Shown: piece by piece, positions 1 through 64,000 of the stretch
How positions within the stretch are numbered: the stretch's first letter is position 1
Layout: every line of letters starts with the position of its first letter
Source: a virus
Length of the DNA stretch: 64,000 nucleotides
Virus record (IMG/VR): IMGVR_UViG_3300005805_009577
Location: 117,146 to 181,145 of that record
Reading direction: 5' to 3' (one strand)
Notes under the pieces: generated by a model
Told to the model about the DNA's origin: nothing
Database searches by the model: none
Seen by the model: the letters and a program-made list of their open reading frames with translations, nothing else
Made by a program: the position numbers and the translations under genes

Positions 1-1
1 A

Positions 2-481
2 ATTAAAGGCCGCTGGAGAGAAGTAGAGTCTTTTATTCTTCAAGGAAATCAAATTGGAAATTACCTTGGAATATTAAAAAATCCAACAGATATTAAAGAA
101 TTTCAAAATGCAATACAACTTCATGCTCTAAAAGGCGTCGAAGCCGCTATAAACTTTAATACTTGGAAGCCTAATTTTAGTTTTAAAATTCCAGGGAAAA
201 AAGCATTTGATGTAATGGTGGTGCGAAACCTTTATAAAGATCATATACAAAGAAGTGACAGGTCTCCAGATTATTTGGTTTTTCAACAAACAGAATGGTT
301 GGATTTAGCAAAAGCTTATCATAACAAGAATCATTGTAGAACTAAACTTGGCTGTCATAGTTTAATTGATTTAAATGCAGAAGAAATTAGCAAAAATGTA
401 ACTTGGAATAATAATAGAAGGTATTATTATACTCCAAAAGATAAGATTCCAAAGGTTGAATTAAAGGTTAGTTCAAAGTGA
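2..481 (+). CDS. hypothetical protein, 5'-truncated by window edge
   Basis: Frame of ORF 215..481 stays open back to base 2 (IKGRWREVESF...). Confidence 0.55.
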   Translation: MKGRWREVESFILQGNQIGNYLGILKNPTDIKEFQNAIQLHALKGVEAAINFNTWKPNFSFKIPGKKAFDVMVVRNLYKDHIQRSDRSPDYLVFQQTEWLDLAKAYHNKNHCRTKLGCHSLIDLNAEEISKNVTWNNNRRYYYTPKDKIPKVELKVSSK

Positions 482-795
482 CTTACGAAGAGTTAATAAA
501 TTGGTTTGATCTTTTTGAAAATGAAATAGTAACAAAAAGAAAGTTACTTAGAGGATATGTTTTTTCTGGAGCGAGAATTGAAGTTTTTTCAGATGGCGGA
601 GTAAGTATTGTTTTGACCCCTGGGGTTAGAGGGAAAACTAAAGAGGAAAGAAGTTGGGATGCTTATCGCCAACTAACTGACGAAAGTCCAGACCGAGAAC
701 TTTTTATTGATCTTGAAAGAATTGAATTAGAAAAAGTGGTTCGCGGAGAAAGGATTATTTCCGAAACAGATTGGACTTGGACAGACGAAGAATAA
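478..795 (+). CDS. hypothetical protein
   Basis: 105-aa ORF overlapping the previous stop (GTGA coupling). Confidence 0.6.
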   Translation: MTYEELINWFDLFENEIVTKRKLLRGYVFSGARIEVFSDGGVSIVLTPGVRGKTKEERSWDAYRQLTDESPDRELFIDLERIELEKVVRGERIISETDWTWTDEE

Positions 796-821
796 ATGAT
801 AGAATGTCATGGAAGACAAAA

Positions 822-1028
822 ATGAAAGAAAAAGTATTAGATTTTTTGAGAAATAAATTTAATCAACCAATAGATGAAAACTCATTTCTTGCTGAATTTA
901 GTGAAGACAGCATGAGTAGAGTGGAAATTCTTTTTGAACTAGAGCGGTTGATTGGCAAAAAATTAAACGAAGAAGATATTTTAAACATTGAAACAGTTCA
1001 AGATTTAATTAATGTGGTGAGCAAGTGA
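822..1028 (+). CDS. acyl carrier protein-like
   Basis: Small acidic protein with EDSMSRVEILFELE (DSL-type phosphopantetheine serine motif) and C-terminal IETVQDLI, typical of ACPs; ATG 822 chosen as start. Confidence 0.7.
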   Translation: MKEKVLDFLRNKFNQPIDENSFLAEFSEDSMSRVEILFELERLIGKKLNEEDILNIETVQDLINVVSK

Positions 1029-1191
1029 GCAAAAAATCTGAGAAAGAAATTTTTATTTTAGGAATGGTTTTAATAGCATTGGCTATAGGTTCTTATATTT
1101 TGCAAATACAAATGGAATTAAGAAAAATTAGAGCCCAAAAAAATATTTCTTATTTCGAATATACCTTAACCAACTTAAAATAAATAAAAGC

Positions 1192-1542
1192 ATGCTTTTA
1201 GAAAATAAAAAGATAATATCTTTCAAAAAAGAAATTAGTGTTAAAGAGTTATGGGATAGCATAAAAAATGAAGTTTACGAAATAGAAATTGAAACATATA
1301 CAGTCGGAACTACTTATAATTTATATAAAATAAACAATTATAAAGTTAACAGAATAGCAAGTAACTTTTTTAAATTAGATTATTTAAGTTTTCATTATAA
1401 CTCTAATGGTGTAAATATTACCTGGGAATTTCCTTTAAACAGTATTGCAAAAAGATCCGATGATGGCTTTATTTTAATTAATAGGCTTGATGGCGATGAA
1501 TACTTTGTTAGTTTTTTTAAGAGAGAAAGAATTGTTGTTTAA
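1192..1542 (+). CDS. hypothetical protein
   Basis: 116-aa ORF with AT-rich codon usage like its neighbours. Confidence 0.55.
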   Translation: MLLENKKIISFKKEISVKELWDSIKNEVYEIEIETYTVGTTYNLYKINNYKVNRIASNFFKLDYLSFHYNSNGVNITWEFPLNSIAKRSDDGFILINRLDGDEYFVSFFKRERIVV

Positions 1543-1548
1543 CTTAAT

Positions 1549-1776
1549 ATGAATTCAGATCTAAAAACTTTTATAAATCCAATAAAAGTGTCCGGAGCCG
1601 AAATTAAAGTCGGTGATATTTTCATACTAAACGAACATTTCCAAGCAAAAGTAAAAAGCATAAAAAGCTTATACCCAAAAGATTCAGAAATTATAATAAA
1701 TTTTGAATTAGGTAGTGAAAATAATTTGCCTATAATAATTAACGGCAATGAATCTTATTCTATAAGGCCTTGTTAA
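1549..1776 (+). CDS. hypothetical protein
   Basis: 75-aa ORF in a tandem + strand run. Confidence 0.5.
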   Translation: MNSDLKTFINPIKVSGAEIKVGDIFILNEHFQAKVKSIKSLYPKDSEIIINFELGSENNLPIIINGNESYSIRPC

Positions 1777-1787
1777 GTTTGATGGTC

Positions 1788-1800
1788 TTTTCGGGGTACG
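1788..1800 (+). promoter_or_regulatory. TTTTCGGGGTACG motif, outlying copy
   Basis: Exact GGGGTACG at 1793-1800 with upstream T-run; followed by AAGGA RBS and ORF 1844. Confidence 0.75.
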
Positions 1801-1843
1801 GCCGGTAGTTGGTAGTCGAGAGAACAATACAAGGAACATTAAA

Positions 1844-2059
1844 ATGGCGTCGGTTATTGTTGGAGAAAATATTGACCGTTTTCGTCTCCTTACTATTGCT
1901 AGTGCTTTGCGACTTGAAAGCAAAGGGCTTAAGGGCAAGATTAAGGCAAGTGTAATTGCTCGACAAATTCTTAAGGCTAACGGAATTGTTCCTGCTAAAC
2001 TGCTGGTAGAACTTTGCGAGCAGTTTAAGAACTTTGTTGTTGAAAAGAACAAGGAATAA
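1844..2059 (+). CDS. small basic hypothetical protein of the GGGGTACG regulon
   Basis: 71-aa ORF, GC-richer codons than flanks, RBS and motif directly upstream. Confidence 0.7.
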   Translation: MASVIVGENIDRFRLLTIASALRLESKGLKGKIKASVIARQILKANGIVPAKLLVELCEQFKNFVVEKNKE

Positions 2060-2178
2060 AGAGTGAATAATAACATTGTTTTTTTACTTGATGAAATTTT
2101 TTACGTTCCCGGCTGGTTGCAGACCCTCTTGATCGAAAGTTTGATTGACGGTAAAATGATTGTGGTTGATTAAAAAAC

Positions 2179-2251
2179 GGCCCCATAGTATAACGGTTCA
2201 GTATATCGGGCTTTCATCCCGAAGATCGGAGTTCGATTCTCCGTGGGGTCA
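2179..2251 (+). tRNA. tRNA-Glu(TTC)
   Basis: Acceptor GGCCCCA/TGGGGTC, anticodon arm CGGG-CTTTCAT-CCCG, GTTCGATTC T-loop; no encoded CCA. Confidence 0.92.
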
Positions 2252-2289
2252 TTTTAAAAATTAAATTAAAAGGTTTAAACGAAAAGCCC

Positions 2290-2302
2290 TTTTCGGGGTA
2301 CG
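2290..2302 (+). promoter_or_regulatory. TTTTCGGGGTACG motif, outlying copy upstream of tRNA-Lys
   Basis: Exact GGGGTACG at 2295-2302. Confidence 0.7.
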
Positions 2303-2377
2303 GTCACTGGTTGACGATGGAAGGAAAGCCCGATATAATTAAAATTTTAAAGTAAAATAAAAACGACAAACAAAACT

Positions 2378-2450
2378 GGGTCATTAACTCAATTGGCAGA
2401 GTAGCTGGCTTTTAACCAGTAAGTTCTAGGTTCGAGTCCTAGATGACCCA
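2378..2450 (+). tRNA. tRNA-Lys(TTT)
   Basis: Acceptor GGGTCAT/ATGACCC, anticodon arm CTGG-CTTTTAA-CCAG, GGTTCGAGTCC T-arm. Confidence 0.93.
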
Positions 2451-2566
2451 CTAATTGAACCGCTGATTAAGTTCAGCGGAGTTTGTCGCGGGTATCAAAC
2501 TATATTCAATAACCGTAGAGTTTATGGGGAAATTTCTGTAAGACTGAAATGTCCCTTTCTGGATAT

Positions 2567-3025
2567 ATGCGTAAAATAGTTTTTCTTGATGTTGATGGAG
2601 TTCTTAACGACCTTCATGTTCTTAGCACTAGAAGCGAACTAGGGACAGAACATCTTCTTAATTTTAAAAGCCTAGTACTTGCAACTAAGTGTGAAATTGT
2701 TTTAAGTAGTAGTTGACGAATAATTGAAGATTGGAAGCGAACTCTTAAACTTGCTTTTAAGGAACATAATATTCCTGTTTGGATAAGTGAAACTCCTAGA
2801 TTAAACAGTACAGATTTCACAATAGTTCCAAGGCGAGATGAAATTTTACTTTGGATAAATGAAAATATAACTGAACCTTCCAAAGTTATTGTATTGGATG
2901 ATGAATGGGATGCTGATATAAATGGACACGGAATAAAGCATATAAAAGACAAATTTATACATACTAGCATGAACACTGGGTTGACACAAGATCACGTTAA
3001 TATTGCTATAAGTTTTTTGTCATAA
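2567..3025 (+). pseudogene. HAD-family (Swiss Army Knife RNA-repair-like) protein interrupted by in-frame TGA at 2714-2716
   Basis: Manual translation: MRKIVFLDVDGVLN...IVLSSS*RII...RRDEILLWI...VIVLDDE...GLT. The stop falls where this family has SS(S/T)WR. Absent from the ORF track. Confidence 0.75.
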
Positions 3026-3037
3026 GAAGAAAAAATT

Positions 3038-3199
3038 ATGAGCCATCCCGACCCACTTTTTGATTATGAAAATTGTGAAGAAAACGATATTGAAGAAAGT
3101 GGAATAGACGGCATAGAAGGTTGCTACGACAAAAACGGATTATTTCACGAATACATGAAAGAGGAAGGTTGGTACGGCCCTTTTGAGGAAAATAAATGA
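3038..3199 (+). CDS. small acidic hypothetical protein (53 aa)
   Basis: ATG 3038 to TGA overlapping next start; 16 D/E versus 3 K. Confidence 0.5.
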   Translation: MSHPDPLFDYENCEENDIEESGIDGIEGCYDKNGLFHEYMKEEGWYGPFEENK

Positions 3200-3399
3200 A
3201 TTACTCTAACGAACACACAACAGATTGGGCTATTGGCGATAAAGATATGGAAACCATCCTTTCTGCCCTTGAACATTATACAGAAAGCATGGTTAAGTTT
3301 CGTCATGTTCCCGGTATGCACGATTATATTACCTATGTTGAAGAATTGTGCCAAAGTATGGAAAATGCTTGGCATCCTAAACAAGAGGAAGAAAAATGA
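3196..3399 (+). CDS. hypothetical protein
   Basis: 67-aa ORF, ATGA-coupled on both sides. Confidence 0.6.
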   Translation: MNYSNEHTTDWAIGDKDMETILSALEHYTESMVKFRHVPGMHDYITYVEELCQSMENAWHPKQEEEK

Positions 3400-3578
3400 A
3401 TACGAATGAAATTATTATTGATAAGATTATGGAAATCATTAAAGAAAACGATGATTACACTGCTGCCGATGTAATCAAAAACATAATGCTTGAATTGGCA
3501 AGTGTTGGTGGAAATGTTGATCGAGAAGGCAGCGTCAATAGAACTATAGATATGGTTTGTGAAGAAACCTTTGGTTAA
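3396..3578 (+). CDS. hypothetical protein
   Basis: 60-aa ORF, ATGA-coupled. Confidence 0.55.
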   Translation: MNTNEIIIDKIMEIIKENDDYTAADVIKNIMLELASVGGNVDREGSVNRTIDMVCEETFG

Positions 3579-3965
3579 AAACATGGTTAAAATAAATTGG
3601 ATAGGATTTGCTGGGGTAGAGAATATAAGAGACTTGTTGAATTATGGAACTAGATTTAATAGTGGTGTGCCATATTCTTTTTTTCGAATTGGACCCATAA
3701 TTATTAAAAAATATTTATAGGAAAAAACAATGACACGCGGAGAAATGATTGAGTTTGTTAATGACCAAACAGAAAAAACCGATAGAGAAAATGCTATCAG
3801 GCTGCTTGCGTATTTTCTTGAACACGACGACCCAGTAAATCCCGAGCTTTATTTTCAGCAAATGGTTGGCGGAGAATAATGGGAAATTATCACTACGATA
3901 TATTACTTTTGCCGGTTATAGTCATGGCAATTATTGCATTGTTCACTAGCCTTAATGATTATTAA

Positions 3966-4190
3966 ATGAGAAATCCTAGTCAATTAATTAATATTCTAAA
4001 TAATAGCAGCGGATCTGAGGGCTTTGAAAAGTTTGTCGATCAACTGACATTTGAAGAAATGACACAAATAATGATGATTGCAGAGTTGATTATCGAATGT
4101 CCTGAGTTGAGCAGTAAAAAGAATATTGATTTTAAAGAATTCTTAAATTATATGCAAAATAAGCGGAAAGCATTTATAGAAAAAAATTAG
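3966..4190 (+). CDS. hypothetical protein
   Basis: 74-aa ORF. Confidence 0.5.
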   Translation: MRNPSQLINILNNSSGSEGFEKFVDQLTFEEMTQIMMIAELIIECPELSSKKNIDFKEFLNYMQNKRKAFIEKN

Positions 4191-4196
4191 ATAGCT

Positions 4197-4838
4197 TTGG
4201 TAATGATTAACAAAGGCATAAATCTATTCAAGAATAGAGTCAAAGACCCTCATGAACTGGATTTGCTTTCTTCTCAAGAGAACATAAGCCTAGTCAAACA
4301 AATACTTGAGGGAGATAAACCAATAAGTTTTTTGGAAAGCATCATTGACATAGATTATATAAGAAATAATGCTTTTGATGAAGACTTTATTGAAATGTTT
4401 GATGAAAACCGCACAGAAGAAATAGTGATTACTTTTTTCTCTTATGGCCATCCAAGTATTTATGGTTATTTTTTAAAAAGCAAAGATAACTTTAATAAGT
4501 ACTTTAATCATATAAGTCATGAAAGAGTTCGAGAAATTAAAAGAATCTTTAAATATTACAAAATAAATCCCAAAGAATTTGCTGTTAAAAATAATATAAT
4601 TTTTCATACTTTGTTTGAAATTTGTTGTAAATATTTTAAAGATCTTGATGAAATTAACGGAGCCAAATATGAAGAATTACATGAATTGTGTAATTATTTT
4701 AAAATAAGTGTTAAAGATAGTTTTAAGGATGAAAATAGACTCTACAGGTGCAAAATCTGTAGTGAAAGTTATAGAAATAAATTTCTTTTGGTTGAACATT
4801 TAGAAAAAAAACATAACTTAAAAATACTTAAAATTTAA
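4197..4838 (+). CDS. hypothetical protein with C-terminal C2H2 zinc finger
   Basis: YRCKICSESYRNKFLLVEHLEKKH matches Y-x-C-x2-C-x3-(F/Y)-x5-L-x2-H-x4-H. Confidence 0.7.
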   Translation: MVMINKGINLFKNRVKDPHELDLLSSQENISLVKQILEGDKPISFLESIIDIDYIRNNAFDEDFIEMFDENRTEEIVITFFSYGHPSIYGYFLKSKDNFNKYFNHISHERVREIKRIFKYYKINPKEFAVKNNIIFHTLFEICCKYFKDLDEINGAKYEELHELCNYFKISVKDSFKDENRLYRCKICSESYRNKFLLVEHLEKKHNLKILKI

Positions 4839-4900
4839 TCTAAAATAAGAAAAGATTTAAATATATGTTTATTTTAAATAAATTCAATCTAAATCTAGGT

Positions 4901-5060
4901 ACGCTATAGCGTTGCATCAGGAATGTATGCCATTGAGCGTACAAGCAACCTGCCGACGCAAGGCAAGGTGCTTTCAGTAACACTTGTTATTGAGATGTGC
5001 GTGAGAGGATTATCTCACGAACTATATTGCGTGGGTTATTATAACCCATTTCTGATGCGT
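4901..5060 (+). ncRNA. candidate multi-stem structured RNA
   Basis: GCATCAGGA(4914-22)/TTCTGATGC(5050-58) encloses perfect 7-bp hairpins at 5000-5019 and 5032-5048; GC-richer than flanks. Confidence 0.35.
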
Positions 5061-5067
5061 TCCCGTT

Positions 5068-5424
5068 TTGGTGAATGCAATGATCAACCAAAAAGATTTA
5101 TCTTTCCTAGAAGAATACTTTACTGATAAAGCTAATGAACGCCTTCCAGAAGGCAAATGGCCAATGTATATTTATAAAAATTCTATAATTGAATTCAAAG
5201 AAAATGATATACGAGTAGTAAACTTTTTAGAAGATCATGTAATAATAAAAATAAGTCCAAAAACTTATAACTGTTATCCCTCTTGTGCTGCATTTTGTGG
5301 TGGTGCATCAAAAGAAGTTATTGAAAAAACAAAAAGAACAATGAACCCAGAACCAACAATATTGGCTGTGCCTAAAAAATTATCTAATACTATATTGTCT
5401 CTTAAAAATTTTAATAATAAATAA
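5068..5424 (+). CDS. hypothetical protein
   Basis: 118-aa ORF; true start probably ATG 5077. Confidence 0.55.
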   Translation: MVNAMINQKDLSFLEEYFTDKANERLPEGKWPMYIYKNSIIEFKENDIRVVNFLEDHVIIKISPKTYNCYPSCAAFCGGASKEVIEKTKRTMNPEPTILAVPKKLSNTILSLKNFNNK

Positions 5425-5656
5425 AAATAAAAAACGCTGAAATTCATATTTATAAAAACCTTTAATTATTAGTATCCATGCTTCCACTTCCGAATAAAAT
5501 TACATTTTTTGAGCAAGAACTAACCAAAAAAACAAAAGAAGAGTTAGAAAAAATGATCAAAGAAATAGAAGAGTATAAGCCCATTAATTGGCTCAGTGCT
5601 ATCGCTAAAACGTCTCAATTAGAAATACTCAAAAAACTACATATAGAAAAATAAAA

Positions 5657-5932
5657 ATGAATAGTCAAAATATATTAGCGGCTGAGTTGGCAAATTATTT
5701 AATTAATAACTCTAAAGGAGAACGCTTGCTTGAAAGAACCGTAGCAATAATTGTTGCCTTAGAGTATGAGTCGGCTTGTATTTTCTTTAAAATAATAATG
5801 AGTGAAGGAAAAGAAGAAATAAAAACAAAAGCGTATCACAGTAAAATAATTGATAAGTGGATAAAAAAGAATAACAAAAAGATTACCGAGGATATTACTA
5901 ATGGCAACGGAGTATTTGCAAGAGCAATTTAA
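5657..5932 (+). CDS. hypothetical protein
   Basis: 91-aa ORF. Confidence 0.55.
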   Translation: MNSQNILAAELANYLINNSKGERLLERTVAIIVALEYESACIFFKIIMSEGKEEIKTKAYHSKIIDKWIKKNNKKITEDITNGNGVFARAI

Positions 5933-5940
5933 GAAATACA

Positions 5941-6171
5941 ATGGAAAAACCAGCTAAAAACACAAAAGGATATTTGCTATACAGTCCTTTTCGCAAAAAA
6001 GATCCATACTTTTTTAGAATTTATAATGAAGATGGTAGTTTTACTGACTATGATTTGAATATTGAAGAATTAGAAATAGAGATAATTTCAGAATTCGCTA
6101 GTTTTTATGAAGAAGGTGAAAACAAAAGAATAGATTGGAGTAGCGAAACTTTAGGCAAAAAAAATATTTAA
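5941..6171 (+). CDS. hypothetical protein
   Basis: 76-aa ORF. Confidence 0.55.
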   Translation: MEKPAKNTKGYLLYSPFRKKDPYFFRIYNEDGSFTDYDLNIEELEIEIISEFASFYEEGENKRIDWSSETLGKKNI

Positions 6172-6209
6172 AAATAGTATAAATAAAATAAACACCAGAG
6201 GATTAAATC

Positions 6210-7046
6210 TTGATAAAAACTATAGGGATAATAGGACAGGGATTCGTTGGAAATGCAGTAAAAGAAGGAATGAAAAGTTTTTTTAAAATAGAGACTTTTG
6301 ATATTATAAAAGAAAAGTCTACAGCAATTAGTGTCGATGAGCTTTTCAAAAAATCAGATGTTATATTTGTTTGCTTGCCTACTCCTATGAAAAAGTCTGG
6401 CGAGTGTGATATAAGTATAATAGAGCCAGTAGTATCAAATATAAACTCGCTAGGTTCTAAGACAGTAATTTTAAAATCTACAATTCCTCCAGGAACTTGT
6501 GATTATCTTCAAAATAAGTGTGAAAATTTAAAAATAATATTTAACCCAGAGTTTTTAACAGAAGCGGCAGCAGTACAAGATTTTATTAATCAAAATAGAA
6601 TAGTCTTAGGCGGAAAAGACGACAATGCTCTAAATGATGTTGAAGAAATGTTTAAAAAAGCTTTTCCAAAAGCAAATATCATAAAGACCACAACCAAAAT
6701 AGCAGAATCAGTAAAATATGTAACAAATTGCTTTTTATCATTAAAGGTTTCTTTTGCAAATCAGCTTTATGACTTGTGCAATACTTGCGGCATAAACTAT
6801 AATGAAGTAGTAGAAATATCAAAACTAGATAATCGTTTAGGAAATAGTCATTGGAAAGTTCCTGGGCCGGATGGAGATAGAGGGTATGGCGGACATTGCT
6901 TTCCTAAAGACATGCAAGCTTTTTTAAAGTTTGCAAAAAATAATAATATAGACATGTCTTTAATAGAAGAAGCCATAAAATATAATGACACTATTAGAAA
7001 AGACAGAGACTGGGAAAAAATGAAGGGCAGAGCAGTCTCGGAGTAA
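6210..7046 (+). CDS. ugd: UDP-glucose/GDP-mannose dehydrogenase family protein, short form without the C-terminal domain
   Basis: IGIIGQGFVG Rossmann motif, VCLPTP, KSTIPPGT, FNPEFL, catalytic GYGGHCFPKD; only 278 aa. Confidence 0.88.
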   Translation: MIKTIGIIGQGFVGNAVKEGMKSFFKIETFDIIKEKSTAISVDELFKKSDVIFVCLPTPMKKSGECDISIIEPVVSNINSLGSKTVILKSTIPPGTCDYLQNKCENLKIIFNPEFLTEAAAVQDFINQNRIVLGGKDDNALNDVEEMFKKAFPKANIIKTTTKIAESVKYVTNCFLSLKVSFANQLYDLCNTCGINYNEVVEISKLDNRLGNSHWKVPGPDGDRGYGGHCFPKDMQAFLKFAKNNNIDMSLIEEAIKYNDTIRKDRDWEKMKGRAVSE

Positions 7047-7053
7047 AGCATTT

Positions 7054-7248
7054 ATGAAAGTCAATATTAAAGAAGAACTAGAAAAATTAGATAGGAATGA
7101 TTTTAATAAAGTTTGCAACTTAGTTGACAAAATAATAAAAGACATTAAAGAAGTTACTAGAGATGCAGATATGGGCAATGAAATTATTTTTGATATGGTC
7201 ATAGACTATATGATCGAATTAATAAATCCAGAATTATTAAAATTTTAG
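7054..7248 (+). CDS. hypothetical protein
   Basis: 64-aa ORF. Confidence 0.5.
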   Translation: MKVNIKEELEKLDRNDFNKVCNLVDKIIKDIKEVTRDADMGNEIIFDMVIDYMIELINPELLKF

Positions 7249-7268
7249 TAAAATTGATAAATAAATTT

Positions 7269-8876
7269 ATGCCACTTAACTTTTACGAATTATATAACTT
7301 ACTAAACGAAAATGTAGAAGAAAGCTTTGATAAGTGGCTAGAACTTGTATTTCAATACACCAAAAAAAATACAGATGCCGAAAAAGTTTTAATGAAAATA
7401 TCAGGAGTTCCTGTAAGAGCAGATCTTATAGGAAAAAATGCCAAAGATTGGCAGGATTCAGAAAAAGCACAACTAAAATACATTATAGATGGACCACAAG
7501 AAGTATACATTAAACAAGTATTAAAAGAAAAAAACATTGAAAACTTTAATTGGTTTAGCTTTTGTATAGGTTATTTCAGCACAAAACCAAGCTTCTTTAA
7601 AGAAGATTTAGAATTAGCAATAGAAGTAACAAAAAATAGAATAGCCAGCAGAGAACTTCCTAAAACTGAAATAGGGGGTAAAGGCTGGCTGCTGATTGGT
7701 TATGAATCTTTGGATCATGTTAAAAAGTATTTAAGACAACAGCAAGAACTTAGTAATAGACAAAAACTAAAACTAAGAAAAAAGGGAGAAACACTAGAAG
7801 AAGACGAAAGTTTAATAAAATTATTAGATCAGAAAAATAACTTTAAACTTTATTTTTTACCCAGTATAGCAACTGATAAAGATAATAAATATCATGATAG
7901 TTGGAGTGCTGCTGAATACGTAAACAAAAGAGAAAGTAGAAAAAGATTACTGTGTAAATACGGAAAAGATACAGATTGGTGTACTGCTAATCCTACAGGC
8001 GGATATCATGAGTATTACGTTGATCAAGATATTTATATTTTACATGAAAATGATAAGCCAAAATATCAATTTACCGGGTGTCATAGAGGAATAAGACCTC
8101 AATTTATGAATGTTAAAGACGAAACAGTAGAAGCAATTTCTCAAAAAGAAATGGAATTTTTATATTATCATCTTGGAAAATGTTATGAAGACATGGAAGT
8201 AAAATTAGAAGATCCAGAACAATATTTAAATTCAGAATTTAAAGAAAGAATAAGCTTAGAAGATATATTGGATTTGTGTCAAAATAAAGAAGCTTCTCCC
8301 GAAGTTTTAAAAGACATATATTCTCGTCATTCAAGAAAAGATTATAGAGGATCGGGATCGTGGAGCGGATTTGGGGGTATACTAGATTTATTATGTAAAA
8401 ATCCTAACACACCAGAAGAAATATTAGTAGATATATATAAAAAAGATATTCCTCTGCCAGGGGGAACTAAAAAATCACTTGCAGAAAATCCTAGTACGCC
8501 AAAAGAAATATTAAAAGAAATATCTGAATTTATTCTAGATCCTGGGTCTGGCAAGAGCAAAAGATTATATACAGATATAGCAAATCCTTTGGCTAAAAAC
8601 AAAAATTCAGACATTGAAGTTCTAAAAAATCTTCTTACATTCTTAAAAAGAGTAGACAATAGAGATTATAAGGCTCGTTTTGGAGTAGATATATTAAAAA
8701 ACCCAAACTCAAAAAAAGATCCGGAACTTGTAGAAGAAATAGTAAAAATAGTAAGAGGAATAATACTTGATCAAGAAACCTATGATTTTACTTTAACCTA
8801 TTTAAGACAACAAGAAGATTTGCCAAGTGATTTATCCTCAGCCTTGTTGTTTGCAAGAAAAACTTCTTGGCGTTAA
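7269..8876 (+). CDS. large phage protein with WCT-type domain and LRV-like helical repeats
   Basis: CKYGKDTDWCTAN block, then L(C/A)KNPNTPEEIL, LAENPSTPKEIL, LAKNKNSDIEVL repeats; ATG 7269 preferred over TTG 7254. Confidence 0.7.
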   Translation: MPLNFYELYNLLNENVEESFDKWLELVFQYTKKNTDAEKVLMKISGVPVRADLIGKNAKDWQDSEKAQLKYIIDGPQEVYIKQVLKEKNIENFNWFSFCIGYFSTKPSFFKEDLELAIEVTKNRIASRELPKTEIGGKGWLLIGYESLDHVKKYLRQQQELSNRQKLKLRKKGETLEEDESLIKLLDQKNNFKLYFLPSIATDKDNKYHDSWSAAEYVNKRESRKRLLCKYGKDTDWCTANPTGGYHEYYVDQDIYILHENDKPKYQFTGCHRGIRPQFMNVKDETVEAISQKEMEFLYYHLGKCYEDMEVKLEDPEQYLNSEFKERISLEDILDLCQNKEASPEVLKDIYSRHSRKDYRGSGSWSGFGGILDLLCKNPNTPEEILVDIYKKDIPLPGGTKKSLAENPSTPKEILKEISEFILDPGSGKSKRLYTDIANPLAKNKNSDIEVLKNLLTFLKRVDNRDYKARFGVDILKNPNSKKDPELVEEIVKIVRGIILDQETYDFTLTYLRQQEDLPSDLSSALLFARKTSWR

Positions 8877-9022
8877 TTATTTCATAGCACTCTAATGCGT
8901 TTATTGAAACATTTTAAAAAGCTAAATTAAAAATTATTCACGGTACGCTCAAGATTTGTAGGGTAGCGGTGTAAATTTAAGAATTAAGTTATAATCTCAG
9001 CAAATAAAATCAGAACAGTTTT

Positions 9023-9445
9023 GTGGAACAAATTATGATCATTAAGTATTTTAAAATTGATGTAAGTTTGAAAGAAATTAATTCTTATTTAAAAAAAGAA
9101 TTAAAGTTATATTGCTTTAGAGATTTTCTAGAATTAATGATAAACGAATTAACAGAATTATATGAACTTTATAACTATAGTGAAGGCTTTGGAGAAAATT
9201 GGGTTTTTTCAGTAGCAGAAGGTGCAGATGTAATAAAAATAGAAATTCCCGATAATAGTTTTACCAAATTTAAAAGCCACGATGCAGCAGTAAGAAAGTT
9301 TTTAGACTTATTGAAAGAAGAAGGAATTTACGAAGGATCATTAGACGGCACAAATAGCACAGATAAGATGGGTTATGATTGGAACTATAAAATATTAGAC
9401 GGAATAGAGTCTTTGTATTTAATAAGAAAAGAAAATAGATCATGA
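9023..9445 (+). CDS. hypothetical protein
   Basis: 140-aa ORF coupled to the next gene. Confidence 0.55.
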   Translation: MEQIMIIKYFKIDVSLKEINSYLKKELKLYCFRDFLELMINELTELYELYNYSEGFGENWVFSVAEGADVIKIEIPDNSFTKFKSHDAAVRKFLDLLKEEGIYEGSLDGTNSTDKMGYDWNYKILDGIESLYLIRKENRS

Positions 9446-10149
9446 TCACAGACACCAGAACTAAAAATCAAGATCTTCCAGATTATTTTTATTTAAAAAT
9501 AATATTAGACTTTGAGACTTTAAGAAAAGAAGTAATAAAGTGTAAATTTAAAGGCAACAAAGAGTATAAAAGAAAAAGAAAAAATTATTGGCCCAGCCAT
9601 CCAGAAAAAATATACAAGAATAAAGAATGGAAAGGTTGGTGCCATTTTTTAGGCAAAGAAGAACGTAAAAAATGGCCAAATTTTGAAAGCTTGAGAAAAG
9701 AAGTAAAATTAAAATTTAAAAATAAAAGAGATTATTTAAAAAACAGAAAAAAGAATTGGCCAGGATGTCCGCAAATTGTTTACAAACAATGGAAAGGCTG
9801 GGAATATTTTCTAGGATATCATAAATTGAGTTTTGAAGAATGCAGAAAAGAAGTAATAAAGTGTAAATTTAAAGGAAACAAAGAGTATAAAAGAAAAAGA
9901 AAGAAAAACTGGGCGGGTAATCCAGAGGTATTTTATGCTAAAGAATGGAAAGGTTGGTGCCATTTTTTAGGCAAAGAAGAACGTTTTAAACAATGGCCAG
10001 ATTTTGAAAGCTTGAGAAAAGAAGTAATAAAACTTAAACTTAAAAGTATAGAACAATACAAAGAAAAAAGAAAAAAGAATTGGCCTTATTGTCCGAACAG
10101 AACTTATAAAAAAAGCTGGAAAGGCTGGGAAGATTTTTTAGGCAAATAA
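9442..10149 (+). CDS. protein made of four integrase-repeat-unit-like repeats
   Basis: Four ~52-aa units F-E-x-LRKEV...Y...RKKNW(P/A)..P..(I/F)Y..WKGW..FLG; repeats also visible in the DNA. Confidence 0.75.
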   Translation: MITDTRTKNQDLPDYFYLKIILDFETLRKEVIKCKFKGNKEYKRKRKNYWPSHPEKIYKNKEWKGWCHFLGKEERKKWPNFESLRKEVKLKFKNKRDYLKNRKKNWPGCPQIVYKQWKGWEYFLGYHKLSFEECRKEVIKCKFKGNKEYKRKRKKNWAGNPEVFYAKEWKGWCHFLGKEERFKQWPDFESLRKEVIKLKLKSIEQYKEKRKKNWPYCPNRTYKKSWKGWEDFLGK

Positions 10150-10151
10150 TC

Positions 10152-10349
10152 ATGAATAACAAAGATTTTTTAAAAAGCTTTTCAGAATCATGTGAATTTT
10201 GTAATGAAAAAATAAAATATGTAAATAAAACTAAGTTTGTATGCAAACTTAATAAAGATTTTATATTAGATTTTAAACATGAAAGTGAATGCAAAAGACC
10301 ATTTTACGGCACTTGTCTTTATAAGCCGCCGCCTATTTTTTCTAAATAG
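10152..10349 (+). CDS. small Cys-rich hypothetical protein
   Basis: 65 aa, CEFC plus three further Cys. Confidence 0.5.
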   Translation: MNNKDFLKSFSESCEFCNEKIKYVNKTKFVCKLNKDFILDFKHESECKRPFYGTCLYKPPPIFSK

Positions 10350-10375
10350 TCGGCAAATAAAAACGTAACAGTTTT

Positions 10376-10391
10376 TATAAATAACCTTATG
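10376..10391 (+). promoter_or_regulatory. possible T4-type late promoter TATAAATA immediately before start codon
   Basis: TATAAATAACCTTATG, repeated exactly at 31988-32003. TATAAATA alone is common by chance in AT-rich DNA. Confidence 0.4.
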
Positions 10392-10625
10392 CCGCTTAAC
10401 TTTTACGAATTATACCACTTACTAAATGAAAATACAGTAAGCCAAGAGCTTAAAAGCTTAAAAAAGAACTTCCCAAGGCTAAGCGGAGATATAATAGAAG
10501 CTAAAAAAGAAATGGCAAATGATCCAAACATAGTAAAAAACGTTAATGGAAATAAAATTAATGACCTTGCAAACTATGTAATAAGCCAAAGATTAGAAAG
10601 ACAACATCTCGACCAGAATAATTAG
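10389..10625 (+). CDS. hypothetical protein sharing N-terminal 15 aa with ORF 7269
   Basis: MPLNFYELYHLLNEN versus MPLNFYELYNLLNEN. Confidence 0.6.
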   Translation: MPLNFYELYHLLNENTVSQELKSLKKNFPRLSGDIIEAKKEMANDPNIVKNVNGNKINDLANYVISQRLERQHLDQNN

Positions 10626-10727
10626 TTATAACAAGACAAACATGTTTCTTCGTGCTTATATTTGTTTTTGCACTTATATTTGTTATAATAAACTGCTGAA
10701 TAACAAAACATTAAAAAGGATCTAAAA

Positions 10728-13066
10728 ATGGGATGGGAATATAGAATAAGCAAAGAAATTAGAACTCACAAATATCTTCATTATGATCCCAAGATAGTTT
10801 ACGGCATCAGGCAGGTACACGTTAATGAAAACGGAGAAGTTGACTATAACAAAGCAAATCCGCTTTTTATTGCTGAAACATTAGAAGAATTAAAAGACAA
10901 TATTCAGGAAATGATGAATTGTTTTGATAAACCAATTTTCGACGAATACGAAGAAAAAGAATAAACCGGCTTACTAAAAATATAATTTAAAAGTCAATAG
11001 TGGTAAGTAAAGGTCTTGATAGAGACATACTTTATAAAAGTTTAAAGAATTGTCTTTATAAAGAAGAAAATAATAACATATGAATAAGATTTTAGAAGAT
11101 TTTGTAGAGCCTAAAAAGATTCTTGGCAAAGATTTAAGACAGGGATATTACTTTTACTGTGCGTTTCCAAAAAAATACGGTGAGCCTAATATGGGTTATA
11201 TAGAAATAATTAAAATCGAGTCTTGGGGAAAAGATCAAAAAATGCTATGGTTCAATGAATTAAAACCGTCTCCTATGATTGTTAATGATTATGACTATTA
11301 TTCTGTGAAATTATATGATATGCCTTGATAGCGGCCAATTAGCAGTATTTGAAAAAAATTCTGTCACTGACTATAATATTGTCAAGGAAACATAGCCAGA
11401 ATGAAGGTATTTGTTAAATGGCGAGATAAAGATACTGTTCACGAAGAAATTACAGAATTAATTTACGAAGATCAGGTTTATATTAAAGGCACAGATATAT
11501 CTTTTCCAATCGAAACGCTAGGCGATGATAAAATCATATTTGAAGATGAATATGGAATATGGGGAGTAGACAAAAAAGACATTGTTGAGATTAAAAAGGT
11601 TTAAAAAATGACTAAATTTATATTAATAGTTGAAGATGAAGACAAAAAAACAAGATATTTTGGCCCATTTGATGACGGCGAAAAAGCATTAGATTGGGGA
11701 GAAAAACATTTCGATAGCGAAAATTACTTTTTAATGAGCACTACTCTTTACTATCCAACCGATAAGGAAAAGAATTGAAAAATATATTTGCACACTAATA
11801 CTAGTATTTTAGATATATGTCTTAGAAGTTATACGGTGAAAAACAGTGATCAAGCAGGAATTTCTAAATTTACTAGAAGATTTAGTCATACAGTATGATA
11901 GAGCAAATGGTTCTTACGCAGAAAATGAATTTGAAGGACTTTGTTTTTATGAGTTTGTTTGTAAAAAATTAGAGATAAACCATAAAATAGAAGATATTGT
12001 TTCTTCAAATGAAGATGTTTATGGAAAATATAGAAAAAATCTTGAACGAGGTTGGTAAAAAGAGATAAAACAATGAGTAAAGCTAAAAATAAATTTAATT
12101 GTGATGTTAATGGCAGTATTATGGTTACCGCAGCATTACGATATGCTCTTGGACGAAATACTTATGTCCCCGGGGCAGTTATAGATTGGATAAACGCACA
12201 TTGGGAAAATCTGGACGGTAATACTAAAACTGTAATTGTGCGTGATGTTTTTGAATATCTTTATAAGGATTATTGTTTTAGAAACGATGCAAAGTTTACG
12301 GACGTTGCGGGAGATTACGACCTTAAAAATTGGGAAAAGTTTGGTATCGAAAATTATTGGAAACTAGAGTACAATGAACGTAAAGATGTTGATCAACAAA
12401 TCAACAGCAACAAAGAACGATCAGTTTGGTTCGTTGAAAAATTATACGGAACACAACCAATATGAAAACGCAAAATGCTTTTACCAATGGTTTAGAACTA
12501 CCCAGAATATCAGTGATGAGTTTAAAGCCAGAAGATGTGCTAGTATTTTCTACTGTTGATAAACTAAGTGCTGAAGTTTATCACAGAGTTGAACAAAAAA
12601 TTATAGATTGGAAAAAAGATTGTAATATAAGCAACAAACATTTACTATTAACATCAGCAATAGAATTAAAGGTATTAAGACCAGAAGAAACGGAAAAAAT
12701 GACACCTAATGAGAATCAAATTTTATGAATACCAACGACAAAATATTTGATAGTTACGATGAAGCTCATAAGTATAGTTTAACCGTACCTTGGAAACTTG
12801 AAACTTGCAATACTGGAGAAACTTGTTGGTGCAGAATAATTCTTCCAACAGAAACTATTAAATATAAAAGAATAAGAGATCTTGATAAGACAGAAGTAAT
12901 AGACGAATTAGAATGGATAATTCCAGATGGTAGTATAGACAAAGAAACAGCTGAATATTTCTTAGAATTACATCATGATTCGATTAATAAAAAGAAATAT
13001 ATTCATAATAATATGGAAAAGTTAGGACAAATAAACAGTCTTAAAGAACTTGATGGAAACCAGTAA
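10728..13066 (+). other. run of small hypothetical ORFs (10728..10964, 11080..11328, 11401..11604, 11846..12058, 12052..12465, 12462..12728, 12725..13066)
   Basis: Co-directional, several with overlapping start/stop codons; no recognisable motifs. Confidence 0.55.
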
Positions 13067-13513
13067 TGAAATCAGTAATGAAAAAAACTATTATTAAAAT
13101 TAAAACTTATAATCAAGAATCTAAAGAAAAAAGCTGGGTATTGACATATACACAGCAAGCAAAATTAAAAGGAAAATGGATAAAGACATACACAGAAGAA
13201 GCTAGAAAAGAAAGTTTTGTGGGTTGTTGACCCAATAAGGGGTGTATTAAGAAGATATTTGTGGGAAATGTGCCCAAAACGGTGTTTTTATAATGTACAT
13301 AAAAAACCATTATAAAACAAGTATTTAAGAGTTTTGATTAAAATGGGATTAAAAGGTAATTTAAAGTTGGCCTCGCCCCATCTTAATATAGCGTCTATTA
13401 TTTCCGCGTATACGCTCTGAATTCACATTTATTAGTCTTTTCACATTATTTTAGTGCCTTATATCCCCTTATTAAATAAGGGTCTAGGAACGCATTTAAA
13501 ACAATACTCGATA

Positions 13514-13690
13514 TTACTTCTTAGCGGCTAATTTACGCTTTAATTCTGCGTTTTCATTTTGTAATACTTGAAGGCGATTAGTCAGATCATTGATTCCGTG
13601 TATTATACGGATGATTTGAGCAGCTTTATCATTTTCATATGTATTAGTGGCTAATCTTCGTAATTCGCTTAAGTCTTCTTGATTTATCAT
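13514..13690 (-). CDS. small coiled-coil hypothetical protein (58 aa)
   Basis: Manual translation MINQEDLSELRRLATN...NENAELKRKLAAKK; below the ORF-track cutoff. Confidence 0.5.
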   Translation of the reverse strand: MINQEDLSELRRLATNTYENDKAAQIIRIIHGINDLTNRLQVLQNENAELKRKLAAKK

Positions 13691-13737
13691 AAAATAATAT
13701 AGTATAAATATATTTTTATATATACTAAATTATTTTT

Positions 13738-13962
13738 ATGCAAGAAAAAGAATATTTAGAAAAATGCTTTGAAGTCTTAAATAGTTTTAATGTCAGATAC
13801 GATGCAGACACTATAAATCTAAACAGTGGGGATTATGGATGTATTCTAAATCCTAATTTTAAATATTATGATCTTTTTGGAGGAGAAAGCATATATTCTA
13901 TTGCAGAGTACGTAGCAAAAAAAACAAATAAAAAAATAATAATGGAGAATGAAAACTACTAA
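13738..13962 (+). CDS. hypothetical protein
   Basis: 74 aa, TATAAATA at 13703 upstream, coupled to the methyltransferase. Confidence 0.55.
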   Translation: MQEKEYLEKCFEVLNSFNVRYDADTINLNSGDYGCILNPNFKYYDLFGGESIYSIAEYVAKKTNKKIIMENENY

Positions 13963-14531
13963 TGGAACATATTTGCCACAAAATACAAGGATATTTTAAT
14001 TATCCTGATTTATACACAAAAATAGCCCAAGAATTACCAGACGGATTTAAATTTGCCGAAATAGGAGTGTGGAAAGGATGTAGTTTAAGTTATTTTGTGG
14101 TAGAAGCAATTAATGCTGGTAAAAACTTTACAGCATATGCTATAGACACATTTGAAGGTAGTATAGAGCATCAAAAAGGACAATGGTGCCACGACCCTAT
14201 AGTAAATACTAAAGATGGATTATACAATCATTTTTTAAGTAATATTGAACCAATAAAAGATAAAATAAAAGTATTACGAGGTAAAAGCACAGATGTAGCC
14301 TTAAGTTTCCCAGATGAATACTTAGACACTTTATTCATAGATGGTGCTCATGATTATGACAGTGTATTAGCAGATTTAAAAGCATATTATCCTAAAGTTA
14401 AACGTGGATCTCCGATATATGGCCATGATCTTGATTGGGCAAGTGTAAGACAAGCAGTAATTGATTTCCGCAAAGAAAAAAATCTAACGCTAACTCCAGT
14501 TAGTCGCAGCAGTTGGAAATTAAGTAATTAA
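13962..14531 (+). CDS. class I SAM-dependent methyltransferase (Methyltransf_24-like)
   Basis: EIGVWKGCS, IDTFEGS, FIDGAHDYDSVLADL, GHD motifs. Confidence 0.85.
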   Translation: MEHICHKIQGYFNYPDLYTKIAQELPDGFKFAEIGVWKGCSLSYFVVEAINAGKNFTAYAIDTFEGSIEHQKGQWCHDPIVNTKDGLYNHFLSNIEPIKDKIKVLRGKSTDVALSFPDEYLDTLFIDGAHDYDSVLADLKAYYPKVKRGSPIYGHDLDWASVRQAVIDFRKEKNLTLTPVSRSSWKLSN

Positions 14532-14640
14532 AACATTATTTAATTATTAACCTTAAAAGGTGTTTTTGGGGTACGTCTTAGCGTTGTAAGCCGACACTGG
14601 TTCGGTAAAAGACTGGAATGATAAATTTAGAGGTGATAAT

Positions 14641-14871
14641 ATGGCTAAGGTTGACGCTGCTTCGTTTGTGGATGCGTGGGTTAAGATTTATGAGCAGGGT
14701 GGCTCGCAGAGTGATGTTGCTCGTGAAATTGGCACTTCGGCTGCTAACGTGTCGAATCGTGCTAAGAAGTTGCGTGATGCGGGAGTTGATCTTCCCGAAC
14801 TGACGATTACGCGTGGTGTTAAGCTTGACGTTGAGTCGCTTAACGCTCGGCTGAAGGCTCGGATTGGTTGA
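14641..14871 (+). CDS. HTH DNA-binding protein, paralog 1
   Basis: GGSQSDVAREIGTSAANVSNRAKKLRDAGVDLP helix-turn-helix pattern; GAGGTG RBS. Confidence 0.85.
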   Translation: MAKVDAASFVDAWVKIYEQGGSQSDVAREIGTSAANVSNRAKKLRDAGVDLPELTITRGVKLDVESLNARLKARIG

Positions 14872-14890
14872 AATTAATCAAAGGGAATAA

Positions 14891-14929
14891 TTAGTCCCCG
14901 GGTTTTCCGCAAGGAGAACCTGGGGCTAA
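14891..14929 (+). terminator. GCAA-loop hairpin after HTH paralog 1
   Basis: Long stem whose mismatches are G-U pairs on the + transcript plus one bulge; only a short T-run follows. Confidence 0.6.
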
Positions 14930-15021
14930 CCCTTTATTTATTGCTAAAATATAAAGACCTTCTCTGGGTACGGCAGTCTGTTGTCAGGGACGGTAATAAC
15001 AAACATATAAGAGAACCTACT

Positions 15022-15123
15022 ATGGCTATTATGTTTAGTTGGATGCTTTTGATTGCTATTATGGCTACCGTGTTCGGTGCGGTTGATTTTGCCTTTAGCG
15101 TAATCGACCGATACTTATCCTAA
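15022..15123 (+). CDS. 33-aa hydrophobic micro-peptide
   Basis: MAIMFSWMLLIAIMATVFGAVDFAFSVIDRYLS after motif 14965; one TM-length hydrophobic stretch. Confidence 0.55.
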   Translation: MAIMFSWMLLIAIMATVFGAVDFAFSVIDRYLS

Positions 15124-15281
15124 TCTTTATCAGTTTCTTTTACTGATAATAGTTTTTGGAGTTTTTCGTATAGTTGGCCTACAGCACTCATGTCGCTTGC
15201 TTTAAAACATCCGCGTTGTGAAGCAGCGTCAATAATAGCAATAATGTTTCCAATGTCCTGATCGTTTAGTTGATTTTCCAT
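15120..15281 (-). CDS. small hypothetical protein (53 aa)
   Basis: MENQLNDQDIGNIIAIIDAASQRGCFKASDMSAVGQLYEKLQKLL...; convergent with the micro-peptide. Confidence 0.55.
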   Translation of the reverse strand: MENQLNDQDIGNIIAIIDAASQRGCFKASDMSAVGQLYEKLQKLLSVKETDKD

Positions 15282-15303
15282 AAAATAATATAGTTAAAAA
15301 TTT

Positions 15304-15374
15304 CCTAGGTGGAAACCGGTAGGCAAGTCACTCTTATAAGGTGACGACGCAAGGTTCGACTCCTTGACCTAGGA
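15304..15374 (+). tRNA. tRNA-Ile(TAT)-like, atypical D-arm
   Basis: Acceptor CCTAGGT/ACCTAGG, anticodon arm TCACT-CTTATAA-GGTGA, T-arm CAAGG-TTCGACT-CCTTG; D-arm pairs poorly. Confidence 0.55.
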
Positions 15375-15387
15375 CTTAATATTTAGC

Positions 15388-15585
15388 ATGGATACAGCCG
15401 CATATAAACAACTCTACGATCTTTATGTTGTTGCTAAGTCTGAAACAAATAATTTAGACTATATCAACGAACTGATTGACCAAATTTTATTTTTTGGAAC
15501 TGAGACAAACAAGTTGACCAAAACCCATGTTCAAGAACGACTTAAAGATGTGCTTGAATCTATTGAACGATCGCTGCTAAAATAG
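15388..15585 (+). CDS. hypothetical protein
   Basis: 65-aa ORF between two tRNAs. Confidence 0.55.
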   Translation: MDTAAYKQLYDLYVVAKSETNNLDYINELIDQILFFGTETNKLTKTHVQERLKDVLESIERSLLK

Positions 15586-15593
15586 TTTAATAT

Positions 15594-15666
15594 GGGAGTA
15601 TAGTCCAACGGCAGAGACAAAGGACTTAAAATCCTTCAAGTTCAGGTTCGAATCCTGATACTCCTA
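15594..15666 (+). tRNA. tRNA-Leu(TAA), short variable loop
   Basis: Anticodon arm AAGGA-CTTAAAA-TCCTT, GGTTCGAATCC, acceptor GGGAGTA/TACTCCT. Confidence 0.88.
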
Positions 15667-15889
15667 CTTATGCTAGTTCATTTAGAAAACGGTAAAACTT
15701 ATAAAATAGTAGAATCTTGGATTAAAGAAAAGAAAATCTACTATCCTGCCGACATATTAGGTATGAATCTGCCCGAACCAAAACCCAGGTTCAAATTAAC
15801 GCCTAAAGGAATTAAAATAAAAGAATAAGACTCTTGAATCATAAATTTTTTTCTGATATAATATTTTCAATTATAGGAGAAAAAAGTTT

Positions 15890-16120
15890 ATGATGATTAC
15901 GTTTAATCCTGGTAAAAATGAATTATTTACCATGGAGTTTAATCGAAGAGAAGATTGGAATCAATATGTAGAAAGTTTTAATAAAGTTGGTGAGTTGCAG
16001 CCTCTCAACCATCCAGATCGTTTTCCTTGTGTTATGATTTACGATAATAATATTCTTCCGATAGATGCAGAACATAATAAGTACTATAACTTTTTCTTGT
16101 ATTATTATGCGAATGCTTAA
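15890..16120 (+). CDS. hypothetical protein
   Basis: 76 aa, AGGAG RBS. Confidence 0.6.
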   Translation: MMITFNPGKNELFTMEFNRREDWNQYVESFNKVGELQPLNHPDRFPCVMIYDNNILPIDAEHNKYYNFFLYYYANA

Positions 16121-16159
16121 GTTGAGTCCGAACGACAGGTTGGTAATACTTTTAATATT

Positions 16160-16474
16160 GTGGAATATTTACTTCTTAATAGCATTAAAATGAACAGCAT
16201 TGATGAACTTGTATCAAAGGTTCGTGAAGAAATCACCAACCGAGATATTAAAATCTCTCAGCTTAATAATACCATTGAAAATATGTATAAGGCTTTGGCC
16301 AAGATTAAAATAGATCTTGATCGAAGTCTACGAGGTAAAAAGGATGTATTAAACAATGCAATAGCAGCAGTTGAACTTGCTAGAAGCGTTACACCTTATC
16401 ATAATTATTCAACAGGTCAAAATACTATTGACCAACCATATTCAGAAGAAGAAAAGAGTAAGATTTTAGAATAA
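16160..16474 (+). CDS. coiled-coil hypothetical protein
   Basis: 104-aa ORF; true start may be ATG 16190. Confidence 0.55.
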   Translation: MEYLLLNSIKMNSIDELVSKVREEITNRDIKISQLNNTIENMYKALAKIKIDLDRSLRGKKDVLNNAIAAVELARSVTPYHNYSTGQNTIDQPYSEEEKSKILE

Positions 16475-16550
16475 TAAAATTAGCAGCCCCTTTTCGGGGT
16501 ACGGTCTGATAACGGCCCGATAACAACCATCCCTTTCCGCGAGGATACTT

Positions 16551-16751
16551 ATGTTTAATTTTGAAGGTAAGGATTACGAGTTGATCGACGGCAACATTGT
16601 TGACAGCCGTACTTATCTTTTGGTTTGCAACGAAGTTGCTACCAAGATTTGTGAAACTTTCGGCGTTACGATGAAGCAAGAGCAAACTTCGCGGGAAAAC
16701 ATCGACGTTGCTTTTCTGAACAGTCGGATTAAGAACAAGATTGGTGCTTAA
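16551..16751 (+). CDS. hypothetical protein of the GGGGTACG regulon
   Basis: 66 aa, GAGGA RBS, motif at 16496. Confidence 0.7.
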   Translation: MFNFEGKDYELIDGNIVDSRTYLLVCNEVATKICETFGVTMKQEQTSRENIDVAFLNSRIKNKIGA

Positions 16752-16753
16752 TC

Positions 16754-17827
16754 ATGGATAACAAGTTCACACTATCATCTGAAAAACTTGAATCACGACG
16801 GCTGTGTAGTGTAACTAGAGACTTGCTTTATGTTCGGGTGCGGTTTAGCGATCAGGCTAACGCACCTGAAACTATAGAGACAAGCAACTTTATTGTGAAC
16901 AAAACGGCAACTGCTATTCGAGATTTTAGTGGAGGACAAGTTAATCTTTCCACTACTATACGAGATGTAACATTGCCGTATAGGGCAAGTTATTATGGCA
17001 CTAATACTTACACAATTTCTAATCACGCTCAAAATATACTTCGTCAATCTGGACTGAACCTGAATAATTACGAACATAGTAATTTCAGGTACAACAGTCG
17101 TGCAGGATTTTTTGTAGGTTTAGGAGAAGTAGGCGGTAAGATTACTTGGACTAAAGACTCTGATCCGGGTACGCTTATTCATGAAATTGGACATAATTTA
17201 GGATTGCGTCATAGCAGTTTTGTTAATCCAAATAATAATGCTCATCCTTTTGGGCCAGGACGAACTTTTGAATATGGCGATGTATTTTCCAATATGGGTA
17301 ATGCTCGTTATACCGATTGGAACGCAACTCAAAAGTGGGCTTTAGGTTACATTTCAAACAACAGTGTTAGAGCTGTAAATGCTAATAGTTTTAATATCGT
17401 TGTTAGCTCTCATGACAATGCAGCGTTTTACAATAAAAGCGAAGTATATCTAGTTAATATTCCTATTGGTGGTAACAATTCAATATATGCAAGTTACAGG
17501 CGTGATGCCGGCGGTGTTGTGATTCATGTTGGCAATAGTTTTAGGCCAACCGGCGATACTTTAATTGACGGCAATCCGCAAACTGAATTGAGTACAGACG
17601 CTGCTCTTAAACTTGGACAGTCAATTACCAATTTTAGAAGGCCGGGAGTTAGCGACGATATTAGAATTACTGTAACGAGCATTGTGGGCAATCGTGCAAC
17701 CATTAATGTGAACTTCGGTGCAGTCGTACCTAAAATAGCTCATAATGCAAACTTGATTGCTGCATTTGCAAGCATGGCAAACGAACCTGTAGAAAGATGC
17801 AAAATCAGATACCCTGTTAGGTTGTAG
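16754..17827 (+). CDS. zinc metalloprotease, gametolysin/M11-like, with planctomycete-type N-terminal motif
   Basis: HEIGHNLGLRH (HExxHxxGxxH), downstream EYGD...MG; N-terminal EKLESRRL. Confidence 0.8.
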   Translation: MDNKFTLSSEKLESRRLCSVTRDLLYVRVRFSDQANAPETIETSNFIVNKTATAIRDFSGGQVNLSTTIRDVTLPYRASYYGTNTYTISNHAQNILRQSGLNLNNYEHSNFRYNSRAGFFVGLGEVGGKITWTKDSDPGTLIHEIGHNLGLRHSSFVNPNNNAHPFGPGRTFEYGDVFSNMGNARYTDWNATQKWALGYISNNSVRAVNANSFNIVVSSHDNAAFYNKSEVYLVNIPIGGNNSIYASYRRDAGGVVIHVGNSFRPTGDTLIDGNPQTELSTDAALKLGQSITNFRRPGVSDDIRITVTSIVGNRATINVNFGAVVPKIAHNANLIAAFASMANEPVERCKIRYPVRL

Positions 17828-17917
17828 GTTTAAAACTTAAATAAAATTTCAAGAAAACTTAAAGCCCCTTTTCGGGGTACGCTCTTGAAATGTCGGAGAG
17901 TTTACAGGGAGATAACA

Positions 17918-18433
17918 ATGCAACGTAGAAACTTTATCAAAGGCTTACTTGCAAGTACAGTTGCAGGAACTTTTCCAGCAACGGCAGATGCAAGTGATAA
18001 CGTTCAACTTAATCAAAGAATTGTAAATATTGCCCGTGGTGCGATTGGCAAGCCCGGTGGCAATCGTTACAATAGTTGGCTTTTTGGTTATAATGTTATG
18101 ATGGCTGCTGGTGGTCGTGGGCCTTATCATGGCCCGCAAAACCAATATGCTTGGGGTAGACCAATAGGTTGGAATGAACTTGGCCCGGGCGATTATATTC
18201 AAATTGAATCGCCAACTGTTTTTAAAACCCCTCCGCCTAATTGTCGTGCATATTGGGGTTGTAGTGGACGTTGCACTTGGATTGTTTTAAACAGACAAAA
18301 TGGTCGAGCACCTGGAAGCGTACTTAACATAGCGTATATGTATCGTGTGAACAGGGTGCAGGCTGCTAGGATTGACGTTTGGGATAGAACTTGTGGAAAC
18401 CAAATATATCTTTACAGACCACAATTACGGTAA
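17918..18433 (+). CDS. Tat-signal secreted hypothetical protein
   Basis: MQRRNFIKGLLASTVAG...ADA twin-arginine signal; GGAGA RBS; motif at 17874. Confidence 0.7.
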   Translation: MQRRNFIKGLLASTVAGTFPATADASDNVQLNQRIVNIARGAIGKPGGNRYNSWLFGYNVMMAAGGRGPYHGPQNQYAWGRPIGWNELGPGDYIQIESPTVFKTPPPNCRAYWGCSGRCTWIVLNRQNGRAPGSVLNIAYMYRVNRVQAARIDVWDRTCGNQIYLYRPQLR

Positions 18434-18473
18434 TTTTTAAATAATTTTAATAAATAGTTCAAGGAGGATATTA

Positions 18474-18704
18474 ATGAGCGACCGTGATAGTGACAACCAA
18501 GAAAAAGAAAAGAAAAAAGTAAAGTTTAACAGCCGCTTTGCTCGTGCTGTTTTGTTCTATGTTGAGAATGAATATGAAATCGTAATTGAAGAAAAGAGCA
18601 TTGAAATACAAAGAGCAGCGTTAAAGCTGCTTAAAGAACTAAAGGCAGGCGGAAATAACGTTCCTAACACGGCACATGTGATTGCTTATAATATTCCCTT
18701 GTAA
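18474..18704 (+). CDS. hypothetical protein
   Basis: 76 aa, AGGAGG RBS. Confidence 0.65.
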   Translation: MSDRDSDNQEKEKKKVKFNSRFARAVLFYVENEYEIVIEEKSIEIQRAALKLLKELKAGGNNVPNTAHVIAYNIPL

Positions 18705-18914
18705 TTACCAATGATGAATTATATTGGCTATTACAAATCCGCAAGTTATAAAATTAACTAGAACTATTATGAATCTGATACCTAGACTTATCAAAGCCAT
18801 TTCTACGCTTAAAATAGGAATATCAGGTGTATCACTATCATTAGTTCCTATTCTATAATCTATTGTTCTGGCTAATAATAATACAAATTTACTAGATACT
18901 AATTTTCTTAACAT
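18705..18914 (-). CDS. small membrane hypothetical protein
   Basis: 69 aa, GGAGGA RBS upstream on - strand, hydrophobic C-terminus. Confidence 0.55.
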   Translation of the reverse strand: MLRKLVSSKFVLLLARTIDYRIGTNDSDTPDIPILSVEMALISLGIRFIIVLVNFITCGFVIANIIHHW

Positions 18915-19033
18915 AAATCCTCCTTGAATATTAGCTTCCTAATAGTATTTATAAAAAAGAAATAATAAAATTCAATCATCCTTTTCGGGGTACGGCTCTA
19001 GGATACTAGCCGGTAAAACCTGAGAGAAAAAAA

Positions 19034-19282
19034 ATGAACACTATTTATCCAAAAGGTGCATGGAACGTACGGATTAAGGCAAACATTGAAACTTTTCTTG
19101 ATGCCTATTTGACGGTACTTAACAACGGTGGTAATTACGGCGATGTTGCTCGAATTATCGGCTGTGAAATCATTGATGTTCAATTTGCAGAAGTGCGAAT
19201 CCGTGCAAGCGGAGTTAAACTTCCTAGGCTGAATTTTACTGAGGAAAATGATGATCGAGTTGTTATGCTGATGCAGTCATAA
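19034..19282 (+). CDS. HTH paralog, divergent (A)
   Basis: TFLDAY...NGGNYGDVARIIGC...SGVKLPRL aligns with the family; motif at 18987. Confidence 0.7.
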   Translation: MNTIYPKGAWNVRIKANIETFLDAYLTVLNNGGNYGDVARIIGCEIIDVQFAEVRIRASGVKLPRLNFTEENDDRVVMLMQS

Positions 19283-19320
19283 AAATAAATAAAAGACTAT
19301 CACATTATATACCGATTATC

Positions 19321-19356
19321 AAATACACCCGGTCTTTCGACCGGGTGTATTTTTTT
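19321..19356 (+). terminator. rho-independent terminator
   Basis: Perfect 14-bp stem, TTTC loop, T-run after; stem ends 24 nt before motif 19376. Confidence 0.8.
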
Positions 19357-19362
19357 GTTTAT

Positions 19363-19707
19363 TTAAAAGTTTTTTGGGGTACGGTGTATTGACCAATTTT
19401 TATTAAACAAAAAAAGAAAAATTAATCCAGTGATTAAAAACAAGGTCGAATTAGGTTCAGGTACTGGCGTGGGTACCGGTTCTGGTTCTGGTGTTCTTAA
19501 TATCATTGCTAAAAAATACATGCTTTGATCGCTGGCTACAACAGAAGTATCAGCAGTATAATTAAAACTTTCGCCAAGAAGTTCTAAAAAATGATCTACG
19601 TTATACTCAGAATATAAATCAAAAGGATCGCTATACCAATGATAGCCGTTAATATATGATCCTGATGCGTAGCCTATATTAAGCAAATCTATTTCGGCAG
19701 TTTCCAT
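19363..19707 (-). CDS. PEP-CTERM-like protein
   Basis: C-terminal PEPEPVPTPVPEPNSTLFLITGLIFLFLFNK = VPEP + TM helix + basic tail; ATG 19707 with GGAG upstream, start uncertain. Confidence 0.6.
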   Translation of the reverse strand: METAEIDLLNIGYASGSYINGYHWYSDPFDLYSEYNVDHFLELLGESFNYTADTSVVASDQSMYFLAMILRTPEPEPVPTPVPEPNSTLFLITGLIFLFLFNKNWSIHRTPKNF

Positions 19708-19831
19708 AGCCCACTCCAATAATATTATACAAAAAAATAAATTAATTAAAAGATAGAAATAAAGCCTCCTTTTTGGGGTACGTTTTGGGGTTGTGGTTCG
19801 ATTGGTTCTAATAAACAGGAGACTGGTTAAA

Positions 19832-20059
19832 ATGCGAGTTGATGCTGCTACTTTCGTCGATGCTTGGGTCAGTGCTTTCGAAGCCGGTGGCAATCAGAGT
19901 GACGTTGCCCGTACGCTTGGTTGTAGTGCTGCTAACGTGTCGAATCGTGCTAAGAAGTTGCGTGATGCGGGAGTTGATCTTCCCGAACTTACCGTGACTC
20001 GTGGTGTTAAGCTTGACATTGAGTCGCTTAACGCTCGGCTTAAGGCTCGGATTGGTTGA
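19832..20059 (+). CDS. HTH DNA-binding protein, paralog 2
   Basis: MRVDAATFVDAW...SAANVSNRAKKLRDAGVDLPEL; AGGAG RBS; motif at 19775. Confidence 0.85.
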   Translation: MRVDAATFVDAWVSAFEAGGNQSDVARTLGCSAANVSNRAKKLRDAGVDLPELTVTRGVKLDIESLNARLKARIG

Positions 20060-20077
20060 AATTAATATAGGGAATAA

Positions 20078-20117
20078 TTAACCCCTGGGTTTTCCGCAAG
20101 GAGAACCTGGGGGTTAA
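20078..20117 (+). terminator. GCAA-loop hairpin after HTH paralog 2
   Basis: 18-bp stem with three G-U pairs; near copy of 14891 hairpin. Confidence 0.6.
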
Positions 20118-20149
20118 CCCTTAATATTAAAAATACTTTTTGGGGTACG

Positions 20150-20219
20150 GAGGCCGTGTGCGGCCGGTTAAGGGGATCGTCAAGGGTGACCCGTGCGGCC
20201 GATATACCCCTTGACTTTT
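20150..20219 (+). ncRNA. candidate small RNA directly after motif 20142
   Basis: No ORF; GTCAAGGG/CCCTTGAC stem followed by TTTT; internal direct repeat GTGCGGCCG. Confidence 0.35.
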
Positions 20220-20284
20220 AATATAACTTAATTAATCAAAAATAATATGATTTAATAAAATAATCAAAACTCAAGGATGGAGCA

Positions 20285-20647
20285 ATGATTAGTTTACCAA
20301 AGTTTGCAAGGAGGGGAATTTTGTTATATTTACAAATTGCGGCGGCTGTTGTTAGTCTTTTGCTTGGGCTTGCCCAAATGACAAAAGAATCACAACCATT
20401 AATTCAAAAGATGCAACAAAACCATCAACAGGCCGTTGCACAAAAACAAACAGAAAAAGCATGTCGCAAAGCATGTGAAATTGCAAACATGCAGATAGCA
20501 TGGCAGTTTAGGGGGTACGATAGCAATTGGAGATATTATAGCGATCCTAGTGGAAGGTTTTGGGCTAGAGTTAATATTCAAGGCATATATGAGTATTGTG
20601 AAAGCCCGAATTATCAAATTGCAAATAACCCTATAACAATTCGTTAA
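20285..20647 (+). CDS. membrane-anchored or secreted hypothetical protein
   Basis: N-terminal RRGILLYLQIAAAVVSLLLGLA hydrophobic segment; GGAG RBS. Confidence 0.65.
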   Translation: MISLPKFARRGILLYLQIAAAVVSLLLGLAQMTKESQPLIQKMQQNHQQAVAQKQTEKACRKACEIANMQIAWQFRGYDSNWRYYSDPSGRFWARVNIQGIYEYCESPNYQIANNPITIR

Positions 20648-20648
20648 A

Positions 20649-20837
20649 ATGAAAACTAAAAGCGAATATACAGTTCAATTTGATGAACATACGTTAAATC
20701 CCGAAGGACATTATTATATCCTTAAGGACGGCGAAACTTTAATGCTTCCAAAAAGCGATGGAAGCAAGTTACTTCCTACCTTTCCAACTAGAGCGGAAGC
20801 AGAAGAGTATATTCAATTAGTCAAAATACTAAGTTAA
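20649..20837 (+). CDS. hypothetical protein
   Basis: 62 aa, 1-nt gap from previous stop. Confidence 0.6.
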   Translation: MKTKSEYTVQFDEHTLNPEGHYYILKDGETLMLPKSDGSKLLPTFPTRAEAEEYIQLVKILS

Positions 20838-20838
20838 A

Positions 20839-21090
20839 ATGACCATTGCTGAAATTATATACCAACTGAGCAAGTTTGACCCGAACACTAGGGTTGTTGT
20901 TGATGGTTACGAGGGAGGTTTCGATGATCCTAGAATCGTTGAAGAAACTGCCATCATTGACGCTAACTGGACTGTTGTTGATAAAGGGCGTGGAACCGAA
21001 GGCAAACGGCATAATTGGAATGGCCGTCATGATTACGGTACTTGTTACACTGAATGTCATAATACTAAAGTAATTCTTATAGGAAGATAA
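20839..21090 (+). CDS. hypothetical phage protein
   Basis: MTIAEIIYQLSKFDPNTRVVVDGYEGG, a pattern frequent in small phage ORFs. Confidence 0.65.
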   Translation: MTIAEIIYQLSKFDPNTRVVVDGYEGGFDDPRIVEETAIIDANWTVVDKGRGTEGKRHNWNGRHDYGTCYTECHNTKVILIGR

Positions 21091-21198
21091 ATCAAGAATC
21101 ATGCTGGTTTAAATAAAGAATCCTTTTCGGGGTACGGTATTGAGTTGCGGCTGGTTAAGAGACTCTTGACTCCCGCTAATTTTTAATTATAATAAGAA

Positions 21199-21279
21199 GA
21201 TATTCAGTTATGACCACGTAACGGAGGGTACGTTAGAAGTTAAGGACTATGGGCCTTACACGAACTCCTACTGAATATC
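21199..21279 (+). ncRNA. candidate structured RNA downstream of motif 21129
   Basis: Perfect 10-bp closing stem GATATTCAGT/ACTGAATATC, inner GGAG/CTCC and TAAGG/CCTTA stems; no ORF. Confidence 0.4.
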
Positions 21280-21313
21280 CTGCAATACAAAGTTAATAAA
21301 ACGCCACCGCCAA

Positions 21314-21352
21314 CACTCCGAAAGCACTAACCAACAGTTGCGATTAGGGGTG
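21314..21352 (+). repeat. structured repeat, copy 1 (CACYCC-GAAA-GCA...TGC-GAYTA-GGGGTG)
   Basis: Second copy at 21710-21747; outer ACGCC/GGCGT stem 21301-21360. Confidence 0.6.
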
Positions 21353-21462
21353 ACAGGCGTAAAAAAATAATAAATTAAATTAACCAGTATCATTAAAAAG
21401 TCTTTTGGGAGTACGTCCTAAGGTTGTGGTGGTTACGACCCGCGAAACCGGAGCATAAAACA

Positions 21463-21687
21463 ATGCAACTTACATTCGAAGAAAAGACCCTGAAGTATCT
21501 TGATGGCGTGAACATCAACATTGACCTTGGAACTTTCATTGACGAATATATGAAGGCTTACAAGGCCGGTCAGACTAAGGCTGAACTTGGCGAGACGCTT
21601 GGCATCAATCATATTGAAGTTGCGATTATTGTTGACAAGATGGCTAGTTTCGGTGTGAAACTTCCCCAACTTCGGATTCAGATTTAG
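21463..21687 (+). CDS. HTH paralog, divergent (B)
   Basis: GTFIDEYMKAYKAGQTKAELGETLG...FGVKLPQL aligns with the family; GGAG RBS; motif variant at 21408. Confidence 0.65.
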   Translation: MQLTFEEKTLKYLDGVNINIDLGTFIDEYMKAYKAGQTKAELGETLGINHIEVAIIVDKMASFGVKLPQLRIQI

Positions 21688-21709
21688 TTTAACAAAACCC
21701 CAACGCCAA

Positions 21710-21747
21710 CACCCCGAAAGCACTAAGTTACAGTGCGACTAGGGGTG
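21710..21747 (+). repeat. structured repeat, copy 2
   Basis: CACCCC-GAAA-GCACT-loop-AGTGC-GACTA-GGGGTG. Confidence 0.6.
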
Positions 21748-21779
21748 GAAAACACTTGTGAAAGGGTTTGTGAAGCAAA

Positions 21780-21989
21780 ATGAATCAAACCTATAGCATT
21801 CGTATCATTTTCGATGGAAGCAAATATGATACTACGCTTATCTCAGGGTTTACTTATAAGCAAGCATTCGAATATGCTCGTAAGTGTGTAACAAAAGAGA
21901 TTAATTATCTCTTGTTCTCTGGTCGGAATGTGAACATATACGTTGAAAATGATTTGGGAAAAAGGCTTGCAACTTACTACGTATATTAA
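21780..21989 (+). CDS. hypothetical protein flanked by TTGTGAA pairs
   Basis: 69-aa ORF. Confidence 0.6.
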   Translation: MNQTYSIRIIFDGSKYDTTLISGFTYKQAFEYARKCVTKEINYLLFSGRNVNIYVENDLGKRLATYYVY

Positions 21990-22021
21990 ACTTTTTGTGA
22001 AAACATTTGTGAAGAGTCAGT

Positions 22022-22118
22022 AAAAACACTAAAAAAAGCCTAAAAAACACTAAAAAAAGCCTAAAAAAGCTTAAAAAAAGCCAAAAATAAGCTAAAAAAC
22101 AAGCCAAAAAATGAAAAA
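22022..22118. repeat. phased A-tract array
   Basis: A5-7 tracts start at 22022,22031,22042,22052,22063,22073,22083,22094,22106,22114. Confidence 0.8.
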
Positions 22119-22292
22119 TATACTCAATATACTTGCTATTTTAAGTACATTAACACTCAATGGAAGTGAATTTGGATGTACTCTTTGGGCAAATTTAACA
22201 TTGTTTAGGTTCTAATTGAAAGTTAACCGCACCTTTTAGCGGTACGGTAACTGGGTGTGACGGTTGGAACTAACCCCTAGGAGAAGGTTAAC

Positions 22293-22520
22293 ATGCGAGT
22301 TGATGCCAACACTTTCATCGACACTTGGTGCGACGTTTACGACAACGGTGGAAATCAAAGTGACGTTGCAAGGCGTTTAGGTTGCAGTGCGGCTAACGTA
22401 AGTAATCGTGCAAAGAAACTGCGTGATGCCGGAGTTGATTTGCCTGAATTGACAGTTACTCGTGGTGTGAAACTTGATATTGAAAGTCTAAACGCAAGGC
22501 TGCGTGAACGAATCGGTTAA
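22293..22520 (+). CDS. HTH DNA-binding protein, paralog 3
   Basis: MRVDANTFIDTW...identical HTH core; AGGAG RBS; motif variant at 22239. Confidence 0.85.
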   Translation: MRVDANTFIDTWCDVYDNGGNQSDVARRLGCSAANVSNRAKKLRDAGVDLPELTVTRGVKLDIESLNARLRERIG

Positions 22521-22535
22521 ATAAATATACCGAAA

Positions 22536-22565
22536 GTTATACCCGGAGTAAAATCCGGGTATAAC
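22536..22565 (+). terminator. GTTATACCC-type hairpin
   Basis: Perfect 12-bp stem GTTATACCCGGA/TCCGGGTATAAC; identical to 23407. Confidence 0.65.
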
Positions 22566-22697
22566 CGTTTATATTAAAAATCCTTTTAGAGGTACGGCAG
22601 GATAGAACAAGTTTGTGAACTTACTTGTGAAGGTTAAAACAAACTTGTGAAACCTTTTCGGAGTACGGCTACGGGTTAACCCCGGAGAAATATACCA

Positions 22698-22886
22698 ATG
22701 AGCCAGCGAGTTAAAGAGCAAATGAAACGTGATGCTGAAATTCACGCTAACGGCCGGTTTACTCCACGAGATAGAGAAGATGTTAATCGTATTGTGGAGA
22801 TACTTGTGAACCGGCAATTTGCCGTTAGGGTATCATCAGAAGTTGAAACCCAAGTAAACGAAACGATCAAAGAAATAATTAATTGA
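22698..22886 (+). CDS. hypothetical protein of the regulon
   Basis: 62 aa, GGAGA RBS, motif variant at 22660. Confidence 0.7.
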   Translation: MSQRVKEQMKRDAEIHANGRFTPRDREDVNRIVEILVNRQFAVRVSSEVETQVNETIKEIIN

Positions 22887-22893
22887 GAGAAAA

Positions 22894-22923
22894 GATTATA
22901 CCTAGGTTAAACTGGGTATAATC
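22894..22923 (+). terminator. GTTATACCC-type hairpin
   Basis: GATTATACCTAG/CTGGGTATAATC, one G-U pair. Confidence 0.65.
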
Positions 22924-22953
22924 GTTATAATTACAAATTGTTTTTGGGGTACG

Positions 22954-23085
22954 GCAAAAGGTTGCTAAGCCGCCTATGAATAGCACTCGTTAGGTAGTTC
23001 GGATGGGCGACAACTAACGATAAAAGCGGATAGTTATATTACTTGTTTCTCCGTGAGTAATATAATGAAATATAACGGAGACTAT
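22954..23085 (+). ncRNA. candidate small RNA with hairpin and H-type pseudoknot
   Basis: TCGTTAG/CTAACGA stem; 10-bp stem 23034-43/23056-65 whose loop TCTCCGT pairs with ACGGAGA 23075-81; no ORF between motifs 22946 and 23111. Confidence 0.45.
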
Positions 23086-23158
23086 ATTTTAAAAATTAAA
23101 AGTTAATTTTGGGGTACGGTAACTGGGTGTGATCGGTTAACCCTTGGAGATAACAATC

Positions 23159-23389
23159 ATGGCACGAGTTGACGCTGGCAATTTCATCGAAGTGTGGTGC
23201 GACGTTTACGACAACGGTGGAAATCAAAGTGACGTTGCCCGTAAACTGGGTTGCAGTGCGGCTAACGTAAGTAATCGTGCAAAGAAACTGCGTGATGCCG
23301 GAGTTGATTTGCCTGAATTGACAGTTACTCGTGGCGTTAAACTTGACATTGAAAGTTTGAATGCCCGGCTGCGTGAACGAATCGGTTGA
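23159..23389 (+). CDS. HTH DNA-binding protein, paralog 4
   Basis: MARVDAGNFIEVW...; GGAGA RBS; motif at 23111. Confidence 0.85.
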   Translation: MARVDAGNFIEVWCDVYDNGGNQSDVARKLGCSAANVSNRAKKLRDAGVDLPELTVTRGVKLDIESLNARLRERIG

Positions 23390-23406
23390 AAAAAGTGTGA
23401 ACGCGA

Positions 23407-23436
23407 GTTATACCCGGAGTAAAATCCGGGTATAAC
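23407..23436 (+). terminator. GTTATACCC-type hairpin
   Basis: Perfect 12-bp stem. Confidence 0.65.
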
Positions 23437-23570
23437 CGTTTATATTAAAAAACCTTTTAGGGGTACGGCTATAGGTTGACAATTTGATTGGTAATAAAGT
23501 ATAATTAAAAAAAAGATTACTATTGGCTTTTAGGGGTACGGTAGGTTGACGTCTCACAGGAGAAAACGAA

Positions 23571-23639
23571 ATGTATAGGTATTACGTTGATTGCCTTGGT
23601 CGAGTTTACGATATACAGACGGGATTAAGAATCAAGTAA
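23571..23639 (+). CDS. 22-aa micro-peptide
   Basis: MYRYYVDCLGRVYDIQTGLRIK; AGGAG RBS; motif at 23533. Confidence 0.55.
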   Translation: MYRYYVDCLGRVYDIQTGLRIK

Positions 23640-23722
23640 AGTAGGCAAAACTTTTTTGCCGACGACAGTTGTCTTTTTGGGGTACGTTGAGACGGTGGGT
23701 TCAGTCGTCCAGGAGAAACATC

Positions 23723-23797
23723 GTGCGAAATGCAGATAAGGCGATTTTGGCGGTTTCATTCATCATGGGCATTATCGTCGCTATTATAATCGCCTAA
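23723..23797 (+). CDS. 24-aa hydrophobic micro-peptide (GTG start)
   Basis: MRNADKAILAVSFIMGIIVAIIIA; AGGAG RBS; motif at 23679; hairpin follows. Confidence 0.6.
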   Translation: MRNADKAILAVSFIMGIIVAIIIA

Positions 23798-23802
23798 AAG
23801 AA

Positions 23803-23833
23803 GTTATACCCTAGGATAAGCCTAGGGTATAAC
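23803..23833 (+). terminator. GTTATACCC-type hairpin
   Basis: Perfect 13-bp stem. Confidence 0.65.
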
Positions 23834-23913
23834 CGTTGATACTACGAAACCTTTTTTGGGTACGTTATCGGGGTGTCGCCGGTTGAGAGCGACAAACTAA
23901 CGGAGAAAAAGAA

Positions 23914-24144
23914 ATGGCACGGGTTGACGCTGGTAGTTTCGTCGATGCTTGGATGGATGCTTATGACAAGGGTGGCAATCAGAGCGACGTTGCTCGTACG
24001 CTTGGTTGCTCTGCCGCGAACGTTTCGAACCGTGCTAAGAAACTTCGGGAAGCCGGGGTTGACCTGCCTGAACTTCAGGTTGTGCGGGGCGTCAAGTTGG
24101 ATATTGAAAGCCTGAACGCTCGTCTTAAGGCGAGGATCGGCTGA
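23914..24144 (+). CDS. HTH DNA-binding protein, paralog 5
   Basis: MARVDAGSFVDAW...; GGAGA RBS; motif variant at 23857. Confidence 0.85.
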   Translation: MARVDAGSFVDAWMDAYDKGGNQSDVARTLGCSAANVSNRAKKLREAGVDLPELQVVRGVKLDIESLNARLKARIG

Positions 24145-24152
24145 TAACAAAA

Positions 24153-24182
24153 GTTATACCCGGGGTAAAACCCGGGTATAAC
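24153..24182 (+). terminator. GTTATACCC-type hairpin
   Basis: Perfect 12-bp stem. Confidence 0.65.
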
Positions 24183-24223
24183 CCTTTACACACATATACC
24201 TTTTTGGGGTACGGCAAGAGGGC

Positions 24224-24307
24224 ATGGATACTATCATCGCTATTACGTTTGCTTTCGTCGGTGCCGGGTTTATAGGCAAGTATCTTTGGAACGAAATGGA
24301 ATATTAA
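24224..24307 (+). CDS. 27-aa hydrophobic micro-peptide
   Basis: MDTIIAITFAFVGAGFIGKYLWNEMEY; GAGGG RBS; ATG 11 nt after motif 24206. Confidence 0.6.
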   Translation: MDTIIAITFAFVGAGFIGKYLWNEMEY

Positions 24308-24377
24308 ACGAACGGCTACAGCCGCCAAGGCGATGCCGGTCTTTTCGGGGTACGGCGGACATGAGGAGGGCAAAGCG

Positions 24378-24500
24378 ATGCCTCTAGTAAGTGCAATCGT
24401 CTTCTTATTAATCCGTAGCGTATCTGCTAGGCTATATCGGATTAGCCAGGTTCGTTCTGAACCGGTTTATCCAGTTCTTATCGGAGCAAAAGGAAGGTAG
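24378..24500 (+). CDS. 40-aa micro-peptide
   Basis: MPLVSAIVFLLIRSVSARLY...; GAGGAGG RBS; motif at 24347. Confidence 0.5.
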   Translation: MPLVSAIVFLLIRSVSARLYRISQVRSEPVYPVLIGAKGR

Positions 24501-24504
24501 ACCC

Positions 24505-24612
24505 ATGACTATAGATGAAGCAATGGCATTTAGTTTCGTTCGTTATGGCATTATGTCTTACGAAGAATTCCTAGTATGGCTAGCAAAACAGCAGATAGTA
24601 AAGGCTAGCTAG
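24505..24612 (+). CDS. 35-aa micro-peptide
   Basis: MTIDEAMAFSFVRYGIMSYEEFLVWLAKQQIVKAS; GGAAGG RBS; hairpin follows the stop. Confidence 0.55.
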   Translation: MTIDEAMAFSFVRYGIMSYEEFLVWLAKQQIVKAS

Positions 24613-24615
24613 GTA

Positions 24616-24648
24616 GATTACACCCTAGAGAAAATCTAGGGTGTAATC
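24616..24648 (+). terminator. GTTATACCC-type hairpin variant
   Basis: Perfect 14-bp stem GATTACACCCTAGA/TCTAGGGTGTAATC; substitutions are compensatory relative to other copies. Confidence 0.65.
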
Positions 24649-24709
24649 CTAACAATCCCCTGAGCTTTTTGGGGTACGTTACAGGGTTGTCTCAAGGAGG
24701 ATGACAACA

Positions 24710-24874
24710 ATGGAAACAGCAGTTAGCATCGCGGTTATGATGGGAGTTGGATTTGCGGCTGCCCTTGCACAAGTTATTTCGGACATGATGGAAGAAAAGG
24801 CCATTGTCCGAAACAACGAAGACAAGGCTAGGATCATCATGGAAGAATACGAAGAATATACGGAGGGGGTATAA
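24710..24874 (+). CDS. 54-aa single-TM peptide with acidic tail
   Basis: METAVSIAVMMGVGFAAALAQVIS...EEYEEYTEGV; AAGGAGG RBS; motif at 24671. Confidence 0.65.
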   Translation: METAVSIAVMMGVGFAAALAQVISDMMEEKAIVRNNEDKARIIMEEYEEYTEGV

Positions 24875-24952
24875 CATACCCTTATCTGACCTAGAACCTT
24901 TTTGGGGTACGTTACAACATCGTGGTCGATAACACTAACTGGAGAAAAAGAA

Positions 24953-25183
24953 ATGGCACGAGTTGACGCTGCTAACTTCGTCGATGCTTGGATGAACGCG
25001 TATGAGAACGGTGGCAATCAGAGTGACGTTGCCCGTGACCTTGGTTGTAGTGCTGCGAACGTCAGCAACCGGGCTAAGAAACTTCGGGATGCCGGGGTTG
25101 ACCTGCCTGAACTGACCGTCACGCGGGGCGTCAAGTTGGATATTGAAAGCCTGAACGCTCGACTGAAGGCTAGGATCGGTTGA
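24953..25183 (+). CDS. HTH DNA-binding protein, paralog 6
   Basis: MARVDAANFVDAW...; GGAGA RBS; motif at 24904. Confidence 0.85.
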   Translation: MARVDAANFVDAWMNAYENGGNQSDVARDLGCSAANVSNRAKKLRDAGVDLPELTVTRGVKLDIESLNARLKARIG

Positions 25184-25189
25184 ACCTAA

Positions 25190-25219
25190 GTTATACCCTA
25201 GGGAAACCTAGGGTATAAC
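25190..25219 (+). terminator. GTTATACCC-type hairpin, GAAA loop
   Basis: Perfect 13-bp stem. Confidence 0.65.
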
Positions 25220-25291
25220 CCTTTACATGCATATACCTTTTCGGGGTACGGCAAGGGTATGTGGATCGGTTAACCCTAGGAGAAAAGAATC

Positions 25292-25534
25292 ATGCGGACA
25301 CGAAAGAGTCGTATCAGCGTTCAGCGTTTCGTTTCGACTTGGTGCCGGGTGTATCGTCAGGGTGGCAATCAGGATATGGTTGCAAAGGCTCTGCATTGCA
25401 CCGGTGCTAACGTCAGTATTCGTGCCAAGGCTTTGCGTAAGAGTGGCGTGAAGTTGCCACCGCTGAATCCCGGTCGGGTTTATGACACGGCTGTTGTGAG
25501 AATGAACAAAGACATTGCGGAAATGATTGGATAG
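25292..25534 (+). CDS. HTH paralog, divergent (C)
   Basis: RFVSTW...GGNQDMVAKALHCTGANVSIRAKALRKSGVKLPPL; AGGAG RBS; motif at 25243. Confidence 0.75.
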   Translation: MRTRKSRISVQRFVSTWCRVYRQGGNQDMVAKALHCTGANVSIRAKALRKSGVKLPPLNPGRVYDTAVVRMNKDIAEMIG

Positions 25535-25545
25535 TTCCTAGGGTG

Positions 25546-25579
25546 GTAACGGTGCCGGGGTAACTAAGGCAACCGTTAC
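25546..25579 (+). terminator. hairpin closing the cassette array
   Basis: GTAACGGTGCC/GGCAACCGTTAC with one bulge. Confidence 0.5.
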
Positions 25580-25864
25580 TAACTCATAACATTAAGGAAA
25601 AATAAAAAGCAAAATTAAAAAATAAATAAAATAATTTTACAAAGTTAAATAAAAAAATCAAAACTAAGAAAAAACCTGGAGCTATTAGGGGTACAGGGAC
25701 CCCGGAACTGCCATTACAGCCTTTCTTTTTATTAAACCCTATCTTTTTTCGTCCACACCCTATATTGGCTTGTAATGAATTTCTATTGCGTTTATTACAA
25801 AATTAATCTAAATGGTCGCCTGCACAAGTCCCTACAACCTAAAAAAATTAGAAAATCGTTTTTA

Positions 25865-26102
25865 AAAAAATCGCGGCGGCCTATTTTTTAATTATACTAA
25901 AAGGTTAATTTGTCATAAGTCTATATTTATCAAATACTTACGGCGAGCAGGAAAAACTATCTTGTCGTAAGTCTATATTTCACAGCACTTTACGTAAAAT
26001 TAATCAAAAAGTTCAATAAAAACCGCTACACAACCGTCCAGAAACTGAAAAAAACATAAAATCAAATTTCAAAAAATCGCGGCGGAGGATTTTTTAATTA
26101 TA
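25865..26102. repeat. intergenic repeats at the island boundary
   Basis: AAAAAATCGCGGCGG..TTTTTTAATTATA at 25865 and 26071; TGTCRTAAGTCTATATTT at 25911 and 25963, each followed by ACTT(T)ACG. Confidence 0.6.
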
Positions 26103-26116
26103 TGCCAGGGTTTAAT

Positions 26117-26578
26117 CTAAATAAATTTTTCAGCTCGTTCATTAAAACAAATTCCGTTTAAATGGTCGAATTCGTGTTGAAAAACCCTAGCCAGATAACC
26201 ATTTAATTTACTGTTTGTCCACTCACCTTTTATATCTTGATAAGATACTTCTATAGAATCATATCTTTTAATTTTTAACATTAAATTTGGAAAGCTTAAA
26301 CAACCTTCATAGTCCGTATTCTTTTTTACGCTAACCTTTGTAATTATTGGATTAAAAAATGCTTGAGGTTTAATAAATCCCGGTATTTCATTTGACCCTA
26401 TTATAAATACTTGAGAATTTAATCCTATTTGATTTGCAGCAATACCAATTCCATTATGTTTTAACATAATTTCTATCATTAATCTTTCAGTTTCCACAGG
26501 ATCAATTTTTCCATTAAATTCAAAAGGATCTACTGATTTGTGCAGCATATCAAAAGGTTCGTATTTTAATTCATACAT
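26117..26578 (-). CDS. def: peptide deformylase
   Basis: GIGIAANQIG, EGCLS, HEFDHLNG signature motifs. Confidence 0.95.
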   Translation of the reverse strand: MYELKYEPFDMLHKSVDPFEFNGKIDPVETERLMIEIMLKHNGIGIAANQIGLNSQVFIIGSNEIPGFIKPQAFFNPIITKVSVKKNTDYEGCLSFPNLMLKIKRYDSIEVSYQDIKGEWTNSKLNGYLARVFQHEFDHLNGICFNERAEKFI

Positions 26579-26711
26579 AAATTATATAATATACTTTCTA
26601 ACTAAAACATTATTTAAATTATCTAGAGTTAAAAACCAAAATTAACCTTTGACAAAAAAAAATAAAACCTTAAGATCATCTAGGTGTTCTACATAACCAA
26701 AAGGAAATGAA

Positions 26712-26912
26712 ATGAAGAATCTTGGAAACGTTTGTTTTGTGGCCGGATTTGTAAGCAACGTTTGTTTTGTGGCCGGATTTGTAAGCATAGTCGCCAGCAT
26801 TGCTATTTGGTTTCTTGCCAAAACACCAGATCCAGCTCATGGTGAAAGATTTGGAATATTTGTTGGGTTATGGGCACCTACTTTCTTTGCCCTTAGCAAC
26901 AGATTAAAATAA
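26712..26912 (+). CDS. small membrane protein with in-frame 30-bp tandem duplication
   Basis: Two hydrophobic segments, ERFGIFVGLWAPTFF; NVCFVAGFVS repeated (26727-26786); AAGGA RBS. Confidence 0.7.
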   Translation: MKNLGNVCFVAGFVSNVCFVAGFVSIVASIAIWFLAKTPDPAHGERFGIFVGLWAPTFFALSNRLK

Positions 26913-26939
26913 ATTCAGATAAAGTTTAATCTTCATAAA

Positions 26940-26967
26940 ATACCAGGGGCAACCCTGGTATTTTTTT
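26940..26967 (+). terminator. rho-independent terminator
   Basis: ATACCAGGG-GCAA-CCCTGGTAT then T-run. Confidence 0.8.
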
Positions 26968-26990
26968 ATTTATACCGCATAAATAACATT

Positions 26991-28322
26991 GTGAATTTTT
27001 ATAATCTATCTAATGTTATTGATAAACAATACGACGAAGCTTTCTTAGACAGTCTTAAAAAGGGATATTCTAGTGGTTATAATTCTGCTCAACAAAACGT
27101 TGATCAGGATTATGAAAAATATGCCGATGTTGCCCAAAAAGCTTTAGCTAAAGCTGGCAGTAATGCACAAACTCTTTCTCGAAAAACTGGTGTTCCGCTG
27201 CCTTTGGCTACTGCATTAATAGCAGCCGGTATAACAGGAGGTCCTACTGCTATTCCTTTTGCAGCTTTATTATACTTTGTTAAACAACCTCTTATGAAAG
27301 GTGCTAATCGTGCATTTGATGCTACTTGGGATGCAGGAGCAGCTGCAGCAGGTAAAATTAAACAATCAGTCAAACAATCAGTTGGTTCTCAGCAACCAGT
27401 CCTTCAACCAGAATCATTTCGAGCTTTTATAGAATCAGATTCTTGGTCAGATTGGGCAGGAGAAAAAATAGGCGGTGCTGCAGGCAGAACAGTTGGCAAT
27501 GTTTCGGGCTATGCCAGTAAAATAGCAGGATCGTTAGGTCAAAGAGCCAAAGAAATAGGTCAATGGGCCAAAGGTAATCCTAAAGAAGTAGCCAGAATGT
27601 TATTTTTAGTAGGTGCAGGTGCTGCTATAGGTGCTGGTGTCGGTAAGGTTACCCATGAAGTTAAAGATTTTATAATTCAAAAGATAAAAGATCAAGGAAT
27701 AGATCCTCAAGTACTTAGTTGGGTAAAACAGAATATAGTTTTAGATGATAGTGGTAAATCATCTAGTGGAGATACATTGACTTCTAAGGGAGGCAAAGAA
27801 GTAAATCATCCTTATTTTATCAATGATGACGGACATAAAGTTTCTGGAGATCAAACTGTTTCTGTCTCAAATAAATTAATGAAAAACACTGGTGCAAGCG
27901 ATTTATCTCCAAGCGACCTTCATGCCCACGGCACTGGCATAGGAGGCACTACTTCTGTTTCTAGTACTGGTGGTACTGAAAATCTTACTAGAGTAAGTGT
28001 TCCTAGCAGTCCTGACTTAAGAGATACATATAGAGACGCTGCAAGAGTTCTTCAAGGAGAGTATAAACCTGGTGTTTTAGGAGGTGTTTTTGGAGGAACT
28101 GTTGATAGAAGTGATGCAACAAATGCAATGCTTCAATCTTCTCCTACTCCTTTGCATGCTCGTGTAGATTTAAAACATTATGGACATAGTGCTTCTGCTG
28201 AAGTTGCCAAAAGACTTGCTGCTGCTAAAGATCAATTTTCTCCTGATACATATACTGTTCCTGCTGCTGTGGCTGGTGGTTTAGTTGGTGGAACTGGCAA
28301 TCGTAGAAAAAGAGTTAGTTAA
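26991..28322 (+). CDS. Gly/Ala-rich hypothetical protein, possibly virion-associated
   Basis: 443 aa, hydrophobic Gly/Ala segments, CATAAATA just upstream. Confidence 0.65.
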   Translation: MNFYNLSNVIDKQYDEAFLDSLKKGYSSGYNSAQQNVDQDYEKYADVAQKALAKAGSNAQTLSRKTGVPLPLATALIAAGITGGPTAIPFAALLYFVKQPLMKGANRAFDATWDAGAAAAGKIKQSVKQSVGSQQPVLQPESFRAFIESDSWSDWAGEKIGGAAGRTVGNVSGYASKIAGSLGQRAKEIGQWAKGNPKEVARMLFLVGAGAAIGAGVGKVTHEVKDFIIQKIKDQGIDPQVLSWVKQNIVLDDSGKSSSGDTLTSKGGKEVNHPYFINDDGHKVSGDQTVSVSNKLMKNTGASDLSPSDLHAHGTGIGGTTSVSSTGGTENLTRVSVPSSPDLRDTYRDAARVLQGEYKPGVLGGVFGGTVDRSDATNAMLQSSPTPLHARVDLKHYGHSASAEVAKRLAAAKDQFSPDTYTVPAAVAGGLVGGTGNRRKRVS

Positions 28323-28990
28323 GTTAAATTTATTTTATAGTTTCCTGCCATCATATTTCTTCTTAAATTTTTAATTGTTGCTGAAAAGCTAGAATAACCG
28401 CTTCCCATAAAGTGTTTAGAAAATACGCACATATATAAATCTATAATTGCATCTTTTAACGAAGTTTGTCTTAATCCATTTAATTTTTCATGATATTCAA
28501 ATTTAACACGTTCATTATATTTATTTTTAAAAATGTTATATGAATCTAAGTTATCTGTTGCTATGTATAAGTTTTTATCTTTAATGTATGCTTCAATCCA
28601 TCTAAAGAATTTTTCGTCTTCTGTATAAATATTATGGCTTTTTGCAAGATTTATATGATCTGTTCTTCTAACATGAATGCTTATATAATCTTTTAATAAA
28701 CTTTTTTTTTCATTTATAATAAACTTTATTTCTGGTAATAATTTTAAATCTTTATAATTTGGATAGTATGGCACATCACATCCACGATAATTTATATCTA
28801 AGTTATCTTTATTATCTTTTAAAAAAGTTATTCCTTCTATTGGTTCAAAATAATCTAAAAAGAATCCATTACATGCATTTGTTACATTCCATATTACAAA
28901 TAGATTTTCTTTTTTCTCTTTTGCTTCTTGATAATAATAAAAAATTACTCTTAGATAATTGCACAAACCACCCGTAGGCATTATTACCAT
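28319..28990 (-). CDS. fucosyltransferase-like glycosyltransferase (GT11/GT23/NodZ-like)
   Basis: GGLCNYLR, SIHVRRTDH, YIATDN, DLYMC...FMGSGYSSFS. Confidence 0.75.
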   Translation of the reverse strand: MVIMPTGGLCNYLRVIFYYYQEAKEKKENLFVIWNVTNACNGFFLDYFEPIEGITFLKDNKDNLDINYRGCDVPYYPNYKDLKLLPEIKFIINEKKSLLKDYISIHVRRTDHINLAKSHNIYTEDEKFFRWIEAYIKDKNLYIATDNLDSYNIFKNKYNERVKFEYHEKLNGLRQTSLKDAIIDLYMCVFSKHFMGSGYSSFSATIKNLRRNMMAGNYKINLT

Positions 28991-29002
28991 ATTTTACCTT
29001 TT

Positions 29003-29239
29003 TTAATTATTGCTATTATTTTTATCTTGTAACCATTCTTTAAATGTCTTTATTTTTTTCTTTTTCTTTTTAACTCGATTGGGTAGTTTTTTATGTTTAG
29101 TGCTGGCAAAGTCTTTTGCACTTTCTTTGCTTATACCTTTTGCTATTTTTTCTATATTCTTTCCGGCACAATTTCCTGTTTTTTTGCATTGATAGACCAT
29201 GCCGAAAAGTCTTTGTTGTGATCGTGATCTGCTTGGCAT
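29003..29239 (-). CDS. DUF3008-like small basic phage protein
   Basis: MPSRSRSQQRLFGMV...KDFASTKHKKLP. Confidence 0.65.
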   Translation of the reverse strand: MPSRSRSQQRLFGMVYQCKKTGNCAGKNIEKIAKGISKESAKDFASTKHKKLPNRVKKKKKKIKTFKEWLQDKNNSNN

Positions 29240-29368
29240 ATTGTTATATATCAAAACTGTTATGTTTTAATTTGGTAACCTGAGAGAAACTTTTCCGCCG
29301 CCGCCGGTTTTCAAAACTGTTAACGTTTTATTTGCCGACCATTAGAGAAAGAGTACCGCCCGATTTAA

Positions 29369-29441
29369 TGGAGAAGATGGGACTCAAACCCACAACCTCC
29401 GCGTTGCAAACGCGAAGCTCTATCAATTGAGCTACTTCCCC
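29369..29441 (-). tRNA. tRNA-Ala(TGC)
   Basis: Reverse complement GGGGAAGTAGCTC...CGCG-TTTGCAA-CGCG...CTTCTCCA; G3-U70 pair present. Confidence 0.9.
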
Positions 29442-29542
29442 TTTTTAATAATATAATAAAAACTGTTAATTTTTAATTTGGTGACTATTAGAGAAAAAGT
29501 TCCGCCGGCGGTTTTTGAAGAATTTATAATAAATAAAATTAA

Positions 29543-30238
29543 ATGTATGATATATCTTTTGTAACTTTTGCAGATAGTAAGTATGCCAATACTTTAGAGA
29601 GAATTAAAAAAGAGGCATCAAATCTGGATATATTTAAAGATGTTTTTGCTTGGAATCAAAAAATACTAGATAACTCATTTTTAATAAAACATCAAAACTT
29701 TATAATCAGAAAAAGAAGAGGATATGGATATTGGATATGGAAACCATATGTTATAAAAAAGGCTTTACAAAGTATATCTAAGAATTCTATTTTAGTATAC
29801 TGCGATGCGGGTTGTACTTTGAACCCACTAGCTAAAGATTTGCTTTTTGAATTTGGAAGATTGGCAAAAGAATCAGAACCAGGAATTTTAGCAGCCCAAA
29901 TGAGATATATAGAATCACATTACACAAAAATGGATTTAATGGTACATTTAAACTTTACAGAATATGAATCCAAGCAAATTCAGGCCGGTGTGAGCTTTTG
30001 GTGCCACACAGAAAATGCTTTGTCTTTTTTAGACGAATGGCAAAATTTATGTTCAGAAAATAATTATCATTTTTTAGATGACACTGCTTCTATCGCTCCT
30101 AATGTTAAAGAATTTATAGAGCATCGCCACGATCAGAGTATTTTTAGTTTGCTTATGAAAAAATACAAAGGATATCTAGTTAACAAGTGGCCTGACAATG
30201 AGTCTTATCCCATTTGGACTTCTCGTCTTAAATTTTAA
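29543..30238 (+). CDS. glycosyltransferase-like protein
   Basis: GYGYWIWKPYVI, YCDAG, HRHDQSIFSLL motifs. Confidence 0.7.
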   Translation: MYDISFVTFADSKYANTLERIKKEASNLDIFKDVFAWNQKILDNSFLIKHQNFIIRKRRGYGYWIWKPYVIKKALQSISKNSILVYCDAGCTLNPLAKDLLFEFGRLAKESEPGILAAQMRYIESHYTKMDLMVHLNFTEYESKQIQAGVSFWCHTENALSFLDEWQNLCSENNYHFLDDTASIAPNVKEFIEHRHDQSIFSLLMKKYKGYLVNKWPDNESYPIWTSRLKF

Positions 30239-30251
30239 CTATTATAAATAG

Positions 30252-31094
30252 TTAAAATTTAATTATATTTTTTAAAATTTTGTCAGCCCAGTAACTGGCC
30301 GTAAGAAATTCAATTGGAGCAAATTTTTTTTCCGAAATACTATTTGGTATTTCTTCTGGATTTTTTACAAATATTACACACTCAGATATATCTTGAAACA
30401 TGCATTTTGTATTATCTGTTTCGTGGATGATAGGAATTACATTCAATGCAAGACAATTCCAAGCACATGGATTAGGATCTGTTCCATTTCCATGAGGACA
30501 AAGAGCATATTTGTAGGTTGATAAAATTTTTAAATATTCCTCAAGTGTTTTATCTGGCGTGTGTATATCAAATATTTTTAGATGGTTTGACGCATACTCC
30601 AAGTATTTACTTCTAACATTGAACTGTGGTCCCAAATCATTATGCGTTCTACATCTAGAACACGAAAATATTCTTTCTTTTCTTGATGTTTCTTTTGTTG
30701 CTTCTCTTAAATCTAATAGAAACTTTTCAGATTCTAATGAGTGAGTTGCTAAGCCAACGGGTAAAGATCTTATTTTTTCATATTTAAAAGCCATATTTTC
30801 CATATACCAAATTTTTAAAAAATTATTATTATATATTATTTCAAATTCTCTGCTAAAATTAATTTGAGGAGAAAAGTCACTACAACCCGATATCAGCACA
30901 AAAGGATTAAAAATTTTTGGAAGAACATGACTACAAAAATAACCAAGACTTTCTGTTTTTAAATAAATAGATTTAGGAACATAGTTTTTTTTAATTATTC
31001 TATTTTGGACAATAACCCAGTCAAAATTTTTTGAAAAATCACATCCATCACCTTCAATCATGGCAATTCCATTGTGTGCAATAAAATACTCCAT
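30252..31094 (-). CDS. exostosin/GT47-like glycosyltransferase
   Basis: YKYALCPHGNG.D...W..LALNVIPI. Confidence 0.6.
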   Translation of the reverse strand: MEYFIAHNGIAMIEGDGCDFSKNFDWVIVQNRIIKKNYVPKSIYLKTESLGYFCSHVLPKIFNPFVLISGCSDFSPQINFSREFEIIYNNNFLKIWYMENMAFKYEKIRSLPVGLATHSLESEKFLLDLREATKETSRKERIFSCSRCRTHNDLGPQFNVRSKYLEYASNHLKIFDIHTPDKTLEEYLKILSTYKYALCPHGNGTDPNPCAWNCLALNVIPIIHETDNTKCMFQDISECVIFVKNPEEIPNSISEKKFAPIEFLTASYWADKILKNIIKF

Positions 31095-31139
31095 AAATCA
31101 ATTCCTTATTTCAATCTTTCTTCAATACAAAAATATCTT

Positions 31140-31886
31140 TTAGTATGTTGACTCTATTATAGCTTCGACCAAATTGTCAATTTCGTATTTGTAAGAAGAG
31201 TATGGTCTTAAAGAATGACAATCATAAAATTCGTGAATATAAGATTTATGCCAGCTCCATTTAGATCTGTCTATTCTTCTATAATTTGATTCACCTTCTC
31301 TAAATATTTTGACAATTCTATTTTGATCAAAATTATTAATCATTTTGCTAGACCAAATTTCATCTGCACTCCAGTGTTTTAAAGATTTATTTAAACCATT
31401 TGGTTTGTGGTTGTTACTAATCTGTTTCCAGCAGTTTTCTGCTATAAACTCTTCCCAGGTTTCTTTCAATTTTAAAACTTCTTTAAAAACTTTACCTTTT
31501 GCAACATTGTAGCAACAAGGATAATGAGAATTTTTTTTTATATAATTTAAATTTACAAATTTATCGTCTACTATTTCTTTTATTTGATCAATAAAATACC
31601 ATTTAGATATTGGAAACATGTCTATATCAGATGTTATAAAAGTTGTATTTTCTTCTGTTACAGGGTGCCAATATCTTGAAAGCTGACAACATGTATTTAT
31701 AGGAACATTTTCAATGGTTTTCATTTTAATAACTTCGCCGTACTGTTCATCTATTTTTGATTCACCAAAATAAAGAAGAATTGGAGTTATCCCAAATTTT
31801 AATTTCCACACTTTTGAAACTAATGGCCAAAAGTCTAAGTAAAATGGCTCGTCGTTGGAAGAATGTATTGCTTTTTCTATTTTCAA
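31140..31886 (-). CDS. glycosyltransferase-like hypothetical protein
   Basis: TSDIDMFP (DxD), YPCCYNVA, W.ADE; cluster context. Confidence 0.55.
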   Translation of the reverse strand: MKIEKAIHSSNDEPFYLDFWPLVSKVWKLKFGITPILLYFGESKIDEQYGEVIKMKTIENVPINTCCQLSRYWHPVTEENTTFITSDIDMFPISKWYFIDQIKEIVDDKFVNLNYIKKNSHYPCCYNVAKGKVFKEVLKLKETWEEFIAENCWKQISNNHKPNGLNKSLKHWSADEIWSSKMINNFDQNRIVKIFREGESNYRRIDRSKWSWHKSYIHEFYDCHSLRPYSSYKYEIDNLVEAIIESTY

Positions 31887-32000
31887 ATTTACCTCCTTGT
31901 TTTATTTTATATATAATAAAACTGTTAATTTTTGATTTGGTGACTATTAGAGAAAAAGTTCCGCCGGTAATATTTTGTTGCATTGCTTATAAATAACCTT

Positions 32001-32486
32001 ATGCAAAGTTTTAAACAATATTTAAATGAATGGAAACATGTTGGCGAGAATTCATGTTTTTGTGGACATTGCGAATCTAATTTAAAAGTTTCCGAAGTTA
32101 TAATTGGAAAACATATGTACCCAATAGGTCAATTGCTAATTTGTGGTTGTAAAAAGTCTAGAATATTTACCAATACTATTAGAAATGTAAATAGTTTTAT
32201 AGAATATTGTGAGGGCGAAAAACATAATTATACTAACGGTTTTTGTAATGATAAAAAGTGTGGTTATTGTTTTAGTTATATAAACCCTATTCTTAATGGG
32301 GTAAATATTTTGAATTTTCGGGCCGACAAGTATGGTTGTTCTAAAAATTGCAAAGACAATCAAGAACTACTTTTAGTTAGCAAGCTTAATCTTCCTGAAA
32401 ATGATGATACTAATAATTCTTTTATTGATTTTTATAAAAAGAATTTAGAAAAAGTTAAAGAACTATATAAAATGTTTAGTCTTTAA
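32001..32486 (+). CDS. Cys-rich hypothetical protein with MQSFKQYLNE N-terminus
   Basis: ATG 32001 after TATAAATA; CFCGHC, CGC, CNDKKCGYC. Confidence 0.65.
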   Translation: MQSFKQYLNEWKHVGENSCFCGHCESNLKVSEVIIGKHMYPIGQLLICGCKKSRIFTNTIRNVNSFIEYCEGEKHNYTNGFCNDKKCGYCFSYINPILNGVNILNFRADKYGCSKNCKDNQELLLVSKLNLPENDDTNNSFIDFYKKNLEKVKELYKMFSL

Positions 32487-32512
32487 AATTTTTACTCTAT
32501 TTTAAGATAATC

Positions 32513-32599
32513 CCCCAAGTGATGAAATTGGCAACCATAGCGGACTCAAAATCCGCCGGGCCTTGAAAGCCCTTGTCGGTTCAAGTCCGACCTTGGGGA
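32513..32599 (+). tRNA. tRNA-Leu(CAA)
   Basis: GCGGA-CTCAAAA-TCCGC, long variable arm, acceptor CCCCAAG/CTTGGGG. Confidence 0.92.
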
Positions 32600-32638
32600 T
32601 TAATTTCTTCTATAAAATCTCGTATCTAAAAAATTTGT

Positions 32639-33097
32639 TCAGTCGCTGTCTGCTGGGGCGTAGAACATACCTTCTTTTTGATCCCATACAATTGGTCCTT
32701 CGTAGCCCACTGATAAGGTTCCAGTTTCATGTACACGGAAAGGATATACTATACCGCTTAATGGAGGAAACATTAAGTGACCTGACATTCTGACACCTAC
32801 TGCTTCTTTAAGATGATCTGGATACCATGCTCCCATATGTTCTTTTCCAACTTTTTCTTTTGTTCCGTTAGGGCGATCTGTAACAAATATTCCGACAAAC
32901 TTTTTGCCGCCGTATACAGAATACATCCTGTCTCCATTTTTTGGTTCTTTGAACACTGAGAAAGATTTTAGTTGTTCTTGATTTTTATATTGGTTATCGT
33001 TTCCTTTTTCTCCAGCATTCTTATTGTGATATTTACTATTAAGGTTATTGTCTCCAAATTCGGTGTTTTCGGCAACCCAATCTTTAAATTTTTTCAT
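32639..33097 (-). CDS. hypothetical protein with MKKFKDWVAE N-terminus
   Basis: 152 aa, GGAGA RBS, TATAAATG upstream. Confidence 0.7.
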   Translation of the reverse strand: MKKFKDWVAENTEFGDNNLNSKYHNKNAGEKGNDNQYKNQEQLKSFSVFKEPKNGDRMYSVYGGKKFVGIFVTDRPNGTKEKVGKEHMGAWYPDHLKEAVGVRMSGHLMFPPLSGIVYPFRVHETGTLSVGYEGPIVWDQKEGMFYAPADSD

Positions 33098-33129
33098 AAT
33101 TTCTCCATTAATACATTTATATATTACAA

Positions 33130-33600
33130 TTAATTAAATTTTTTTAATATTTTCCAACCAAAACCTTCAATATCATTTTTTATTTGTTCCGTCACAAATC
33201 CTTCTTGCACATATGGTTCCCGAGCCTCTATGCCAGAGCAATACCAGTTTATATAATCGCCTTTTTGATTAAGACTAGCTACTATTCCGCCGGCATGTCT
33301 CCATGAACAATGCCATTTTATTTTGTCTTTAAAAAAGTCATTGTTGCATAGTGCTGCGTATAAATTTTGACTATAAACTTTTGAGTCTTGACATTTTTTA
33401 GAAACATCTTCCGAAGATCTTAAATCTTTTTCTAAGGATGTATCTTTTTCAGGCGTTAGATCTTTTATCCTTGCATCATCCCACATTTTTTTTAATGATT
33501 CAAATGTTTCTTTGCTTAGATTGCCACTTTCATACATTTTTTCTTGATTGTTTTTTTGAAAGGTATATCTTTCTGGACTTGTTGCGTAAAATTTATTCAT
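33130..33600 (-). CDS. conserved-looking hypothetical phage protein
   Basis: YSQNLYAALCNN...W.CSWR.AGGIVA...GDYINWYCSG; start set at MNKFY. Confidence 0.65.
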   Translation of the reverse strand: MNKFYATSPERYTFQKNNQEKMYESGNLSKETFESLKKMWDDARIKDLTPEKDTSLEKDLRSSEDVSKKCQDSKVYSQNLYAALCNNDFFKDKIKWHCSWRHAGGIVASLNQKGDYINWYCSGIEAREPYVQEGFVTEQIKNDIEGFGWKILKKFN

Positions 33601-33602
33601 AA

Positions 33603-34052
33603 TTAAACAAGCTTTATTATTTGTTGAGGAGAAGAACAACAACTGACGCCGCATTTTTCAGGAGCAAGACACGCAGTATGATTTTCGCCAGCATAAAATT
33701 TTATTATGCCTTCTGTTATTTCGTATTTATCTATAGGGTATTGTGAAACCGAATCTTTTTCATACTCAATAAAAACATTGGGAATATCATGCTCAAACAA
33801 GCTTTCGCCAAGATCAATGATCTTCAACATTTTATCCGAGTCTACTCGATGATCAAAATCGTTTGCAACCCAAATTTGCAGAACACACTTTTCTGTTTTT
33901 CTTTTTACGCCTCCGCAATCTATGAAAACCCTACTTTCCCTCCCAATCTCTGTTATATGAAAATGTAGCGGTATAATTTCATTTTGAAGATGAAAAGACA
34001 AATTTTTCTTTTGGTTTTTTAATAATATTTCTTTAAGTTGTTTTAAATTCAT
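33603..34052 (-). CDS. DUF6428-like protein
   Basis: HFHITEIG, FIDCGG, QIWVANDFDHR, HTACLAPEKCG...CC; the upstream ORF-track start lies inside a tRNA. Confidence 0.6.
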   Translation of the reverse strand: MNLKQLKEILLKNQKKNLSFHLQNEIIPLHFHITEIGRESRVFIDCGGVKRKTEKCVLQIWVANDFDHRVDSDKMLKIIDLGESLFEHDIPNVFIEYEKDSVSQYPIDKYEITEGIIKFYAGENHTACLAPEKCGVSCCSSPQQIIKLV

Positions 34053-34055
34053 AAG

Positions 34056-34128
34056 AGCGGGCGACCGGGTACGATCCGGCGACATTTTGATTGGAAATCA
34101 AATACTCTACCAACTGAGTTACACCCGC
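34056..34128 (-). tRNA. tRNA-Gly(TCC)
   Basis: TTTGA-TTTCCAA-TCAAA, acceptor GCGGGTG/CGCCCGC, U discriminator; T-loop variant GATCGTA. Confidence 0.85.
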
Positions 34129-34208
34129 AATTATTTTAATATAGTTTGTATCTTTTAATATTCTTCCAAATTCTTTATTTTTAACTAAATTATATTGAAG
34201 GAAAAATT

Positions 34209-34625
34209 ATGACAAAGCCAATAAATTTAAAAGATTTACCTGATTATCTTAAGAACATTAAAGAAAATAATTCTTATGGTGAAAACGTAGTTGTTGATAT
34301 GGGCAATATAGTTGTAGAGCCTGCTGGAAAAAATTACTTTTCATTTTTGGCCATTGGTTTGCTTTTTATTTTATTTTTTGGCGGACTAACAGCCTACAAC
34401 TTTTCTTTAAAAAACACAGAAACTATAATTTTAAGTTCAAGTAATAAAGAAGATATAAAGACAATATCTGATATTTTGATAAACAATGGTGTAAAAATTG
34501 TCTCAATAAAACAAAAAGAAGATGATACCTTTGAAATAAAATTTAATAAGCTAAAAGATTTAAACTCTTTTTTGGAAAATCTGCGTAAAAACAAACAACT
34601 AAAAAAAATAGAATTAAAAAATTAA
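34209..34625 (+). CDS. membrane-anchored hypothetical protein
   Basis: Single TM FSFLAIGLLFILFFGGL; GAAGGA RBS. Confidence 0.6.
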   Translation: MTKPINLKDLPDYLKNIKENNSYGENVVVDMGNIVVEPAGKNYFSFLAIGLLFILFFGGLTAYNFSLKNTETIILSSSNKEDIKTISDILINNGVKIVSIKQKEDDTFEIKFNKLKDLNSFLENLRKNKQLKKIELKN

Positions 34626-34702
34626 TAGCCCTTGACGATTTTTTGTTTTTTGAGACAATTTTTTTCTTGTTGTTTTGCCCGGCGTCCTTGTAAAAATAAA
34701 AA

Positions 34703-34900
34703 ATGAAAAGACAAAGTTGTTGTGCAATTATTTATTGCGATTATGGCAATCAAAAAACAAAAAAGCCGATAAGACTAAGCTATAGTCAAATTTCTGCAGC
34801 TAATAGCTGGAAAAAGTTTCATAAAAACTTTAGCAAAAATGGGTGGAGATGTTGGCAAGAAGATACTGAAGGAAATATTATAAACGATTCTAAAAAATAA
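34703..34900 (+). CDS. hypothetical protein
   Basis: 65 aa. Confidence 0.45.
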   Translation: MKRQSCCAIIYCDYGNQKTKKPIRLSYSQISAANSWKKFHKNFSKNGWRCWQEDTEGNIINDSKK

Positions 34901-34908
34901 CTTTTTTA

Positions 34909-35607
34909 TTAAATGTGAAATAAGAAATCTGGGCCGCCAATATGATCTATCTCATACCCCAGGCTCAATAAGTCTGCAAACTGTTCTTTGGTATATTCGA
35001 TATCAACTGTTCCTGCATCGTCTTTCCAATTTTCAAGAGTAATAGTTGGCTTGAACTTTTTAATAGTGTTAATCGCACCTTTAATAGCTAACACTTCATA
35101 TCCTTCTACATCTAGTTTTATAAAATCTAATTTTTCTAAATTTAAAGAATCTATTGTTACTAGTTCGCATTCAAATTCTTTGCCATCGTCATTTTTGGCG
35201 ATGACGGCTCCTCCCGGATTACCGCCTGTTATAGATTTGTAACTTTTTTGTTCTTTTCTGTCAGACAAACCTTTTTTATAAATTTTAACATTATTTAAGT
35301 TGTTTAATGTTACATTATTTTTTAAAAGATCAAAAGAGTGGCTTAATGGCTCAAAACAATGTAGTTCTCTACAAATTTTTGCCAATTTAATCGAATGTGT
35401 GCCTATATGACAACCACCTTCTAAAACAATGCTATTTTTATTTACATATTTTTCAAAAACTTTATGAAGGTGTGGTTCCCAAAATTCATTTTTTTTTAAA
35501 GTTTCACATATACAACAATTTTTATATAACTTAAAGAAGGCAGATTCTTCTTGATTATAATTTTTAAATTCTATCACATCCTCTAGATAATCATATTTAT
35601 CGATCAT
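34909..35607 (-). CDS. FkbM-family methyltransferase
   Basis: EGGCHIG, FEP, FIKLDVEGYE. Confidence 0.88.
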   Translation of the reverse strand: MIDKYDYLEDVIEFKNYNQEESAFFKLYKNCCICETLKKNEFWEPHLHKVFEKYVNKNSIVLEGGCHIGTHSIKLAKICRELHCFEPLSHSFDLLKNNVTLNNLNNVKIYKKGLSDRKEQKSYKSITGGNPGGAVIAKNDDGKEFECELVTIDSLNLEKLDFIKLDVEGYEVLAIKGAINTIKKFKPTITLENWKDDAGTVDIEYTKEQFADLLSLGYEIDHIGGPDFLFHI

Positions 35608-35741
35608 ATAATAAACGAGTAAGTATATTTTAATTTAAATTATACTTTTCTTTCTATCGGCTGCGGCGACTACTTTTCAAAAATAGACTTTTTAAAAAGC
35701 TGCGGTACTTGGTTTATTTAATACACTTCATATATATCTAT

Positions 35742-37127
35742 ATGTCAGGTAAATATTTAAGAGAATATTTTGGAGACACAGATTTTTATACTCCGTGTTT
35801 AGGTCTAGCCAGATCAAGCCTACCTGTTTATAGTGAATATATTCATATTCACGCAAAGTTGTTCTTCAATGTTTTAAATAAATTTAATTTAGAATTTTAT
35901 GTATTTGCCGGCACGGGCGTTGGATATGTTAGAAATAAATCTAATATTCCTTGGGTAGAAGACTACGATATACTAATTTTTGAAAAAGATATTAAACTTT
36001 TTGAAAAATTTATTATACCTGATTTAAAAAAATATGGATTTATTTTAAAAAGACCTTGGCGTAAAAGTGGCTGGTATGTGCTATCTGATAGAGAAAAAAA
36101 ACATTTTCAGTGCGATGTGTTTTATTCTAAAGTTTGTAAAAATAATATAGTTAGAAACTTAAATGGATGGGGTCTTTATCATAAAAAAAATATAAGCTAT
36201 GATATTGTTTCCCCACCTAGAACTTTAAAAATAGATGACTTAGAATTGCCTTTTTTTAACAAAGTAGAAGAAGATATACTTATAGAGTACGGAGATGTTA
36301 TAAACAATGTTTGTATACATATAAACCATAAAAACAAAAAAACAATAAATCAAAATTTTAATATTGTTTATAATGAATTTTATGAACTTTTAGAAAATCC
36401 TAAAAATAATACTTTAAAATACATTTTAACAAATAAAGAATATAAATATCAAAACAAGTGTATTTTAAATAGCGATATTAATTTTACATCTATATTTGAT
36501 ATACTTAATTATATAAGTCAAAATAATGTGAAAGATCTTCACATCGTAGACCAGAAATTTCTACAATATTGTTTAAGCATAAAATATTATTTTAAGGAAA
36601 TAAAAATAATATTTTATTTGTTAGAAGATATTGATAAAAGCAATTTAATATTTTTAAATTATATTGATTTTGTAAAATGTAGAAAAGATTTATCAATAAA
36701 GTATGAAGAAGATAAATTAATATATGTAAAAAATAAACCTACTTTTTTGCCTATAAATATTATAACTTTTGGCACTTATGATTTATTTCATGATGGGCAT
36801 TATAATATATTAAAAAGAGCCAAAAGCCTAGGAGACAAATTAATAGTAGGTGTATCAAGCGACGAACTTAATAATAAAAAAGGAAAATCTTCTATAAATA
36901 GTCTCCAAACAAGAATAAAAGACGTAGAAAAAACAGGATTTGTTAATTATTGTTTTATAGAAGAATCTTTAGATAAAAAAGATGAATATATTAATACTCA
37001 CCAAGCAGATATATTAATAATGGGTGACGATTGGAAGAACAAATTTGATTGGGTGTCTTGTCCTTGTATTTATTTGCCTAGGACGCCAGGAATATCAACT
37101 ACGGAATTAAAAAAAAATTATAATTAA
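35742..37127 (+). CDS. LicD-family phosphotransferase fused to TagD-like cytidylyltransferase
   Basis: N-terminal AGTGVGYVR...IPWVEDYD; C-terminal TFGTYDLFHDGH, VGVSSD, MGDDW, RTPGISTT. Confidence 0.82.
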   Translation: MSGKYLREYFGDTDFYTPCLGLARSSLPVYSEYIHIHAKLFFNVLNKFNLEFYVFAGTGVGYVRNKSNIPWVEDYDILIFEKDIKLFEKFIIPDLKKYGFILKRPWRKSGWYVLSDREKKHFQCDVFYSKVCKNNIVRNLNGWGLYHKKNISYDIVSPPRTLKIDDLELPFFNKVEEDILIEYGDVINNVCIHINHKNKKTINQNFNIVYNEFYELLENPKNNTLKYILTNKEYKYQNKCILNSDINFTSIFDILNYISQNNVKDLHIVDQKFLQYCLSIKYYFKEIKIIFYLLEDIDKSNLIFLNYIDFVKCRKDLSIKYEEDKLIYVKNKPTFLPINIITFGTYDLFHDGHYNILKRAKSLGDKLIVGVSSDELNNKKGKSSINSLQTRIKDVEKTGFVNYCFIEESLDKKDEYINTHQADILIMGDDWKNKFDWVSCPCIYLPRTPGISTTELKKNYN

Positions 37128-37661
37128 ATCCATTTTATTGGAGCAGTGTTTAGAAGACACTATAGCCTATGAAATATACTAGACAGAGCTATCTCAGGAT
37201 GACGTAATAAGATAAAACAACATATTTTGAGGAAAATAAATAATATTATGCCTTTATTCTTAAAAAATAAACTTGTTTCTATCGAAGACAAGATAAATCT
37301 ACTAAAGAACCAGTATATAGGAGATGGCTCTGGACCTTCATTAAATAAAGAGATAATCTATGAATAATATAAAAATTTAATTGAAAAATTGTCTTATCTT
37401 AATAATACATATAATATTGTAGGGGTAAAACAATCGTTTGAATACGGAAGGAGTTGTTTTTAATGATGTAGTCACCAGCATAACCGAGTTATGCGACTTA
37501 TCTTCTGATTTAATCTGCGAGAATATTTAGAGTACAACAACTATTTTGCAATATACTTTTCTTAATATCATAAAAAAGATAGAGGTAGTAGTTTATATGA
37601 AACTAATAGTAGGAAACTCGTCGCAAATATCAAAAGATATCTTTAATTTAAATTTATAAAG

Positions 37662-38459
37662 ATGAATATAGTTTACACACTAACGGTAGATTTTTTAAAT
37701 ACATTATCTGCTGATATGAATCTTGTTTCAGTTTGGTCTCTTCGGCACTCCAATCCCACAAACAGGATCATACTAGTTTGCGATCACACATCTCTTGGTA
37801 TATTAAAAGAAGTTAAACATAAAATACTAGACGAGATAGACTCTATAGTAGATGCGGGACAAATCAAGGGAGAAACAAACTATATAAATAGATTTATAAA
37901 AACATCATTAATTAATTATATAGATGGTGATTTTTTATATTTAGACGCTGACACATTTGTACGGAATGGCTTAGAGGGTTTTTATAATATAAAAGAAGAC
38001 TTAGTAGGAGTGGCTAATCATAATAATGTTGATCCTAGTATCATTACATGCGAGGAATTAGAAAAAATTAAGCATTTAGATTGGACTGTTCCTAAATTTT
38101 ATATAAACGGTGGGGTTTTATTCATAAAAAATAGTACTAATACTAGAAAATTTTATGAAATTTATCACAACAAATGGCAACAAAGTTGCAATAAACTAAG
38201 AGAACACAAAGACCAACACTGTTTAAATAGCACCATAGAAGACAGTGGGGTCATTCTCAAAATCCTTTCTGATATATATAATATGCAAGGTTATAATAAT
38301 TCGAGCAAAATAATAAAGCCACACCATCCAAAAGATACTATTATACATCATGTTTATGGGGATTTTTGGAAAGATTCTATATTTAGTAGTATATTAAATT
38401 ATGAAGATATAAATAATATTTTTGAAACACATAATAATATATGGAAACAAACAACATGA
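37662..38459 (+). CDS. GT8-like nucleotide-diphospho-sugar transferase
   Basis: FLYLDADT, YINGGVLF, DQ..LN, YN.Q. Confidence 0.7.
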   Translation: MNIVYTLTVDFLNTLSADMNLVSVWSLRHSNPTNRIILVCDHTSLGILKEVKHKILDEIDSIVDAGQIKGETNYINRFIKTSLINYIDGDFLYLDADTFVRNGLEGFYNIKEDLVGVANHNNVDPSIITCEELEKIKHLDWTVPKFYINGGVLFIKNSTNTRKFYEIYHNKWQQSCNKLREHKDQHCLNSTIEDSGVILKILSDIYNMQGYNNSSKIIKPHHPKDTIIHHVYGDFWKDSIFSSILNYEDINNIFETHNNIWKQTT

Positions 38460-38554
38460 AGATATTAGTTACAGGAGGGATTTTTTAATCTTTCAAACAA
38501 AGGCGGCAATAGCAATACAGAAGAAAAGCAACTAGACCAACAAAAGAAGAGTTA

Positions 38555-38716
38555 ATGAAGTGGATATGGGAAGAGCCTACAACAAAAATTGCGAAAAAAC
38601 TTGGTGTATCAGATAAGTCTGTTGAAAAATGGACTAAATATTATGAAATTAAAAAACCACCAAGAGGCTATTGGTCTAAACGCAATAAAATGCCCGAAGA
38701 GGAGTCGAACCTCTAA
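38555..38716 (+). pseudogene. remnant HTH domain of the type found at the C-terminus of phage homing endonucleases
   Basis: RPTKEELMKWIWEEPTTKIAKKLGVSDKSVEKW...KKPPRGYW; in-frame TAG just upstream, no nuclease domain. Confidence 0.5.
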
Positions 38717-38979
38717 CCTAGGGAACCACATACCACTATAACTTTCGTTACCCTTTCGGTTTAGTGGTCTGGACTTTACCTTCACCTTGGCCTTTCGGCT
38801 TTAGGCACCTCCCGTCAAGTCTCTACACCTTCCTATTGCTAGGCTTGGCTCGGTATTGGGTCACTTCTTGCAAAGTAGGCCGTTCACCGAATTTGAGAGG
38901 TTCTACTTCCAAAATTTCTTTTGGAGCATTCTGTTTTTTTAGGTCAAATCCCTTGCTCTACCAGTTAAGCTATCGGGCA
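38690..38979 (-). tRNA. tRNA-Gln(TTG) split by a group I intron (exons 38946-38979 and 38690-38728)
   Basis: Spliced product 73 nt: U1-A72 acceptor TGCCCGA/TCGGGCA, stem AGGGA/TCCCT, loop TT-T|TG-GT, T-arm AGAGG-TTCGACT-CCTCT. Confidence 0.85.
38729..38945 (-). ncRNA. group I intron, IC3-like, 217 nt, no ORF
   Basis: CTCTCAAATTCGG, CCGAGCCAAGCC, AAGGTGTAGAGACTTGACGG and AAGGTAAAGTCCAG cores resemble Azoarcus/Anabaena tRNA introns; begins after U, ends in G; IGS CAGAAT pairs with junction ATTT|TG. Confidence 0.9.
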
Positions 38980-39313
38980 ATTTGTATTTCTATTATAGTA
39001 AGGAAAAAAAATTTGTCAATTGCACTCCTATATAAATCCTTTTGTTTTTTCATTATAGATGCCATAAGATAAATTCCTGCTCTTGATCAGATACAGGTGT
39101 CTATCCTTGCATTCTTTCAGAGGTAAATAATTTACTTTAATTTCAGTCATTGCTTTACTACTATTCCTATTCAATAATTCCAAGTTCTTTGTTGGCGTGA
39201 TTGGATGCTTCTTCAATTGTGTCAAATGGCCCGTTGACAAAACTTTGGGAAAGTCCTCTGTTATACCGTTTCGCCATCCCGGAAAGAAAATTTATTATAT
39301 CGATAAATAAATT

Positions 39314-39737
39314 TTATTTCAAATTATTTAAATTTTCTATTTCAACTTTATCAATAAATATTTTATCAATTCTGCCTCCTTGTAGAATTTCTATTGGTTT
39401 TCCGTAAATCCATTTGGGATTATCCTCCCACCAATGCCTCCAAGATATTTTTAAACTTTTAAAAACTTCTATGCAATCTATATTTTTATCAAAAATTTCA
39501 CCTTCAATAACAATTTTTATCTCTTTTTTAAACTTCATTTTAACTCTTGTTTAAAATGTTAATAATTTCTTGTAATATTTTTTCTAGCTTATTTTTTTGA
39601 ATTGTTTTATTTTTTTGTTCAAAACTATATTTGCCAAACTCTTCAACAATCTCTATTGTATTTATATTGCATAAATCTTTATCAAATACATCTGGTTTGA
39701 TTTCAATAGAAGAGTATTTTCCAAGAAGTTTGAACAT
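39314..39737 (-). other. two small hypothetical ORFs (39314..39538, 39540..39737)
   Basis: Tandem - strand ORFs with a 1-nt gap. Confidence 0.5.
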
Positions 39738-39990
39738 ACATTTTAAATTATATTCATTTTAAATTATTTGTCAAACCTCAAAATTGTCTTCTAAACATTG
39801 CTCTAATAAAATGAATTTAATTATTTTTTTCCTATCCAATCTGGCCTGTTATAGAGTAAATTATTTGAAGAATCTACAAATAGAACTAGTGTGTATTTGT
39901 TGGATCCATAGCATTGTTCTAATTTTTCTAATACTAGTTGAAGTATGTCGAGTTTCACAAAACATTGGATGCCTATAACAAAATTATTTT

Positions 39991-41445
39991 TCATAAATCA
40001 TACTCTAATTTAGTAAAATTAATATTCGGATCAAAATCCCAAAAATAATTTGGATTCTTATTTTGGTTTAATTCAAGAAGTTTACTTTTAGACAAACAGT
40101 TTTCTTTTAATAAAGAATATAGCTCTTCATGAGATAGATGTTTATCAAATAGTGCGGATTGTCCGTCGTGGGAAACTTTTTGAAAGTTAGTTGCACTCCA
40201 CCCGTATATTCCTATGTGACCATGACGATTGGTTTCTGGGGCTATGGTGGTCATATTACGATTTTTTAAAATATTGTTTATCATATGATCATTATCTTTA
40301 ATACTCCATACGGGGTCAAAGTCTTGTCTATTTTTTTGTTCTTCTACCCATTTCTTTATAGTTTCAAATTTTTTTCTATTGATTAGAATAGACCTACTGG
40401 ACGCTCCGCTTCTAACTATTTTATTAGGATTTCCTTTTGGTTTTTCCCATGCTCCTGCATGAAAATACAATATATTATCATCTTTTGAAAGGGCTCCATC
40501 ATGCAAAGATAATTGCTCGCACATTCTTAAATAATCTTTGCTGATTAACACATCGTCTTCTATGGTTATCACATACTCATAATCTGTATTATCAAATATA
40601 TATTTTACACTATCATACCAGCTATACTTACCACTATTTTTAGTCCAATTTATTCTTTTGTATTCATCTGTTATTACCTTGTCATAGTCTGACACTATTC
40701 CGTGTTCCTTATGAGGATCAACAAAAATATAAGTTTCAAATTTATCAGAATGCTCTGCTTCTTTTTGATACTCCAAAGACAACTGCAACATTGCTGATCT
40801 ATCATAGTATGTTGGTCTAACTACTACAATAGTATTATTATAGCAATTGCCATATTGATTATAAAAATTAGCATATTCACCTAAAACGTTGGTCTCAATC
40901 AAATCTGAATCTTTGGCATTTTGAAATGCTAGTGTGAACTCTTTTTTTGGAGCATATATTTTTAAATTATCAAAATATATTTTTTCTGTACAGTCCATTT
41001 TATATGTGTCTAGTATTTGTTTAATGCTTTTTCTATGAATTAGTATACCATGAGTACCAAACATCATAGAAGATAAGAGACATGTATGATCAGATATATT
41101 TTCTGTCAGTGACTTGTAGCAGTGTAGACTAAATACGCCCCAATCATATGGTAGTTCAGATACATACCGTATTAATTTCGAATTAAAGTTTTTAGCTAGA
41201 ATGGTATCGTCTTCTAAAATCAGTACATATGGATAATTATTATCATATGCATGTTGAAGCAATGCCAAATGGCTCATTGAACATGCTAAAACGGATGGGG
41301 TAATATTATTTTGTTTATGGTCAACAGCTGACCACCTGCGTACATTGTATAAATTATGTTTTTTAAATTCTTCTTGCATTGCAGACCACCGATCTGGTCT
41401 ACGATCAAGATTAATACAAAAGATAGATATATCAGCAATGTTCAT
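39991..41445 (-). CDS. GT25-family glycosyltransferase fused to a second GT-like domain
   Basis: INLDRRPDRW, ACSMSH, LILEDD; second domain RP.YY...TIEDDVL. Confidence 0.8.
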   Translation of the reverse strand: MNIADISIFCINLDRRPDRWSAMQEEFKKHNLYNVRRWSAVDHKQNNITPSVLACSMSHLALLQHAYDNNYPYVLILEDDTILAKNFNSKLIRYVSELPYDWGVFSLHCYKSLTENISDHTCLLSSMMFGTHGILIHRKSIKQILDTYKMDCTEKIYFDNLKIYAPKKEFTLAFQNAKDSDLIETNVLGEYANFYNQYGNCYNNTIVVVRPTYYDRSAMLQLSLEYQKEAEHSDKFETYIFVDPHKEHGIVSDYDKVITDEYKRINWTKNSGKYSWYDSVKYIFDNTDYEYVITIEDDVLISKDYLRMCEQLSLHDGALSKDDNILYFHAGAWEKPKGNPNKIVRSGASSRSILINRKKFETIKKWVEEQKNRQDFDPVWSIKDNDHMINNILKNRNMTTIAPETNRHGHIGIYGWSATNFQKVSHDGQSALFDKHLSHEELYSLLKENCLSKSKLLELNQNKNPNYFWDFDPNINFTKLEYDL

Positions 41446-42112
41446 AATTTTCTGGTGGACTGCCGTAGTAATGTGGATGTTCGGTTTTTTTTATTTCATA
41501 ATATTTATTATTTGGATAATAATATAGTATCCATCTTTCACATAGCCAATATCTGTGTTCAATAGAGAGGTCAGTATAATCTTCTCTTATTTTAGGTAAA
41601 GTTCTAATATACGATGTTTTTGACCACCAAAAATTACCACTAAAATGCATTTTGTGGTTTTCGTTTACTAATTTATCAGCTGTGCCTATATCAGTTAGAT
41701 TGATACCCACTATATCATAGTTATTAAGATAATTTATGCATTGTTTATAATTTCTAATTAGATAATGCTCAAGCATTTTTCTCCATAGCCATACATTATG
41801 ATTATGAGGATGTGATACCCCTTTGGTATGTATGTATAAAATATTAGATTCGTTAGTTTGAGACCACTCTAAAAGCTTATGTAAGCACGGTCTTTCGTAT
41901 TCTTTATATTTATTGGTATAATTAATTAATTGAATTTTATTATGTTTATTAAGTAAAAAATTAATATTTTCTTTATTTGCACCAGTATAACATACGTAAA
42001 CTCGCTCGATATTATCAAGCAGTCCAGATTCATACAACGATTCGTACTGGTCTATTACTATGTCTCTAAAATTATTTAGTTCACATATATGCCAAAAGAT
42101 ATTAGTATTCAT
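41432..42112 (-). CDS. glycan-related hypothetical protein
   Basis: LYIHTKG, HFSGNFWWS, ERWI; cluster context. Confidence 0.55.
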   Translation of the reverse strand: MNTNIFWHICELNNFRDIVIDQYESLYESGLLDNIERVYVCYTGANKENINFLLNKHNKIQLINYTNKYKEYERPCLHKLLEWSQTNESNILYIHTKGVSHPHNHNVWLWRKMLEHYLIRNYKQCINYLNNYDIVGINLTDIGTADKLVNENHKMHFSGNFWWSKTSYIRTLPKIREDYTDLSIEHRYWLCERWILYYYPNNKYYEIKKTEHPHYYGSPPENYEHC

Positions 42113-42156
42113 TTTTATTAATTATTTCTGTTAAGATAGTCATCTTCTAATCTAAT

Positions 42157-43173
42157 TTAGTCACCTAAACCTCTATATAAAGCTTCGAGACGAGATCTTC
42201 CACGCACCATATCTGGTTCAAGAAAAGCACCTTCTGCCCACTCATTCCAAGCATTAATAAACATGAATTCTTTTTTGTTGTCTAGTGTTTGTTTTTTAGC
42301 CTCTCTAACCCAATTTTCAAAAATATTTATTGCTGAGTTGTCTTGATGATATATGACAGCGTCCGACATTAGCCTGGGAGTATTGTCCCAGGCTGGACAA
42401 ACTGTTTTAAATTGACATGTCTGGTCAGCAATACAGTGTTCGTAAAGCGTGGAGTAGTCTTTAATCCGACCTACAAAATTATTTTTTGTGATTAATGACG
42501 TATTTATATTTGGATTGTTCCACGTTCTATGAGGAGGAAACTGAATAACGCCTTCAAGCCCCATATCTTGATAATTATAATGCTCAAAGCTTCCGCAGCC
42601 TAATAATAAAACTCTGCTACCTAAATAAGTTTTTAGTCGATGAACAAACTCAATACTTTCTTGACTTTCGTGTGGTCTATAAATGATAAATAATGGTCTA
42701 TCATTATCATCTTTTATATAATGACAATTGTTAAAATGTTCTTTTTGCAAATATTCTGCTAAATCATAAGGGTTCGAATATAATTGTTTAATCAAACATT
42801 CTCCCTTACTATCATCTCCGTCCCATCTTCTAGTCCAAGATTCATTAGCCCAACACAAAGCATAAGGAGTATTTCCTTGAGAAAATTTCTTTATGGCTTC
42901 ATTCATCAAAACCTTGCCATTACAAAACCAATATAAATAAGGTATAAATCCGTCAATTCCATATTCATTAGCTAGAGAAAACTGTTCCTCTAATATGTTA
43001 GGGAGCCTCAAGTCATAAAACCCTAATTCTGATGGTATATTAGGCTGAAGATGTCCTTCGTATTGAGGCGTTGCTCTAGCAACATTACGCCATTCTGTAA
43101 AGCCCTTTCCCCAAAATTCATCATTTTCTATGAATGGATGAAATTGCGGTAAGTAAAAAGCAAGTGTTTTCAT
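42157..43173 (-). CDS. WbsX/GH99-like glycosyltransferase
   Basis: AFYLPQFH..ENDEFWGKGFTEW, YDLR, WANESW, NAWNEWAEG..LEPD. Confidence 0.85.
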   Translation of the reverse strand: MKTLAFYLPQFHPFIENDEFWGKGFTEWRNVARATPQYEGHLQPNIPSELGFYDLRLPNILEEQFSLANEYGIDGFIPYLYWFCNGKVLMNEAIKKFSQGNTPYALCWANESWTRRWDGDDSKGECLIKQLYSNPYDLAEYLQKEHFNNCHYIKDDNDRPLFIIYRPHESQESIEFVHRLKTYLGSRVLLLGCGSFEHYNYQDMGLEGVIQFPPHRTWNNPNINTSLITKNNFVGRIKDYSTLYEHCIADQTCQFKTVCPAWDNTPRLMSDAVIYHQDNSAINIFENWVREAKKQTLDNKKEFMFINAWNEWAEGAFLEPDMVRGRSRLEALYRGLGD

Positions 43174-43174
43174 A

Positions 43175-44260
43175 TTATATCATACACATTTGAGCAAAAA
43201 TTTGTTTTGCCATTATTGAAATATCATGATTGGCAATTACATGTTTTTTAAATTTATTACCTAATTCTAATCTATTGTTAACATTTTGTTTTAGTTCTAT
43301 TATTTTTTTACTAAAAGATTCTATGTCTAAATGAGGTATAACAAGAGTACTATCAATTTGAGATACAAGTTCTGGCATACCCCCAGCTTTTTCAAAACAA
43401 ATTACTGGTTTGCCAAAAGATGATGCTTCTAAACACACTAATGGAAATGGGTCTTCTCTTGAGGTTAATGCAAATATGTCTGAGGAAAGCATATAATCTG
43501 ATACATTTGTTTTTTCTCCTACAAAAAACACTAACTTTTCTAGTCCTAAGTTATTAATATCACGACTTATTTTTTCAGAATTTTCCATCAAAGAGCCAAC
43601 CCAAATAAAATAAGTAGGACTATCGGATAGTTTATTAGTTACATTTGCTAAATCTATAAATAAGTCATAGCCTTTTCTCCAATCGGATGTTCCGCAACCA
43701 ATAACAACAAAATCATTTGCGGAAAGCCCTAGCTCTTGTCTTATATCTGTAGTTAAATATATTTTTTGATAATCAATACTTGGTATGCCCTCGTATATGA
43801 TTGATATTTTTGAATCAGAAATATCATGGTTTTCTATAAGGTTTTGCTTTGTCACTTCTGATACTGCTATATATTGATCTACAAGATTTTTACTTTCATT
43901 GAAAAAATTTATCCCACAATAATTTTGAATGGAGTTTTCAAGTTCGTGAACCATTAAAATTGCTTTAGCTTTTGTGTGTTTTTTTAATTCTATCAACACT
44001 TCACAAGAGCAACAAGTATTAGCAAATATTATATCAAAATTTTCTTGTTTAACTAGTTCCAGTATTTTACTTCTATCTTCACTATTCCAAATATAAGTGT
44101 TTGAGATATTTCTATATTCATTTTCTAACTCTCCTCCATTTTTAAGAACAATAGAAAAGTTGATTTCGCAAGTCTTTTTTAAGTTTCTTAATATATGAAG
44201 TAACACTATTGGCGAGCCATTTCTATGTGCGTCATGTCCTATAAATAATACTTTTTTCAT
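43175..44260 (-). CDS. GT4-family glycosyltransferase
   Basis: GCGTSDWRKGYDLF, LTSREDPFPLVCLEA...GKPVI. Confidence 0.88.
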   Translation of the reverse strand: MKKVLFIGHDAHRNGSPIVLLHILRNLKKTCEINFSIVLKNGGELENEYRNISNTYIWNSEDRSKILELVKQENFDIIFANTCCSCEVLIELKKHTKAKAILMVHELENSIQNYCGINFFNESKNLVDQYIAVSEVTKQNLIENHDISDSKISIIYEGIPSIDYQKIYLTTDIRQELGLSANDFVVIGCGTSDWRKGYDLFIDLANVTNKLSDSPTYFIWVGSLMENSEKISRDINNLGLEKLVFFVGEKTNVSDYMLSSDIFALTSREDPFPLVCLEASSFGKPVICFEKAGGMPELVSQIDSTLVIPHLDIESFSKKIIELKQNVNNRLELGNKFKKHVIANHDISIMAKQIFAQMCMI

Positions 44261-44305
44261 ATAATTTTCTTTCTTAGAGTAATGTATTTTGTTGTTTTTA
44301 CAAGT

Positions 44306-45226
44306 TTAATTTTTAACTAATTTATTGATCAAAAAAGGCTTGTAGGTTGTTCTATCGAAATTCAAATACTTTCCTAGTTTTTTCTGTCCTTCGCCTTTAT
44401 AACAGCCCATCATCGGCCAAAAAGTCATTTCGCCAGCATAGATACGATCACTCGAACAATATAAATCAACTCTGACACATTTAAAACCTTTGCTTAAATT
44501 TTCAGCAACAGCAATCATTTGATCCCAAACAAGGGGTTTTTTGAAATCTGTACCTAGCTTGAAACTCGGATATAATTCTGTTGCTAAATCATTCCCTTCG
44601 GGATCAATGGTTTGTTCTTTTGTATCAAATCCACGATCATAAATATAGTGAACAAATTTAACAATGCCTTCAACACAGTAAAATTTATAGTCTGGGGGTT
44701 GCTTTGAATTTTGATGATCAATAAATTCCTCAATAAAAACTTTAGGTTGAATGTAACGATAAGCCCATTCGCCATTTTCCCAACCGTATAATCGTTGTAG
44801 TGATGCTTCAATTTTAGCTTCGGCCGCTTGATAGTCAAGTTTTGATTTATCTCTTACTAAAATAACTGTTCCTGAGTCATGGTTAGCTTTGATCACAAAA
44901 GATTGAGGCAAGCTATCAAAATCAATTTCTGAAAAATGATTATGCACTTGATATAGTTTTACTAAATATTCTTCACCAACCCGTTCGCGAACATAATCCC
45001 TAACTAGAATTTTATCGGAACATCTAACAATTTCTGGACTTTGATCAAATAATTTTAACCACTGAATTTTATCGTTAAAATCACGACAGTTAATTAAGTT
45101 AGGAAAATCCCGTAGTCCTTTCCAGCATAGTTTGTGAATAATAGTGTAAAGTTCATAGTGTTCTGAACTCAATGGAAGATTTTGTACGTCACTATTCCAT
45201 TTTTCTTTAATTTTTTCTGATAACAT
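44306..45226 (-). CDS. TupA-like ATP-grasp protein
   Basis: FNDKIQWLKL, DKILVRDYV, FVIKANHDSG, DYKFYC, RVDLY...GEMTFWP. Confidence 0.85.
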   Translation of the reverse strand: MLSEKIKEKWNSDVQNLPLSSEHYELYTIIHKLCWKGLRDFPNLINCRDFNDKIQWLKLFDQSPEIVRCSDKILVRDYVRERVGEEYLVKLYQVHNHFSEIDFDSLPQSFVIKANHDSGTVILVRDKSKLDYQAAEAKIEASLQRLYGWENGEWAYRYIQPKVFIEEFIDHQNSKQPPDYKFYCVEGIVKFVHYIYDRGFDTKEQTIDPEGNDLATELYPSFKLGTDFKKPLVWDQMIAVAENLSKGFKCVRVDLYCSSDRIYAGEMTFWPMMGCYKGEGQKKLGKYLNFDRTTYKPFLINKLVKN

Positions 45227-45928
45227 TTATTTTATTATTAATATTGCATTTTCATCTATAGATATCATATTTTGTGGTTTACTGCCAAAAAAATCATCGA
45301 CAGCTTTTCTGCATCCTTCCCAAAAATTGTAATCATCAATAATTAGAACTCCTCCATCTGATAATCTGGGATAAAGGACTTTTAATTCAACTAAAGTTGA
45401 TTCATAAAAATCTGTATCTAATCTCAAAACTGAAATTTTATCTGGTATCGTATGCTCATTATTGCATAATACTTCTTCTGATTTGCCTTTAAGAAAATAG
45501 ACATTATCTTTTAAAAGATCAAATCGAATAAAATTATTTTTTACTTCATCCAATGTAGCAAAACACCAATCCACATATCCTTCTTTTTTTCTATCAAAAT
45601 AAAATACACTTGCATTTACTTTGTCTGATATTCGGTTGTCAATATCATTGGGTTGTGTCATTCCTAAAAAAGTATCTAACAAAAAAACTTTTCTATTTTT
45701 AGATTCGTCATTTTTATTGAACTGATAAGCAGCCAATAAACTATTGCCACCTCTCCAAACGCCACATTCAAAGAAATCCCCAGGTATATCTAGACTTTTT
45801 ACATATTTACAAGCTTGCATAGTAGTTATTAGATTTTCATAAGAACACATTGATAAATTATTATCAATAATAGTTGATACAAATTTTTTATCATCATCGC
45901 TTATTTTTATACTTTTTACATTATTCAT
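45227..45928 (-). CDS. TylF/MycF-family O-methyltransferase
   Basis: GDFFECGVWRGG, LRLDTDFYEST, IDDY..WEGCRKAVD. Confidence 0.9.
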   Translation of the reverse strand: MNNVKSIKISDDDKKFVSTIIDNNLSMCSYENLITTMQACKYVKSLDIPGDFFECGVWRGGNSLLAAYQFNKNDESKNRKVFLLDTFLGMTQPNDIDNRISDKVNASVFYFDRKKEGYVDWCFATLDEVKNNFIRFDLLKDNVYFLKGKSEEVLCNNEHTIPDKISVLRLDTDFYESTLVELKVLYPRLSDGGVLIIDDYNFWEGCRKAVDDFFGSKPQNMISIDENAILIIK

Positions 45929-46062
45929 ATTATATCCTTTGTAATTAATAGTCTTAATATTGTAGAATTAATTTTTTTATTATATGGGAAATACATTATT
46001 TTCACCTTAGTATTTTTAAAAAATAAATGTTTGTTAAAATATATAGGTTTTACATTCTGCGT

Positions 46063-46245
46063 TCATAATTTTTTATTCTCGGGACTTTTTCCTAAAATTT
46101 TGGCATCTCCTTTGCAATGATCATAATATTCGCCAAGCACGGATGCTGCTTGAGCATGCCCGAAATAAATATCAAAATTTGGCGTCAAATTAATATTTAA
46201 TACATCGTATTCTTTTTCCAGTTCCTTCCTTACGGTGTCCCACAC
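46063..46245 (-). CDS. small hypothetical protein
   Basis: 60 aa; an ATG at 46288 is out of frame by one A in an A8 run. Confidence 0.4.
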   Translation of the reverse strand: MWDTVRKELEKEYDVLNINLTPNFDIYFGHAQAASVLGEYYDHCKGDAKILGKSPENKKL

Positions 46246-46371
46246 TTCACAATCATGATCAATAGATACTTCTTTTTTTTCTTTTCATTTTTATTAGTAG
46301 AGTAAATGTTTACAATATTTATGTTCTACCAATAAAAATTTTATGCTTTTCTAAACTATTATATTTAAGGC

Positions 46372-47100
46372 ATGAATAAAAACTTTATACATCTAATTAT
46401 AAGCAGAGTTGCCGTCAAGTGGAAACAAAATGGTAAATATAAAAATGAAGAAGTGGGTTTAACTTGGTCAGATTGGTCTCGTGACAGCTTAAATCTATAT
46501 GATAATTTTTGTAGAAAATCACTTAAGAATCAATCTCATCAAAACTTTAAATTAATATCTTTAATAGATGTAGACATAGACATTAATCAAGCTGGTAATC
46601 GGCTTGATAACGAAATATATTTATATGTAAATGACTATTCTGATATTATTAATGCTATTAAAAAATACGCGGCTGATTTAAAAAAGCAATATATTTTAAT
46701 TACCAGAATTGACAGAGACGATGTTGTTAAATATGATTTTGTTGAAAATTTACATTCAAACGTAAAATACTATTTATCAGAAGATCAAAAAGAAGCTGAA
46801 AATTTTTACTTTGACATCGAAGGTAATTATATTTATTCAATAGAAAAAAAAGAAACATATAATTTAAATACATACAAAACCGCTACTAGTCATTTTGTTT
46901 CAATTTTAGAAAAAAACGATTGTAACTTTAAGTGTCTTGCATATACCAGACACGATTTAATTAGAAGAAAAATGAAAGGAAAAAAGTATAAAAATTTACA
47001 ATCAATTGTAGTTATACACAATCATAATATTGTAAATCATAATTTTCTTAATATTGTTAATGAAAAAATATCAATAGATCTGTCAGACTATGGAATATAA
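46372..47100 (+). CDS. putative rhamnosyltransferase-like protein
   Basis: SLKNQSHQNF, ITRIDRDD. Confidence 0.55.
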   Translation: MNKNFIHLIISRVAVKWKQNGKYKNEEVGLTWSDWSRDSLNLYDNFCRKSLKNQSHQNFKLISLIDVDIDINQAGNRLDNEIYLYVNDYSDIINAIKKYAADLKKQYILITRIDRDDVVKYDFVENLHSNVKYYLSEDQKEAENFYFDIEGNYIYSIEKKETYNLNTYKTATSHFVSILEKNDCNFKCLAYTRHDLIRRKMKGKKYKNLQSIVVIHNHNIVNHNFLNIVNEKISIDLSDYGI

Positions 47101-47358
47101 ACTTTCTTTTCTGATTTTCTGACATTTGCAATTTATTTGTTAGTTTAATAAATAAATTTATGAAACCTTTAAAAATAGAAGAAGATCTTTATTATGTAGA
47201 GTGGAAATACAAAGACTTTTTAAAAATAGGACATGAGTTTCAAGGCAAGACTATAATAAAACTAGAAAAAAAAGAATACTTATCAAAAGAATGTGTTGCA
47301 GTAACAACCATAAAGCATAATAATCATCTTTAAAAGTATTTACTATAATTAATATAGA

Positions 47359-47432
47359 CTAGGTGTAGTTCAGTCTGGCAGAACGCTTGGTTTGGGACCA
47401 AGAGGTCGAGAGTTCAAATCCCTCCACCTAGA
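47359..47432 (+). tRNA. tRNA-Pro(TGG)
   Basis: CTTGG-TTTGGGA-CCAAG, acceptor CTAGGTG/CACCTAG. Confidence 0.9.
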
Positions 47433-47454
47433 TTCTTAAACAAGAAAAAAATAT

Positions 47455-47856
47455 ATGGAAAAAAAATCTGATTTAGTTGTTTGGGATGAAAAAAGAGGCT
47501 ACTACTCAAAAGAGTTAATGTACGGAAGCAATATCAGTGCACCAGCAATTAAATTGGACGATGTTGATGGTTGGAAAAAAATACAGGCTTCTGTTGCTAA
47601 TAAACAATTTGAATCAAAATATGAAGAACTCAAAGATGAGTTTAAAAAACTTGTAGATGAGGTTAGTTGGAATGAACTTGTATATTCATCAAAATATAAC
47701 TTTTTGCCTATAATGGGTAAAATTTATTATCTATACGACAGAGGAAACAACGAAGTATTTCTTTCATTAATATCTCCTAAAGAATGGAATAAAAAGTTTA
47801 TTGGTGCCACAAAGCTAGATTCTACACAAAAATGGATTAAAGTTGATACTTTATAA
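47455..47856 (+). CDS. DUF2452-like protein
   Basis: YGSNISAPAI, F.PIMGKIYYLY, LSLISPKEW. Confidence 0.6.
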   Translation: MEKKSDLVVWDEKRGYYSKELMYGSNISAPAIKLDDVDGWKKIQASVANKQFESKYEELKDEFKKLVDEVSWNELVYSSKYNFLPIMGKIYYLYDRGNNEVFLSLISPKEWNKKFIGATKLDSTQKWIKVDTL

Positions 47857-47893
47857 ATTTTAAATATAATTGACTTTACGGAGGCTGACGCGT

Positions 47894-47975
47894 GGTGGAT
47901 TTCCCGAGCGGTCAAAGGGGTCAGACTGTAAATCTGATGGCTGTGCCTTCGCAGGTTCGAATCCTGCATCCACCA
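47894..47975 (+). tRNA. tRNA-Tyr(GTA)
   Basis: TCAGA-CTGTAAA-TCTGA, long variable arm, GGTTCGAATCC, acceptor GGTGGAT/ATCCACC. Confidence 0.93.
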
Positions 47976-47978
47976 CTT

Positions 47979-48578
47979 TTAAACAAAGTGTTTAATATTA
48001 TTTGAATTTTTAATAATATTAATAAATATCTTTTTATTTTCAACTATATTATGATTTTTTAATTTTCCAGGCTTATTAGGTAGGTTGTTATAATATTCTT
48101 TTTCATAAAAGTCATAACCATATATATCTATTGTTTTTGGCTCTATTAAAATTAAGTGAATTAAAGCACTAATTCCAGTTAATAGTTTATATTTAAATTT
48201 TTTACTTTGCAAAGAAGCAAAACGTAGATCGGCTATAATTTTATTATTATAATTAGACAACATAAATTCATGAAACTCCTTAAATCTTCTATAGGTCTGT
48301 CTTAAAGCAGGAATAAAAATTATGTATTTTAATTTTTCTGCCAAATCTTCAGCAAATTTGTTTTTTGAATATAGTATGTCATATGGGCTAGCATTATGAT
48401 ACAAAACGTTTAACTTTTGACCTATATCGGTTCTATATATTCTGTTAATACCCACTATAACATCATAGTTTTTAAATTCTATTTTGTAATTATTCAACGA
48501 ATCCCCAGAGCCTAAAAGACAAATTTTTTTATCTCTAATGTAGTCGGTATAGTCTTTTATATTTTCTAAATATTCCAT
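47979..48578 (-). CDS. sialyltransferase-like (GT29/GT42/DUF115-type) protein
   Basis: ICLLGSGDSL, VGINR, TGISA, IYGYDFY. Confidence 0.6.
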   Translation of the reverse strand: MEYLENIKDYTDYIRDKKICLLGSGDSLNNYKIEFKNYDVIVGINRIYRTDIGQKLNVLYHNASPYDILYSKNKFAEDLAEKLKYIIFIPALRQTYRRFKEFHEFMLSNYNNKIIADLRFASLQSKKFKYKLLTGISALIHLILIEPKTIDIYGYDFYEKEYYNNLPNKPGKLKNHNIVENKKIFINIIKNSNNIKHFV

Positions 48579-49189
48579 TTGATTTTCTCTGGGTGCTTAT
48601 TAATTAAATTTTTAAGAAATTTTTTATTATTTTCTATGTTGTGATATTTTTTATGATTTATATGAAAGTCTTTTAAACTTTCTGTATATCCGTGTGTATA
48701 AAAATCAAAACCAAACATATCAATAAAAGAAGCTTCTGAATTTATAATATGACTGACAGCAGTCATCCCGGCCAGAGGCAGTGGTTTTATTTTTACATTT
48801 GAGTGAAAATAATAAAAATTTTTATTATTACAAAAATTTATTTCGTCTAATATTTTTTTGACATCAATTAAACTTTTGGATTTTGAACCTTTGTCGGGGC
48901 TAAATAAGCCCGGGGGTTTTTTACGATGACCAGCAGGACAACCTATAAAAGTATAAAAATTTTTTTGATTTAAAAGAATTTGAAACATATCTTTTATACT
49001 ACTTCTATCTCCTTGCCCAAATGAATAATATAGTATATTTATTTTATTCAATAAAGAAGTTTTATAAATTCTATTAATTCCTACAACAATATCATAATTA
49101 TTAAAATCAATATTATATTTTTCTAAAGACTTCCCGCAACCCAATAAACAAACTTTTTTATCTTTATAAATGTCTGGCATTTGTAACAT
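48566..49189 (-). CDS. sialyltransferase-like protein, tandem paralog
   Basis: VCLLGCGKSL, VGINR, AGMTA, FGFDFY. Confidence 0.6.
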   Translation of the reverse strand: MLQMPDIYKDKKVCLLGCGKSLEKYNIDFNNYDIVVGINRIYKTSLLNKINILYYSFGQGDRSSIKDMFQILLNQKNFYTFIGCPAGHRKKPPGLFSPDKGSKSKSLIDVKKILDEINFCNNKNFYYFHSNVKIKPLPLAGMTAVSHIINSEASFIDMFGFDFYTHGYTESLKDFHINHKKYHNIENNKKFLKNLINKHPEKIKWNI

Positions 49190-49193
49190 AAAA

Positions 49194-50372
49194 TTATATA
49201 TTAGTTATGCCAATCATATTTTCTAATACTTGTATGCTTGGTAAAGATTTGTCGTCTATAAACAAGTCATAAACTGGCTTATTAAATTTTAGTTCGTGAT
49301 ATAGACACCCCCAAGATTCTAATTGATTTTTTGTTAAATCTTGATAATCAATTCCGCTGCCAGAGCCCCTGGCGGTCCAATATACGATGTGATGACCTCT
49401 ATTATAAAGATTGTTTATTATTTGTATGTTTTTTATAATGGGCTTTGCTTCCTTGTATTCAGTTCCTATTGTTGTTGTTATAGTGTTATCTATATCAACA
49501 TATATTGTTTTTTTTTCAAAACTATTATTTGAAAAAACCTCTTTTTCTTTATCTAATTGTTTGGAGTTGTAAATACTCATATATTCTTCTAAACAAGCAT
49601 CTTTAGAATAAGACGAAGAACTATTTAATACAAAGCTGGTTAAAACTTTATTCGAATTTTCACCAATTTTATTTTCATTTTTATGATTTGAAAATTTTAT
49701 TTGGGGTGTTGAAGGCTTGTGTCTTATTGGTTTTGGAGAATATACTTTGAAGAATTCTTCACATGCTCCTGTGTTGGAGCAAGAATTATTTTCTGAAATT
49801 TGTACAGAAGGAATTGCTCTGTTTATTTTATGGGCATCAATTAAATTTGGCCTGCTGACATAATCTAAAAATTTTGGACATACATTTTTTGAAAATACAT
49901 GTAAGACATCTATAACTGTTTTTCTGTTGTATGGCTTCTCCTTTGTTAGAACATATAATTTATCTTTTATAGAAAATTCAAAATTACTAAGCATTTCAAT
50001 AAGTTTATACTTAATAATTAAGTCAGATCTTATCAATATTATTAAATCGTCTTCTGTCAAACTGGGCATTAAGCTATTCAGAGCATGAACGGTAGTAGTA
50101 AACTGGCTGGAGTTTTTTTCCGGACTGATGAAAATTTTTTCTGGATTTAATTCTCCTTGTATTCTTTGCAATACGTGTATTGGTGTTGTGTCATATGTAG
50201 AAAAATATAAAGAGACATTATGTTTTATTTTTAAATTATTTATTAAATCAATATAGCCTTCCTGGCATTGGAAAAAATCTATAGTGTAATTTCTAATTTT
50301 CTTTTTTCTACAAGATATAGGCGTCCAATTTTTTTTATATAAAAAACCCCTTATTATTAGCTTGACATTCAT
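49194..50372 (-). CDS. unknown domain fused to HAD phosphatase (capsule-biosynthesis type)
   Basis: C-terminal IYVDIDNTI, YWTARG, KP.YDLFIDDK. Confidence 0.75.
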   Translation of the reverse strand: MNVKLIIRGFLYKKNWTPISCRKKKIRNYTIDFFQCQEGYIDLINNLKIKHNVSLYFSTYDTTPIHVLQRIQGELNPEKIFISPEKNSSQFTTTVHALNSLMPSLTEDDLIILIRSDLIIKYKLIEMLSNFEFSIKDKLYVLTKEKPYNRKTVIDVLHVFSKNVCPKFLDYVSRPNLIDAHKINRAIPSVQISENNSCSNTGACEEFFKVYSPKPIRHKPSTPQIKFSNHKNENKIGENSNKVLTSFVLNSSSSYSKDACLEEYMSIYNSKQLDKEKEVFSNNSFEKKTIYVDIDNTITTTIGTEYKEAKPIIKNIQIINNLYNRGHHIVYWTARGSGSGIDYQDLTKNQLESWGCLYHELKFNKPVYDLFIDDKSLPSIQVLENMIGITNI

Positions 50373-50615
50373 ACTTGTATGTATATATCATTTTCTTATT
50401 TTTAAAATAATAACGCCGATAATGTGTGTGCTTTATATTATTTATTGTTCCTCAAAAAATGAATTCATTTTGATTAAATAATCCCCCACACTTTTAATTG
50501 AATGGATTATTGAACTTTCGGATAAAAAATTTATATTGTTGCTCCATATCTTATCTCATTGGACGAGAACCGTTTGACTAACTCCAATACTTTGATTTTA
50601 TTTTCATGATAAAAG

Positions 50616-51212
50616 CTATTCTGCATCCGCAGTCTTCTGATATGTTACAATGTATTTTTTATTTTTAAATCTTTCTTCCAATTTGATAAATCCTGCTTGT
50701 AAAAATTTATTATCCCATTCTGTCGGCTTGCTAGTATGCAGACATTTTAATCCGTATTTAGAGCCTAGGTCTATCTTTTTGGTGTAAGATTTATTCCTTT
50801 CTTCATAAAGATCTATTGATAGCACCAAGTATTTTTTGCAAACTCTTTTAAACTCATTAACTACAAGATCTATGTCTTTTGGAAAAATGTGCTCCAAGGT
50901 ATCAGAAGAAATAATAATGTCAAAAAAATTGTCTTCAAAAGGAATATCTGTGGCGGATCCCAACAAGCAGGTTGTCAAGTTTCTCTCTTTACAATATTTA
51001 ATCGCTGTTTCAGAAACATCTATTCCATACGCTTCATAAGACATTTCAATTAATTTTTTAACAGCCAATCCGTGGGAGCATCCAACATCAAGTATTTTGT
51101 GTCCTTTATATTTGCTTAATATTGGCAAAATTTTCAAAGTGTGACAATGATTCTTATTTCCATGATAACCAACCTTGTATAAATCTTCGTATAATTCAGA
51201 GTATTTTATCAT
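50616..51212 (-). CDS. class I SAM-dependent methyltransferase
   Basis: ILDVGCSHG, GSATDIPF.DN.FD, DTLEHI. Confidence 0.85.
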   Translation of the reverse strand: MIKYSELYEDLYKVGYHGNKNHCHTLKILPILSKYKGHKILDVGCSHGLAVKKLIEMSYEAYGIDVSETAIKYCKERNLTTCLLGSATDIPFEDNFFDIIISSDTLEHIFPKDIDLVVNEFKRVCKKYLVLSIDLYEERNKSYTKKIDLGSKYGLKCLHTSKPTEWDNKFLQAGFIKLEERFKNKKYIVTYQKTADAE

Positions 51213-51411
51213 ATTTGCAATTTCTCATAATAATATTTAAAAGCACATGTTTATCTATCCACAATAGCATCTTTTTTATTTTTATAATAGATTCTTGTAT
51301 TTCATATGTTTTATCGCTAAATCTTTTTGTTAAATTTTCATTTACATATCTTAATGGCACGTAAATATTTAAATCATCGTATATAATATGTTTGTGGTTT
51401 AAATAAGTCAT
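51196..51411 (-). CDS. hypothetical protein
   Basis: 71 aa, coupled to flanking genes. Confidence 0.45.
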   Translation of the reverse strand: MTYLNHKHIIYDDLNIYVPLRYVNENLTKRFSDKTYEIQESIIKIKKMLLWIDKHVLLNIIMRNCKYDKIL

Positions 51412-52235
51412 TATTTTCTTAGACTTTCTCTTTTTGTTTTTTCTCCATCAAACAAAAACCTAGGTCCCATAGGATGCATTAAACTTTTTTCTATATCTCT
51501 GACACCCTTGACTAGCTTAAAAACACCTGCCGGCTCTAAGCTGCTCGTATGATCGCTGCCCCACATTGAGTGATCCAGAGTTATATGTCTCTCTATCCAT
51601 TCTGCACCCAGGACTACCGACATAAAAGTTGTTACTAATCCATATTCGTGACCACTATATCCTATTTCTTTTTTAAAATATTTTTCTTTTAGCCACTTTA
51701 TATAATTTAAATTTAGCTCTTCAACAGGACAAGGATAAGTGCTATTGGTGTGCATTATTATATCCGGATTACAAGAGTTGATACATTTTTCTACTTCTTC
51801 TTCTGTGCTCATGCCAGTAGATATTATTAGTTTTTCGAATTTATTTCTTGCATAACTGCATAAATCTATGTCTGTTATTAGTGCAGATGGAATTTTAGAG
51901 ATATTTGTATATTTGCTCATTATATCTACGCTATCTTTGTCCCAAATACTGGCGAAAAAGTTTATTCCCAATTCATCAGAGTATTTTTTAAGTTGTTTTA
52001 TTTGGTCCTCATTAAACTCTATTCTTTTTTTATAATCAAGATATGTCATTTCTCCCCAAGGAGTCTTCTTCATCTTGCTCTTTTCTTTTTCGGGCACGCA
52101 AATATCCGGATTTCTTTTTTGGATCTTCACAAAGTCACAACCGGCATTTTGTGCTATTGAAATTAATTTTTTACATATATCAATAGATCCATTATGGTTA
52201 ATTCCTATTTCTGCTATTATTTTTGTTTTTTTCAT
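51411..52235 (-). CDS. neuB: N-acetylneuraminate/nonulosonate synthase, no C-terminal SAF domain
   Basis: IIAEIGINHNG, VKIQKR, KIPSA, ISTGM, HTNSTYP, GYSGHE, ERHITLD...GSDH..SLEP. Confidence 0.92.
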   Translation of the reverse strand: MKKTKIIAEIGINHNGSIDICKKLISIAQNAGCDFVKIQKRNPDICVPEKEKSKMKKTPWGEMTYLDYKKRIEFNEDQIKQLKKYSDELGINFFASIWDKDSVDIMSKYTNISKIPSALITDIDLCSYARNKFEKLIISTGMSTEEEVEKCINSCNPDIIMHTNSTYPCPVEELNLNYIKWLKEKYFKKEIGYSGHEYGLVTTFMSVVLGAEWIERHITLDHSMWGSDHTSSLEPAGVFKLVKGVRDIEKSLMHPMGPRFLFDGEKTKRESLRK

Positions 52236-52876
52236 AAAAATTTCTCTATTATTTTTAAATCCTCAATTGTATCTACTTGATAACTTAGGTGTTGAGGCAT
52301 TTCCACTACGCCTAATTTACCCGAGTATCTTATTTTATTTTTTTCTAATAATTTTTTGGTAGTTATATAAAATGCACCGTTCTCAACCCAAACTTCTTCT
52401 TTGTCTTGTCTCATTGGTCTATTTTTTCTATTCCAATCTATTTCTTTTGCCGGCGTGGTTTTTTTCCACCTAGGAATCCAATGTTCAGAATACGCACTGA
52501 AGACGGAATCAAATTTTTTATTTATAATAAGATCAATTCCTAAATTTATATATTTTGCTTGTATTAAGGGAGAAGTTGGCTGAATAAAGACAAGAATATC
52601 AAAATCAATTTTTTTAGAAAAATATAAAAGAGCTAATTCGCTCTTACTTTTGCCGGTTGATATTTTTTTTGGCCTAATCAATACTTTTGCACCAAAAATT
52701 TCACTAACTTTTTTTATCTCTAAGTCATCTGTGCAAACCCATGTTTCGTCTACATCTGAAGCCATAGATTCTTTTATAGCATATGATATTAAAGGCTTAC
52801 CTTTTAACTTTGTAATATTTTTTTTTGGTATTCCTTTGCTACCACCTCTTGCAAGTATTACGCTAACTATTTTCAT
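52232..52876 (-). CDS. neuA: CMP-N-acetylneuraminate synthetase-like cytidylyltransferase
   Basis: ILARGGSKGIPKKN, IQPTSP, RPMRQD, ENGAFY, QVDT.EDL. Confidence 0.92.
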   Translation of the reverse strand: MKIVSVILARGGSKGIPKKNITKLKGKPLISYAIKESMASDVDETWVCTDDLEIKKVSEIFGAKVLIRPKKISTGKSKSELALLYFSKKIDFDILVFIQPTSPLIQAKYINLGIDLIINKKFDSVFSAYSEHWIPRWKKTTPAKEIDWNRKNRPMRQDKEEVWVENGAFYITTKKLLEKNKIRYSGKLGVVEMPQHLSYQVDTIEDLKIIEKFL

Positions 52877-52900
52877 AAATGTATTTATCCAAATTCTTGC

Positions 52901-53569
52901 TTATTTTTTCATCTCTCCTCCGCCAACTACTTCATAAAATGATTTGCATAAATATGTGTTTAGGCAATCTTGGCAATTTTCTTCAAGTAAAAAATTAGCT
53001 TTTATTTTTTTGTGAATAAAATGTGCATCTTTCACTCTTCCTGTTAACTTTAAAAAGTAGTCTAAAATATGCTGTGCTTTTGAACCATAAAATATATGTA
53101 AAACATCTATTACTTTTTGAGGATTTCTTTCTTTTTTTAATATGTACAATAGGTCTTGATTAAATTCATGGTCTAAAATCAAATCTGCAAGTTTTTGTTT
53201 TATTACTAAGTCTGGCCTAATAAGCAAAATTAAATCATTTTCATTAAATTTTATTTCTTTGAATATTTTTATGACAGTTGTAAACTGGTGAGAGTTTTTT
53301 TCTTCAGATAATATAAATTCTTCTACTTGTATTTTTTGTCTTATTTCTTCTAAAATATTAATGGGAGTAGTGTCATAGGTGGTTATATAAGTTTTTATAT
53401 CATATTTTTCTTCTAATATTTTTATTAAATTTTTGTAGCCTTCTATGTGTTCTATTAAATTTATATTATATGTTCTTTTTTTCAATCTATATCGTCTGGC
53501 GGACAGGGGTCTCCAATTTTCTTTATAAATATATCCTCTTAAAATTATATTTAACTTTTTTTTATCCAT
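52901..53569 (-). CDS. hypothetical protein, paralog of the N-terminal domain of 49194..50372
   Basis: Shared RG..YK.NW.P, TYDTTP, EKNS.QFTT, VIDVLH.F blocks. Confidence 0.65.
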   Translation of the reverse strand: MDKKKLNIILRGYIYKENWRPLSARRYRLKKRTYNINLIEHIEGYKNLIKILEEKYDIKTYITTYDTTPINILEEIRQKIQVEEFILSEEKNSHQFTTVIKIFKEIKFNENDLILLIRPDLVIKQKLADLILDHEFNQDLLYILKKERNPQKVIDVLHIFYGSKAQHILDYFLKLTGRVKDAHFIHKKIKANFLLEENCQDCLNTYLCKSFYEVVGGGEMKK

Positions 53570-54122
53570 AAAAACTCATTTCTGTTTTATTTAAAAAATT
53601 TTTAATGTGCATAAATTTTAAATCTATAAAGTTTGGAAGACATTTTTTCGCTAATCTTAAAACATTATCATTATCTTCAAATATTGTAATCTCGAAATCC
53701 TTGTTTTCTTTAATTTTATTTAAAATAAATTTTATCTTCTCTTCGGCCAAGGAATTTTTTAAACCAACGAACTTTACTTTTGATGTATCTATTTTATTTT
53801 TACTTAATAACAAAAAAACTTTTTCTTCTACACATTGTGGGCGAGCAGATAATATAGTTATTTCCTTATTTAATAAATTATACAGCTTAAAATACTCAAA
53901 GACAGGCCAAATAATTTTTGTTTTTTCGAGATTTATATCACTAAATTCTATAAAACTTTCCTCGTTTATTTCTTCATCGTCGCATATTCCATTTTTTTGA
54001 ATAAAATAAGGATGCACTGATATGTATTTTTTTCCATTATGTTCTAAATTTCCTCTTGGCGACCACACCCATATATTCTCTATGGTTTTTGCTAAGGTAA
54101 AATCAAAATCAAATATTATCAT
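53562..54122 (-). CDS. HAD-superfamily protein
   Basis: IFDFDFTL, ILSARP, IFED. Confidence 0.65.
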   Translation of the reverse strand: MIIFDFDFTLAKTIENIWVWSPRGNLEHNGKKYISVHPYFIQKNGICDDEEINEESFIEFSDINLEKTKIIWPVFEYFKLYNLLNKEITILSARPQCVEEKVFLLLSKNKIDTSKVKFVGLKNSLAEEKIKFILNKIKENKDFEITIFEDNDNVLRLAKKCLPNFIDLKFMHIKNFLNKTEMSFYG

Positions 54123-54540
54123 TTTTTTGTAAAATTCTTCTCTTTATTTCAGAAGAACTAATGCCTTTTGTGTAAGGTATATATATTAAAACTATATTGT
54201 TTTGTTCTAGCCACTCTTGTGTAAAATTCATTTGCTCATAATAATTTTTATGTGCCCAATCATCTCCTACTGCTATTATTTGTGGGTTTACTGAAAGTAT
54301 TGTCGGCTTGCTATCTTTACCAAAGACATTTGGTACTACTTCATCGACATAAGGACAAGATAATAAAGATTGCCTCCTTTCTTCATAGTTCATAATAGGA
54401 CAAGATTTATATTGGGTAACAAATTCATCAGAATTTAAAGCAATAACTACCTTATCTGCTATCAATTTGCATTGTTTTAAAAAATTTACATGACCAAAAT
54501 GAAATAAATCAAATGTGCCGCCTGTATACAGAATTTTCAT
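54109..54540 (-). CDS. TagD-like cytidylyltransferase
   Basis: YTGGTFDLFHFGH, LNSDEF, VGDDW, YTKGISSS. Confidence 0.9.
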   Translation of the reverse strand: MKILYTGGTFDLFHFGHVNFLKQCKLIADKVVIALNSDEFVTQYKSCPIMNYEERRQSLLSCPYVDEVVPNVFGKDSKPTILSVNPQIIAVGDDWAHKNYYEQMNFTQEWLEQNNIVLIYIPYTKGISSSEIKRRILQKNDNI

Positions 54541-54609
54541 AAATTTAACCTTTTTTAATTATTAGTTATTATAGAAAATTATTTTTTGTTTTTATATATA
54601 ATAGTATAA

Positions 54610-55257
54610 ATGAATATACTATACGTTGGAAGTGGAAGATCCGCACAGCTTGTCAAAAGAATAGATTTATCTAAATATAAAGTTGCATGTGTAAATAATG
54701 CTTGGCGTTTGTTTGAAAAATTTGATATATGGATTCATTCGGGAGATTTTCCTAGCGAGAATAGGCCAAAAACTAAAAATTTCGAAATAGAAGTAAGCCA
54801 CAGAGAATACAACAAGGCCGCCCAAGAAATGGCCGAAAAGCTCGGAGCGGCCACTCGTTCTCCGTCCCACTATTTTGGATACACAGCGTTTTTTAATGGC
54901 CTTTATTGGTTAATGAATGAGCAGCCAAAAAAAATATCATTATTGGGATTCGATCATGATTACAACCCTGAAAAAGTCAAAAAATGGCAAGAAAATAATA
55001 AACCAAGCCCACAAAATCAATATTTAAAACCAAAAGACATGACAATAAATGAGTGGCTTGGAGACTTTTTTAAAGGAATGGAAAAAGATTCTTTTTACGG
55101 GCAGGGAACACCAGATCCTTTGAGGTTGGGAGAAAAGCATTTAAAAGACAAGTTTTTGTTAGCAATAGAGAATGCAAAGAAATTAAACATAGAATTAGTA
55201 AATTTATCTCCTGTTGAGTCTAATATAAATATGGTTCAAAAAGAAAAAATACAGTAG
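54610..55257 (+). CDS. DUF115/GT-like hypothetical protein
   Basis: LYVGSG, CVNNAW, LLGFDHDY. Confidence 0.5.
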   Translation: MNILYVGSGRSAQLVKRIDLSKYKVACVNNAWRLFEKFDIWIHSGDFPSENRPKTKNFEIEVSHREYNKAAQEMAEKLGAATRSPSHYFGYTAFFNGLYWLMNEQPKKISLLGFDHDYNPEKVKKWQENNKPSPQNQYLKPKDMTINEWLGDFFKGMEKDSFYGQGTPDPLRLGEKHLKDKFLLAIENAKKLNIELVNLSPVESNINMVQKEKIQ

Positions 55258-55277
55258 ATTTTTTGCTATATTATTTT

Positions 55278-55547
55278 ATGTTAGAACTTTTTGGCTGGGT
55301 GGGCTCAATACTTCTTGCCTTTTGCGGATTGCCGCAAGCCATAGAATCTTATAAAACAAAGTCTTCTTACGGAGTTACCTGGGGATTAATTTTAATGTGG
55401 TTGTTGGGAGAAATATTTACTTTAATTTATGTTTTTCCTAAATCAGATTTGCCTCTAATTTTTAATTATACAGCAAATATACTTTTTATTTCTGTTATAG
55501 GCTATTATAAAATTTTCCCCAAGGGACTAACAACCTCTAAAAAATAA
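55278..55547 (+). CDS. PQ-loop / SemiSWEET-like transporter
   Basis: GWVG..L...LPQAI..YKTKS..GV.W, three TM helices, NY. Confidence 0.75.
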   Translation: MLELFGWVGSILLAFCGLPQAIESYKTKSSYGVTWGLILMWLLGEIFTLIYVFPKSDLPLIFNYTANILFISVIGYYKIFPKGLTTSKK

Positions 55548-55742
55548 TAAAATAAAAAGCAAAATAGCTAATATTAAAAAAGTACTACCGCCAAAAAACC
55601 AAAAAGCCAATAAACCTAAACTAATTAATATAAAAGATTTTTCTTTTTTAGACTTATAATCCAAATAAAGATATCTACCTATAAAACCCAAGCCTAGTAG
55701 CAATGAAGCGAGTGCTACAATCAATATATTTTGTTCATTCAT
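55527..55742 (-). CDS. small membrane hypothetical protein
   Basis: Two hydrophobic helices; GAGG RBS. Confidence 0.5.
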   Translation of the reverse strand: MNEQNILIVALASLLLGLGFIGRYLYLDYKSKKEKSFILISLGLLAFWFFGGSTFLILAILLFILLFFRGC

Positions 55743-55832
55743 GTTTTACCTCTTATAAATATATATCAATATTAATTATCAAAATTAAACAAATAGTCTA
55801 CAATTTATTAAAATAAATTAATATATACAATT

Positions 55833-56294
55833 ATGAATTTTAAAAAATGGCTAAACGAATACACTGCAGTTGGTCTAAAAGGTTTGTTTAGAAATACATG
55901 TGGGGATAAAAGTTGTAGCAGAGGCAGTTCTCTCTGGTTGCCGGACTTTGAGTCTGGCTCTGTTGCTAAAGACGATAAATTTACACAAGTTCCTTTAAAT
56001 TTTGGCCAAAATACAAAGGGATATTATGACGAAGATAATAATAGATTTTCTCTGGTTATCGAGGTTTCGCAGATATTAAAAGATAAAAATAGAAATTCCT
56101 TAATCGAACAATTACTCCAAAAATCTCGGCAAAACATAGAAGGAATTAATCAAAATAAAATATTAAGTTTTATAAATAGCAAAATAAATCAAAACCAACA
56201 ACAGTTGGTTTCTAATGATAAGTTTAATCAATTAAAATATTTTAAAAATTATATTGCAAAAGATTCTCTTATAATTGTGTATCAATTAATTTAA
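55833..56294 (+). CDS. hypothetical protein with MNFKKWLNE N-terminus
   Basis: 153 aa. Confidence 0.6.
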   Translation: MNFKKWLNEYTAVGLKGLFRNTCGDKSCSRGSSLWLPDFESGSVAKDDKFTQVPLNFGQNTKGYYDEDNNRFSLVIEVSQILKDKNRNSLIEQLLQKSRQNIEGINQNKILSFINSKINQNQQQLVSNDKFNQLKYFKNYIAKDSLIIVYQLI

Positions 56295-56300
56295 TTTTTA

Positions 56301-57812
56301 ATGAAAACAATAATAAGATGGACAATTGGAGATGTCTCCGACCAAGGTTTGGAGTGTCTCAATCTATCCATAAAAAATATGACTGATTTTTATGGATATA
56401 ATGATTTCTACTACTTTATTTGTCATAACAATATTTCAAAAAAAAAATTAAACTCTATTGGAAATTCAAAAATTAATCTTTTAGATCAAGAGAAGTTCAC
56501 AGAATCGCTTCCAATAGCCCCATCTAAAGAGTATGGAGTATCTTGGAAGCTATATCCTCCAAGAATAGATGTAGAAAGAAATGAAATTTTCATGGATAAT
56601 GATATAGTTTTTCATAAAAAAATAATTTTAGATGAATTTAAAGATTATTTTTTGATTTCAGAGGCGATAAATCGCTCTTATGGATTTTTTGATAATAAAG
56701 TAATATCAAAAAGAAACATGAATAGCGGTTTTTTTAAATTACTTCCTGGGTATGATTTTGCAAAAAAACTTTCTAACACGATTTTGGAATTTGATTTTAA
56801 TTGGACTTCGTATTTTGATGAACAAGGTTTGGTTTCTTATATAATTAGCAAAGAAAACCATTTGGTTGTAGGTTTAGACAAACTAACAATAACACATAAT
56901 AATTTTGATAATTTTATAGGAGAATATGGCACACATTTTATTGGTATAAACTTTATGGGCGGTGGTATTAATCCTTATTGGAACCGATATAAACAAATTT
57001 TTGATGATTCAATTATAGATTTTGAAAATTTAAAACTTTTATTAAATTCAGAAGAGTGGCCACGAGCAGTGTCTACCGCCCAGATAGCAGACGAAAATTT
57101 AGAAAAAGAAAAAAAAGAAAGGGCAGAAGGAATAGTGGATATTATGTTGTCCTATTCTCTAGAAAACAAGAAATTTTTAGATTTGGGGTGTGGAGAAGGA
57201 CATATAGCAAAGCATATTTCTGACCGGGCGGAGGTTTCAGTCGGATATGATTTAGATAATTCAAAATCAAAATTTAAATGGGAATCCAAAGAAAACAAAA
57301 TGTTACTCACAACAAATTTTGAAAAAGTTAAATCAGAAGGACCGTATGATATTATTCTAATATATGATGTATTGGATCATGTAGAAGAAGAAACAATGAA
57401 AAGCTTACTTGAAAAAGCCAAATCAGTACTTACTGAAGAAGGGCGAATATATTTGAGATGTCATCCTTGGTCTGGTCGTCATGGTGGTCATTTATATAAA
57501 ATAAACAAGGCATTTGTACATCTTGTTTTTACAAATGAAGAGCTTAAAAAAATGAATATTGATCAAGGATTTAATAGAAAAATTATCGCCCCCATAGAAA
57601 CATATAATAACGCTATAGACGAAGCTGGTTTATCTAGAATAGAGGAAGAAGTTGATTTTCAAGAACCAGAACCCTTTTTTTCAGTAAACAAAATAATATG
57701 GAAAAGAATTTTAAAAGCATTTAAAAATGAATTGGAATGGGAAAAAGACAATATTATATTTCAAATGTCTCATTCTTTTGTGGACTATGTCCTGGTCAAA
57801 AAGATTGTTTAG
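56301..57812 (+). CDS. GT-like domain fused to class I methyltransferase
   Basis: FMDND, NSGFF, FDEQG; C-terminal FLDLGCGEG, YDVLDH. Confidence 0.75.
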   Translation: MKTIIRWTIGDVSDQGLECLNLSIKNMTDFYGYNDFYYFICHNNISKKKLNSIGNSKINLLDQEKFTESLPIAPSKEYGVSWKLYPPRIDVERNEIFMDNDIVFHKKIILDEFKDYFLISEAINRSYGFFDNKVISKRNMNSGFFKLLPGYDFAKKLSNTILEFDFNWTSYFDEQGLVSYIISKENHLVVGLDKLTITHNNFDNFIGEYGTHFIGINFMGGGINPYWNRYKQIFDDSIIDFENLKLLLNSEEWPRAVSTAQIADENLEKEKKERAEGIVDIMLSYSLENKKFLDLGCGEGHIAKHISDRAEVSVGYDLDNSKSKFKWESKENKMLLTTNFEKVKSEGPYDIILIYDVLDHVEEETMKSLLEKAKSVLTEEGRIYLRCHPWSGRHGGHLYKINKAFVHLVFTNEELKKMNIDQGFNRKIIAPIETYNNAIDEAGLSRIEEEVDFQEPEPFFSVNKIIWKRILKAFKNELEWEKDNIIFQMSHSFVDYVLVKKIV

Positions 57813-57872
57813 ATATTAAAAAAAATTAAAAAGATTCTCTTATAATTGTATATCAATTAATTTGAATTAGTA

Positions 57873-58550
57873 ATGAACGCAGTAATAATAAGCGATATAC
57901 ACCTGGGCAGCGATATTTGCCAAAGCAAAAAACTAAAAGAGTTTCTTTTTCAAATAGAGCACAATGTAATACAGGTTGATGAAATTATAATAAACGGCGA
58001 TCTATTTGATAGTTTGGATTTTAGAAAATTAAAAAGCAGTCATTGGAAAATTTTAAGCAGCTTAAGAAGTTTGACTAAAACAAAACATGTTGTTTGGATA
58101 AATGGCAATCATGACGGGCCAGCGTGCTTTATATCTCATGTTATCGGTGTTGATTTTGTAGAAGAATATAAATTTAAAAGTGGAGAAAAGAACTTTATAA
58201 TTTTACATGGAGATAAGTTTGATAACTTTATAACTAAATATCCAGTTTTAACTAAATTAGCAGATAAAATATATAGGTTTATTCAAAAACTAGATAAAAG
58301 TTTTTATTTAGCTAATTTAGCCAAAAGAAATAGCAAGACTTTTTTGCGTTGTAGCGAACAAATTAAACAAAGAGCTATAGGGTATTGCCTACAAAATAAA
58401 GCAGATGTAATATGTTGTGGCCATACTCATTTAGCACTAGAGACAAAAACTTCTAAAGTTCACTATATTAATAGTGGTTGTTGGACCGAAGAATGTTGTA
58501 GTTATATTTTAATTACAGAACAAAATGTAGAATTGAAAAAGTTTAATTAA
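57873..58550 (+). CDS. metallophosphoesterase, UDP-2,3-diacylglucosamine diphosphatase-like
   Basis: SDIHLG, GD.FD, GNHD, HGDKFD, CGHTH, NSGCW. Confidence 0.82.
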   Translation: MNAVIISDIHLGSDICQSKKLKEFLFQIEHNVIQVDEIIINGDLFDSLDFRKLKSSHWKILSSLRSLTKTKHVVWINGNHDGPACFISHVIGVDFVEEYKFKSGEKNFIILHGDKFDNFITKYPVLTKLADKIYRFIQKLDKSFYLANLAKRNSKTFLRCSEQIKQRAIGYCLQNKADVICCGHTHLALETKTSKVHYINSGCWTEECCSYILITEQNVELKKFN

Positions 58551-59275
58551 TGTCCATCTTTTCTATCATGGGTAAAGATTCCAAAACCAAATATACATTT
58601 ATAATTTTTTTGTGACCAAATAGGCGTTAAAGTTTTTTCTATATTTTCTCCATTTTTTAAATAAGGATAAATGGCATTGTAAAAAAAATCTTTTTTACAC
58701 ATATATGGATTATTTGTGTAGTTGCAACTGGCTGATGAAGTCATATACCAATCTTCTTTTATCTTGGTTATTTTATCGGGATAAACTAGTTCTGGATGCT
58801 CGACCCAATACATACATTCTGAAAGATGTTTACTTTTAATAAACGAGGATGGAGGTATTTGGCTTAAATTCATTTTTGCATAATTAGGATGTCCTGGATT
58901 TTTTCTGCTTCTACCTCTTACTAAATCTGCTGTGTTTTTATTTAAAAAATAAATAGCATTTTCTAAATAGTATTTAACTTCTTTTTGATCACAGTAAGTG
59001 CAAAAGTCATTTTCTAAAAATAATATTATTTCATTTTTAGCGTTATTAAATATTTCTCTAAATCCGGAGGCCATCAAGCCGTTATCAGGCATTTTTATAC
59101 TTTTTACTGAAAATTGACTACAGATATTTTCTTCTTCTTCTTGTTTTTTAGAATTTTGAAGTATACAAAATATATCATCTGTTTCTTCTATTAGTCTACT
59201 ATTTTTATAAGAAAGTAGTGTGTTTTTCAAGGTGCTTGGAGCATTATAAGATAATATACCTATTGATATTTTCAT
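58547..59275 (-). CDS. GT2-like hypothetical protein
   Basis: GILSYN, LFLENDF; cluster context. Confidence 0.5.
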   Translation of the reverse strand: MKISIGILSYNAPSTLKNTLLSYKNSRLIEETDDIFCILQNSKKQEEEENICSQFSVKSIKMPDNGLMASGFREIFNNAKNEIILFLENDFCTYCDQKEVKYYLENAIYFLNKNTADLVRGRSRKNPGHPNYAKMNLSQIPPSSFIKSKHLSECMYWVEHPELVYPDKITKIKEDWYMTSSASCNYTNNPYMCKKDFFYNAIYPYLKNGENIEKTLTPIWSQKNYKCIFGFGIFTHDRKDGH

Positions 59276-60267
59276 TTTTGACCTCTTATTCTATTAATCA
59301 AATTTTCCCAGCAATCTAATACTTTAGTTTCTAAAAAGTTTTCACTAAGGCTTACTTTTGGTCTATTATAGTAGAAAGACAATAATAGTTTTTCAAATTG
59401 TTCATAACTTTTTAAATCACAAGTATATTCGTTGTTAATAAATTCATGCATTCCATTTATCAAATTTGTAGCTATTACTGGTGTTTTCAAATAATATGAT
59501 TCCGCAAAAGTGCAACCGAAAGTTTCTGGGAACTCTGTTGATACTACACATAAAGACGATTGAATTAAACTGCTGTATATTTTTTTATCTCTAACCACGT
59601 CGTGCAACCTAATATATGGCTTGTTTATCAAACTTGGTAAATTTATTTTCCCGTAACTAGGACTTAGAACATTTAAATAAAAATTTGGATATTTAGCATA
59701 TAAATTGTCAAATAACTTTATTATAACATCTAATCCTTTTTTCCAAGCAGAAGCAAAAGTTATTGAATTTTTATCAACTTCTATTTTATCATCATACCGG
59801 TATACCTCTGTATAGAGTGCATTATATATGACTGAAATATTTTCTTTATTTATTTTTAAACTATTTTTATGGAACTCACTCACGGCCACAACTTGAATTT
59901 TATTATTGTTAATTAACTCTGAGACCTGTTCGGATAAACCTATTCCTTTGTAATCATGAGACCAGACTATTAATCTTTTTGGATTATAAAATTTAATAAT
60001 ATTTGGCACTATATCAAAAAACCGCCAAAAAATTAATGGAACATCTTTTTCGATATTTTTATTATAAATTAAATCGTTATAATCTCTATATAATATGTTG
60101 TCAATTTTTTCATAAATTCCAGATCTATTGAAACAAGTAACATTAAAACCGTTGATTGATAATTGTTTGGCTAGGAGACAAATTTGAAATTCCGACGCAC
60201 CACTCCCTGCATTCAGTACACTTTTATGATTTAAATGATTGTTCCAAGCCAAATAGACAGAATTCAT
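59272..60267 (-). CDS. GT4-like glycosyltransferase
   Basis: GASE, KKGLD, FPETFGCTFAES...PVI. Confidence 0.75.
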   Translation of the reverse strand: MNSVYLAWNNHLNHKSVLNAGSGASEFQICLLAKQLSINGFNVTCFNRSGIYEKIDNILYRDYNDLIYNKNIEKDVPLIFWRFFDIVPNIIKFYNPKRLIVWSHDYKGIGLSEQVSELINNNKIQVVAVSEFHKNSLKINKENISVIYNALYTEVYRYDDKIEVDKNSITFASAWKKGLDVIIKLFDNLYAKYPNFYLNVLSPSYGKINLPSLINKPYIRLHDVVRDKKIYSSLIQSSLCVVSTEFPETFGCTFAESYYLKTPVIATNLINGMHEFINNEYTCDLKSYEQFEKLLLSFYYNRPKVSLSENFLETKVLDCWENLINRIRGQK

Positions 60268-60353
60268 AATTGTATTTATGCAAAAAAGATAATAAATACT
60301 ACTATATATTGGAAAAAATATTTTATAGTTAAATGTCGATAAAAGAGTAATTT

Positions 60354-60950
60354 ATGTACAATTTACCAGAAAATTATGAACATAGATTAAATCCGCAACA
60401 CCATGATGATCGGTCTTTCACTGATGGTTGGCAAGATTATGTTTATGAAAAAGCAAGGAAAATTGCTAATGAAAACAATTATTCATCTATTCTTGATGTT
60501 GGTTGTGGCAGTGGATTCAAATTGATAAAATACTTCAATGATAAAAATACTTTTGGATTAGAACTAGAACCTTCCTTGTCATATCTGAAAAAAACTTATC
60601 CAAATAAGAGATGGCAAGAGTCAAAACTTAATCAACAACTACAGGAAAGTTTTGACATTGTAATTTGTGCCGATGTAATAGAACACATTCCTTCAGTTGA
60701 TGTATTAACAGAATTTCTTTCAAAAATACAATGTAAATACTTGATAATCTCAACCCCTGATAGAGGATTGTTGAAACTAAGGTATAATGGCCGAGGATTC
60801 AATGGACCACCGGTTAATCCTTGTCATTGTAGGGAGTGGACTCGTGAAGAATTTGTTTCATATCTTGCTAATTTTAGAATAGATGTTACAGAACATCTGG
60901 CATGCAAAAAAGAATGCTCTCAAACAGTTGTCAGCAGGAGAATGTTATGA
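60354..60950 (+). CDS. class I SAM-dependent methyltransferase
   Basis: ILDVGCGSG, CADVIEHI, ISTPDR. Confidence 0.85.
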   Translation: MYNLPENYEHRLNPQHHDDRSFTDGWQDYVYEKARKIANENNYSSILDVGCGSGFKLIKYFNDKNTFGLELEPSLSYLKKTYPNKRWQESKLNQQLQESFDIVICADVIEHIPSVDVLTEFLSKIQCKYLIISTPDRGLLKLRYNGRGFNGPPVNPCHCREWTREEFVSYLANFRIDVTEHLACKKECSQTVVSRRML

Positions 60951-61645
60951 ACATTGTAATGGCTGCATATGGACTTCCAAGAAATTCAATTGAAAATTTT
61001 ATGAATTGGAACCAAGTGGCATTACAAGAAATGGGAGTTACTGTTTGGGTGGGTTATCACGAATATTTTATAAACAATCCTTTTTCAAATCTTCGGGTGA
61101 TAAAATACCCTAAAAAGGAAAAAATTTTCTCTATCGGAAGAACTGTCAATTATGTGATGAGGCGAATTGATTGTGGTGAAAAAGAAATTATCATTAAGAC
61201 AGATCCAGATATTGTTTTTTCAAAGGAAGTATTGAACCATATTTCAAAGAATTTAACAATTGGTTCGGGAATGGTTTGTATTTGTGCAAACATTGCTAAT
61301 CCAGAATTAGTCGAATTTTCTACTTGGTCAAATATGGCCAAGAGGAGAGGAGGAAGGGGTGCTTGTTTTGCTATGACCAAAGCAGATTGGTTTAAATTGA
61401 ATGGTTATGACGAACGAATTGAGGGTTGGGGTGGAGATGATGATGAAATGTTCCATAGAGCTTCTAAACAAGTTAAAATAACACAAGATGATGAATATCC
61501 ATTGTTTCACGTCAACCATCCAGAAAGAAAAAACAAGTTTTCTAATTTTCCTTATAATTTTTATGTTAATAGAGAAATTATAAAATTATTGGATTGGAGT
61601 TCTCCTAATTGGGGACAAGCTGGACAAGTTGAGGAAAATAAATGA
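60947..61645 (+). CDS. GT2/GT7C-like glycosyltransferase
   Basis: TDPDI, LNGYDERIEGWGGDDDE, HVNHP; ATGA overlap with previous gene. Confidence 0.75.
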   Translation: MNIVMAAYGLPRNSIENFMNWNQVALQEMGVTVWVGYHEYFINNPFSNLRVIKYPKKEKIFSIGRTVNYVMRRIDCGEKEIIIKTDPDIVFSKEVLNHISKNLTIGSGMVCICANIANPELVEFSTWSNMAKRRGGRGACFAMTKADWFKLNGYDERIEGWGGDDDEMFHRASKQVKITQDDEYPLFHVNHPERKNKFSNFPYNFYVNREIIKLLDWSSPNWGQAGQVEENK

Positions 61646-61754
61646 GGTTTACTTCCAACAAATTCCGTTTTCTATTTTATATTCCAAGCGGATAAATATC
61701 TACGGTCAGCTTCAAACTTTAAAATTTTGTATTCCATTAAATTATATATAATAT

Positions 61755-62597
61755 ATGCCAAGTAAATTATTAAGAGTAGGATATACTGAGTGTACTTTAT
61801 TATTTATATATTATCTTGAATACAAACAAGAAATAAATGTAGAAAGTTTTGAAACAGTAAAAAAACAAATGATAAAGTGGCTATACACCACTAGTGGTTA
61901 TTATGACAAAGAAATAAAGTCTAATTATTTTGACGCGGTTCAGGAAAAAGATACGAATATTTACTTGAAGTATATGGAAACAATTTATGAGTTTTTAAAA
62001 GATAGTGATTTTTTAAATTTAAATATTCACAATCATTGTGGAGATAAAGAAGATAAAAATAAATTTTTTAGCAATTTTAATTCAAAAAAAATTGGATACA
62101 TAAGCCAAGAAATTTTATACGATTTCATAAACAAAAAAAACATATTAATAATTTCTCCGTTTGGAGATATTATGAAAAAACAAATAGAAAGTGAGAATTG
62201 CAAAAGAATATACAACAATTTTCCTGATGTAGGCAGAATCGAATTCTATAGCGGAGAATATACATTTTTTAACAATGGCCCCCATAATAACATATTAGAA
62301 ACTGCAGAGTATATCTCATATAAGATACATGAAGGCCAAAAAAAGTATGATAACGTAATAATAAGCTGTGGGGCGTATAGTAATATAATTGCAAAAATGC
62401 TTTACAATAATAATAAAAATGTTTTAACCATAGGAGGAGATTTACAAGCATTTTTTGGCATATTAAATAATAGAACTAAACTTTACTACAAAAATCATAA
62501 TATAATTATACCAAATGAAAAATATTGGATTATAGAAATCCCTGAATCATATAAGCCTTTAAATTATGACAAAATAGAAGGCGGTTGTTATTGGTAA
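61755..62597 (+). CDS. glycosyltransferase-like (GT-D fold-like) hypothetical protein
   Basis: IISCGAY, IGGDLQAFFGI; cluster context. Confidence 0.5.
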   Translation: MPSKLLRVGYTECTLLFIYYLEYKQEINVESFETVKKQMIKWLYTTSGYYDKEIKSNYFDAVQEKDTNIYLKYMETIYEFLKDSDFLNLNIHNHCGDKEDKNKFFSNFNSKKIGYISQEILYDFINKKNILIISPFGDIMKKQIESENCKRIYNNFPDVGRIEFYSGEYTFFNNGPHNNILETAEYISYKIHEGQKKYDNVIISCGAYSNIIAKMLYNNNKNVLTIGGDLQAFFGILNNRTKLYYKNHNIIIPNEKYWIIEIPESYKPLNYDKIEGGCYW

Positions 62598-62598
62598 T

Positions 62599-63576
62599 TT
62601 AATTATTTTTAAGATGATGATAAACTAAATTGTTGATCATATTTATTTTATTTTTTTCTGTATAGAAGCTAGGGTAATGTTCTTTTTTAAACTTAATTTC
62701 TCCGCTCTCTATTTTAAAAATTAAATTATTAATTTCTTTGTATGTAAGGTTATCTATCAAATAAATATTTTGATTGTCTAAAAGATCTTTTGGAATAACA
62801 TTAGATGTGGCCAATATCAAGCATTCTGACTGTAAGCATTCGATTATTGTTGGTGGTGCAAAAGCACCACAATAAAAAATAGCATACTTTATTCCTAGCA
62901 GCAAACTTCTAAAATCTAATACATTTAAAATACCCAAATTATAAATTTTTTGATTATCAAATATTTTTTTCAATGTATCAAGGCATTTATCTTGACAAGG
63001 AAGAATATATTTTGGCAAAATTTCAAAATTATTTAATGGTCTTAAAGTTGTAAATAAATTAGTTTCTAAATTATTTATTAAACTTAATAATTTTTCTTGT
63101 TTATTTTTAGAAACTACATGACTAATACACTTTCCAATTAGTAAGCCTTTTATATTATATTCTTTATTAAAATTAGATTGAGGAATTTTTATAGGTGTTA
63201 TTGGAATACAAAAATTTTTATTATTATATCTCCAAGGATTAATAGTTTTATTTTTAAAATTAGGATATTGTGATTCAAAATAATAGTAAGAATACATTTT
63301 TCGACTGTATCTCTCCCAGGAACTGTCTATATTCTTCCAACCAGGACATATGATTATATCAGATTTTTCTAGAATATCAATATCATAAGACTCATCTATT
63401 TTAATTATATTATAGTTTGGAAGCGATCTAATTGTGTCGTACAGAGACTTTTGTATATAAAGTTCACCACCAACCCAATTTTTTAAGTCTTCTTTAAGAT
63501 TTTGACTTGACATATTTAAGTCTAAAAAAGCATCCATTTTTAATATAGATTTGGAATCGGTTAGATAAGTAATCAT
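62599..63576 (-). CDS. hypothetical protein, possibly glycosyltransferase-related
   Basis: 325-aa ORF, PPTIIECL near the C-terminus. Confidence 0.5.
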   Translation of the reverse strand: MITYLTDSKSILKMDAFLDLNMSSQNLKEDLKNWVGGELYIQKSLYDTIRSLPNYNIIKIDESYDIDILEKSDIIICPGWKNIDSSWERYSRKMYSYYYFESQYPNFKNKTINPWRYNNKNFCIPITPIKIPQSNFNKEYNIKGLLIGKCISHVVSKNKQEKLLSLINNLETNLFTTLRPLNNFEILPKYILPCQDKCLDTLKKIFDNQKIYNLGILNVLDFRSLLLGIKYAIFYCGAFAPPTIIECLQSECLILATSNVIPKDLLDNQNIYLIDNLTYKEINNLIFKIESGEIKFKKEHYPSFYTEKNKINMINNLVYHHLKNN

Positions 63577-63704
63577 AAATCAAAAGATTCTTTCTATTTT
63601 TATATATACTGCTTATTATAAAAACAGTAATTGTTTAAGCGGTTGCTATTGAATTCTACCATCGTTTCTAATGTTCTATATTAAACATAAACACGGAATA
63701 TAAA

Positions 63705-63998
63705 TCAAAACATTTGTTCTCTATTTCCCCATACTCTTATATCAATTGCTGGATTTCCGTCACCTGGAGTATTTCTTTTTATTGAACTTTCGATATGCTT
63801 TTTATTGCCCAAAATTTTATTTATTTTTACATTTAAATTGTTTTGGCAATTGTGACATAACTTGCCTGTGCTCTGATTCATCCATTTATATGTTTGCAAA
63901 TCTTTAGAATCTAATTGTTTTCCACAATGTTGGCATTTTAATCCACTTGGTATTTTTTCTGGGTCAGCGGTTTCTTTGAAATAAGATTTAAAGTTCAT
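63705..63998 (-). CDS. zinc-ribbon hypothetical protein with MNFKSYFKE N-terminus
   Basis: CQHC...CHNC. Confidence 0.55.
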   Translation of the reverse strand: MNFKSYFKETADPEKIPSGLKCQHCGKQLDSKDLQTYKWMNQSTGKLCHNCQNNLNVKINKILGNKKHIESSIKRNTPGDGNPAIDIRVWGNREQMF

Positions 63999-64000
63999 AT

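Follow-up and report, generated by a model that had tools for sequence, protein, structure and literature searches.

Organization of the motif-bearing region

The 64-kb window, meaning the whole stretch of DNA analysed here, belongs to a 181-kb contig of a large uncultured phage that carries T4-like rIIA and rIIB-like genes. The repeated element in the window is the 8-mer GGGGTACG, behind which lie tRNA genes and small genes, at least 10 of the latter encoding members of a 76-aa HTH family. In an 11-kb GC-richer island, these elements form cassettes in the order terminator hairpin, motif, leader, ribosome site and small gene, and the stem sequences of the hairpins are kept between cassettes. 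Terminator-like sites number 19, against 8.7 +/- 2.2 in shuffled sequences, and strong hairpins stand directly 5' of motif copies. The features are listed below in window coordinates; matrix match refers to a 16-nt weight matrix.

1786..1801, +, motif copy, exact 8-mer 1793, 30.1 bits; 71-aa ORF begins 42 nt on, then tRNA-Glu (2179)
2288..2303, +, motif copy 2295, 32.4 bits; near-perfect sigma-70-type promoter 2311-2339, then tRNA-Lys (2378)
3171..3176, +, weaker core-only GGTACG from the core search, intergenic; others at 4898, 8942 and 21227
14561..14576, +, motif copy 14568, matrix match; 76-aa HTH paralogue behind
14958..14973, +, one-mismatch copy 14965, matrix match; 33-aa hydrophobic ORF behind
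16489..16504, +, motif copy 16496, matrix match; 66-aa ORF behind
17867..17882, +, motif copy 17874, matrix match; 171-aa ORF with TAT signal behind
18980..18995, +, motif copy 18987, matrix match; 82-aa distant HTH-family ORF behind
19369..19384, +, motif copy 19376, directly 3' of 14-bp-stem terminator-like hairpin 19321-19352
19768..19783, +, motif copy 19775, matrix match; 75-aa HTH paralogue behind
20135..20150, +, motif copy 20142; long GC-rich structured leader, then 120-aa ORF
20512..20519, +, exact 8-mer without T-tract prefix, inside a 120-aa ORF
21122..21137, +, motif copy 21129; sigma-70-like promoter 21166-21193 next
21401..21416, +, one-mismatch copy 21408, matrix match; 74-87-aa HTH-like ORF behind
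22232..22247, +, one-mismatch copy 22239, matrix match; 75-aa HTH paralogue behind
22536..22565, +, example of conserved 12-bp-stem hairpin with T-rich tail, found ahead of many motif copies; identical one at 23407-23436
22582..22668, +, one-mismatch pair 22589 and 22660, spacing 71 nt, hairpin alone between; 62-aa ORF after the second
22939..22954, +, motif copy 22946, 3' of hairpin 22894-22923
23104..23119, +, motif copy 23111, matrix match; 76-aa HTH paralogue (23159-23389) behind
23453..23541, +, motif pair 23460 and 23533; perfect sigma-70-type promoter 23476-23505 between them
23672..23687, +, motif copy 23679, exact 8-mer and matrix match
23850..23865, +, one-mismatch copy 23857, matrix match; 76-aa HTH paralogue behind
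24199..24214, +, motif copy 24206; 27-aa hydrophobic ORF behind
24340..24355, +, motif copy 24347; ribosome site from 8 nt past motif, 40-aa ORF
24664..24679, +, motif copy 24671, matrix match; 54-aa ORF behind
24897..24912, +, motif copy 24904, matrix match; 76-aa HTH paralogue behind
25236..25251, +, motif copy 25243, matrix match; 80-aa HTH-family ORF (25292-25534) behind

The 8-mer occurs 21 times on the + strand of the window and not once on its - strand. Dinucleotide shuffling gave a chance expectation of 0.10 (100 shuffles, largest single shuffle 1), in line with the preliminary description, which had expected well under one copy. A (C)TTTTy prefix accompanies 20 of the 21 exact copies as well as six one-mismatch copies (14965, 21408, 22239, 22589, 22660 and 23857), so that our recount reproduced the 26 copies first described (20 exact and six with one mismatch, all on the + strand). 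The additional exact copy, at 20512, has no prefix and falls within an ORF, and is therefore probably no functional member. Also as described, the two outlying copies at 1793 and 2295 precede a small gene, here a 71-aa ORF, and tRNA-Glu and tRNA-Lys.

The 8-mer represents a genome-wide signal in its strong form

A short signal with the core GGTACG, of which GGGGTACG is locally the strongest version, recurs throughout the genome and precedes more than 50 gene blocks of this phage and its relatives. Across the 181-kb contig, GGTACG occurs 49 times in forward and 3 times in reverse orientation, and the proposed whole-genome scan, carried out with the weight matrix, returned 45 forward and 0 reverse matches. 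The general layout is a T-rich tract, RGTACG, 7 nt and GKTG, the last being a second conserved box exactly 7 nt 3' of the 8-mer (18 forward, 0 reverse). Most RGTACG sites (53/64) are intergenic and 11 fall in ORFs, with ORFs covering 79% of the region. The earlier statement that copies are confined to the + strand and to the first 25.7 kb thus holds for the strong form within the window, where no comparable copy was found farther on (25688 is GGGGTACA without the prefix), but not genome-wide, given these 53 intergenic sites. The motif is not a dyad, and no fixed -35-like box was found at its sites, as previously noted. A loosely placed TTTAAA box lies upstream at 48-57% of sites, compared to 9.6% of control intergenic windows.

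Position of the motif relative to genes and hairpins

The motif is separated from the ribosome site and ATG, or from the tRNA, by 10-65 nt. At 24206, the ATG follows the 8-mer by 10 nt with GAGGG in the gap, confirming the tight arrangement reported for this copy, and at window 24347 and contig 19452 ribosome sites begin 8-10 nt past the motif. In the related contig G001, the 5' end of a tRNA-Ile is the 10th nt after GGTACG. Because start codons, ribosome sites and this tRNA are so close, there is no room for a -35/-10 pair downstream and any transcription start should fall within about 10 nt. Perfect host-type promoters are also present (n = 6 versus ~0.7 by chance, as estimated from base composition); since some of them stand in tandem with the motif, the latter would constitute a second promoter class.

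Strand specificity would be equally expected if the motif acted at the RNA level, as a signal for processing, stability or antitermination in a 5' leader transcribed from an upstream start. The TTTAAA box, often 10-25 nt upstream, could be a weak -10; a good sigma-70-type promoter at rIIA ends 16 nt 5' of the motif; and GTACG is the exact starting point of a long hairpin at two sites (contig 57437, window 4898), which would fit a motif-containing RNA. However, the A/T box has no fixed spacing, is missing at half of the sites and, between orthologous regions, is not conserved whereas the motif is. Predicted folds pair on average 2.7 of the 6 core bases, distances to the start codon ranging from 10 to over 60 nt fit a translational operator poorly, and tRNA genes also lie behind the motif. 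We therefore regard an RNA-level role as very unlikely.

The cassettes resemble the PeSL and PmSL cassettes of T4-type phages (Arbiol et al. 2010, PMC2839356; Comeau et al. 2014, PMC4122927), as PeSLs consist of a stem-loop, a promoter, a Shine-Dalgarno sequence and a start codon, the promoters being sigma-70 -35/-10 pairs or a Mot box with a -10. The order of elements is the same, the repeats head numerous small orphan genes that cluster in a variable region, each lineage has its own consensus, and rIIA and rIIB-like genes are both present. In contrast, a single GC-containing block without -35 here takes the place of the PeSL promoter pair. Virion and replication core genes that could mark the phage as T4-like are absent from the contig. 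A role in modular shuffling has been suggested for PeSLs (PMC2839356, PMC4122927), and motif and hairpin might likewise be mainly recombination sites for cassette shuffling without a role in expression, as the preserved stem sequences and the shortness of array-bearing metagenome contigs, expected from repeats, would allow. Yet the island accounts for fewer than half of the motif sites; the rest, which mark ordinary operon starts with no hairpin, are retained before orthologous genes. This explanation thus appears highly improbable; moreover, PeSLs are promoters first, so both roles are compatible.

Conservation in relatives

The motif core is common to relatives, where it also precedes orthologous genes such as rIIA, while its flanks are lineage-specific. 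G001, whose sigma factor (see below) is 52% identical, carries 26 sense and 2 antisense copies; G004 (sigma 42% identical) carries 46 and 5, with a prefix of its own; and metagenome loci L022-L028 contain up to 19 copies in 4 kb with a third prefix type. Among 73 orthologue pairs shared by the contig and G001, the motif precedes both members in 6, a single member in 8 and neither member in 59 (Fisher p = 1.9e-4), and GGTACG forms an island of identity in their upstream alignments. Taken together, strand specificity, intergenic location, position after hairpins and before ribosome sites or tRNAs, and retention before orthologues probably reflect promoter-like behaviour, and a promoter of some kind is the likely nature of the motif.

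Several observations cast doubt on the label 'non-sigma70' originally given to it. The TA of the core is invariant, and in G004 the hexamer reads TACGCT, with T in sixth position at 41/46 sites (in this contig, T at 24/48 sites and C at 20). Furthermore, at four sites in G004 TACGCT is preceded by a perfect TTGACA at a distance of exactly 16 bp, against an expectation of ~0.08. G003 (sigma 47% identical) has a different block, a 71-copy sense motif containing TACCCT, of the form TAnnnT, and no such motif block was found in G005; sigma similarity is therefore no simple tracker of motif identity. All compared genomes were located via the sigma gene, making the co-occurrence of sigma and motif partly a product of construction.

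Binding by a phage regulator was also considered, the obvious candidate being the 76-aa HTH family acting either as a MotA-like recruiter of host sigma-70 holoenzyme or as a repressor at an operator. The predicted recognition-helix residues of the paralogues are kept across lineages, just as the GGGGTACG core is constant while its flanks vary, and the structural model suggests a plain three-helix DNA-binding fold with one additional helix (pLDDT 82). HTH family and motif co-occur in this contig, G001 and L022-L028, but by construction, since the loci were found via the HTH gene. No -10-like TAnnnT lies downstream at a MotA-type distance, where start codons are too close, and the motif lacks dyad symmetry. 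An operator would be less likely than a polymerase site to show such co-orientation with genes (49 to 3) and a GKTG box at a fixed position downstream. A regulator site is thus unlikely.

Sigma factor and polymerase searches

The contig encodes a 300-aa sigma-70-family protein (contig 23328-24230) in which regions 2 and 4 are present. Homologues occur in all compared relatives and are conserved across the clade; no close relative was found in cultured phages, and the protein represents a distinct family. In this contig, G001 and G004, its gene is the last of a motif-headed operon, an arrangement that fits autoregulation and equally fits the sigma factor being a mere product of the regulon. If the motif needs this factor, its first expression needs another route, which argues weakly against it as the sole reader.

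The preliminary description had read the motif as a single-block promoter for a phage-encoded RNA polymerase or an unusual sigma factor. The promoter-like character and the sigma gene agree with this reading. A search for phage RNA polymerases of all known types was negative both here and in relatives of up to 381 kb, with every contig incomplete. Specifically, neither a T7-like domain nor the DxDGD two-barrel signature turned up in this contig, in G001 or in the 381-kb G003. A 4407-aa ORF was rejected as a polymerase: its weak PF00940 match (12 bits), the sole one, falls in a low-complexity part, polymerase motifs are absent, and Pfam, PHROG and PDB lend the ORF no support.

The gene could nevertheless sit in the missing part, as the contigs are incomplete (CheckV 29-79%; one is put at 78%) and none contains the virion genes. 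A virion-borne or other phage polymerase of T7-like, N4-like, crAss-like or phiKZ-like type would bind a contiguous block of ~25 bp directly and start at its 3' side. As in the T7/T3/SP6 promoter families and other single-subunit polymerase promoters, a lineage-specific A/T- or pyrimidine-rich upstream half joins a constant, specific core in one block of ~20-25 bp, with a G near the presumed start. The small genes behind the motif resemble early genes, rIIA included, and the sigma gene itself lies behind a motif. However, the 6-7 nt preceding the presumed start, a conserved part of T7-type promoters, are unconserved here; the incomplete contigs yielded no such polymerase gene; and in G004 the perfect TTGACA at 16 bp speaks for a sigma holoenzyme. 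We consider a phage polymerase quite unlikely.

A -10-type promoter as the preferred reading

The explanation that we favour, and to which we give about an even chance as a whole, is a single-element, -10-type promoter read by a sigma-70-family factor and forming half of a cassette in the island. It builds on sequence statistics, position, conservation and the presence of the sigma gene, from which we infer promoter activity, start site and sigma reader. GGTACG can be read as -10-type because of the G004 TTGACA 16 bp before TACGCT and of start codons as near as 10 nt. That the motif is the -10-type element of a sigma-70-family holoenzyme is, taken alone, an evenly balanced proposition. The invariant core GTACG would supply this element, with T at -12 and A at -11, while GG together with the pyrimidine tract, in this phage CTTTTy, would act as a lineage-specific 'extended -10', a -35 box normally being absent. 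Transcription would begin at the GKTG box, 8-10 nt past GGTACG, with a variable GC-rich stretch of ~6 nt in between. The most likely enzyme would be the host multisubunit core polymerase with a sigma-70-family factor. The best candidate for the latter is the phage 300-aa sigma, whose own operon would in that case be under its control as well; we propose this combination of host core and phage sigma only tentatively. Island cassettes would be self-contained, with the motif as their promoter half.

Extended -10 bacterial promoters function independently of a -35, and the minimal -10 is TAnnnT. The motif shares with them an invariant TA at the would-be -12/-11, a T at -7 in G004, a suitable start distance, a conserved block immediately 5' of the hexamer and, in G004, an optional TTGACA at 16 bp. 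It differs in having GG and a pyrimidine tract instead of TGn and CG in the middle of the hexamer, and this phage does not retain the T at -7.

A further parallel in organization is phiEco32, with a phage-encoded sigma factor and single-element promoters of the 9-bp consensus TAATGTATA (as cited in PMC4331800). Both phages have their own sigma-70-family factor, one short block near -10 without -35 before many operons, and host-type promoters alongside. The motif sequences are unrelated, and the sigma factor of the present phage, a distinct family, is a candidate reader only.

Finally, the first genes behind the motif form a separate gene class, with a GC3 of 0.31-0.43 compared to 0.24 (p = 6e-4 and 5e-7).

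Extent and composition of the motif

The 8-mer GGGGTACG occurs 21 times in the window (contig positions 117146-181145, i.e. the final 64 kb of the 181,145-bp IMG/VR virus contig; CheckV 78%), always on the + strand, against 0.10 copies expected. Alignment of the flanking sequences extended it to a 16-nt block, (C)CTTTTy-GGGGTACG-G, and revealed a second box, GKTG, located exactly 7 nt 3' of the 8-mer; the arrangement GGTACG-N7-GKTG was found 18 times in forward and 0 times in reverse orientation. The prefix is present on 20 exact and 6 one-mismatch copies, and the remaining exact 8-mer, at 20512, lies within an ORF and lacks it. Both the flank alignment and the 8-mer count thus bear out the preliminary description, which had reported 26 copies confined to the + strand.

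A weight matrix derived from the 26 sites (cut-off of at least 10 bits) returned 45 forward and 0 reverse matches across the entire contig. The copies reported between 1788 and 25250 are real, but the motif is not limited to that interval. The minimal core is RGTACG, and GGTACG is found 49 times in forward versus 3 times in reverse orientation. DNA outside + strand ORFs makes up 21% of the contig between 1 and 145 kb and holds 53 of the 64 sense RGTACG sites in that region. The final 36 kb contain 0 motif copies, carry genes on both strands (sugar transferases etc.) and have host-type promoters. The observation of a repeated motif is solid, and larger than first reported.

We also observed that the GTAC palindrome is rarer than expected in the contig (205 vs 498 expected) and similarly so in the uncultured phage contigs G001, G003 and G004. 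At least roughly one third of the GTAC in the contig (205) belongs to GTACG sites, of which 76 forward and 20 reverse were counted, although on a different basis. At window 22589-22667 and 23460-23540, and at positions 2847-3064 of the metagenome fragment L022, the motif recurs every 70-73 nt with a hairpin or a host-type promoter in between and no ORF; such copies may represent tiny RNA units or promoter arrays. Furthermore, two motif copies, at contig 57437-57483 (L011:17437-17483) and window 4898-4942, have GTACG as the exact start of long hairpins (of up to 20 bp and -37.6 kcal/mol), which close about 30 nt further downstream with the complementary sequence. These could be small RNAs with the motif in their 5' end.

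The motif is carried by cassettes resembling PeSLs

Motif copies are located 10-65 nt upstream of a ribosome site and ATG, or upstream of tRNA genes. Within the island of higher GC content (window 14.5-25.5 kb), most copies are found about 20 nt after a hairpin with a 12-14-bp stem and a T-rich tail, a feature common to the metagenome fragments L022-L027, and terminator-like sites number 19 against 8.7 +/- 2.2 in shuffled sequences. Given the hairpin before the motif and the gene after it, the unit therefore consists of a hairpin, the motif, a GC-rich leader, a ribosome site and a small gene. Downstream of the motif lie a Shine-Dalgarno site and a start codon, which belong to a gene that is small and variable. 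The stem-loop/promoter cassettes (PeSLs) found in variable regions of T4-type phages combine a stem-loop, an early promoter, a ribosome site and a start codon (PMC2839356, PMC4122927). The island cassettes have the same build, from stem-loop and promoter element to ribosome site and start codon, but differ in that the motif takes the place of the sigma-70 -35/-10 pair. The motif probably represents a phage-specific promoter class borne on PeSL-like cassettes. If so, cassette shuffling of the PeSL kind would depend neither on host-type promoters nor on classical T4-like phages.

At least 10 of the genes behind the motif (window 14641-25534; contig 92992 and 97940) encode 76-aa helix-turn-helix (HTH) paralogues with a nearly invariant predicted recognition helix and a variable first helix. 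The structure model shows three helices in a plain DNA-binding fold, plus an additional helix, and the metagenomes yielded 63 homologues, most of which lie on very short contigs. Beyond the island, the motif heads ordinary operons, including that of rIIA. The GC content at third codon positions (GC3) of the first genes behind the motif is 0.31 outside (p = 6e-4) and 0.43 inside the island (p = 5e-7), compared to 0.24 in the remaining genes.

The contig also contains six perfect host-type promoters (TTGACA-N16-18-TATAAT), whereas about 0.7 would be expected by chance, as estimated from base composition. Among them are the following, in the window.

Perfect host-type promoters (TTGACA-N16-18-TATAAT) listed for the window
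23476-23505, + strand, one promoter
39019 and 39774, - strand, two promoters

Three host-type promoters each lie in tandem with a copy of the motif, one at rIIA, one at window 2311 and the third at window 23476, and a sigma-70-like -35/-10 pair occurs at only two island sites, where it is additional to the motif. The six perfect promoters indicate that the host uses canonical sigma-70 promoters; the phage probably has at least two promoter classes. Since some of the host-type promoters lie beside motif copies, the motif constitutes a second class of signal.

The core is conserved in uncultured relatives

Larger relatives were retrieved by an alignment-based scan of IMG/VR with the 300-aa sigma-70-family protein (hereafter sigma) encoded on the contig, and short contigs by one metagenome scan with the HTH family; the resulting comparison covers sigma homologues of 34-52% identity, below the 63-67% of the closest ones, and a minority of the HTH contigs. 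Neither a DNA match to a cultured phage nor a close sigma relative in cultured phages was found. Exact-motif scans of IMG/VR gave only single matches, at chance level, and its single-protein scans with sigma and HTH, as well as the HTH alignment scan, gave no matches.

Uncultured phage contigs compared through sigma
G001, 136 kb, sigma identity 52%, GGTACG 26 sense and 2 antisense
G004, 188 kb, sigma identity 42%, GGTACG 46 sense and 5 antisense, consensus GTTTCCTCCC-GGTACGCT
G003, 381 kb, sigma identity 47%, another sense block, AATTGTACCCTA
G005, 189 kb, sigma identity 34%, no motif found

Seven short metagenome contigs found through HTH homologues are packed with the same core and keep the hairpin-motif-gene layout; L022 has 19 core copies in 4 kb with a different prefix (ACTGTC). 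G004 (loci L076-L085) contains about 38 copies of the block GTTTCCTCCC-GGTACGCT, e.g. at 91050, 108233, 111045 and 135797, and a minor class with the prefix CTGTTCGT, which resembles that of the L022 lineage. In G003, 71-84 sense copies of AATTGTACCCTA, mainly at 260-340 kb (loci L058-L075, L046 and L047), lie 20-40 nt upstream of the ribosome site and ATG of small genes. This block has only GTAC in common with the motif and includes a TAnnnT hexamer, TACCCT.

Among 73 reciprocal-best orthologue pairs of the contig and G001 whose N-termini align, the motif lies upstream of both members in 6 pairs, of one only in 8 and of neither in 59 (Fisher p = 1.9e-4). In the pairwise alignments, GGTACG is conserved as a block within spacers that have otherwise diverged. 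These comparisons provide the strongest evidence that the core is functional rather than a by-product of cassette duplication. Core and lineage-specific prefix together offer a compact marker with which to find and bin phage fragments of this clade, whose repeat-rich islands currently break metagenome assemblies.

Geometry of a proposed -10-type promoter

Three known promoter types were considered and rejected because of their spacing or anatomy. Sigma-54 promoters carry GG and GC 10 nt apart (TGGCACG-N4-TTGC); here the second box, GKTG, is 7 nt past GGTACG, which is the wrong spacing, and contains no GC. In T4 middle promoters, which are MotA-dependent, 11-13 bp separate an activator box at -30 from a TAnnnT -10 element downstream. 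The DNA following the motif is GC-rich and unconserved except for GKTG, and start codons are too close for this arrangement. Promoters of N4-type virion polymerases are DNA hairpins with a 5-7 bp stem, a 3-nt loop and recognition bases, and the motif lies outside any conserved hairpin.

The position of the start point is bounded from downstream. At two sites the ribosome site begins 8-10 nt past the motif, at 24206 the ATG is 10 nt past it, and in G001 the 5' end of a tRNA-Ile is the 10th nt past GGTACG. Transcription would therefore start within about 10 nt of the motif, making a downstream -35/-10 pair impossible. Use of the downstream TTG box as a -35 would place the start about 43 nt past the motif, beyond many start codons. 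The hairpin arm TATAAC was likewise rejected as a -10 element, as it is missing in relatives, where the arm reads GGTTAAC.

In all lineages GGTACG keeps its T and A without exception, and the G003 block has TACCCT. When the hexamer is counted from the T of the core, its sixth base is T in 41 of 46 G004 sites (TACGCT) and mixed in G001; of the 48 sites in the contig, 24 have T and 20 have C. No enrichment of TTGACA was found 16-18 bp upstream of the core in the contig or G001, which agrees with the absence of a -35 box noted earlier for the window. In G004, a perfect TTGACA lies exactly 16 bp before TACGCT at 4 of 39 sites (about 0.08 expected). A -35 element is therefore optional, and is absent in this contig. 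The TTGACA-16 bp-TACGCT arrangement of G004 is the canonical sigma-70-family geometry, with TACGCT as the putative -10 box (TAnnnT).

Sigma-70-family -10 elements have T at -12, A at -11 and T at -7, and RNA starts about 7 nt past the hexamer. With the T and A of the core at -12 and -11, the predicted +1 falls on the GKTG box and, in G001, one base before the tRNA. The bounds on the start point, the G004 hexamer with its TTGACA and the predicted +1 together lead us to read the motif as a putative extended -10-type promoter, normally without a -35, in which GG and the pyrimidine tract would form a lineage-specific upstream extension. The motif is probably a promoter of some kind, a reading well supported by its position and conservation.

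If it is, the motif offers a map of one whole transcription class, comprising over 50 operon starts in this contig and dozens in each relative. The clade consists of large phages that are uncultured, and their gene timing cannot otherwise be known.

Candidate readers of the motif

The preliminary description proposed either a phage RNA polymerase or an unusual sigma factor and called for a search for both. A sigma gene was found: its product, 300 aa long, belongs to the sigma-70 family and includes regions 2 and 4. The single-block logic resembles that of promoters used by phage-encoded sigmas such as that of phiEco32, which have a 9-bp consensus (cited in PMC4331800); both systems include a phage-encoded sigma-70-family factor, on which the motif may depend here. 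A literature search for the 8-mer yielded only primers, and no description of the motif or of the sigma family was found with the limited literature tools used.

With E. coli sigma-70 as reference, region 2.4 of sigma deviates from primary sigmas at the -10-reading positions, and region 4.2 retains the usual recognition residues; no tie between these residues and the motif type could be drawn. In the contig, G001 and G004, a compact operon headed by the motif ends with the sigma gene. The conserved contig operon (19478-24230; L009/L010/L015) comprises ten genes, beginning with a 71-aa four-cysteine zinc-finger protein and ending with sigma, and that of G001 has the same first and last genes. 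Such placement would follow the pattern of autoregulated alternative sigmas, but is equally compatible with sigma being a mere product of a regulon that is read otherwise. A phage activator acting with host sigma-70 is one candidate for such reading, and action of the motif at the RNA level is another candidate explanation.

An undetected phage polymerase is a further candidate. Searches of the contig, G001 and the 381-kb G003 revealed neither a T7-like, Rpb1 or Rpb2 domain nor a DxDGD signature, but all three contigs lack part of the genome, and such searches can miss a very divergent enzyme. A 4407-aa ORF of G002 and G003 was rejected as a giant virion polymerase, as its 12-bit PF00940 match lies in low-complexity sequence and catalytic motifs are missing. 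This ORF (L046:12025 to about L047:5245, G003 348024-361247; also in G002) is rich in Ala, Lys, Glu and Leu, includes membrane-like segments and is duplicated internally; it gave no Pfam, PHROG or PDB match. It possibly encodes a tape-measure or ejection protein.

Recognition of the motif by the phage sigma is a tentative assignment to which we give somewhat less than an even chance, because all relatives were found via the sigma gene and co-occurrence is thus uncontrolled. The candidate pair joins a previously uncharacterised sigma family to a candidate recognition sequence and is directly testable in vitro. A broader scenario, which we consider rather unlikely in its entirety, is that a clade of large, uncultured aquatic phages uses a private sigma-70-family factor reading a GC-containing, GTAC-centred -10 without a -35. 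Sigma and the flanks (CTTTTyGG, GTTTCCTCCC, ACTGTCGG and AATT prefixes) would have co-diversified, and the promoter would travel on mobile terminator-promoter cassettes spreading small takeover genes, including the many-copy HTH family, which may bind the same core.

Other genes

G001 carries a phage-encoded tmRNA gene (L041:18451-18803) with a tag ending in LALAA. Furthermore, a full-length M32 (Taq-type) carboxypeptidase gene was identified in the phage contig at 64577-66025 (L012:4577-6025; Pfam E = 7e-148).

Follow-up and report, generated by a model that had tools for sequence, protein, structure and literature searches.

PeSL-like small-gene cassettes headed by a lineage-variable, promoter-like motif in a viral contig from lake metagenomes

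Introduction

Promoter-early stem-loop (PeSL) cassettes have been described in the T4-type phages RB49/phi1, PST/T4 and nt-1/KVP40; their promoters match the host sigma70 consensus and have AT-rich sequence upstream, the sites lie in hyperplastic T4-type regions, and excised mini-circles are joined at the unit (PMC2839356, PMC4122927). A comparable array is described here in a 181-kb viral contig (78% complete) from lake metagenomes. The window is the 64,000-nucleotide stretch of this contig that was analysed, and the island is the cassette array within it. The PeSL analogy had been drawn in an earlier note on this DNA, and it held. In both, a stem-loop of terminator type and a promoter or promoter-like motif form one composite intergenic unit (here in 10-11 island units), the unit is repeated many times among small genes of unassigned function in a plastic region, and indels between close relatives are bounded by it (here in one case, contig L025 against L027). 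The differences are that the putative promoter is not sigma70-like and varies by lineage, that fewer than half of the promoter-like sites have a stem-loop, and that the stems are not polyG/polyC. The T4 core genes gp23 and prohead protease were not found in the 78%-complete contig. The island is a variant of PeSL-type cassettes, and its description as an undescribed system was overstated; no counterpart of the motif's consensus was found in the phage literature consulted.

T4 late promoters (TATAAATA, read by gp55) and phiEco32 gp36 promoters are single-element promoters read by a phage sigma factor. The sites described here resemble them in the presence of a phage sigma70-family protein, in a single block (here putatively near -10) without a -35 element, and in genome-wide use on one gene class. 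They differ in that GGTACG is a G+C-rich block preceded by a T-rich part and that the sigma factor has both regions 2 and 4; the promoter geometry here is a predicted one. The promoters of the T7, T3 and SP6 single-subunit polymerases each have a lineage-dependent half and a conserved half. Likewise, a conserved block of ~20-25 nt here spans the likely start, and half of it varies by lineage, but a polymerase of that class was not found in the 78%-complete contig (no PF00940 match, in a search whose control matched in no genome). The SPO1 host-takeover module is a cluster of ~24 small genes (PMC6873191) and one of several early regions dense in promoters. Many of its genes have their own promoter, of the host sigmaA class, a strong ribosome-binding site and a terminator, and the module is located in the terminal redundancy. 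The island is similar in its cluster of about that size, its promoter-like signals, strong ribosome-binding sites and terminator-type hairpins, whereas its promoter class would be non-host.

The repeated motif

Allowing at most one mismatch, TTTTnGGGGTACG was matched 26 times in the window, always on the + strand, against 0.10 expected. Twenty-four copies lie within 14,563-25,250, and 14 of these at 22.2-25.3 kb, in agreement with the roughly 24-fold, one-strand recurrence, densest at 22.2-25.6 kb, reported previously.

14563..25250, + strand: motif array, cCTTTTnGGGGTACG in 24 copies with a GGTTG-like box 6-7 nt 3'; promoter-like
Array motif starts 1-8, + strand: 14563, 16491, 17869, 18982, 19371, 19770, 20137, 20507
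Array motif starts 9-16, + strand: 21124, 21403, 22234, 22584, 22655, 22941, 23106, 23455
Array motif starts 17-24, + strand: 23528, 23674, 23852, 24201, 24342, 24666, 24899, 25238
14960..14972, + strand: weaker copy TTCTCTGGGTACG (2 mismatches), with a hairpin 5' and tRNA-Ile and tRNA-Leu downstream
1788..2302, + strand: two copies outside the island, at 1788 and 2290

The motif had been taken for a feature of the island, but it is genome-wide. Across the 181-kb contig there are 34 sites at no more than one mismatch and 43 at no more than two, with none on the - strand, and ~40 copies stand at the head of genes, operons and tRNAs across a 140-kb + strand block. An immediate-early host-takeover module, as proposed in the earlier note, is not supported: the motif heads ~40 transcription units over 140 kb, inside the island and beyond it. 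The only transcription gene found in the contig is a phage sigma factor, which leaves the term immediate-early unsupported; with a phage-encoded sigma as reader, the motif-driven genes would be middle-class.

Sites lie 10-70 nt upstream of a ribosome-binding site and start codon, or upstream of tRNAs (2290, between tRNA-Glu and tRNA-Lys, and L025:10203 and L044:2529 in relatives); copy 20507 lies within an ORF. At 24342 the ribosome-binding site is only 9 nt 3' of the motif, which suggests a start site in or just after it. The motif is the sole recurrent element ahead of genes and tRNAs. Another repeated word, TTGTGAA, was noted as an operator candidate as good as the motif. The sequence logo of the sites has no conserved -35 block and no -10 consensus, and the island has no excess of sigma70-like sites (39 against 34 expected), consistent with the suggestion that the island has a promoter class of its own. 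Near-consensus sigma70 promoters are present elsewhere in the genome, and two sigma70-type sites were recorded in the island.

23476..23505, + strand: perfect sigma70-type promoter TTGACA-18-TATAAT, between motifs 23455 and 23528 in a spacer with no ORF
21166-21193: sigma70-type site, 11/12 match

Hairpins and joints

A hairpin had been reported for each unit; a strong one was found in only ~10-11 of the 24 island units, and the remainder have the motif alone. Folding energies range from -17 to -30 kcal/mol (z-scores -4 to -7). The stems pair in 99.3% of cells, with both sides changed at 9 of 12 pairs, a level of covariation reached by none of 500 shuffles.

14896-14925: sister copy of the long hairpin at 20080..20115
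19321..19358, + strand: canonical intrinsic terminator, 14-bp stem then T run, 17 nt 5' of motif 19371
20080..20115, + strand: long hairpin with several G.U pairs, -29.9 kcal/mol, 20 nt 5' of motif 20137
22536..22565, + strand: terminator-type hairpin GTTATACCCGGA-GTAAAA-TCCGGGTATAAC, -20.5 kcal/mol, 18 nt 5' of motif 22584
22894..22923, + strand: hairpin with one G.U pair, -17.3 kcal/mol
23407..23436, + strand: hairpin, 17 nt 5' of motif
23803..23833, + strand: hairpin, 17 nt 5' of motif
24153..24182, + strand: hairpin, 17 nt 5' of motif
24616..24648, + strand: hairpin, 16 nt 5' of motif
25190..25219, + strand: hairpin, 17 nt 5' of motif

The distance from hairpin end to motif is fixed at 16-17 nt across all lineages, so hairpin, spacer and putative promoter can be regarded as one composite joint. 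The spacer is A/U-rich and single-stranded. Some G.U pairs form on the + strand only; the one in 22894..22923 permits full pairing in + strand RNA alone. Most hairpins have no clean U run and may therefore attenuate or stabilise transcripts instead of terminating them.

N4-type hairpin promoters contain a DNA hairpin inside every promoter, with a 5-7-bp stem and a 3-nt loop. They were ruled out as a model: the hairpins here have 12-14-bp stems and 4-8-nt loops and end 16-17 nt short of the motif, and more than half of the sites lack one.

Cargo genes

The inserts are G+C-richer than the genome, as had been noted: G+C is 0.34-0.47 at 14-26 kb against 0.28-0.30 in the flanks, and the median GC3 of island genes is ~0.38-0.40 against 0.22 elsewhere. 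Most units have a ribosome-binding site of GGAG type, again as noted before. The six near-identical helix-turn-helix (HTH) genes were recovered (75-76 aa); to these are added four divergent members, one of them marginal, where three had been counted.

14641..14871, + strand: HTH copy 1, 76 aa, adjoining the methyltransferase gene 13962-14531; positional orthologue of the first copy in L036
19832..20059, + strand: HTH copy 2, 75 aa
22293..22520, + strand: HTH copy 3, 75 aa
23159..23389, + strand: HTH copy 4, 76 aa
23914..24144, + strand: HTH copy 5, 76 aa
24953..25183, + strand: HTH copy 6, 76 aa
25292..25534, + strand: divergent HTH member, 80 aa, 43% identity
21460..21687, + strand: divergent HTH member, orthologues in L034 and L036
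19034..19282, + strand: divergent HTH member, 82 aa, missed by the earlier note
16551..16751, + strand: 66-aa gene with marginal family likeness (C-terminal helix), orthologue in L036

The AlphaFold2 model of copy 6 (pLDDT 84) has a three-helix HTH and a C-terminal helix. The genome holds at least three further members outside the island and at least 13 in all. The earlier note had proposed that the joints let genes be amplified; in the HTH copies synonymous sites are near saturation (pS 0.6-0.8) and the copies are not monophyletic, a pattern of old, conserved paralogues that does not indicate recent amplification. The remaining cargo is as follows.

15304..15667, + strand: tRNA-Ile (UAU) and tRNA-Leu (UAA), within the island
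16754..18433, + strand: larger cargo, a 357-aa putative zinc metallopeptidase (Pfam matches all sub-threshold) and a 171-aa protein (TAT-signal-like N-terminus, weak, sub-cutoff)
22698..22886, + strand: 62-aa gene with no assigned function, downstream of tandem motifs 22584 and 22655
23571..24874, + strand: candidate small ORFs behind motifs, with ribosome-binding sites, at 23571-23639 (22 aa), 23723-23797 (24 aa, hydrophobic), 24224-24307 (27 aa, hydrophobic), 24378-24500 (40 aa) and 24701-24874 (57 aa)
25590..25710, + strand: right edge of the island, an A-rich tract, motif variant TATTAGGGGTACA, then GGGACCCCGG

The ORF-less inserts, previously put forward as candidate small RNAs, fold no better than shuffles (z -0.3 to -2.1), which leaves that suggestion unsupported.

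Relatives

Related metagenome contigs from other samples have the same cassette architecture, and the right edge of the island is kept in L025 and L046. Among them the GGTACG core is invariant and the downstream GG(g/t)TG box is conserved; the upstream half of the motif depends on lineage, being CCTTTTTGCGGTACG in L034, ACTGGGTTGGTACG in L025 and L044, TTAATGTCTGGGTACG in L046 and L047, and TACTGTCGGGGTACG in L039. L025 has one extra cassette relative to L027, bounded by 93-bp perfect repeats of the joint, and the two are otherwise 99-100% identical; this is the one clean joint-flanked indel among the relatives compared. Against the more distant L036 gene order is shuffled, and a 4.1-kb stretch with the larger cargo genes (16754..18433) is present in the window and absent from L036. 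These comparisons support the joints as places of cassette gain and loss, broadly as the earlier note had proposed, and of reordering.

Discussion

The reading preferred here, and considered somewhat probable as a whole, is that of genome-wide, phage-specific promoters and terminator hairpins with a phage-encoded reader and recombining joints in a large uncultured freshwater phage, the island being the densest part of the set. Each unit would start with a phage-lineage-specific promoter of ~25 nt (cCTTTTnGGGGTACG, 6-7 variable nt and a GGTTG-like box), transcription probably starting just 3' of GTACG. A sigma factor would read GGTACG as a -10-like element with no need of a -35, and ~10 island units would end in a strong RNA hairpin acting as terminator. 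The cargo would consist of small genes whose ribosome-binding sites are strong and whose codon usage is richer in G+C, foremost the old multi-copy family of 76-aa HTH proteins, taken to bind DNA. Because the joints of 60-160 nt are repeated, homologous recombination between them could delete, insert and reorder cassettes, as in the PeSL of T4-type phages.

Two other accounts of the motif are unlikely. It could serve chiefly as an operator or activator box for the multi-copy HTH protein, comparable to the MotA box of T4 middle promoters, with the host polymerase transcribing and the many gene copies supplying protein for at least 40 sites per genome. No other cargo is as well conserved as the HTH genes, many of them lie directly behind motifs, and the plasmid repressor ArdK/KorA is among their best, albeit weak, matches in structure and sequence. 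Their recognition helix NVS(N/T/I)RAK has N in lineages with a CCTTTT-type motif and T or I in those with a TTAnTG-type motif, but this split tracks two clades only and may be phylogeny alone, and the motif is the same in L025 (T) and L044 (I). No -10-like host element lies at a fixed distance from the motif, and TTGTGAA would serve equally well. Slightly less credible is an RNA-processing cassette, in which long early transcripts would be cleaved at the motif or close to it (an RNA cleavage or protein-binding signal), the new 3' end would be shielded by the hairpin lying 16-17 nt upstream, and the A/U-rich spacer would be a site of RNase E type. The fixed spacing, the single-stranded spacer and the lack of a U run in most hairpins agree with this, and the G.U pairs imply that the hairpin works at the RNA level. 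Against it, the motif occurs directly 3' of canonical U-run terminators (genome 7486, window 19371), past which little RNA would run, and it heads tRNAs and ORF-less tandem arrays with copies ~70 nt apart; more than half of the sites are without a hairpin, and no other recurring promoter-like element could feed ~24 units in 11 kb.

It is very improbable that the hairpins are attC-like recombination sites of an integron-like, site-specific cassette system with the motif as part of the site, even though small ORFs are each followed by a conserved, imperfectly repeated hairpin and cassette content varies among relatives. No tyrosine recombinase (PF00589) was found in the 181-kb contig, in a search whose control found the family in 14/14 genomes. 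The stems are perfect (GTTAYAC...GTRTAAC) and lack extrahelical bases, and their order (GTT at the 5' base, AAC at the 3' base) runs opposite to that of attC R''/R' (RYYYAAC...GTTRRRY). Every cassette has its own promoter-like motif, and the 93-bp identical repeats around the resolved indel are such as homologous recombination leaves. An assembly artefact, with repeats collapsed or wrongly chained, is the least probable of all. Many homologous contigs are short (0.5-8 kb), as when repeats break assemblies, but the independent assemblies L025, L026, L027 and L029 match one another at 99-100% across 2-6 kb of an array of this kind. Of the words sampled from 18,900-25,700, at least 65% are present in each of eight runs from two studies; four of these runs come from a study that carries no mark as a possible source, and two other studies reach 37-40%. 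No RNA run contained the sequence. The HTH copies differ at most synonymous sites and so are not collapsed reads of one gene. The array is very unlikely to be a mis-assembly, a possibility that the earlier note had raised.

For the preferred reading of phage-specific promoters, the motif reader is most likely phage-encoded, and the best candidate is the following gene.

Genome 23,328-24,230: sigma70-family factor, regions 2 and 4

The protein (300 aa) matches phrog_351, and Sigma70_r2 and Sigma70_r4 score above cut-offs. Alternatively, the reader would be a polymerase whose gene lies in the 22% of the genome that the contig lacks. For factors of the sigma70 family, a -10-like element rich in G+C is unusual. 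The sigma gene lacks its own host-type promoter and belongs to an operon preceded by a motif site, an awkward arrangement if sigma has to be produced first. Among contigs with a sigma homologue, L042 (52% identity) has seven GGTACG sites on the + strand against one on the - strand, and L043 (47% identity) has a related GGGTACA repeat on both strands.

Motif recurrence and placement

With up to one mismatch allowed, the motif TTTTnGGGGTACG had 26 occurrences in the window, every one of them on the + strand, against an expectation of 0.10. Twenty-four copies fell within the island (window 14,563-25,250), 14 of them in its last 3 kb, which bears out the earlier note's description of a unit repeated about 24 times on a single strand and most densely towards the right end. 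Across the whole contig, the count rose to 34 sites when one mismatch was allowed and 43 when two were, and the - strand had none; the motif is a signal used genome-wide, beyond the island. Sites were intergenic, along a long + strand gene block, and lay 10-70 nt upstream of an RBS and start codon or ahead of tRNA genes; the copy at 20507 lies within an ORF. No site was found in the mixed-strand region at window 26-64 kb. Canonical terminators directly precede the motif at genome 7486 and window 19371.

The full logo was cCTTTTnGGGGTACGgt-N5-G(g/t)TGtgg. The -35 position carried no information, and sigma70-like sites showed no enrichment in the island (39 observed, 34 ± 6 expected). A promoter class distinct from sigma70 was thereby upheld, but not one private to the island as had been proposed, given the contig-wide sites. 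The smallest gap between motif and RBS was 9 nt (24342), which places any start site in or just downstream of the motif. Two arrangements would fit this geometry: a T7-style block spanning the start, or a -10-type element placed about 7 nt before it.

Hairpins and ORF-less inserts

Strong hairpins were present in only about 10-11 of the 24 island units, so that their assignment to every unit had been an overstatement. They were placed after stop codons, with folding energies of -17 to -30 kcal/mol and z-scores of -4 to -7. When 12 copies representing five lineages were compared, 99.3% of cells were paired and both-side changes occurred in 9 of 12 pairs, a level of covariation reached by none of 500 shuffles. 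The loop GTAAAA was widely conserved. Some hairpins (22894, 20080) contain G.U pairs that become mismatches on the opposite strand, and the hairpin therefore acts in + strand RNA. The distance from hairpin end to motif was 16-17 nt in every lineage; hairpin, spacer and motif thus behave as a single composite joint. A clean U run followed one hairpin only, and the hairpins may therefore serve as attenuators or 3'-end stabilisers rather than as terminators.

The ORF-less inserts, considered as candidate structured small RNAs, were rejected as such because they folded no better than shuffled sequences (z -0.3 to -2.1). Rfam returned two tRNAs only, plus two weak matches far under gathering scores. 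A two-helix element, CACCCC..GCACU-N7-AGUGC..GGGGUG, was seen at window 21302-21358 and 21698-21750 (z -4.1 for the second copy), on either side of a divergent HTH gene (21460-21687); its GCGATTAGGGGTG part was found again in four related metagenome contigs (L034, L036, L044, L047).

Source contig and signal versions in relatives

The source is one linear IMG/VR viral contig of 181,145 bp and 30.5% G+C, with an estimated completeness of 78% (CheckV); the window covers its positions 117,146-181,145. A sequencing-run search found near-identical DNA in four studies of lake and freshwater metagenomes, and none of the runs listed was an RNA run. Neither the island DNA nor the HTH protein had a match in the GenBank phage collection, the HTH protein and the sigma factor had no relatives in IMG/VR, and a 15-base motif scan of IMG/VR gave single matches only, at chance level; contig L015 is unrelated DNA rich in G+C. 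Homologues of the HTH protein (n = 64) were all on metagenome contigs, several of which carried two or three copies. The architecture was the same in every relative contig fetched, with lineage-specific versions of the signal.

Signal versions in related metagenome contigs
L036, L030: CCTTTTnGGGGTACG (same as window)
L034: CCTTTTTGCGGTACG
L025-L029, L044: TTACTGGGTTGGTACG
L046, L047: TTAATGTCTGGGTACG
L039-L041: TACTGTCGGGGTACG

Across lineages only the upstream half varied, with GGTACG as the constant core and GG(g/t)TG as the constant downstream box. The signal also lay directly 5' of tRNAs in relatives (L025:10203, L044:2529). A core that does not vary, joined to a half that differs by clade, would be expected of a promoter whose reader is phage-encoded and co-evolves with it.

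Island composition and the HTH family

Island G+C was 34-47%, compared with 28-30% in the surroundings, and median GC3 was about 0.38-0.40 for island genes and 0.22 elsewhere, in agreement with the GC-richer inserts noted earlier. The six HTH genes described as near-identical were recovered (75-76 aa, mutual identity 75-92%), but four divergent relatives were counted in the island where three had been listed. The family has at least three members outside the island; genome coordinates noted for such members are:

97,935-98,177: HTH family, directly downstream of an adjoining motif site
92,977-93,318: HTH family, directly downstream of an adjoining motif site
111,256-111,492: HTH family
7,091-7,423: HTH family
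46,795-47,136: HTH family

The AlphaFold2 model of the HTH protein (pLDDT 84) consists of a three-helix HTH and a C-terminal helix. Searches of Pfam, PHROGs, PDB sequences and Foldseek gave only generic, weak and sub-threshold HTH matches, with the plasmid repressor ArdK/KorA among the best of these by both fold and sequence; ESM Atlas returned viral clusters without names. The recognition helix was almost invariant, apart from one position, occupied by N in lineages of the CCTTTT type and by T or I in those of the TTAnTG type. The split involves two clades only, and the same motif occurs in L025 (T) and L044 (I); the apparent pairing of residue and motif is taken as a lead, not as evidence.

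Direct repeats of TTGTGAA(C), 12 nt apart, were seen near some units (window 21756-21775, 21995-22014 and 22613-22651), and clusters were kept in relatives (L034:3640-3720; L036:8150-8260; L046:4677 and 5237). They also lie 5' of the ORF at 21780-21989, which has no GGTACG motif. They could form an operator recognised by the HTH family or represent another type of promoter.

Cassette turnover

Cassette order and number differed between relatives. Two contigs from different samples, L025 and L027, were 99-100% identical apart from one cassette containing an 82-aa HTH-like gene. In L025 this cassette is bounded by 93-bp perfect joint repeats and in L027 a single joint is present, the footprint of homologous recombination between joints. 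L036 (72-77% identity to the window) has the common genes in another order, two of them elsewhere in the source genome, and relative to it the window contains a 4.1-kb insertion (14,941-19,045). These differences support the earlier note's view of the joints as sites of gene turnover, but not its suggestion of amplification: pS was 0.6-0.8 for most pairs of HTH copies, near synonymous saturation, with the proteins conserved, and the copies of the source genome were not monophyletic, copy 1 (14641-14871) clustering with its positional orthologue in L036. The HTH copies do not stem from a recent amplification. A 60-bp tandem repeat differed in copy number between L025:14733-14949 and L026:6233-6509, relatives that are 99% identical.

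Relation to known systems

The array is real and conserved, a series of promoter-terminator cassettes whose closest described counterpart is the PeSL cassettes of T4-type phages (PMC2839356, PMC4122927); these likewise combine terminator and promoter in one composite unit and play the same part at the boundaries of indels. Unlike PeSLs, the island lacks the defining sigma70-type promoter, so that the precedent and its differing promoter were both correctly anticipated. The T4 core genes for Gp23 and the prohead protease were not found in the contig (78% complete). By this comparison, the island works in the manner of PeSLs without belonging to their family. A reading of the array as integron-like was rejected: no tyrosine recombinase was found in the contig, the hairpin arms are wrongly arranged and every cassette has a promoter of its own.

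The system had been put forward as undescribed. This applies to the promoter code, for which no description was found in the literature and databases searched, but not to PeSL-type cassettes as such. What is new is the GGTACG motif with its variants between lineages, together with the HTH cargo in multiple copies. The array offers a testable promoter code for a clade of large, uncultured lake phages, in which a GGTACG core is combined with an upstream half particular to each lineage, and it extends the PeSL idea of repeated terminator-promoter joints as gene-shuffling sites past T4-type phages and host-type promoters. The HTH family, multi-copy and strongly conserved, is an obvious subject for experiments on how such phages control or redirect transcription.

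Candidate readers of the motif

A single sigma70-family gene, whose product has regions 2 and 4, was identified in the contig (genome 23,328-24,230; L033:1132-2034). Homologues (30-68% identity) were on metagenome contigs 126-587 kb long, suggesting a relationship to huge phages. The contig with a 52%-identical sigma had seven GGTACG sites on the + strand and one on the -; that with a 47%-identical sigma had a repeated CTTATCTAGGGTACA on both strands. The sigma gene lacks its own host-type promoter and sits in an operon downstream of a motif site, which counts against sigma as an early switch. A TTGACA at genome 23401, considered as such a promoter, was rejected: the site falls within the coding region, and the gene has a GGAG and GTG start of its own.

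Near-consensus sigma70 promoters (≥11/12) numbered 23 on the + strand and nine on the - strand genome-wide; six were perfect, where a rough composition-based estimate gives about 0.3 per strand. Given this excess, the host probably relies on ordinary promoters, with the motif forming a second promoter class. The designation of the island as immediate-early was not sustained, since sigma70-type promoters are also present in the genome and the sigma gene itself lies behind a motif site. Perfect or near-perfect sigma70 promoters were also seen in ORF-less spacers directly past the GGTACG motif at window 23476-23505, 21166-21193 and 2311-2340. There the GGTTG box of the motif is also the TTGAC of the -35 element, and these overlaps may be dual promoters.

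It is rather unlikely, in our estimate, that GGTACG is read by an undescribed device, either the 76-aa HTH proteins as promoter-specificity factors or a new phage polymerase. The HTH proteins would then act as a MotA-like activator or sigma appropriator, with 7-13 copies kept for dosage and a recognition helix co-evolving with the variable half of the motif; a new polymerase would be encoded in the absent part of the genome. Either would amount to a private promoter code shared by large freshwater phages throughout one clade. The 78% complete contig yielded no beta subunit of a multisubunit polymerase. A T7-like polymerase was not detected in it either, a result that is uninformative because the control in the same search also found nothing.

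Island edge and neighbouring regions

The right edge of the island was conserved across lineages (window 25590-25710; L025:11400-11480; L046:7770-7834) and consisted of a long A-rich tract, a degenerate motif (GGGGTACA or GAGTACG) and GGGACCC(C)G, in that order. It coincides with the point where the one-way + strand block gives way to genes on mixed strands; about 4 kb further on, near 30 kb, the cumulative GC skew reaches its peak. Within the island, window 22020-22110 contains phased A-tracts (GCCTAAAAAA-like units each 10-11 nt) upstream of a small ORF at 22111, and is probably intrinsically curved DNA. Genes at window 26000-64000 include many glycosyltransferases or sugar-nucleotide enzymes and mostly have no Shine-Dalgarno sequence; TATATAAT-like words often stand immediately 5' of the ATG. 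By these start-site features, the region is under another expression regime than the island with its strong GGAG sites.

Follow-up and report, generated by a model that had tools for sequence, protein, structure and literature searches.

Cluster A mycobacteriophages carry stoperators, many asymmetric intergenic sites that lie in one orientation with respect to transcription; a small helix-turn-helix (HTH) protein recognizes them. Phage T4 makes MotB, a small and abundant DNA-binding protein, and gene families of the histone type follow birth-and-death evolution under purifying selection. Sso10a (PDB 1r7j) is a small, abundant archaeal chromatin protein in which a winged helix is joined to a dimer-forming C-terminal helix. 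The IncP/IncW global repressors KorA and ArdK (PDB 7bca and 7bbq) consist of about 80-100 amino acids with an N-terminal HTH and a C-terminal helical part, and ArdK recognizes operators that recur in many of the promoters of its replicon. T4-type phages contain promoter-early stem-loop (PeSL) cassettes, in which a composite of a stem-loop terminator and a promoter element of the TTGACA-N17-TATAAT type lies between small, mostly ORFan genes of a hyperplastic region (Arbiol et al. 2010, PMC2839356; Comeau et al. 2014, PMC4122927). Here, we report a previously undescribed family of tiny HTH genes from a large uncultured freshwater phage.

The window, a 64-kb stretch of the 181-kb phage record, carries six core HTH genes on its + strand, to which all features given below belong: copy 1 (14641..14871, 76 amino acids [aa]), copy 2 (19832..20059, 75 aa), copy 3 (22293..22520, 75 aa), copy 4 (23159..23389, 76 aa), copy 5 (23914..24144, 76 aa), and copy 6 (24953..25183, 76 aa). 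They are accompanied by three divergent relatives, d1 (19034..19282, 82 aa, HMM E 8e-25), d2 (21463..21687, 74 aa), and d3 (25292..25534, 80 aa, HMM E 2.5e-30). All nine ORFs were found where an earlier note on this DNA had placed them, and helix 3, the recognition helix, was indeed altered in the three divergent members. The core proteins are 75-92% identical (75-84% to copy 1 and 84-92% to copy 6) and their genes 64-89% identical; since pairwise E-values range from 1e-39 to 1e-47, the resemblance is not due to chance. DNA identity was higher inside the pairs 1+2 (0.81), 3+4 (0.89), and 5+6 (0.85) than across them (0.64-0.78), so the proposed grouping into three pairs is real. The family is larger than the nine members first counted, since an HMM scan of the whole record returned 14 at E<=7e-6 and one more at E=0.009; the window accounts for 9 of these. 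With 11 members upon BLASTP clustering of the record, compared to at most 3 for any other family, it is by far the largest paralog family of this phage.

Each of the nine units in the window consists of a 17-nt motif (motif P), a Shine-Dalgarno site, an intact gene, and a strong hairpin, in agreement with the claim that every copy has its own regulatory signals. Motif P is contiguous (CCTTTTNGGGGTACGG), with a weak GTTG 7 nt beyond it, and is located 45-71 nt 5' of the start codons. It precedes copy 1 (14561..14577, 71 nt 5' of the ATG), d1 (18980..18996), copy 2 (19768..19784), d2 (21401..21417, an AGTACG variant), copy 3 (22232..22248), copy 4 (23104..23120), copy 5 (23850..23866), copy 6 (24897..24913), and d3 (25236..25252). 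The motif is strand specific, as GGGTACG occurs 36 times on the + strand and never on the - strand of the whole record, with a concentration in the HTH island. It did not match a two-hexamer promoter of the sigma-70 type, and it is a candidate promoter, operator, or 5' leader element. The hairpins, with folding z values from -4.3 to -6.5 across the tested units, are distributed by pair as previously described. Copies 1 and 2 have one long type in common (14880..14935, -33.8 kcal/mol, z -6.45; 20062..20130), and copies 3 to 6 are followed by a GTTATACCC type, identical after copy 3 (22536..22565, 12-bp stem, z -4.27) and copy 4 (23407..23436) and in variant form after copy 5 (24153..24182, z -4.56) and copy 6 (25190..25219, 13-bp stem). 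The d1 hairpin has a 14-bp stem and a T-run (19321..19352).

This arrangement resembles PeSL cassettes in its composite of stem-loop terminator and promoter-like element between small, mostly ORFan genes of a hyperplastic region, in the insertion or deletion of whole cassettes that separates related phages, and in repeated elements that supply homology for recombination. It differs in that the promoter part is a contiguous motif and that many cassettes hold one gene family. Moreover, a T4-type affiliation of the phage is only suggested, by rIIA/rIIB, RNA ligase, and similar genes; gp23 was not found in this fragment. Like stoperators, motif P is intergenic, present in many copies, and in a single orientation relative to transcription, and PDB 7tz1, from the stoperator/immunity-repressor system, appeared in the structural comparison at Z 4.0. 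Stoperators, however, belong to temperate phages with just one repressor gene, whereas motif P lies, as a promoter would, at a set distance (45-71 nt) from start codons.

The earlier note had taken the proteins for HTH proteins, which a structure model of copy 6 and its superposition on known structures bore out. The model (pLDDT 86) has helices at residues 6-18, 23-30, 34-46, and 64-75, that is, a predicted three-helix HTH followed by a C-terminal helix, with no beta wing predicted. Residues 3-55 superposed at 2-3 Å on the HTH heads of DtxR/MntR, Lrp/AsnC, LysR, LsrR, and BirA. Copy 6 also served as search query. The HTH family matched no curated family above threshold and all matches to known HTH families fell below their cutoffs, the best Pfam match being HTH_24 (E 1.7e-4, 21.5 bits against a cutoff of 21.9). 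As in the HTH_24/AsnC-Lrp heads (PF13412, PF13404), helix 3 is followed by a glycine and a hydrophobic residue, but the family has a single C-terminal helix instead of the ligand-binding RAM domain. KorA/ArdK, similar in size and layout, was the top match both in profile-versus-PDB comparison (E 0.035) and in Foldseek (E 0.19), below significance in each case; across entire chains the rmsd was about 15 Å, the window proteins were not hit by the Pfam KORA model, and these repressors, unlike the HTH family, are encoded by single-copy genes. The predicted fold suggests that the family proteins bind DNA.

As had been proposed, the recognition helix is constant, with eight positions (A35, N36, V37, S38, R40, A41, K42, and R45) unchanged across 47 relatives. 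G48, L51, P52, L54, D63, L67, N68, and L71 are also invariant, R70 and R74 nearly so, and the G-V-x-L-P-x-L segment after the recognition helix is invariant or nearly so. Purifying selection was evident from dN/dS values of 0.05-0.31 among copies (0.19 outside the variable patch), and the claimed synonymous divergence between pairs was confirmed by a pS of 0.6-0.8, at which dS is saturated, and by the occurrence of serine codons from both families at the two conserved serines. The most variable positions among the 47 relatives were 7, 8, 14-16, 18, 19, and 29, so helix 1 does vary as claimed. The further proposal that this helix adaptively tracks a host partner or evades a sensor found no support in its stated form, as pN/pS in the patch, which was chosen post hoc, was 0.56, that is, not above 1; the variation may be mere relaxed constraint.

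Selection is not the only source of uniformity, since part of that within pairs stems from gene conversion, which is ongoing between copies. Copy 1 is a recombinant mosaic of two other copies: nt 31-90 match, at 100%, another copy that lies outside the window (genome position 97938), and the 3' part, compared with copy 2 in 30-nt windows, shows about 83-100% identity, reaching 97-100% at nt 106-150 and 181-225. Copies 3 and 4 share 66 identical nt spanning helix 3.

Arrays of 4-10 copies were present in independent freshwater metagenome contigs, including 10 copies within 16.8 kb of L001, 6 within 5.4 kb of L019, and 4 within 8.5 kb of L021, and in each of these three GGTACG was confined to the + strand. 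No family relatives were found in cultured phages or in IMG/VR or GTDB genomes. In L001, a split copy lies on both sides of 3.4 kb, and L021 differs from the window by a 4-kb indel between the copy 1 and d1 cassettes. Orthologous groups of the c1, c2, c3/4, c5/6, d1, d2, and d3 types span the contigs, with a d1 orthologue in L001 and L021 and with d3 grouping with three L001 genes and near-identical to the P0083 sequence. Since independent contigs carry arrays with orthologues of the paralog lineages, the array is neither an assembly artifact nor transient. Furthermore, the existence of orthologues for every paralog lineage and divergent subfamily argues for long-term sub-functionalization beyond mere extra protein.

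We consider it somewhat better than even (probability roughly 55%) that these genes constitute a phage-restricted, uncharacterized family of small DNA-binding regulators, amplified as cassettes and kept both for high expression and for sub-functionalized surfaces. In the protein plan, a short linker with the conserved G-V-x-L-P-x-L would join an HTH_24/AsnC-like three-helix HTH to an amphipathic C-terminal helix that is also conserved. In this lineage of large freshwater phages, the family most likely grew to at least 14 genes through recombination, unequal or ectopic, between self-contained units, each with a terminator hairpin, a promoter-like motif specific to one strand, a Shine-Dalgarno site, and a small gene, that are analogous to the cassettes of T4-type phages. 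The core paralogs would all read one DNA sequence through the invariant recognition helix, probably as head pairs, because natural fusions (P0137, P0144, P0162, P0175, P0145, and P0213) hold two family modules in one chain. Through the exposed helix 1 patch, the lineages may differ from one another in partner surface or in regulatory nuance, and the divergent subfamilies may read other DNA sites. The putative role is transcriptional control of the phage cassette regulon, of host DNA during takeover, or of both; a near-identical DNA-reading part under selection suggests a takeover regulator supplied at high dose and in several flavors.

The earlier note had argued that dosage matters, and named a titrating inhibitor, DNA coating, and transcription appropriation as roles, which we retain as alternatives. 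The codon usage of the HTH copies is host-like and unlike that of the rest of the phage: ATA (0 versus 0.50 in long ORFs) and AGA (0 versus 0.69) are absent, TTA (0.02 versus 0.45) is nearly so, and AAA is reduced (0.27 versus 0.79), the first three making up 45-69% of their codon families in long ORFs. As this usage is retained despite saturated synonymous divergence, it fits selection for expression, although the odd codon and amino acid composition could partly reflect foreign origin. The proteins are presumably abundant and probably early, before the phage tRNA-Ile(TAT) and tRNA-Leu(TAA) matter. Such codons, nearly identical proteins with saturated synonymous sites, and a promoter-like motif and terminator for every copy would also suit a pure dosage array, in which the core copies are functionally equivalent and an architectural winged-HTH protein, quickly made in bulk from many genes, covers or condenses the DNA of host or phage like Sso10a or T4 MotB. 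The family would then evolve by birth and death, as histone genes do. As in histone families, many genes, here predicted to be separately transcribed, encode near-identical products with diverged synonymous sites, and a neighboring Atlas cluster of viral proteins has AT-hooks. Sso10a was among the top Foldseek rows, but the match is weak (E 0.26) and without sequence relation. Unlike histone families, this viral family has paralog-specific surface patches conserved between phages and evident gene conversion tracts. Simple dosage requires neither the persistence of lineages with their own helix 1 signatures as orthologues nor the retention of at least four divergent subfamilies with different recognition helices, and the invariant, specific-looking recognition helix favors sequence-specific over generic binding. 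The dosage claim is therefore supported in part, but dosage as the whole explanation appears rather unlikely, and we favor a sub-functionalized regulator family.

It is less probable still that the proteins are free-standing HTHs resembling sigma region 4, which bind RNA polymerase via the beta-flap or via a sigma factor, perhaps the one encoded by the phage, and redirect it to motif P, with DNA contact secondary or absent. The phage does encode a sigma-70-family protein, the nonstandard motif P makes an accessory factor plausible, and the conserved C-terminal helix could serve docking. However, matches to Sigma70_r4, the ECF sigma C terminus, and sigma-F region 4 (E 0.02-0.13) were no better than those to a dozen other HTH families, all below threshold, and any protein partner is hypothetical. 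In addition, a distant single-copy relative, in L015, sits in a phage with a different repeated motif.

We also doubt strongly that the HTH is a selfish or mobility-linked element that aids the recombination or spread of its own cassette, for instance by targeting cassette mini-circles or setting their directionality, with copy number reflecting drive and not benefit to the phage. This would agree with the family being the only strongly amplified one, with the recombination scars and mosaics, with weak likeness to transposase-type HTHs (HTH_28, E 0.0015; IS630 N terminus, E 0.003; PF13518 precomputed on four relatives), and with the known PeSL mini-circles (PMC2839356). Yet no nuclease, recombinase, or transposase domain was found within or beside the cassettes, the flanking signals also serve many unrelated genes, and expression-type codons and long-term paralog orthology are more in line with a host-beneficial gene. 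It is scarcely credible that the copies are neutral remnants of a recent tandem duplication, which repeated flanks would ease, or a repeat assembly artifact. This is contradicted by dN/dS far under 1 with saturated dS, by the intact frame, Shine-Dalgarno site, and hairpin of every copy, by near-identical DNA of which 8 runs from 2 studies contain more than half of the sampled words (and 2 further studies a lower share), and by the independent arrays.

TTGTGAA direct repeats accompany d2. A pair with 12-nt spacing (21756..21774) lies immediately 5' of a 69-aa gene at 21780, and the d2 orthologues in L001, L019, and L021 are each followed by such repeats and a gene of ~65 aa. The d2 type plausibly regulates the adjacent gene with these repeats. 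Three further TTGTGAA repeats (22613..22651) are flanked by two tandem P motifs (22583 and 22654).

The nine helix-turn-helix (HTH) genes described in the earlier note are all present on the + strand, at the starts it gave. Six core copies encoding 75-76 aa lie at window positions 14641, 19832, 22293, 23159, 23914 and 24953 (copies 1 to 6), and three divergent members at 19034, 21463 and 25292 (d1, d2 and d3), within the stretch at 14-26 kb of the window, hereafter called the island. The core proteins are 75-92% identical, and their DNA falls into the proposed pairs (1+2, 81% identical; 3+4, 89%; 5+6, 85%; 64-78% between pairs). Hairpin types track this grouping, with one long type 3' of copies 1 and 2 and a GTTATACCC-type stem of 12-13 bp 3' of copies 3-6. 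The recognition helices of d1, d2 and d3 are indeed altered, as their helix-3 residues differ. A family size of nine proved too low: a family HMM run against a six-frame translation of the whole record returned 14 members with E≤7e-6, plus a further one at E=0.009; the members beyond the window are at 7.1, 46.8, 93.0, 97.9 and 111.3 kb of the genome. This is the sole large paralog family in the record, with 11 linked members in an all-against-all BLASTP compared with at most 3 in any other. The observation is real and stronger than first stated, and its interpretation proved partly right.

The HTH fold was recovered in an AlphaFold model (pLDDT 86) that shows a three-helix core (residues 6-18, 23-30 and 34-46) and a C-terminal helix (64-75). 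After helix 3, where a beta-hairpin wing would be expected, residues 47-63 are modelled as coil with a pLDDT of about 75, and the G-V-x-L motif looks like a wing's beginning. PDB matches were generic HTH heads only, with superposition at 2-3 Å over residues 3-55 on those of DtxR/MntR, Lrp/AsnC, LysR, LsrR and BirA (Z≤5.5). The top Pfam match was HTH_24 (PF13412), at 21.5 bits for copy 1, 0.4 bits short of the 21.9 gathering cut-off, and at 19.8 and 17.2 bits for copies 3 and 5, also below it; the HTH copies have the three-helix core of this AsnC-type HTH but do not reach its gathering score. KorA/TrfB/ArdK (PF16509) gave no significant match (profile against PDB ArdK, E 0.035-0.043; Foldseek, E 0.19), Pfam KORA was absent from the matches listed for window proteins, and PHROGs and NCBIfam yielded nothing significant for the family. 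In the Atlas, its neighbours are hypothetical proteins of viruses, to which Pfam assigns no family. The HTH proteins stand outside every curated family and form a new phage-only HTH group without a Pfam, PHROG or NCBIfam model.

The earlier note had described six copies as separately promoted, and each of the nine window genes does have its own motif P (a promoter-like element bearing GGTACG), Shine-Dalgarno site (GGAG/GAGG) and hairpin, the promoter and terminator roles being putative. Motif P is 17 nt long, has the form CCTTTTNGGGGTACGG and starts 45-71 nt 5' of the ATG, and a strong hairpin (z -4.3 to -6.5 against shuffles) directly follows the stop codon. Between 22.2 and 25.5 kb the unit order is hairpin, 15-45 nt, motif P, 45-71 nt, ATG. 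No significant RNA structure was found in the 5' leaders (z -1.1 to +1.2), and Rfam matched two tRNAs and nothing else. The information profile of 47 motif P instances, including those of two related contigs, is a single contiguous conserved block with a weak GTTG 7 nt downstream and an A-rich stretch upstream; the same profile contains no -35/-10 hexamer pair. Inspection of the profile also led us to reject sigma-54, sigma-28, ECF, Bacteroidota and T4-late promoters, owing to mismatches in spacing or consensus. Only two cassettes additionally contain consensus sigma-70 promoters. Perfect or near-perfect sigma-70 promoters (TTGACA-18-TATAAT and TTGACG-17-TATAAT) occur at window 23476-23505 and about 2310-2340, and the -35 of both coincides with the GTTG element 3' of motif P. 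Judged by its sequence profile, motif P is a phage-specific promoter-like element. Across the record, the + strand contains 36 copies of the heptamer GGGTACG, mostly inside the island, and the - strand contains none; many asymmetric sites in a single orientation relative to transcription are also typical of a stoperator-type repressor system.

We found no relatives in 50,697 phage records (megablast, tblastn), in GTDB genomes, or in IMG/VR by protein-pattern scans that used copy 6 and the related protein P0099. An exact-motif scan of IMG/VR gave 17 matches, which were unrelated chance matches without family members. A collection of 5.8 billion proteins contained 64 relatives, which are 72-104 aa long and mostly encoded on short contigs from metagenomes; two or three occur together on several contigs. 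The array is not confined to one assembly, nor are homologues always single-copy, as the metagenome contigs L001, L019 and L021 have 10, 6 and 4 members, respectively. Those of L019 lie within 5.4 kb and those of L021 within 8.5 kb; L001 contains 27 GGTACG motifs, on the + strand only, inside a lineage-specific variant motif (TTACTGGGTTGGTACGATA). In a tree, d1, d2 and d3 cluster with their L001 counterparts (SH-aLRT 94, 97 and 83), and the core divides into c1-, c2-, c3/4- and c5/6-type groups. Since each tree group has metagenomic orthologues, the paralogs are old, and each has been retained in its own right. With an exhaustive profile search, the family widened to viral proteins of 70-130 aa, among them P0099 (on a 385-kb contig), and to natural fusions of two family HTH modules; a separate search gave no longer fused forms at E≤1e-5. 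P0065 and other top-scoring proteins of the profile search, with 5-12 matching stretches, were discounted as specific relatives because these generic multi-HTH repeats match dozens of HTH families.

The IMG/VR record is 181,145 bp long and rated 78% complete, the window being its bases 117146-181145. Its G+C content is 29% overall and 36-45% in window 14-26 kb. Among the products encoded beyond the window are rIIA, an rIIB-like protein, an HNH endonuclease, a DNA ligase, an RNA ligase and MoxR-type ATPases. The rIIA, rIIB-like, RNA ligase and DNA ligase genes suggest but do not establish a T4-type affiliation; Gp23 had no match in the 78%-complete fragment, where the control also gave no signal. 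Near-identical DNA occurs in metagenome runs of lakes and other freshwater, which come from four studies and include no RNA run; independent presence of the array was judged from word shares in sequencing runs together with the separate contigs.

We consider that these genes encode a family of sequence-specific regulators, which expanded through recombination between cassettes and is maintained for high expression and sub-functionalised surfaces, a reading to which we assign a probability of roughly 0.55. Among 47 relatives, A35, N36, V37, S38, R40, A41, K42 and R45 of the recognition helix are invariant, as are G48, L51, P52 and L54 and the C-terminal helix face (D63, L67, N68 and L71), while R70 and R74 are almost so. 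Because the recognition helix is invariant, the core copies would share one common nucleic-acid target, and since two-module fusions occur, the HTH heads may act in pairs; the divergent subfamilies would be expected to read other sites. Two elements are candidate targets of the core copies: motif P together with its GTTG, and the palindrome conserved in the hairpins. In three of the four arrays examined (window, L019 and L021), between two and five TTGTGAA direct repeats, and then a gene of ~65 aa, come after a d2-type gene; in L001, the fourth array, repeats are present both upstream of this gene and inside it. These + strand repeats, spaced by 10-19 nt, are at window 21756-21774, 21995-22013 and 22613-22651, at L019 3635-3698, and at L021 7415-7464 and 8146-8233. 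The island contains 12 TTGTGAA on the + strand and none on the - strand, with 1.4 expected, and the counts are 14/0 in L021 and 9/0 in L019. The arrangement of the repeats resembles that of an operator array. A-tracts that recur every 10-11 nt (AAAAAC/GCCTAAAAAA units, window 22022-22109) lie between copy 3 and the 69-aa gene at 21780 and suggest intrinsically bent DNA.

We ranked the regulator family ahead of, in descending order, a dosage or architectural protein, a polymerase appropriator, a selfish cassette factor, and neutral duplicates or an artefact. That the protein serves dosage or architecture alone is possible, if unlikely, and a selfish cassette factor is quite improbable.

In the HTH genes and the long ORFs of the phage, respectively, usage is 0.02 and 0.45 for TTA, 0 and 0.50 for ATA, 0 and 0.69 for AGA, and 0.27 and 0.79 for AAA. 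Because this bias persists despite turnover at synonymous sites, it argues for selection on the expression of the HTH genes, and a dosage role for the copies is plausible. Positions 7, 8, 14-16, 18, 19 and 29, in helix 1 and the HTH head, are the most variable among the 47 relatives. The island also holds tRNA-Ile(TAT) at 15304-15375 (+) and tRNA-Leu(TAA) at 15594-15667 (+); the ATA and TTA codons that they read are nearly absent from the HTH genes and make up 45-50% of Ile/Leu codons in long ORFs. The codon bias fits a translation of the HTH genes that would be independent of both tRNAs.

That the family appropriates the polymerase is improbable. Matches to sigma-70 region 4 (PF04545/PF08281) reached only 12-14 bits (E 0.03-0.14), under the cut-offs of 24.1 and 25.7 bits. 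Outside the window, at genome 23328-24227 (+) (L010:3328-4227, a piece of the record), the phage encodes a protein of the sigma-70 family that has regions 2 and 4. Its best NCBIfam rows are of SigB/RpoD/RpoS type, all far under cut-offs, and the protein is a candidate for reading the GGTACG-type motif. We would also venture, as a long shot, that the paralogs are interchangeable promoter-reading modules, free-standing region-4-like activators whose recognition helix would sit on the GGTACG/GTTG element at the head of every cassette and whose C-terminal helix would dock to RNA polymerase (host core plus phage sigma), with lineage-specific helix-1 patches setting timing or evading interference by the host. 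To our knowledge, such a takeover mechanism is undescribed for any phage; if true, it would be of a kind new to phages.

Recombination has marked the island. Mosaicism is seen in copy 1, whose nt 31-90 match the copy at genome 97938 exactly and whose 3' part is about 83-100% identical to copy 2 in 30-nt windows (97-100% at nt 106-150 and 181-225), with similarity extending into the hairpin-bearing downstream flank. Copies 3 and 4 share 66 identical nt across helix 3 and the motif after it. Such patterns point to concerted evolution among copies, which the first reading overlooked. In L001, one family copy is split into overlapping partial genes (1939-2133 and 5502-5654) around a 3.4-kb block of small genes; its intact form is at 877-1107 of another contig, L003, and the split copy is a recombination scar. 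In L021, the copy-1 cassette adjoins the d1 cassette directly, and the window has 4 kb of extra genes in between. In T4-type phages, promoter-early stem-loop (PeSL) cassettes combine a terminator with a promoter; located in hyperplastic regions, they recombine, give rise to mini-circles and reshuffle ORFans (PMC2839356, PMC4122927). The island carries the signatures known from PeSL cassettes: a stem-loop and then a promoter element between small genes, with putative terminator and promoter activity here, and cassette-bounded indels between related phages, here L021 (4 kb) and L001 (3.4 kb). The island differs in that motif P is non-sigma-70, whereas the early promoter of PeSL is of sigma-70 type, and in that one gene family is used repeatedly.

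Neutral duplication or an artefact is scarcely credible: dN/dS between copies is 0.05-0.31 (Nei-Gojobori), in line with the purifying selection first proposed, dS is 0.37-0.47 within pairs and >1 or saturated between them. Both serine codon families are in use at the two conserved HTH serines. The idea of an adaptive variable helix fared less well, as pN/pS was 0.56 in the patch of most variable positions, chosen post hoc, versus 0.19 elsewhere, which indicates relaxed constraint and leaves positive selection unsupported. Large paralog families of lytic phages are usually selfish nucleases. It is unusual for 14 tiny regulators to form one family under strong purifying selection, each with expression signals of its own and with a codon usage that differs from the remainder of the genome. 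Together, the data describe an HTH family that is new and restricted to phages, in a PeSL-like setting whose promoter-like motif is of a new kind. They broaden the PeSL concept, that of terminator-promoter cassettes prone to recombination, so that it takes in a non-sigma-70 motif and gene amplification, and they offer a compact system (nine genes, three candidate DNA motifs, one phage sigma) for studying phage gene dosage and paralog diversification in takeover.

Other genes of the island were also recorded. Two motif-driven genes encode a 357-aa protein with an HExxH metalloprotease signature and weak Reprolysin_3/M66 matches (16754-17827, +) and a 171-aa protein with a twin-arginine signal peptide (17918-18433, +); both products may be exported. 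The sole plausible minus-strand ORF of the island (19363-19704) had no Pfam match. In its product, a Pro/Glu-rich stretch that ends in P-E-P precedes a C-terminal hydrophobic segment, resembling a PEP-CTERM sorting signal. A 77-nt repeat with an A-rich stretch and a GC clamp is present in two 75% identical copies (25820-25896 and 26026-26102), just before, in window coordinates, a minus-strand peptide deformylase-like gene (26117-26578). Further along the window, a glycosyltransferase cluster (GT25, GT4/GT1 and WbsX; 39991-45928, -) and a LicD/cytidylyltransferase fusion (35709-37127, +) constitute a large cell-surface sugar module in the phage. On other contigs, L021 has at about 4080-4440 a tRNA-like gene whose 5' and 3' halves, recognized by eye, are a few hundred bases apart and which could be an intron-containing tRNA. 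L015, a giant-phage-like metagenome contig of 385.6 kb and 49% G+C, encodes a distant single-copy relative (e.g., 3430-3990) and has its own strand-specific repeat, GGGAGCCAATGGCTCAT (9 on +, 0 on -), along with GGCATGG-type short repeats.
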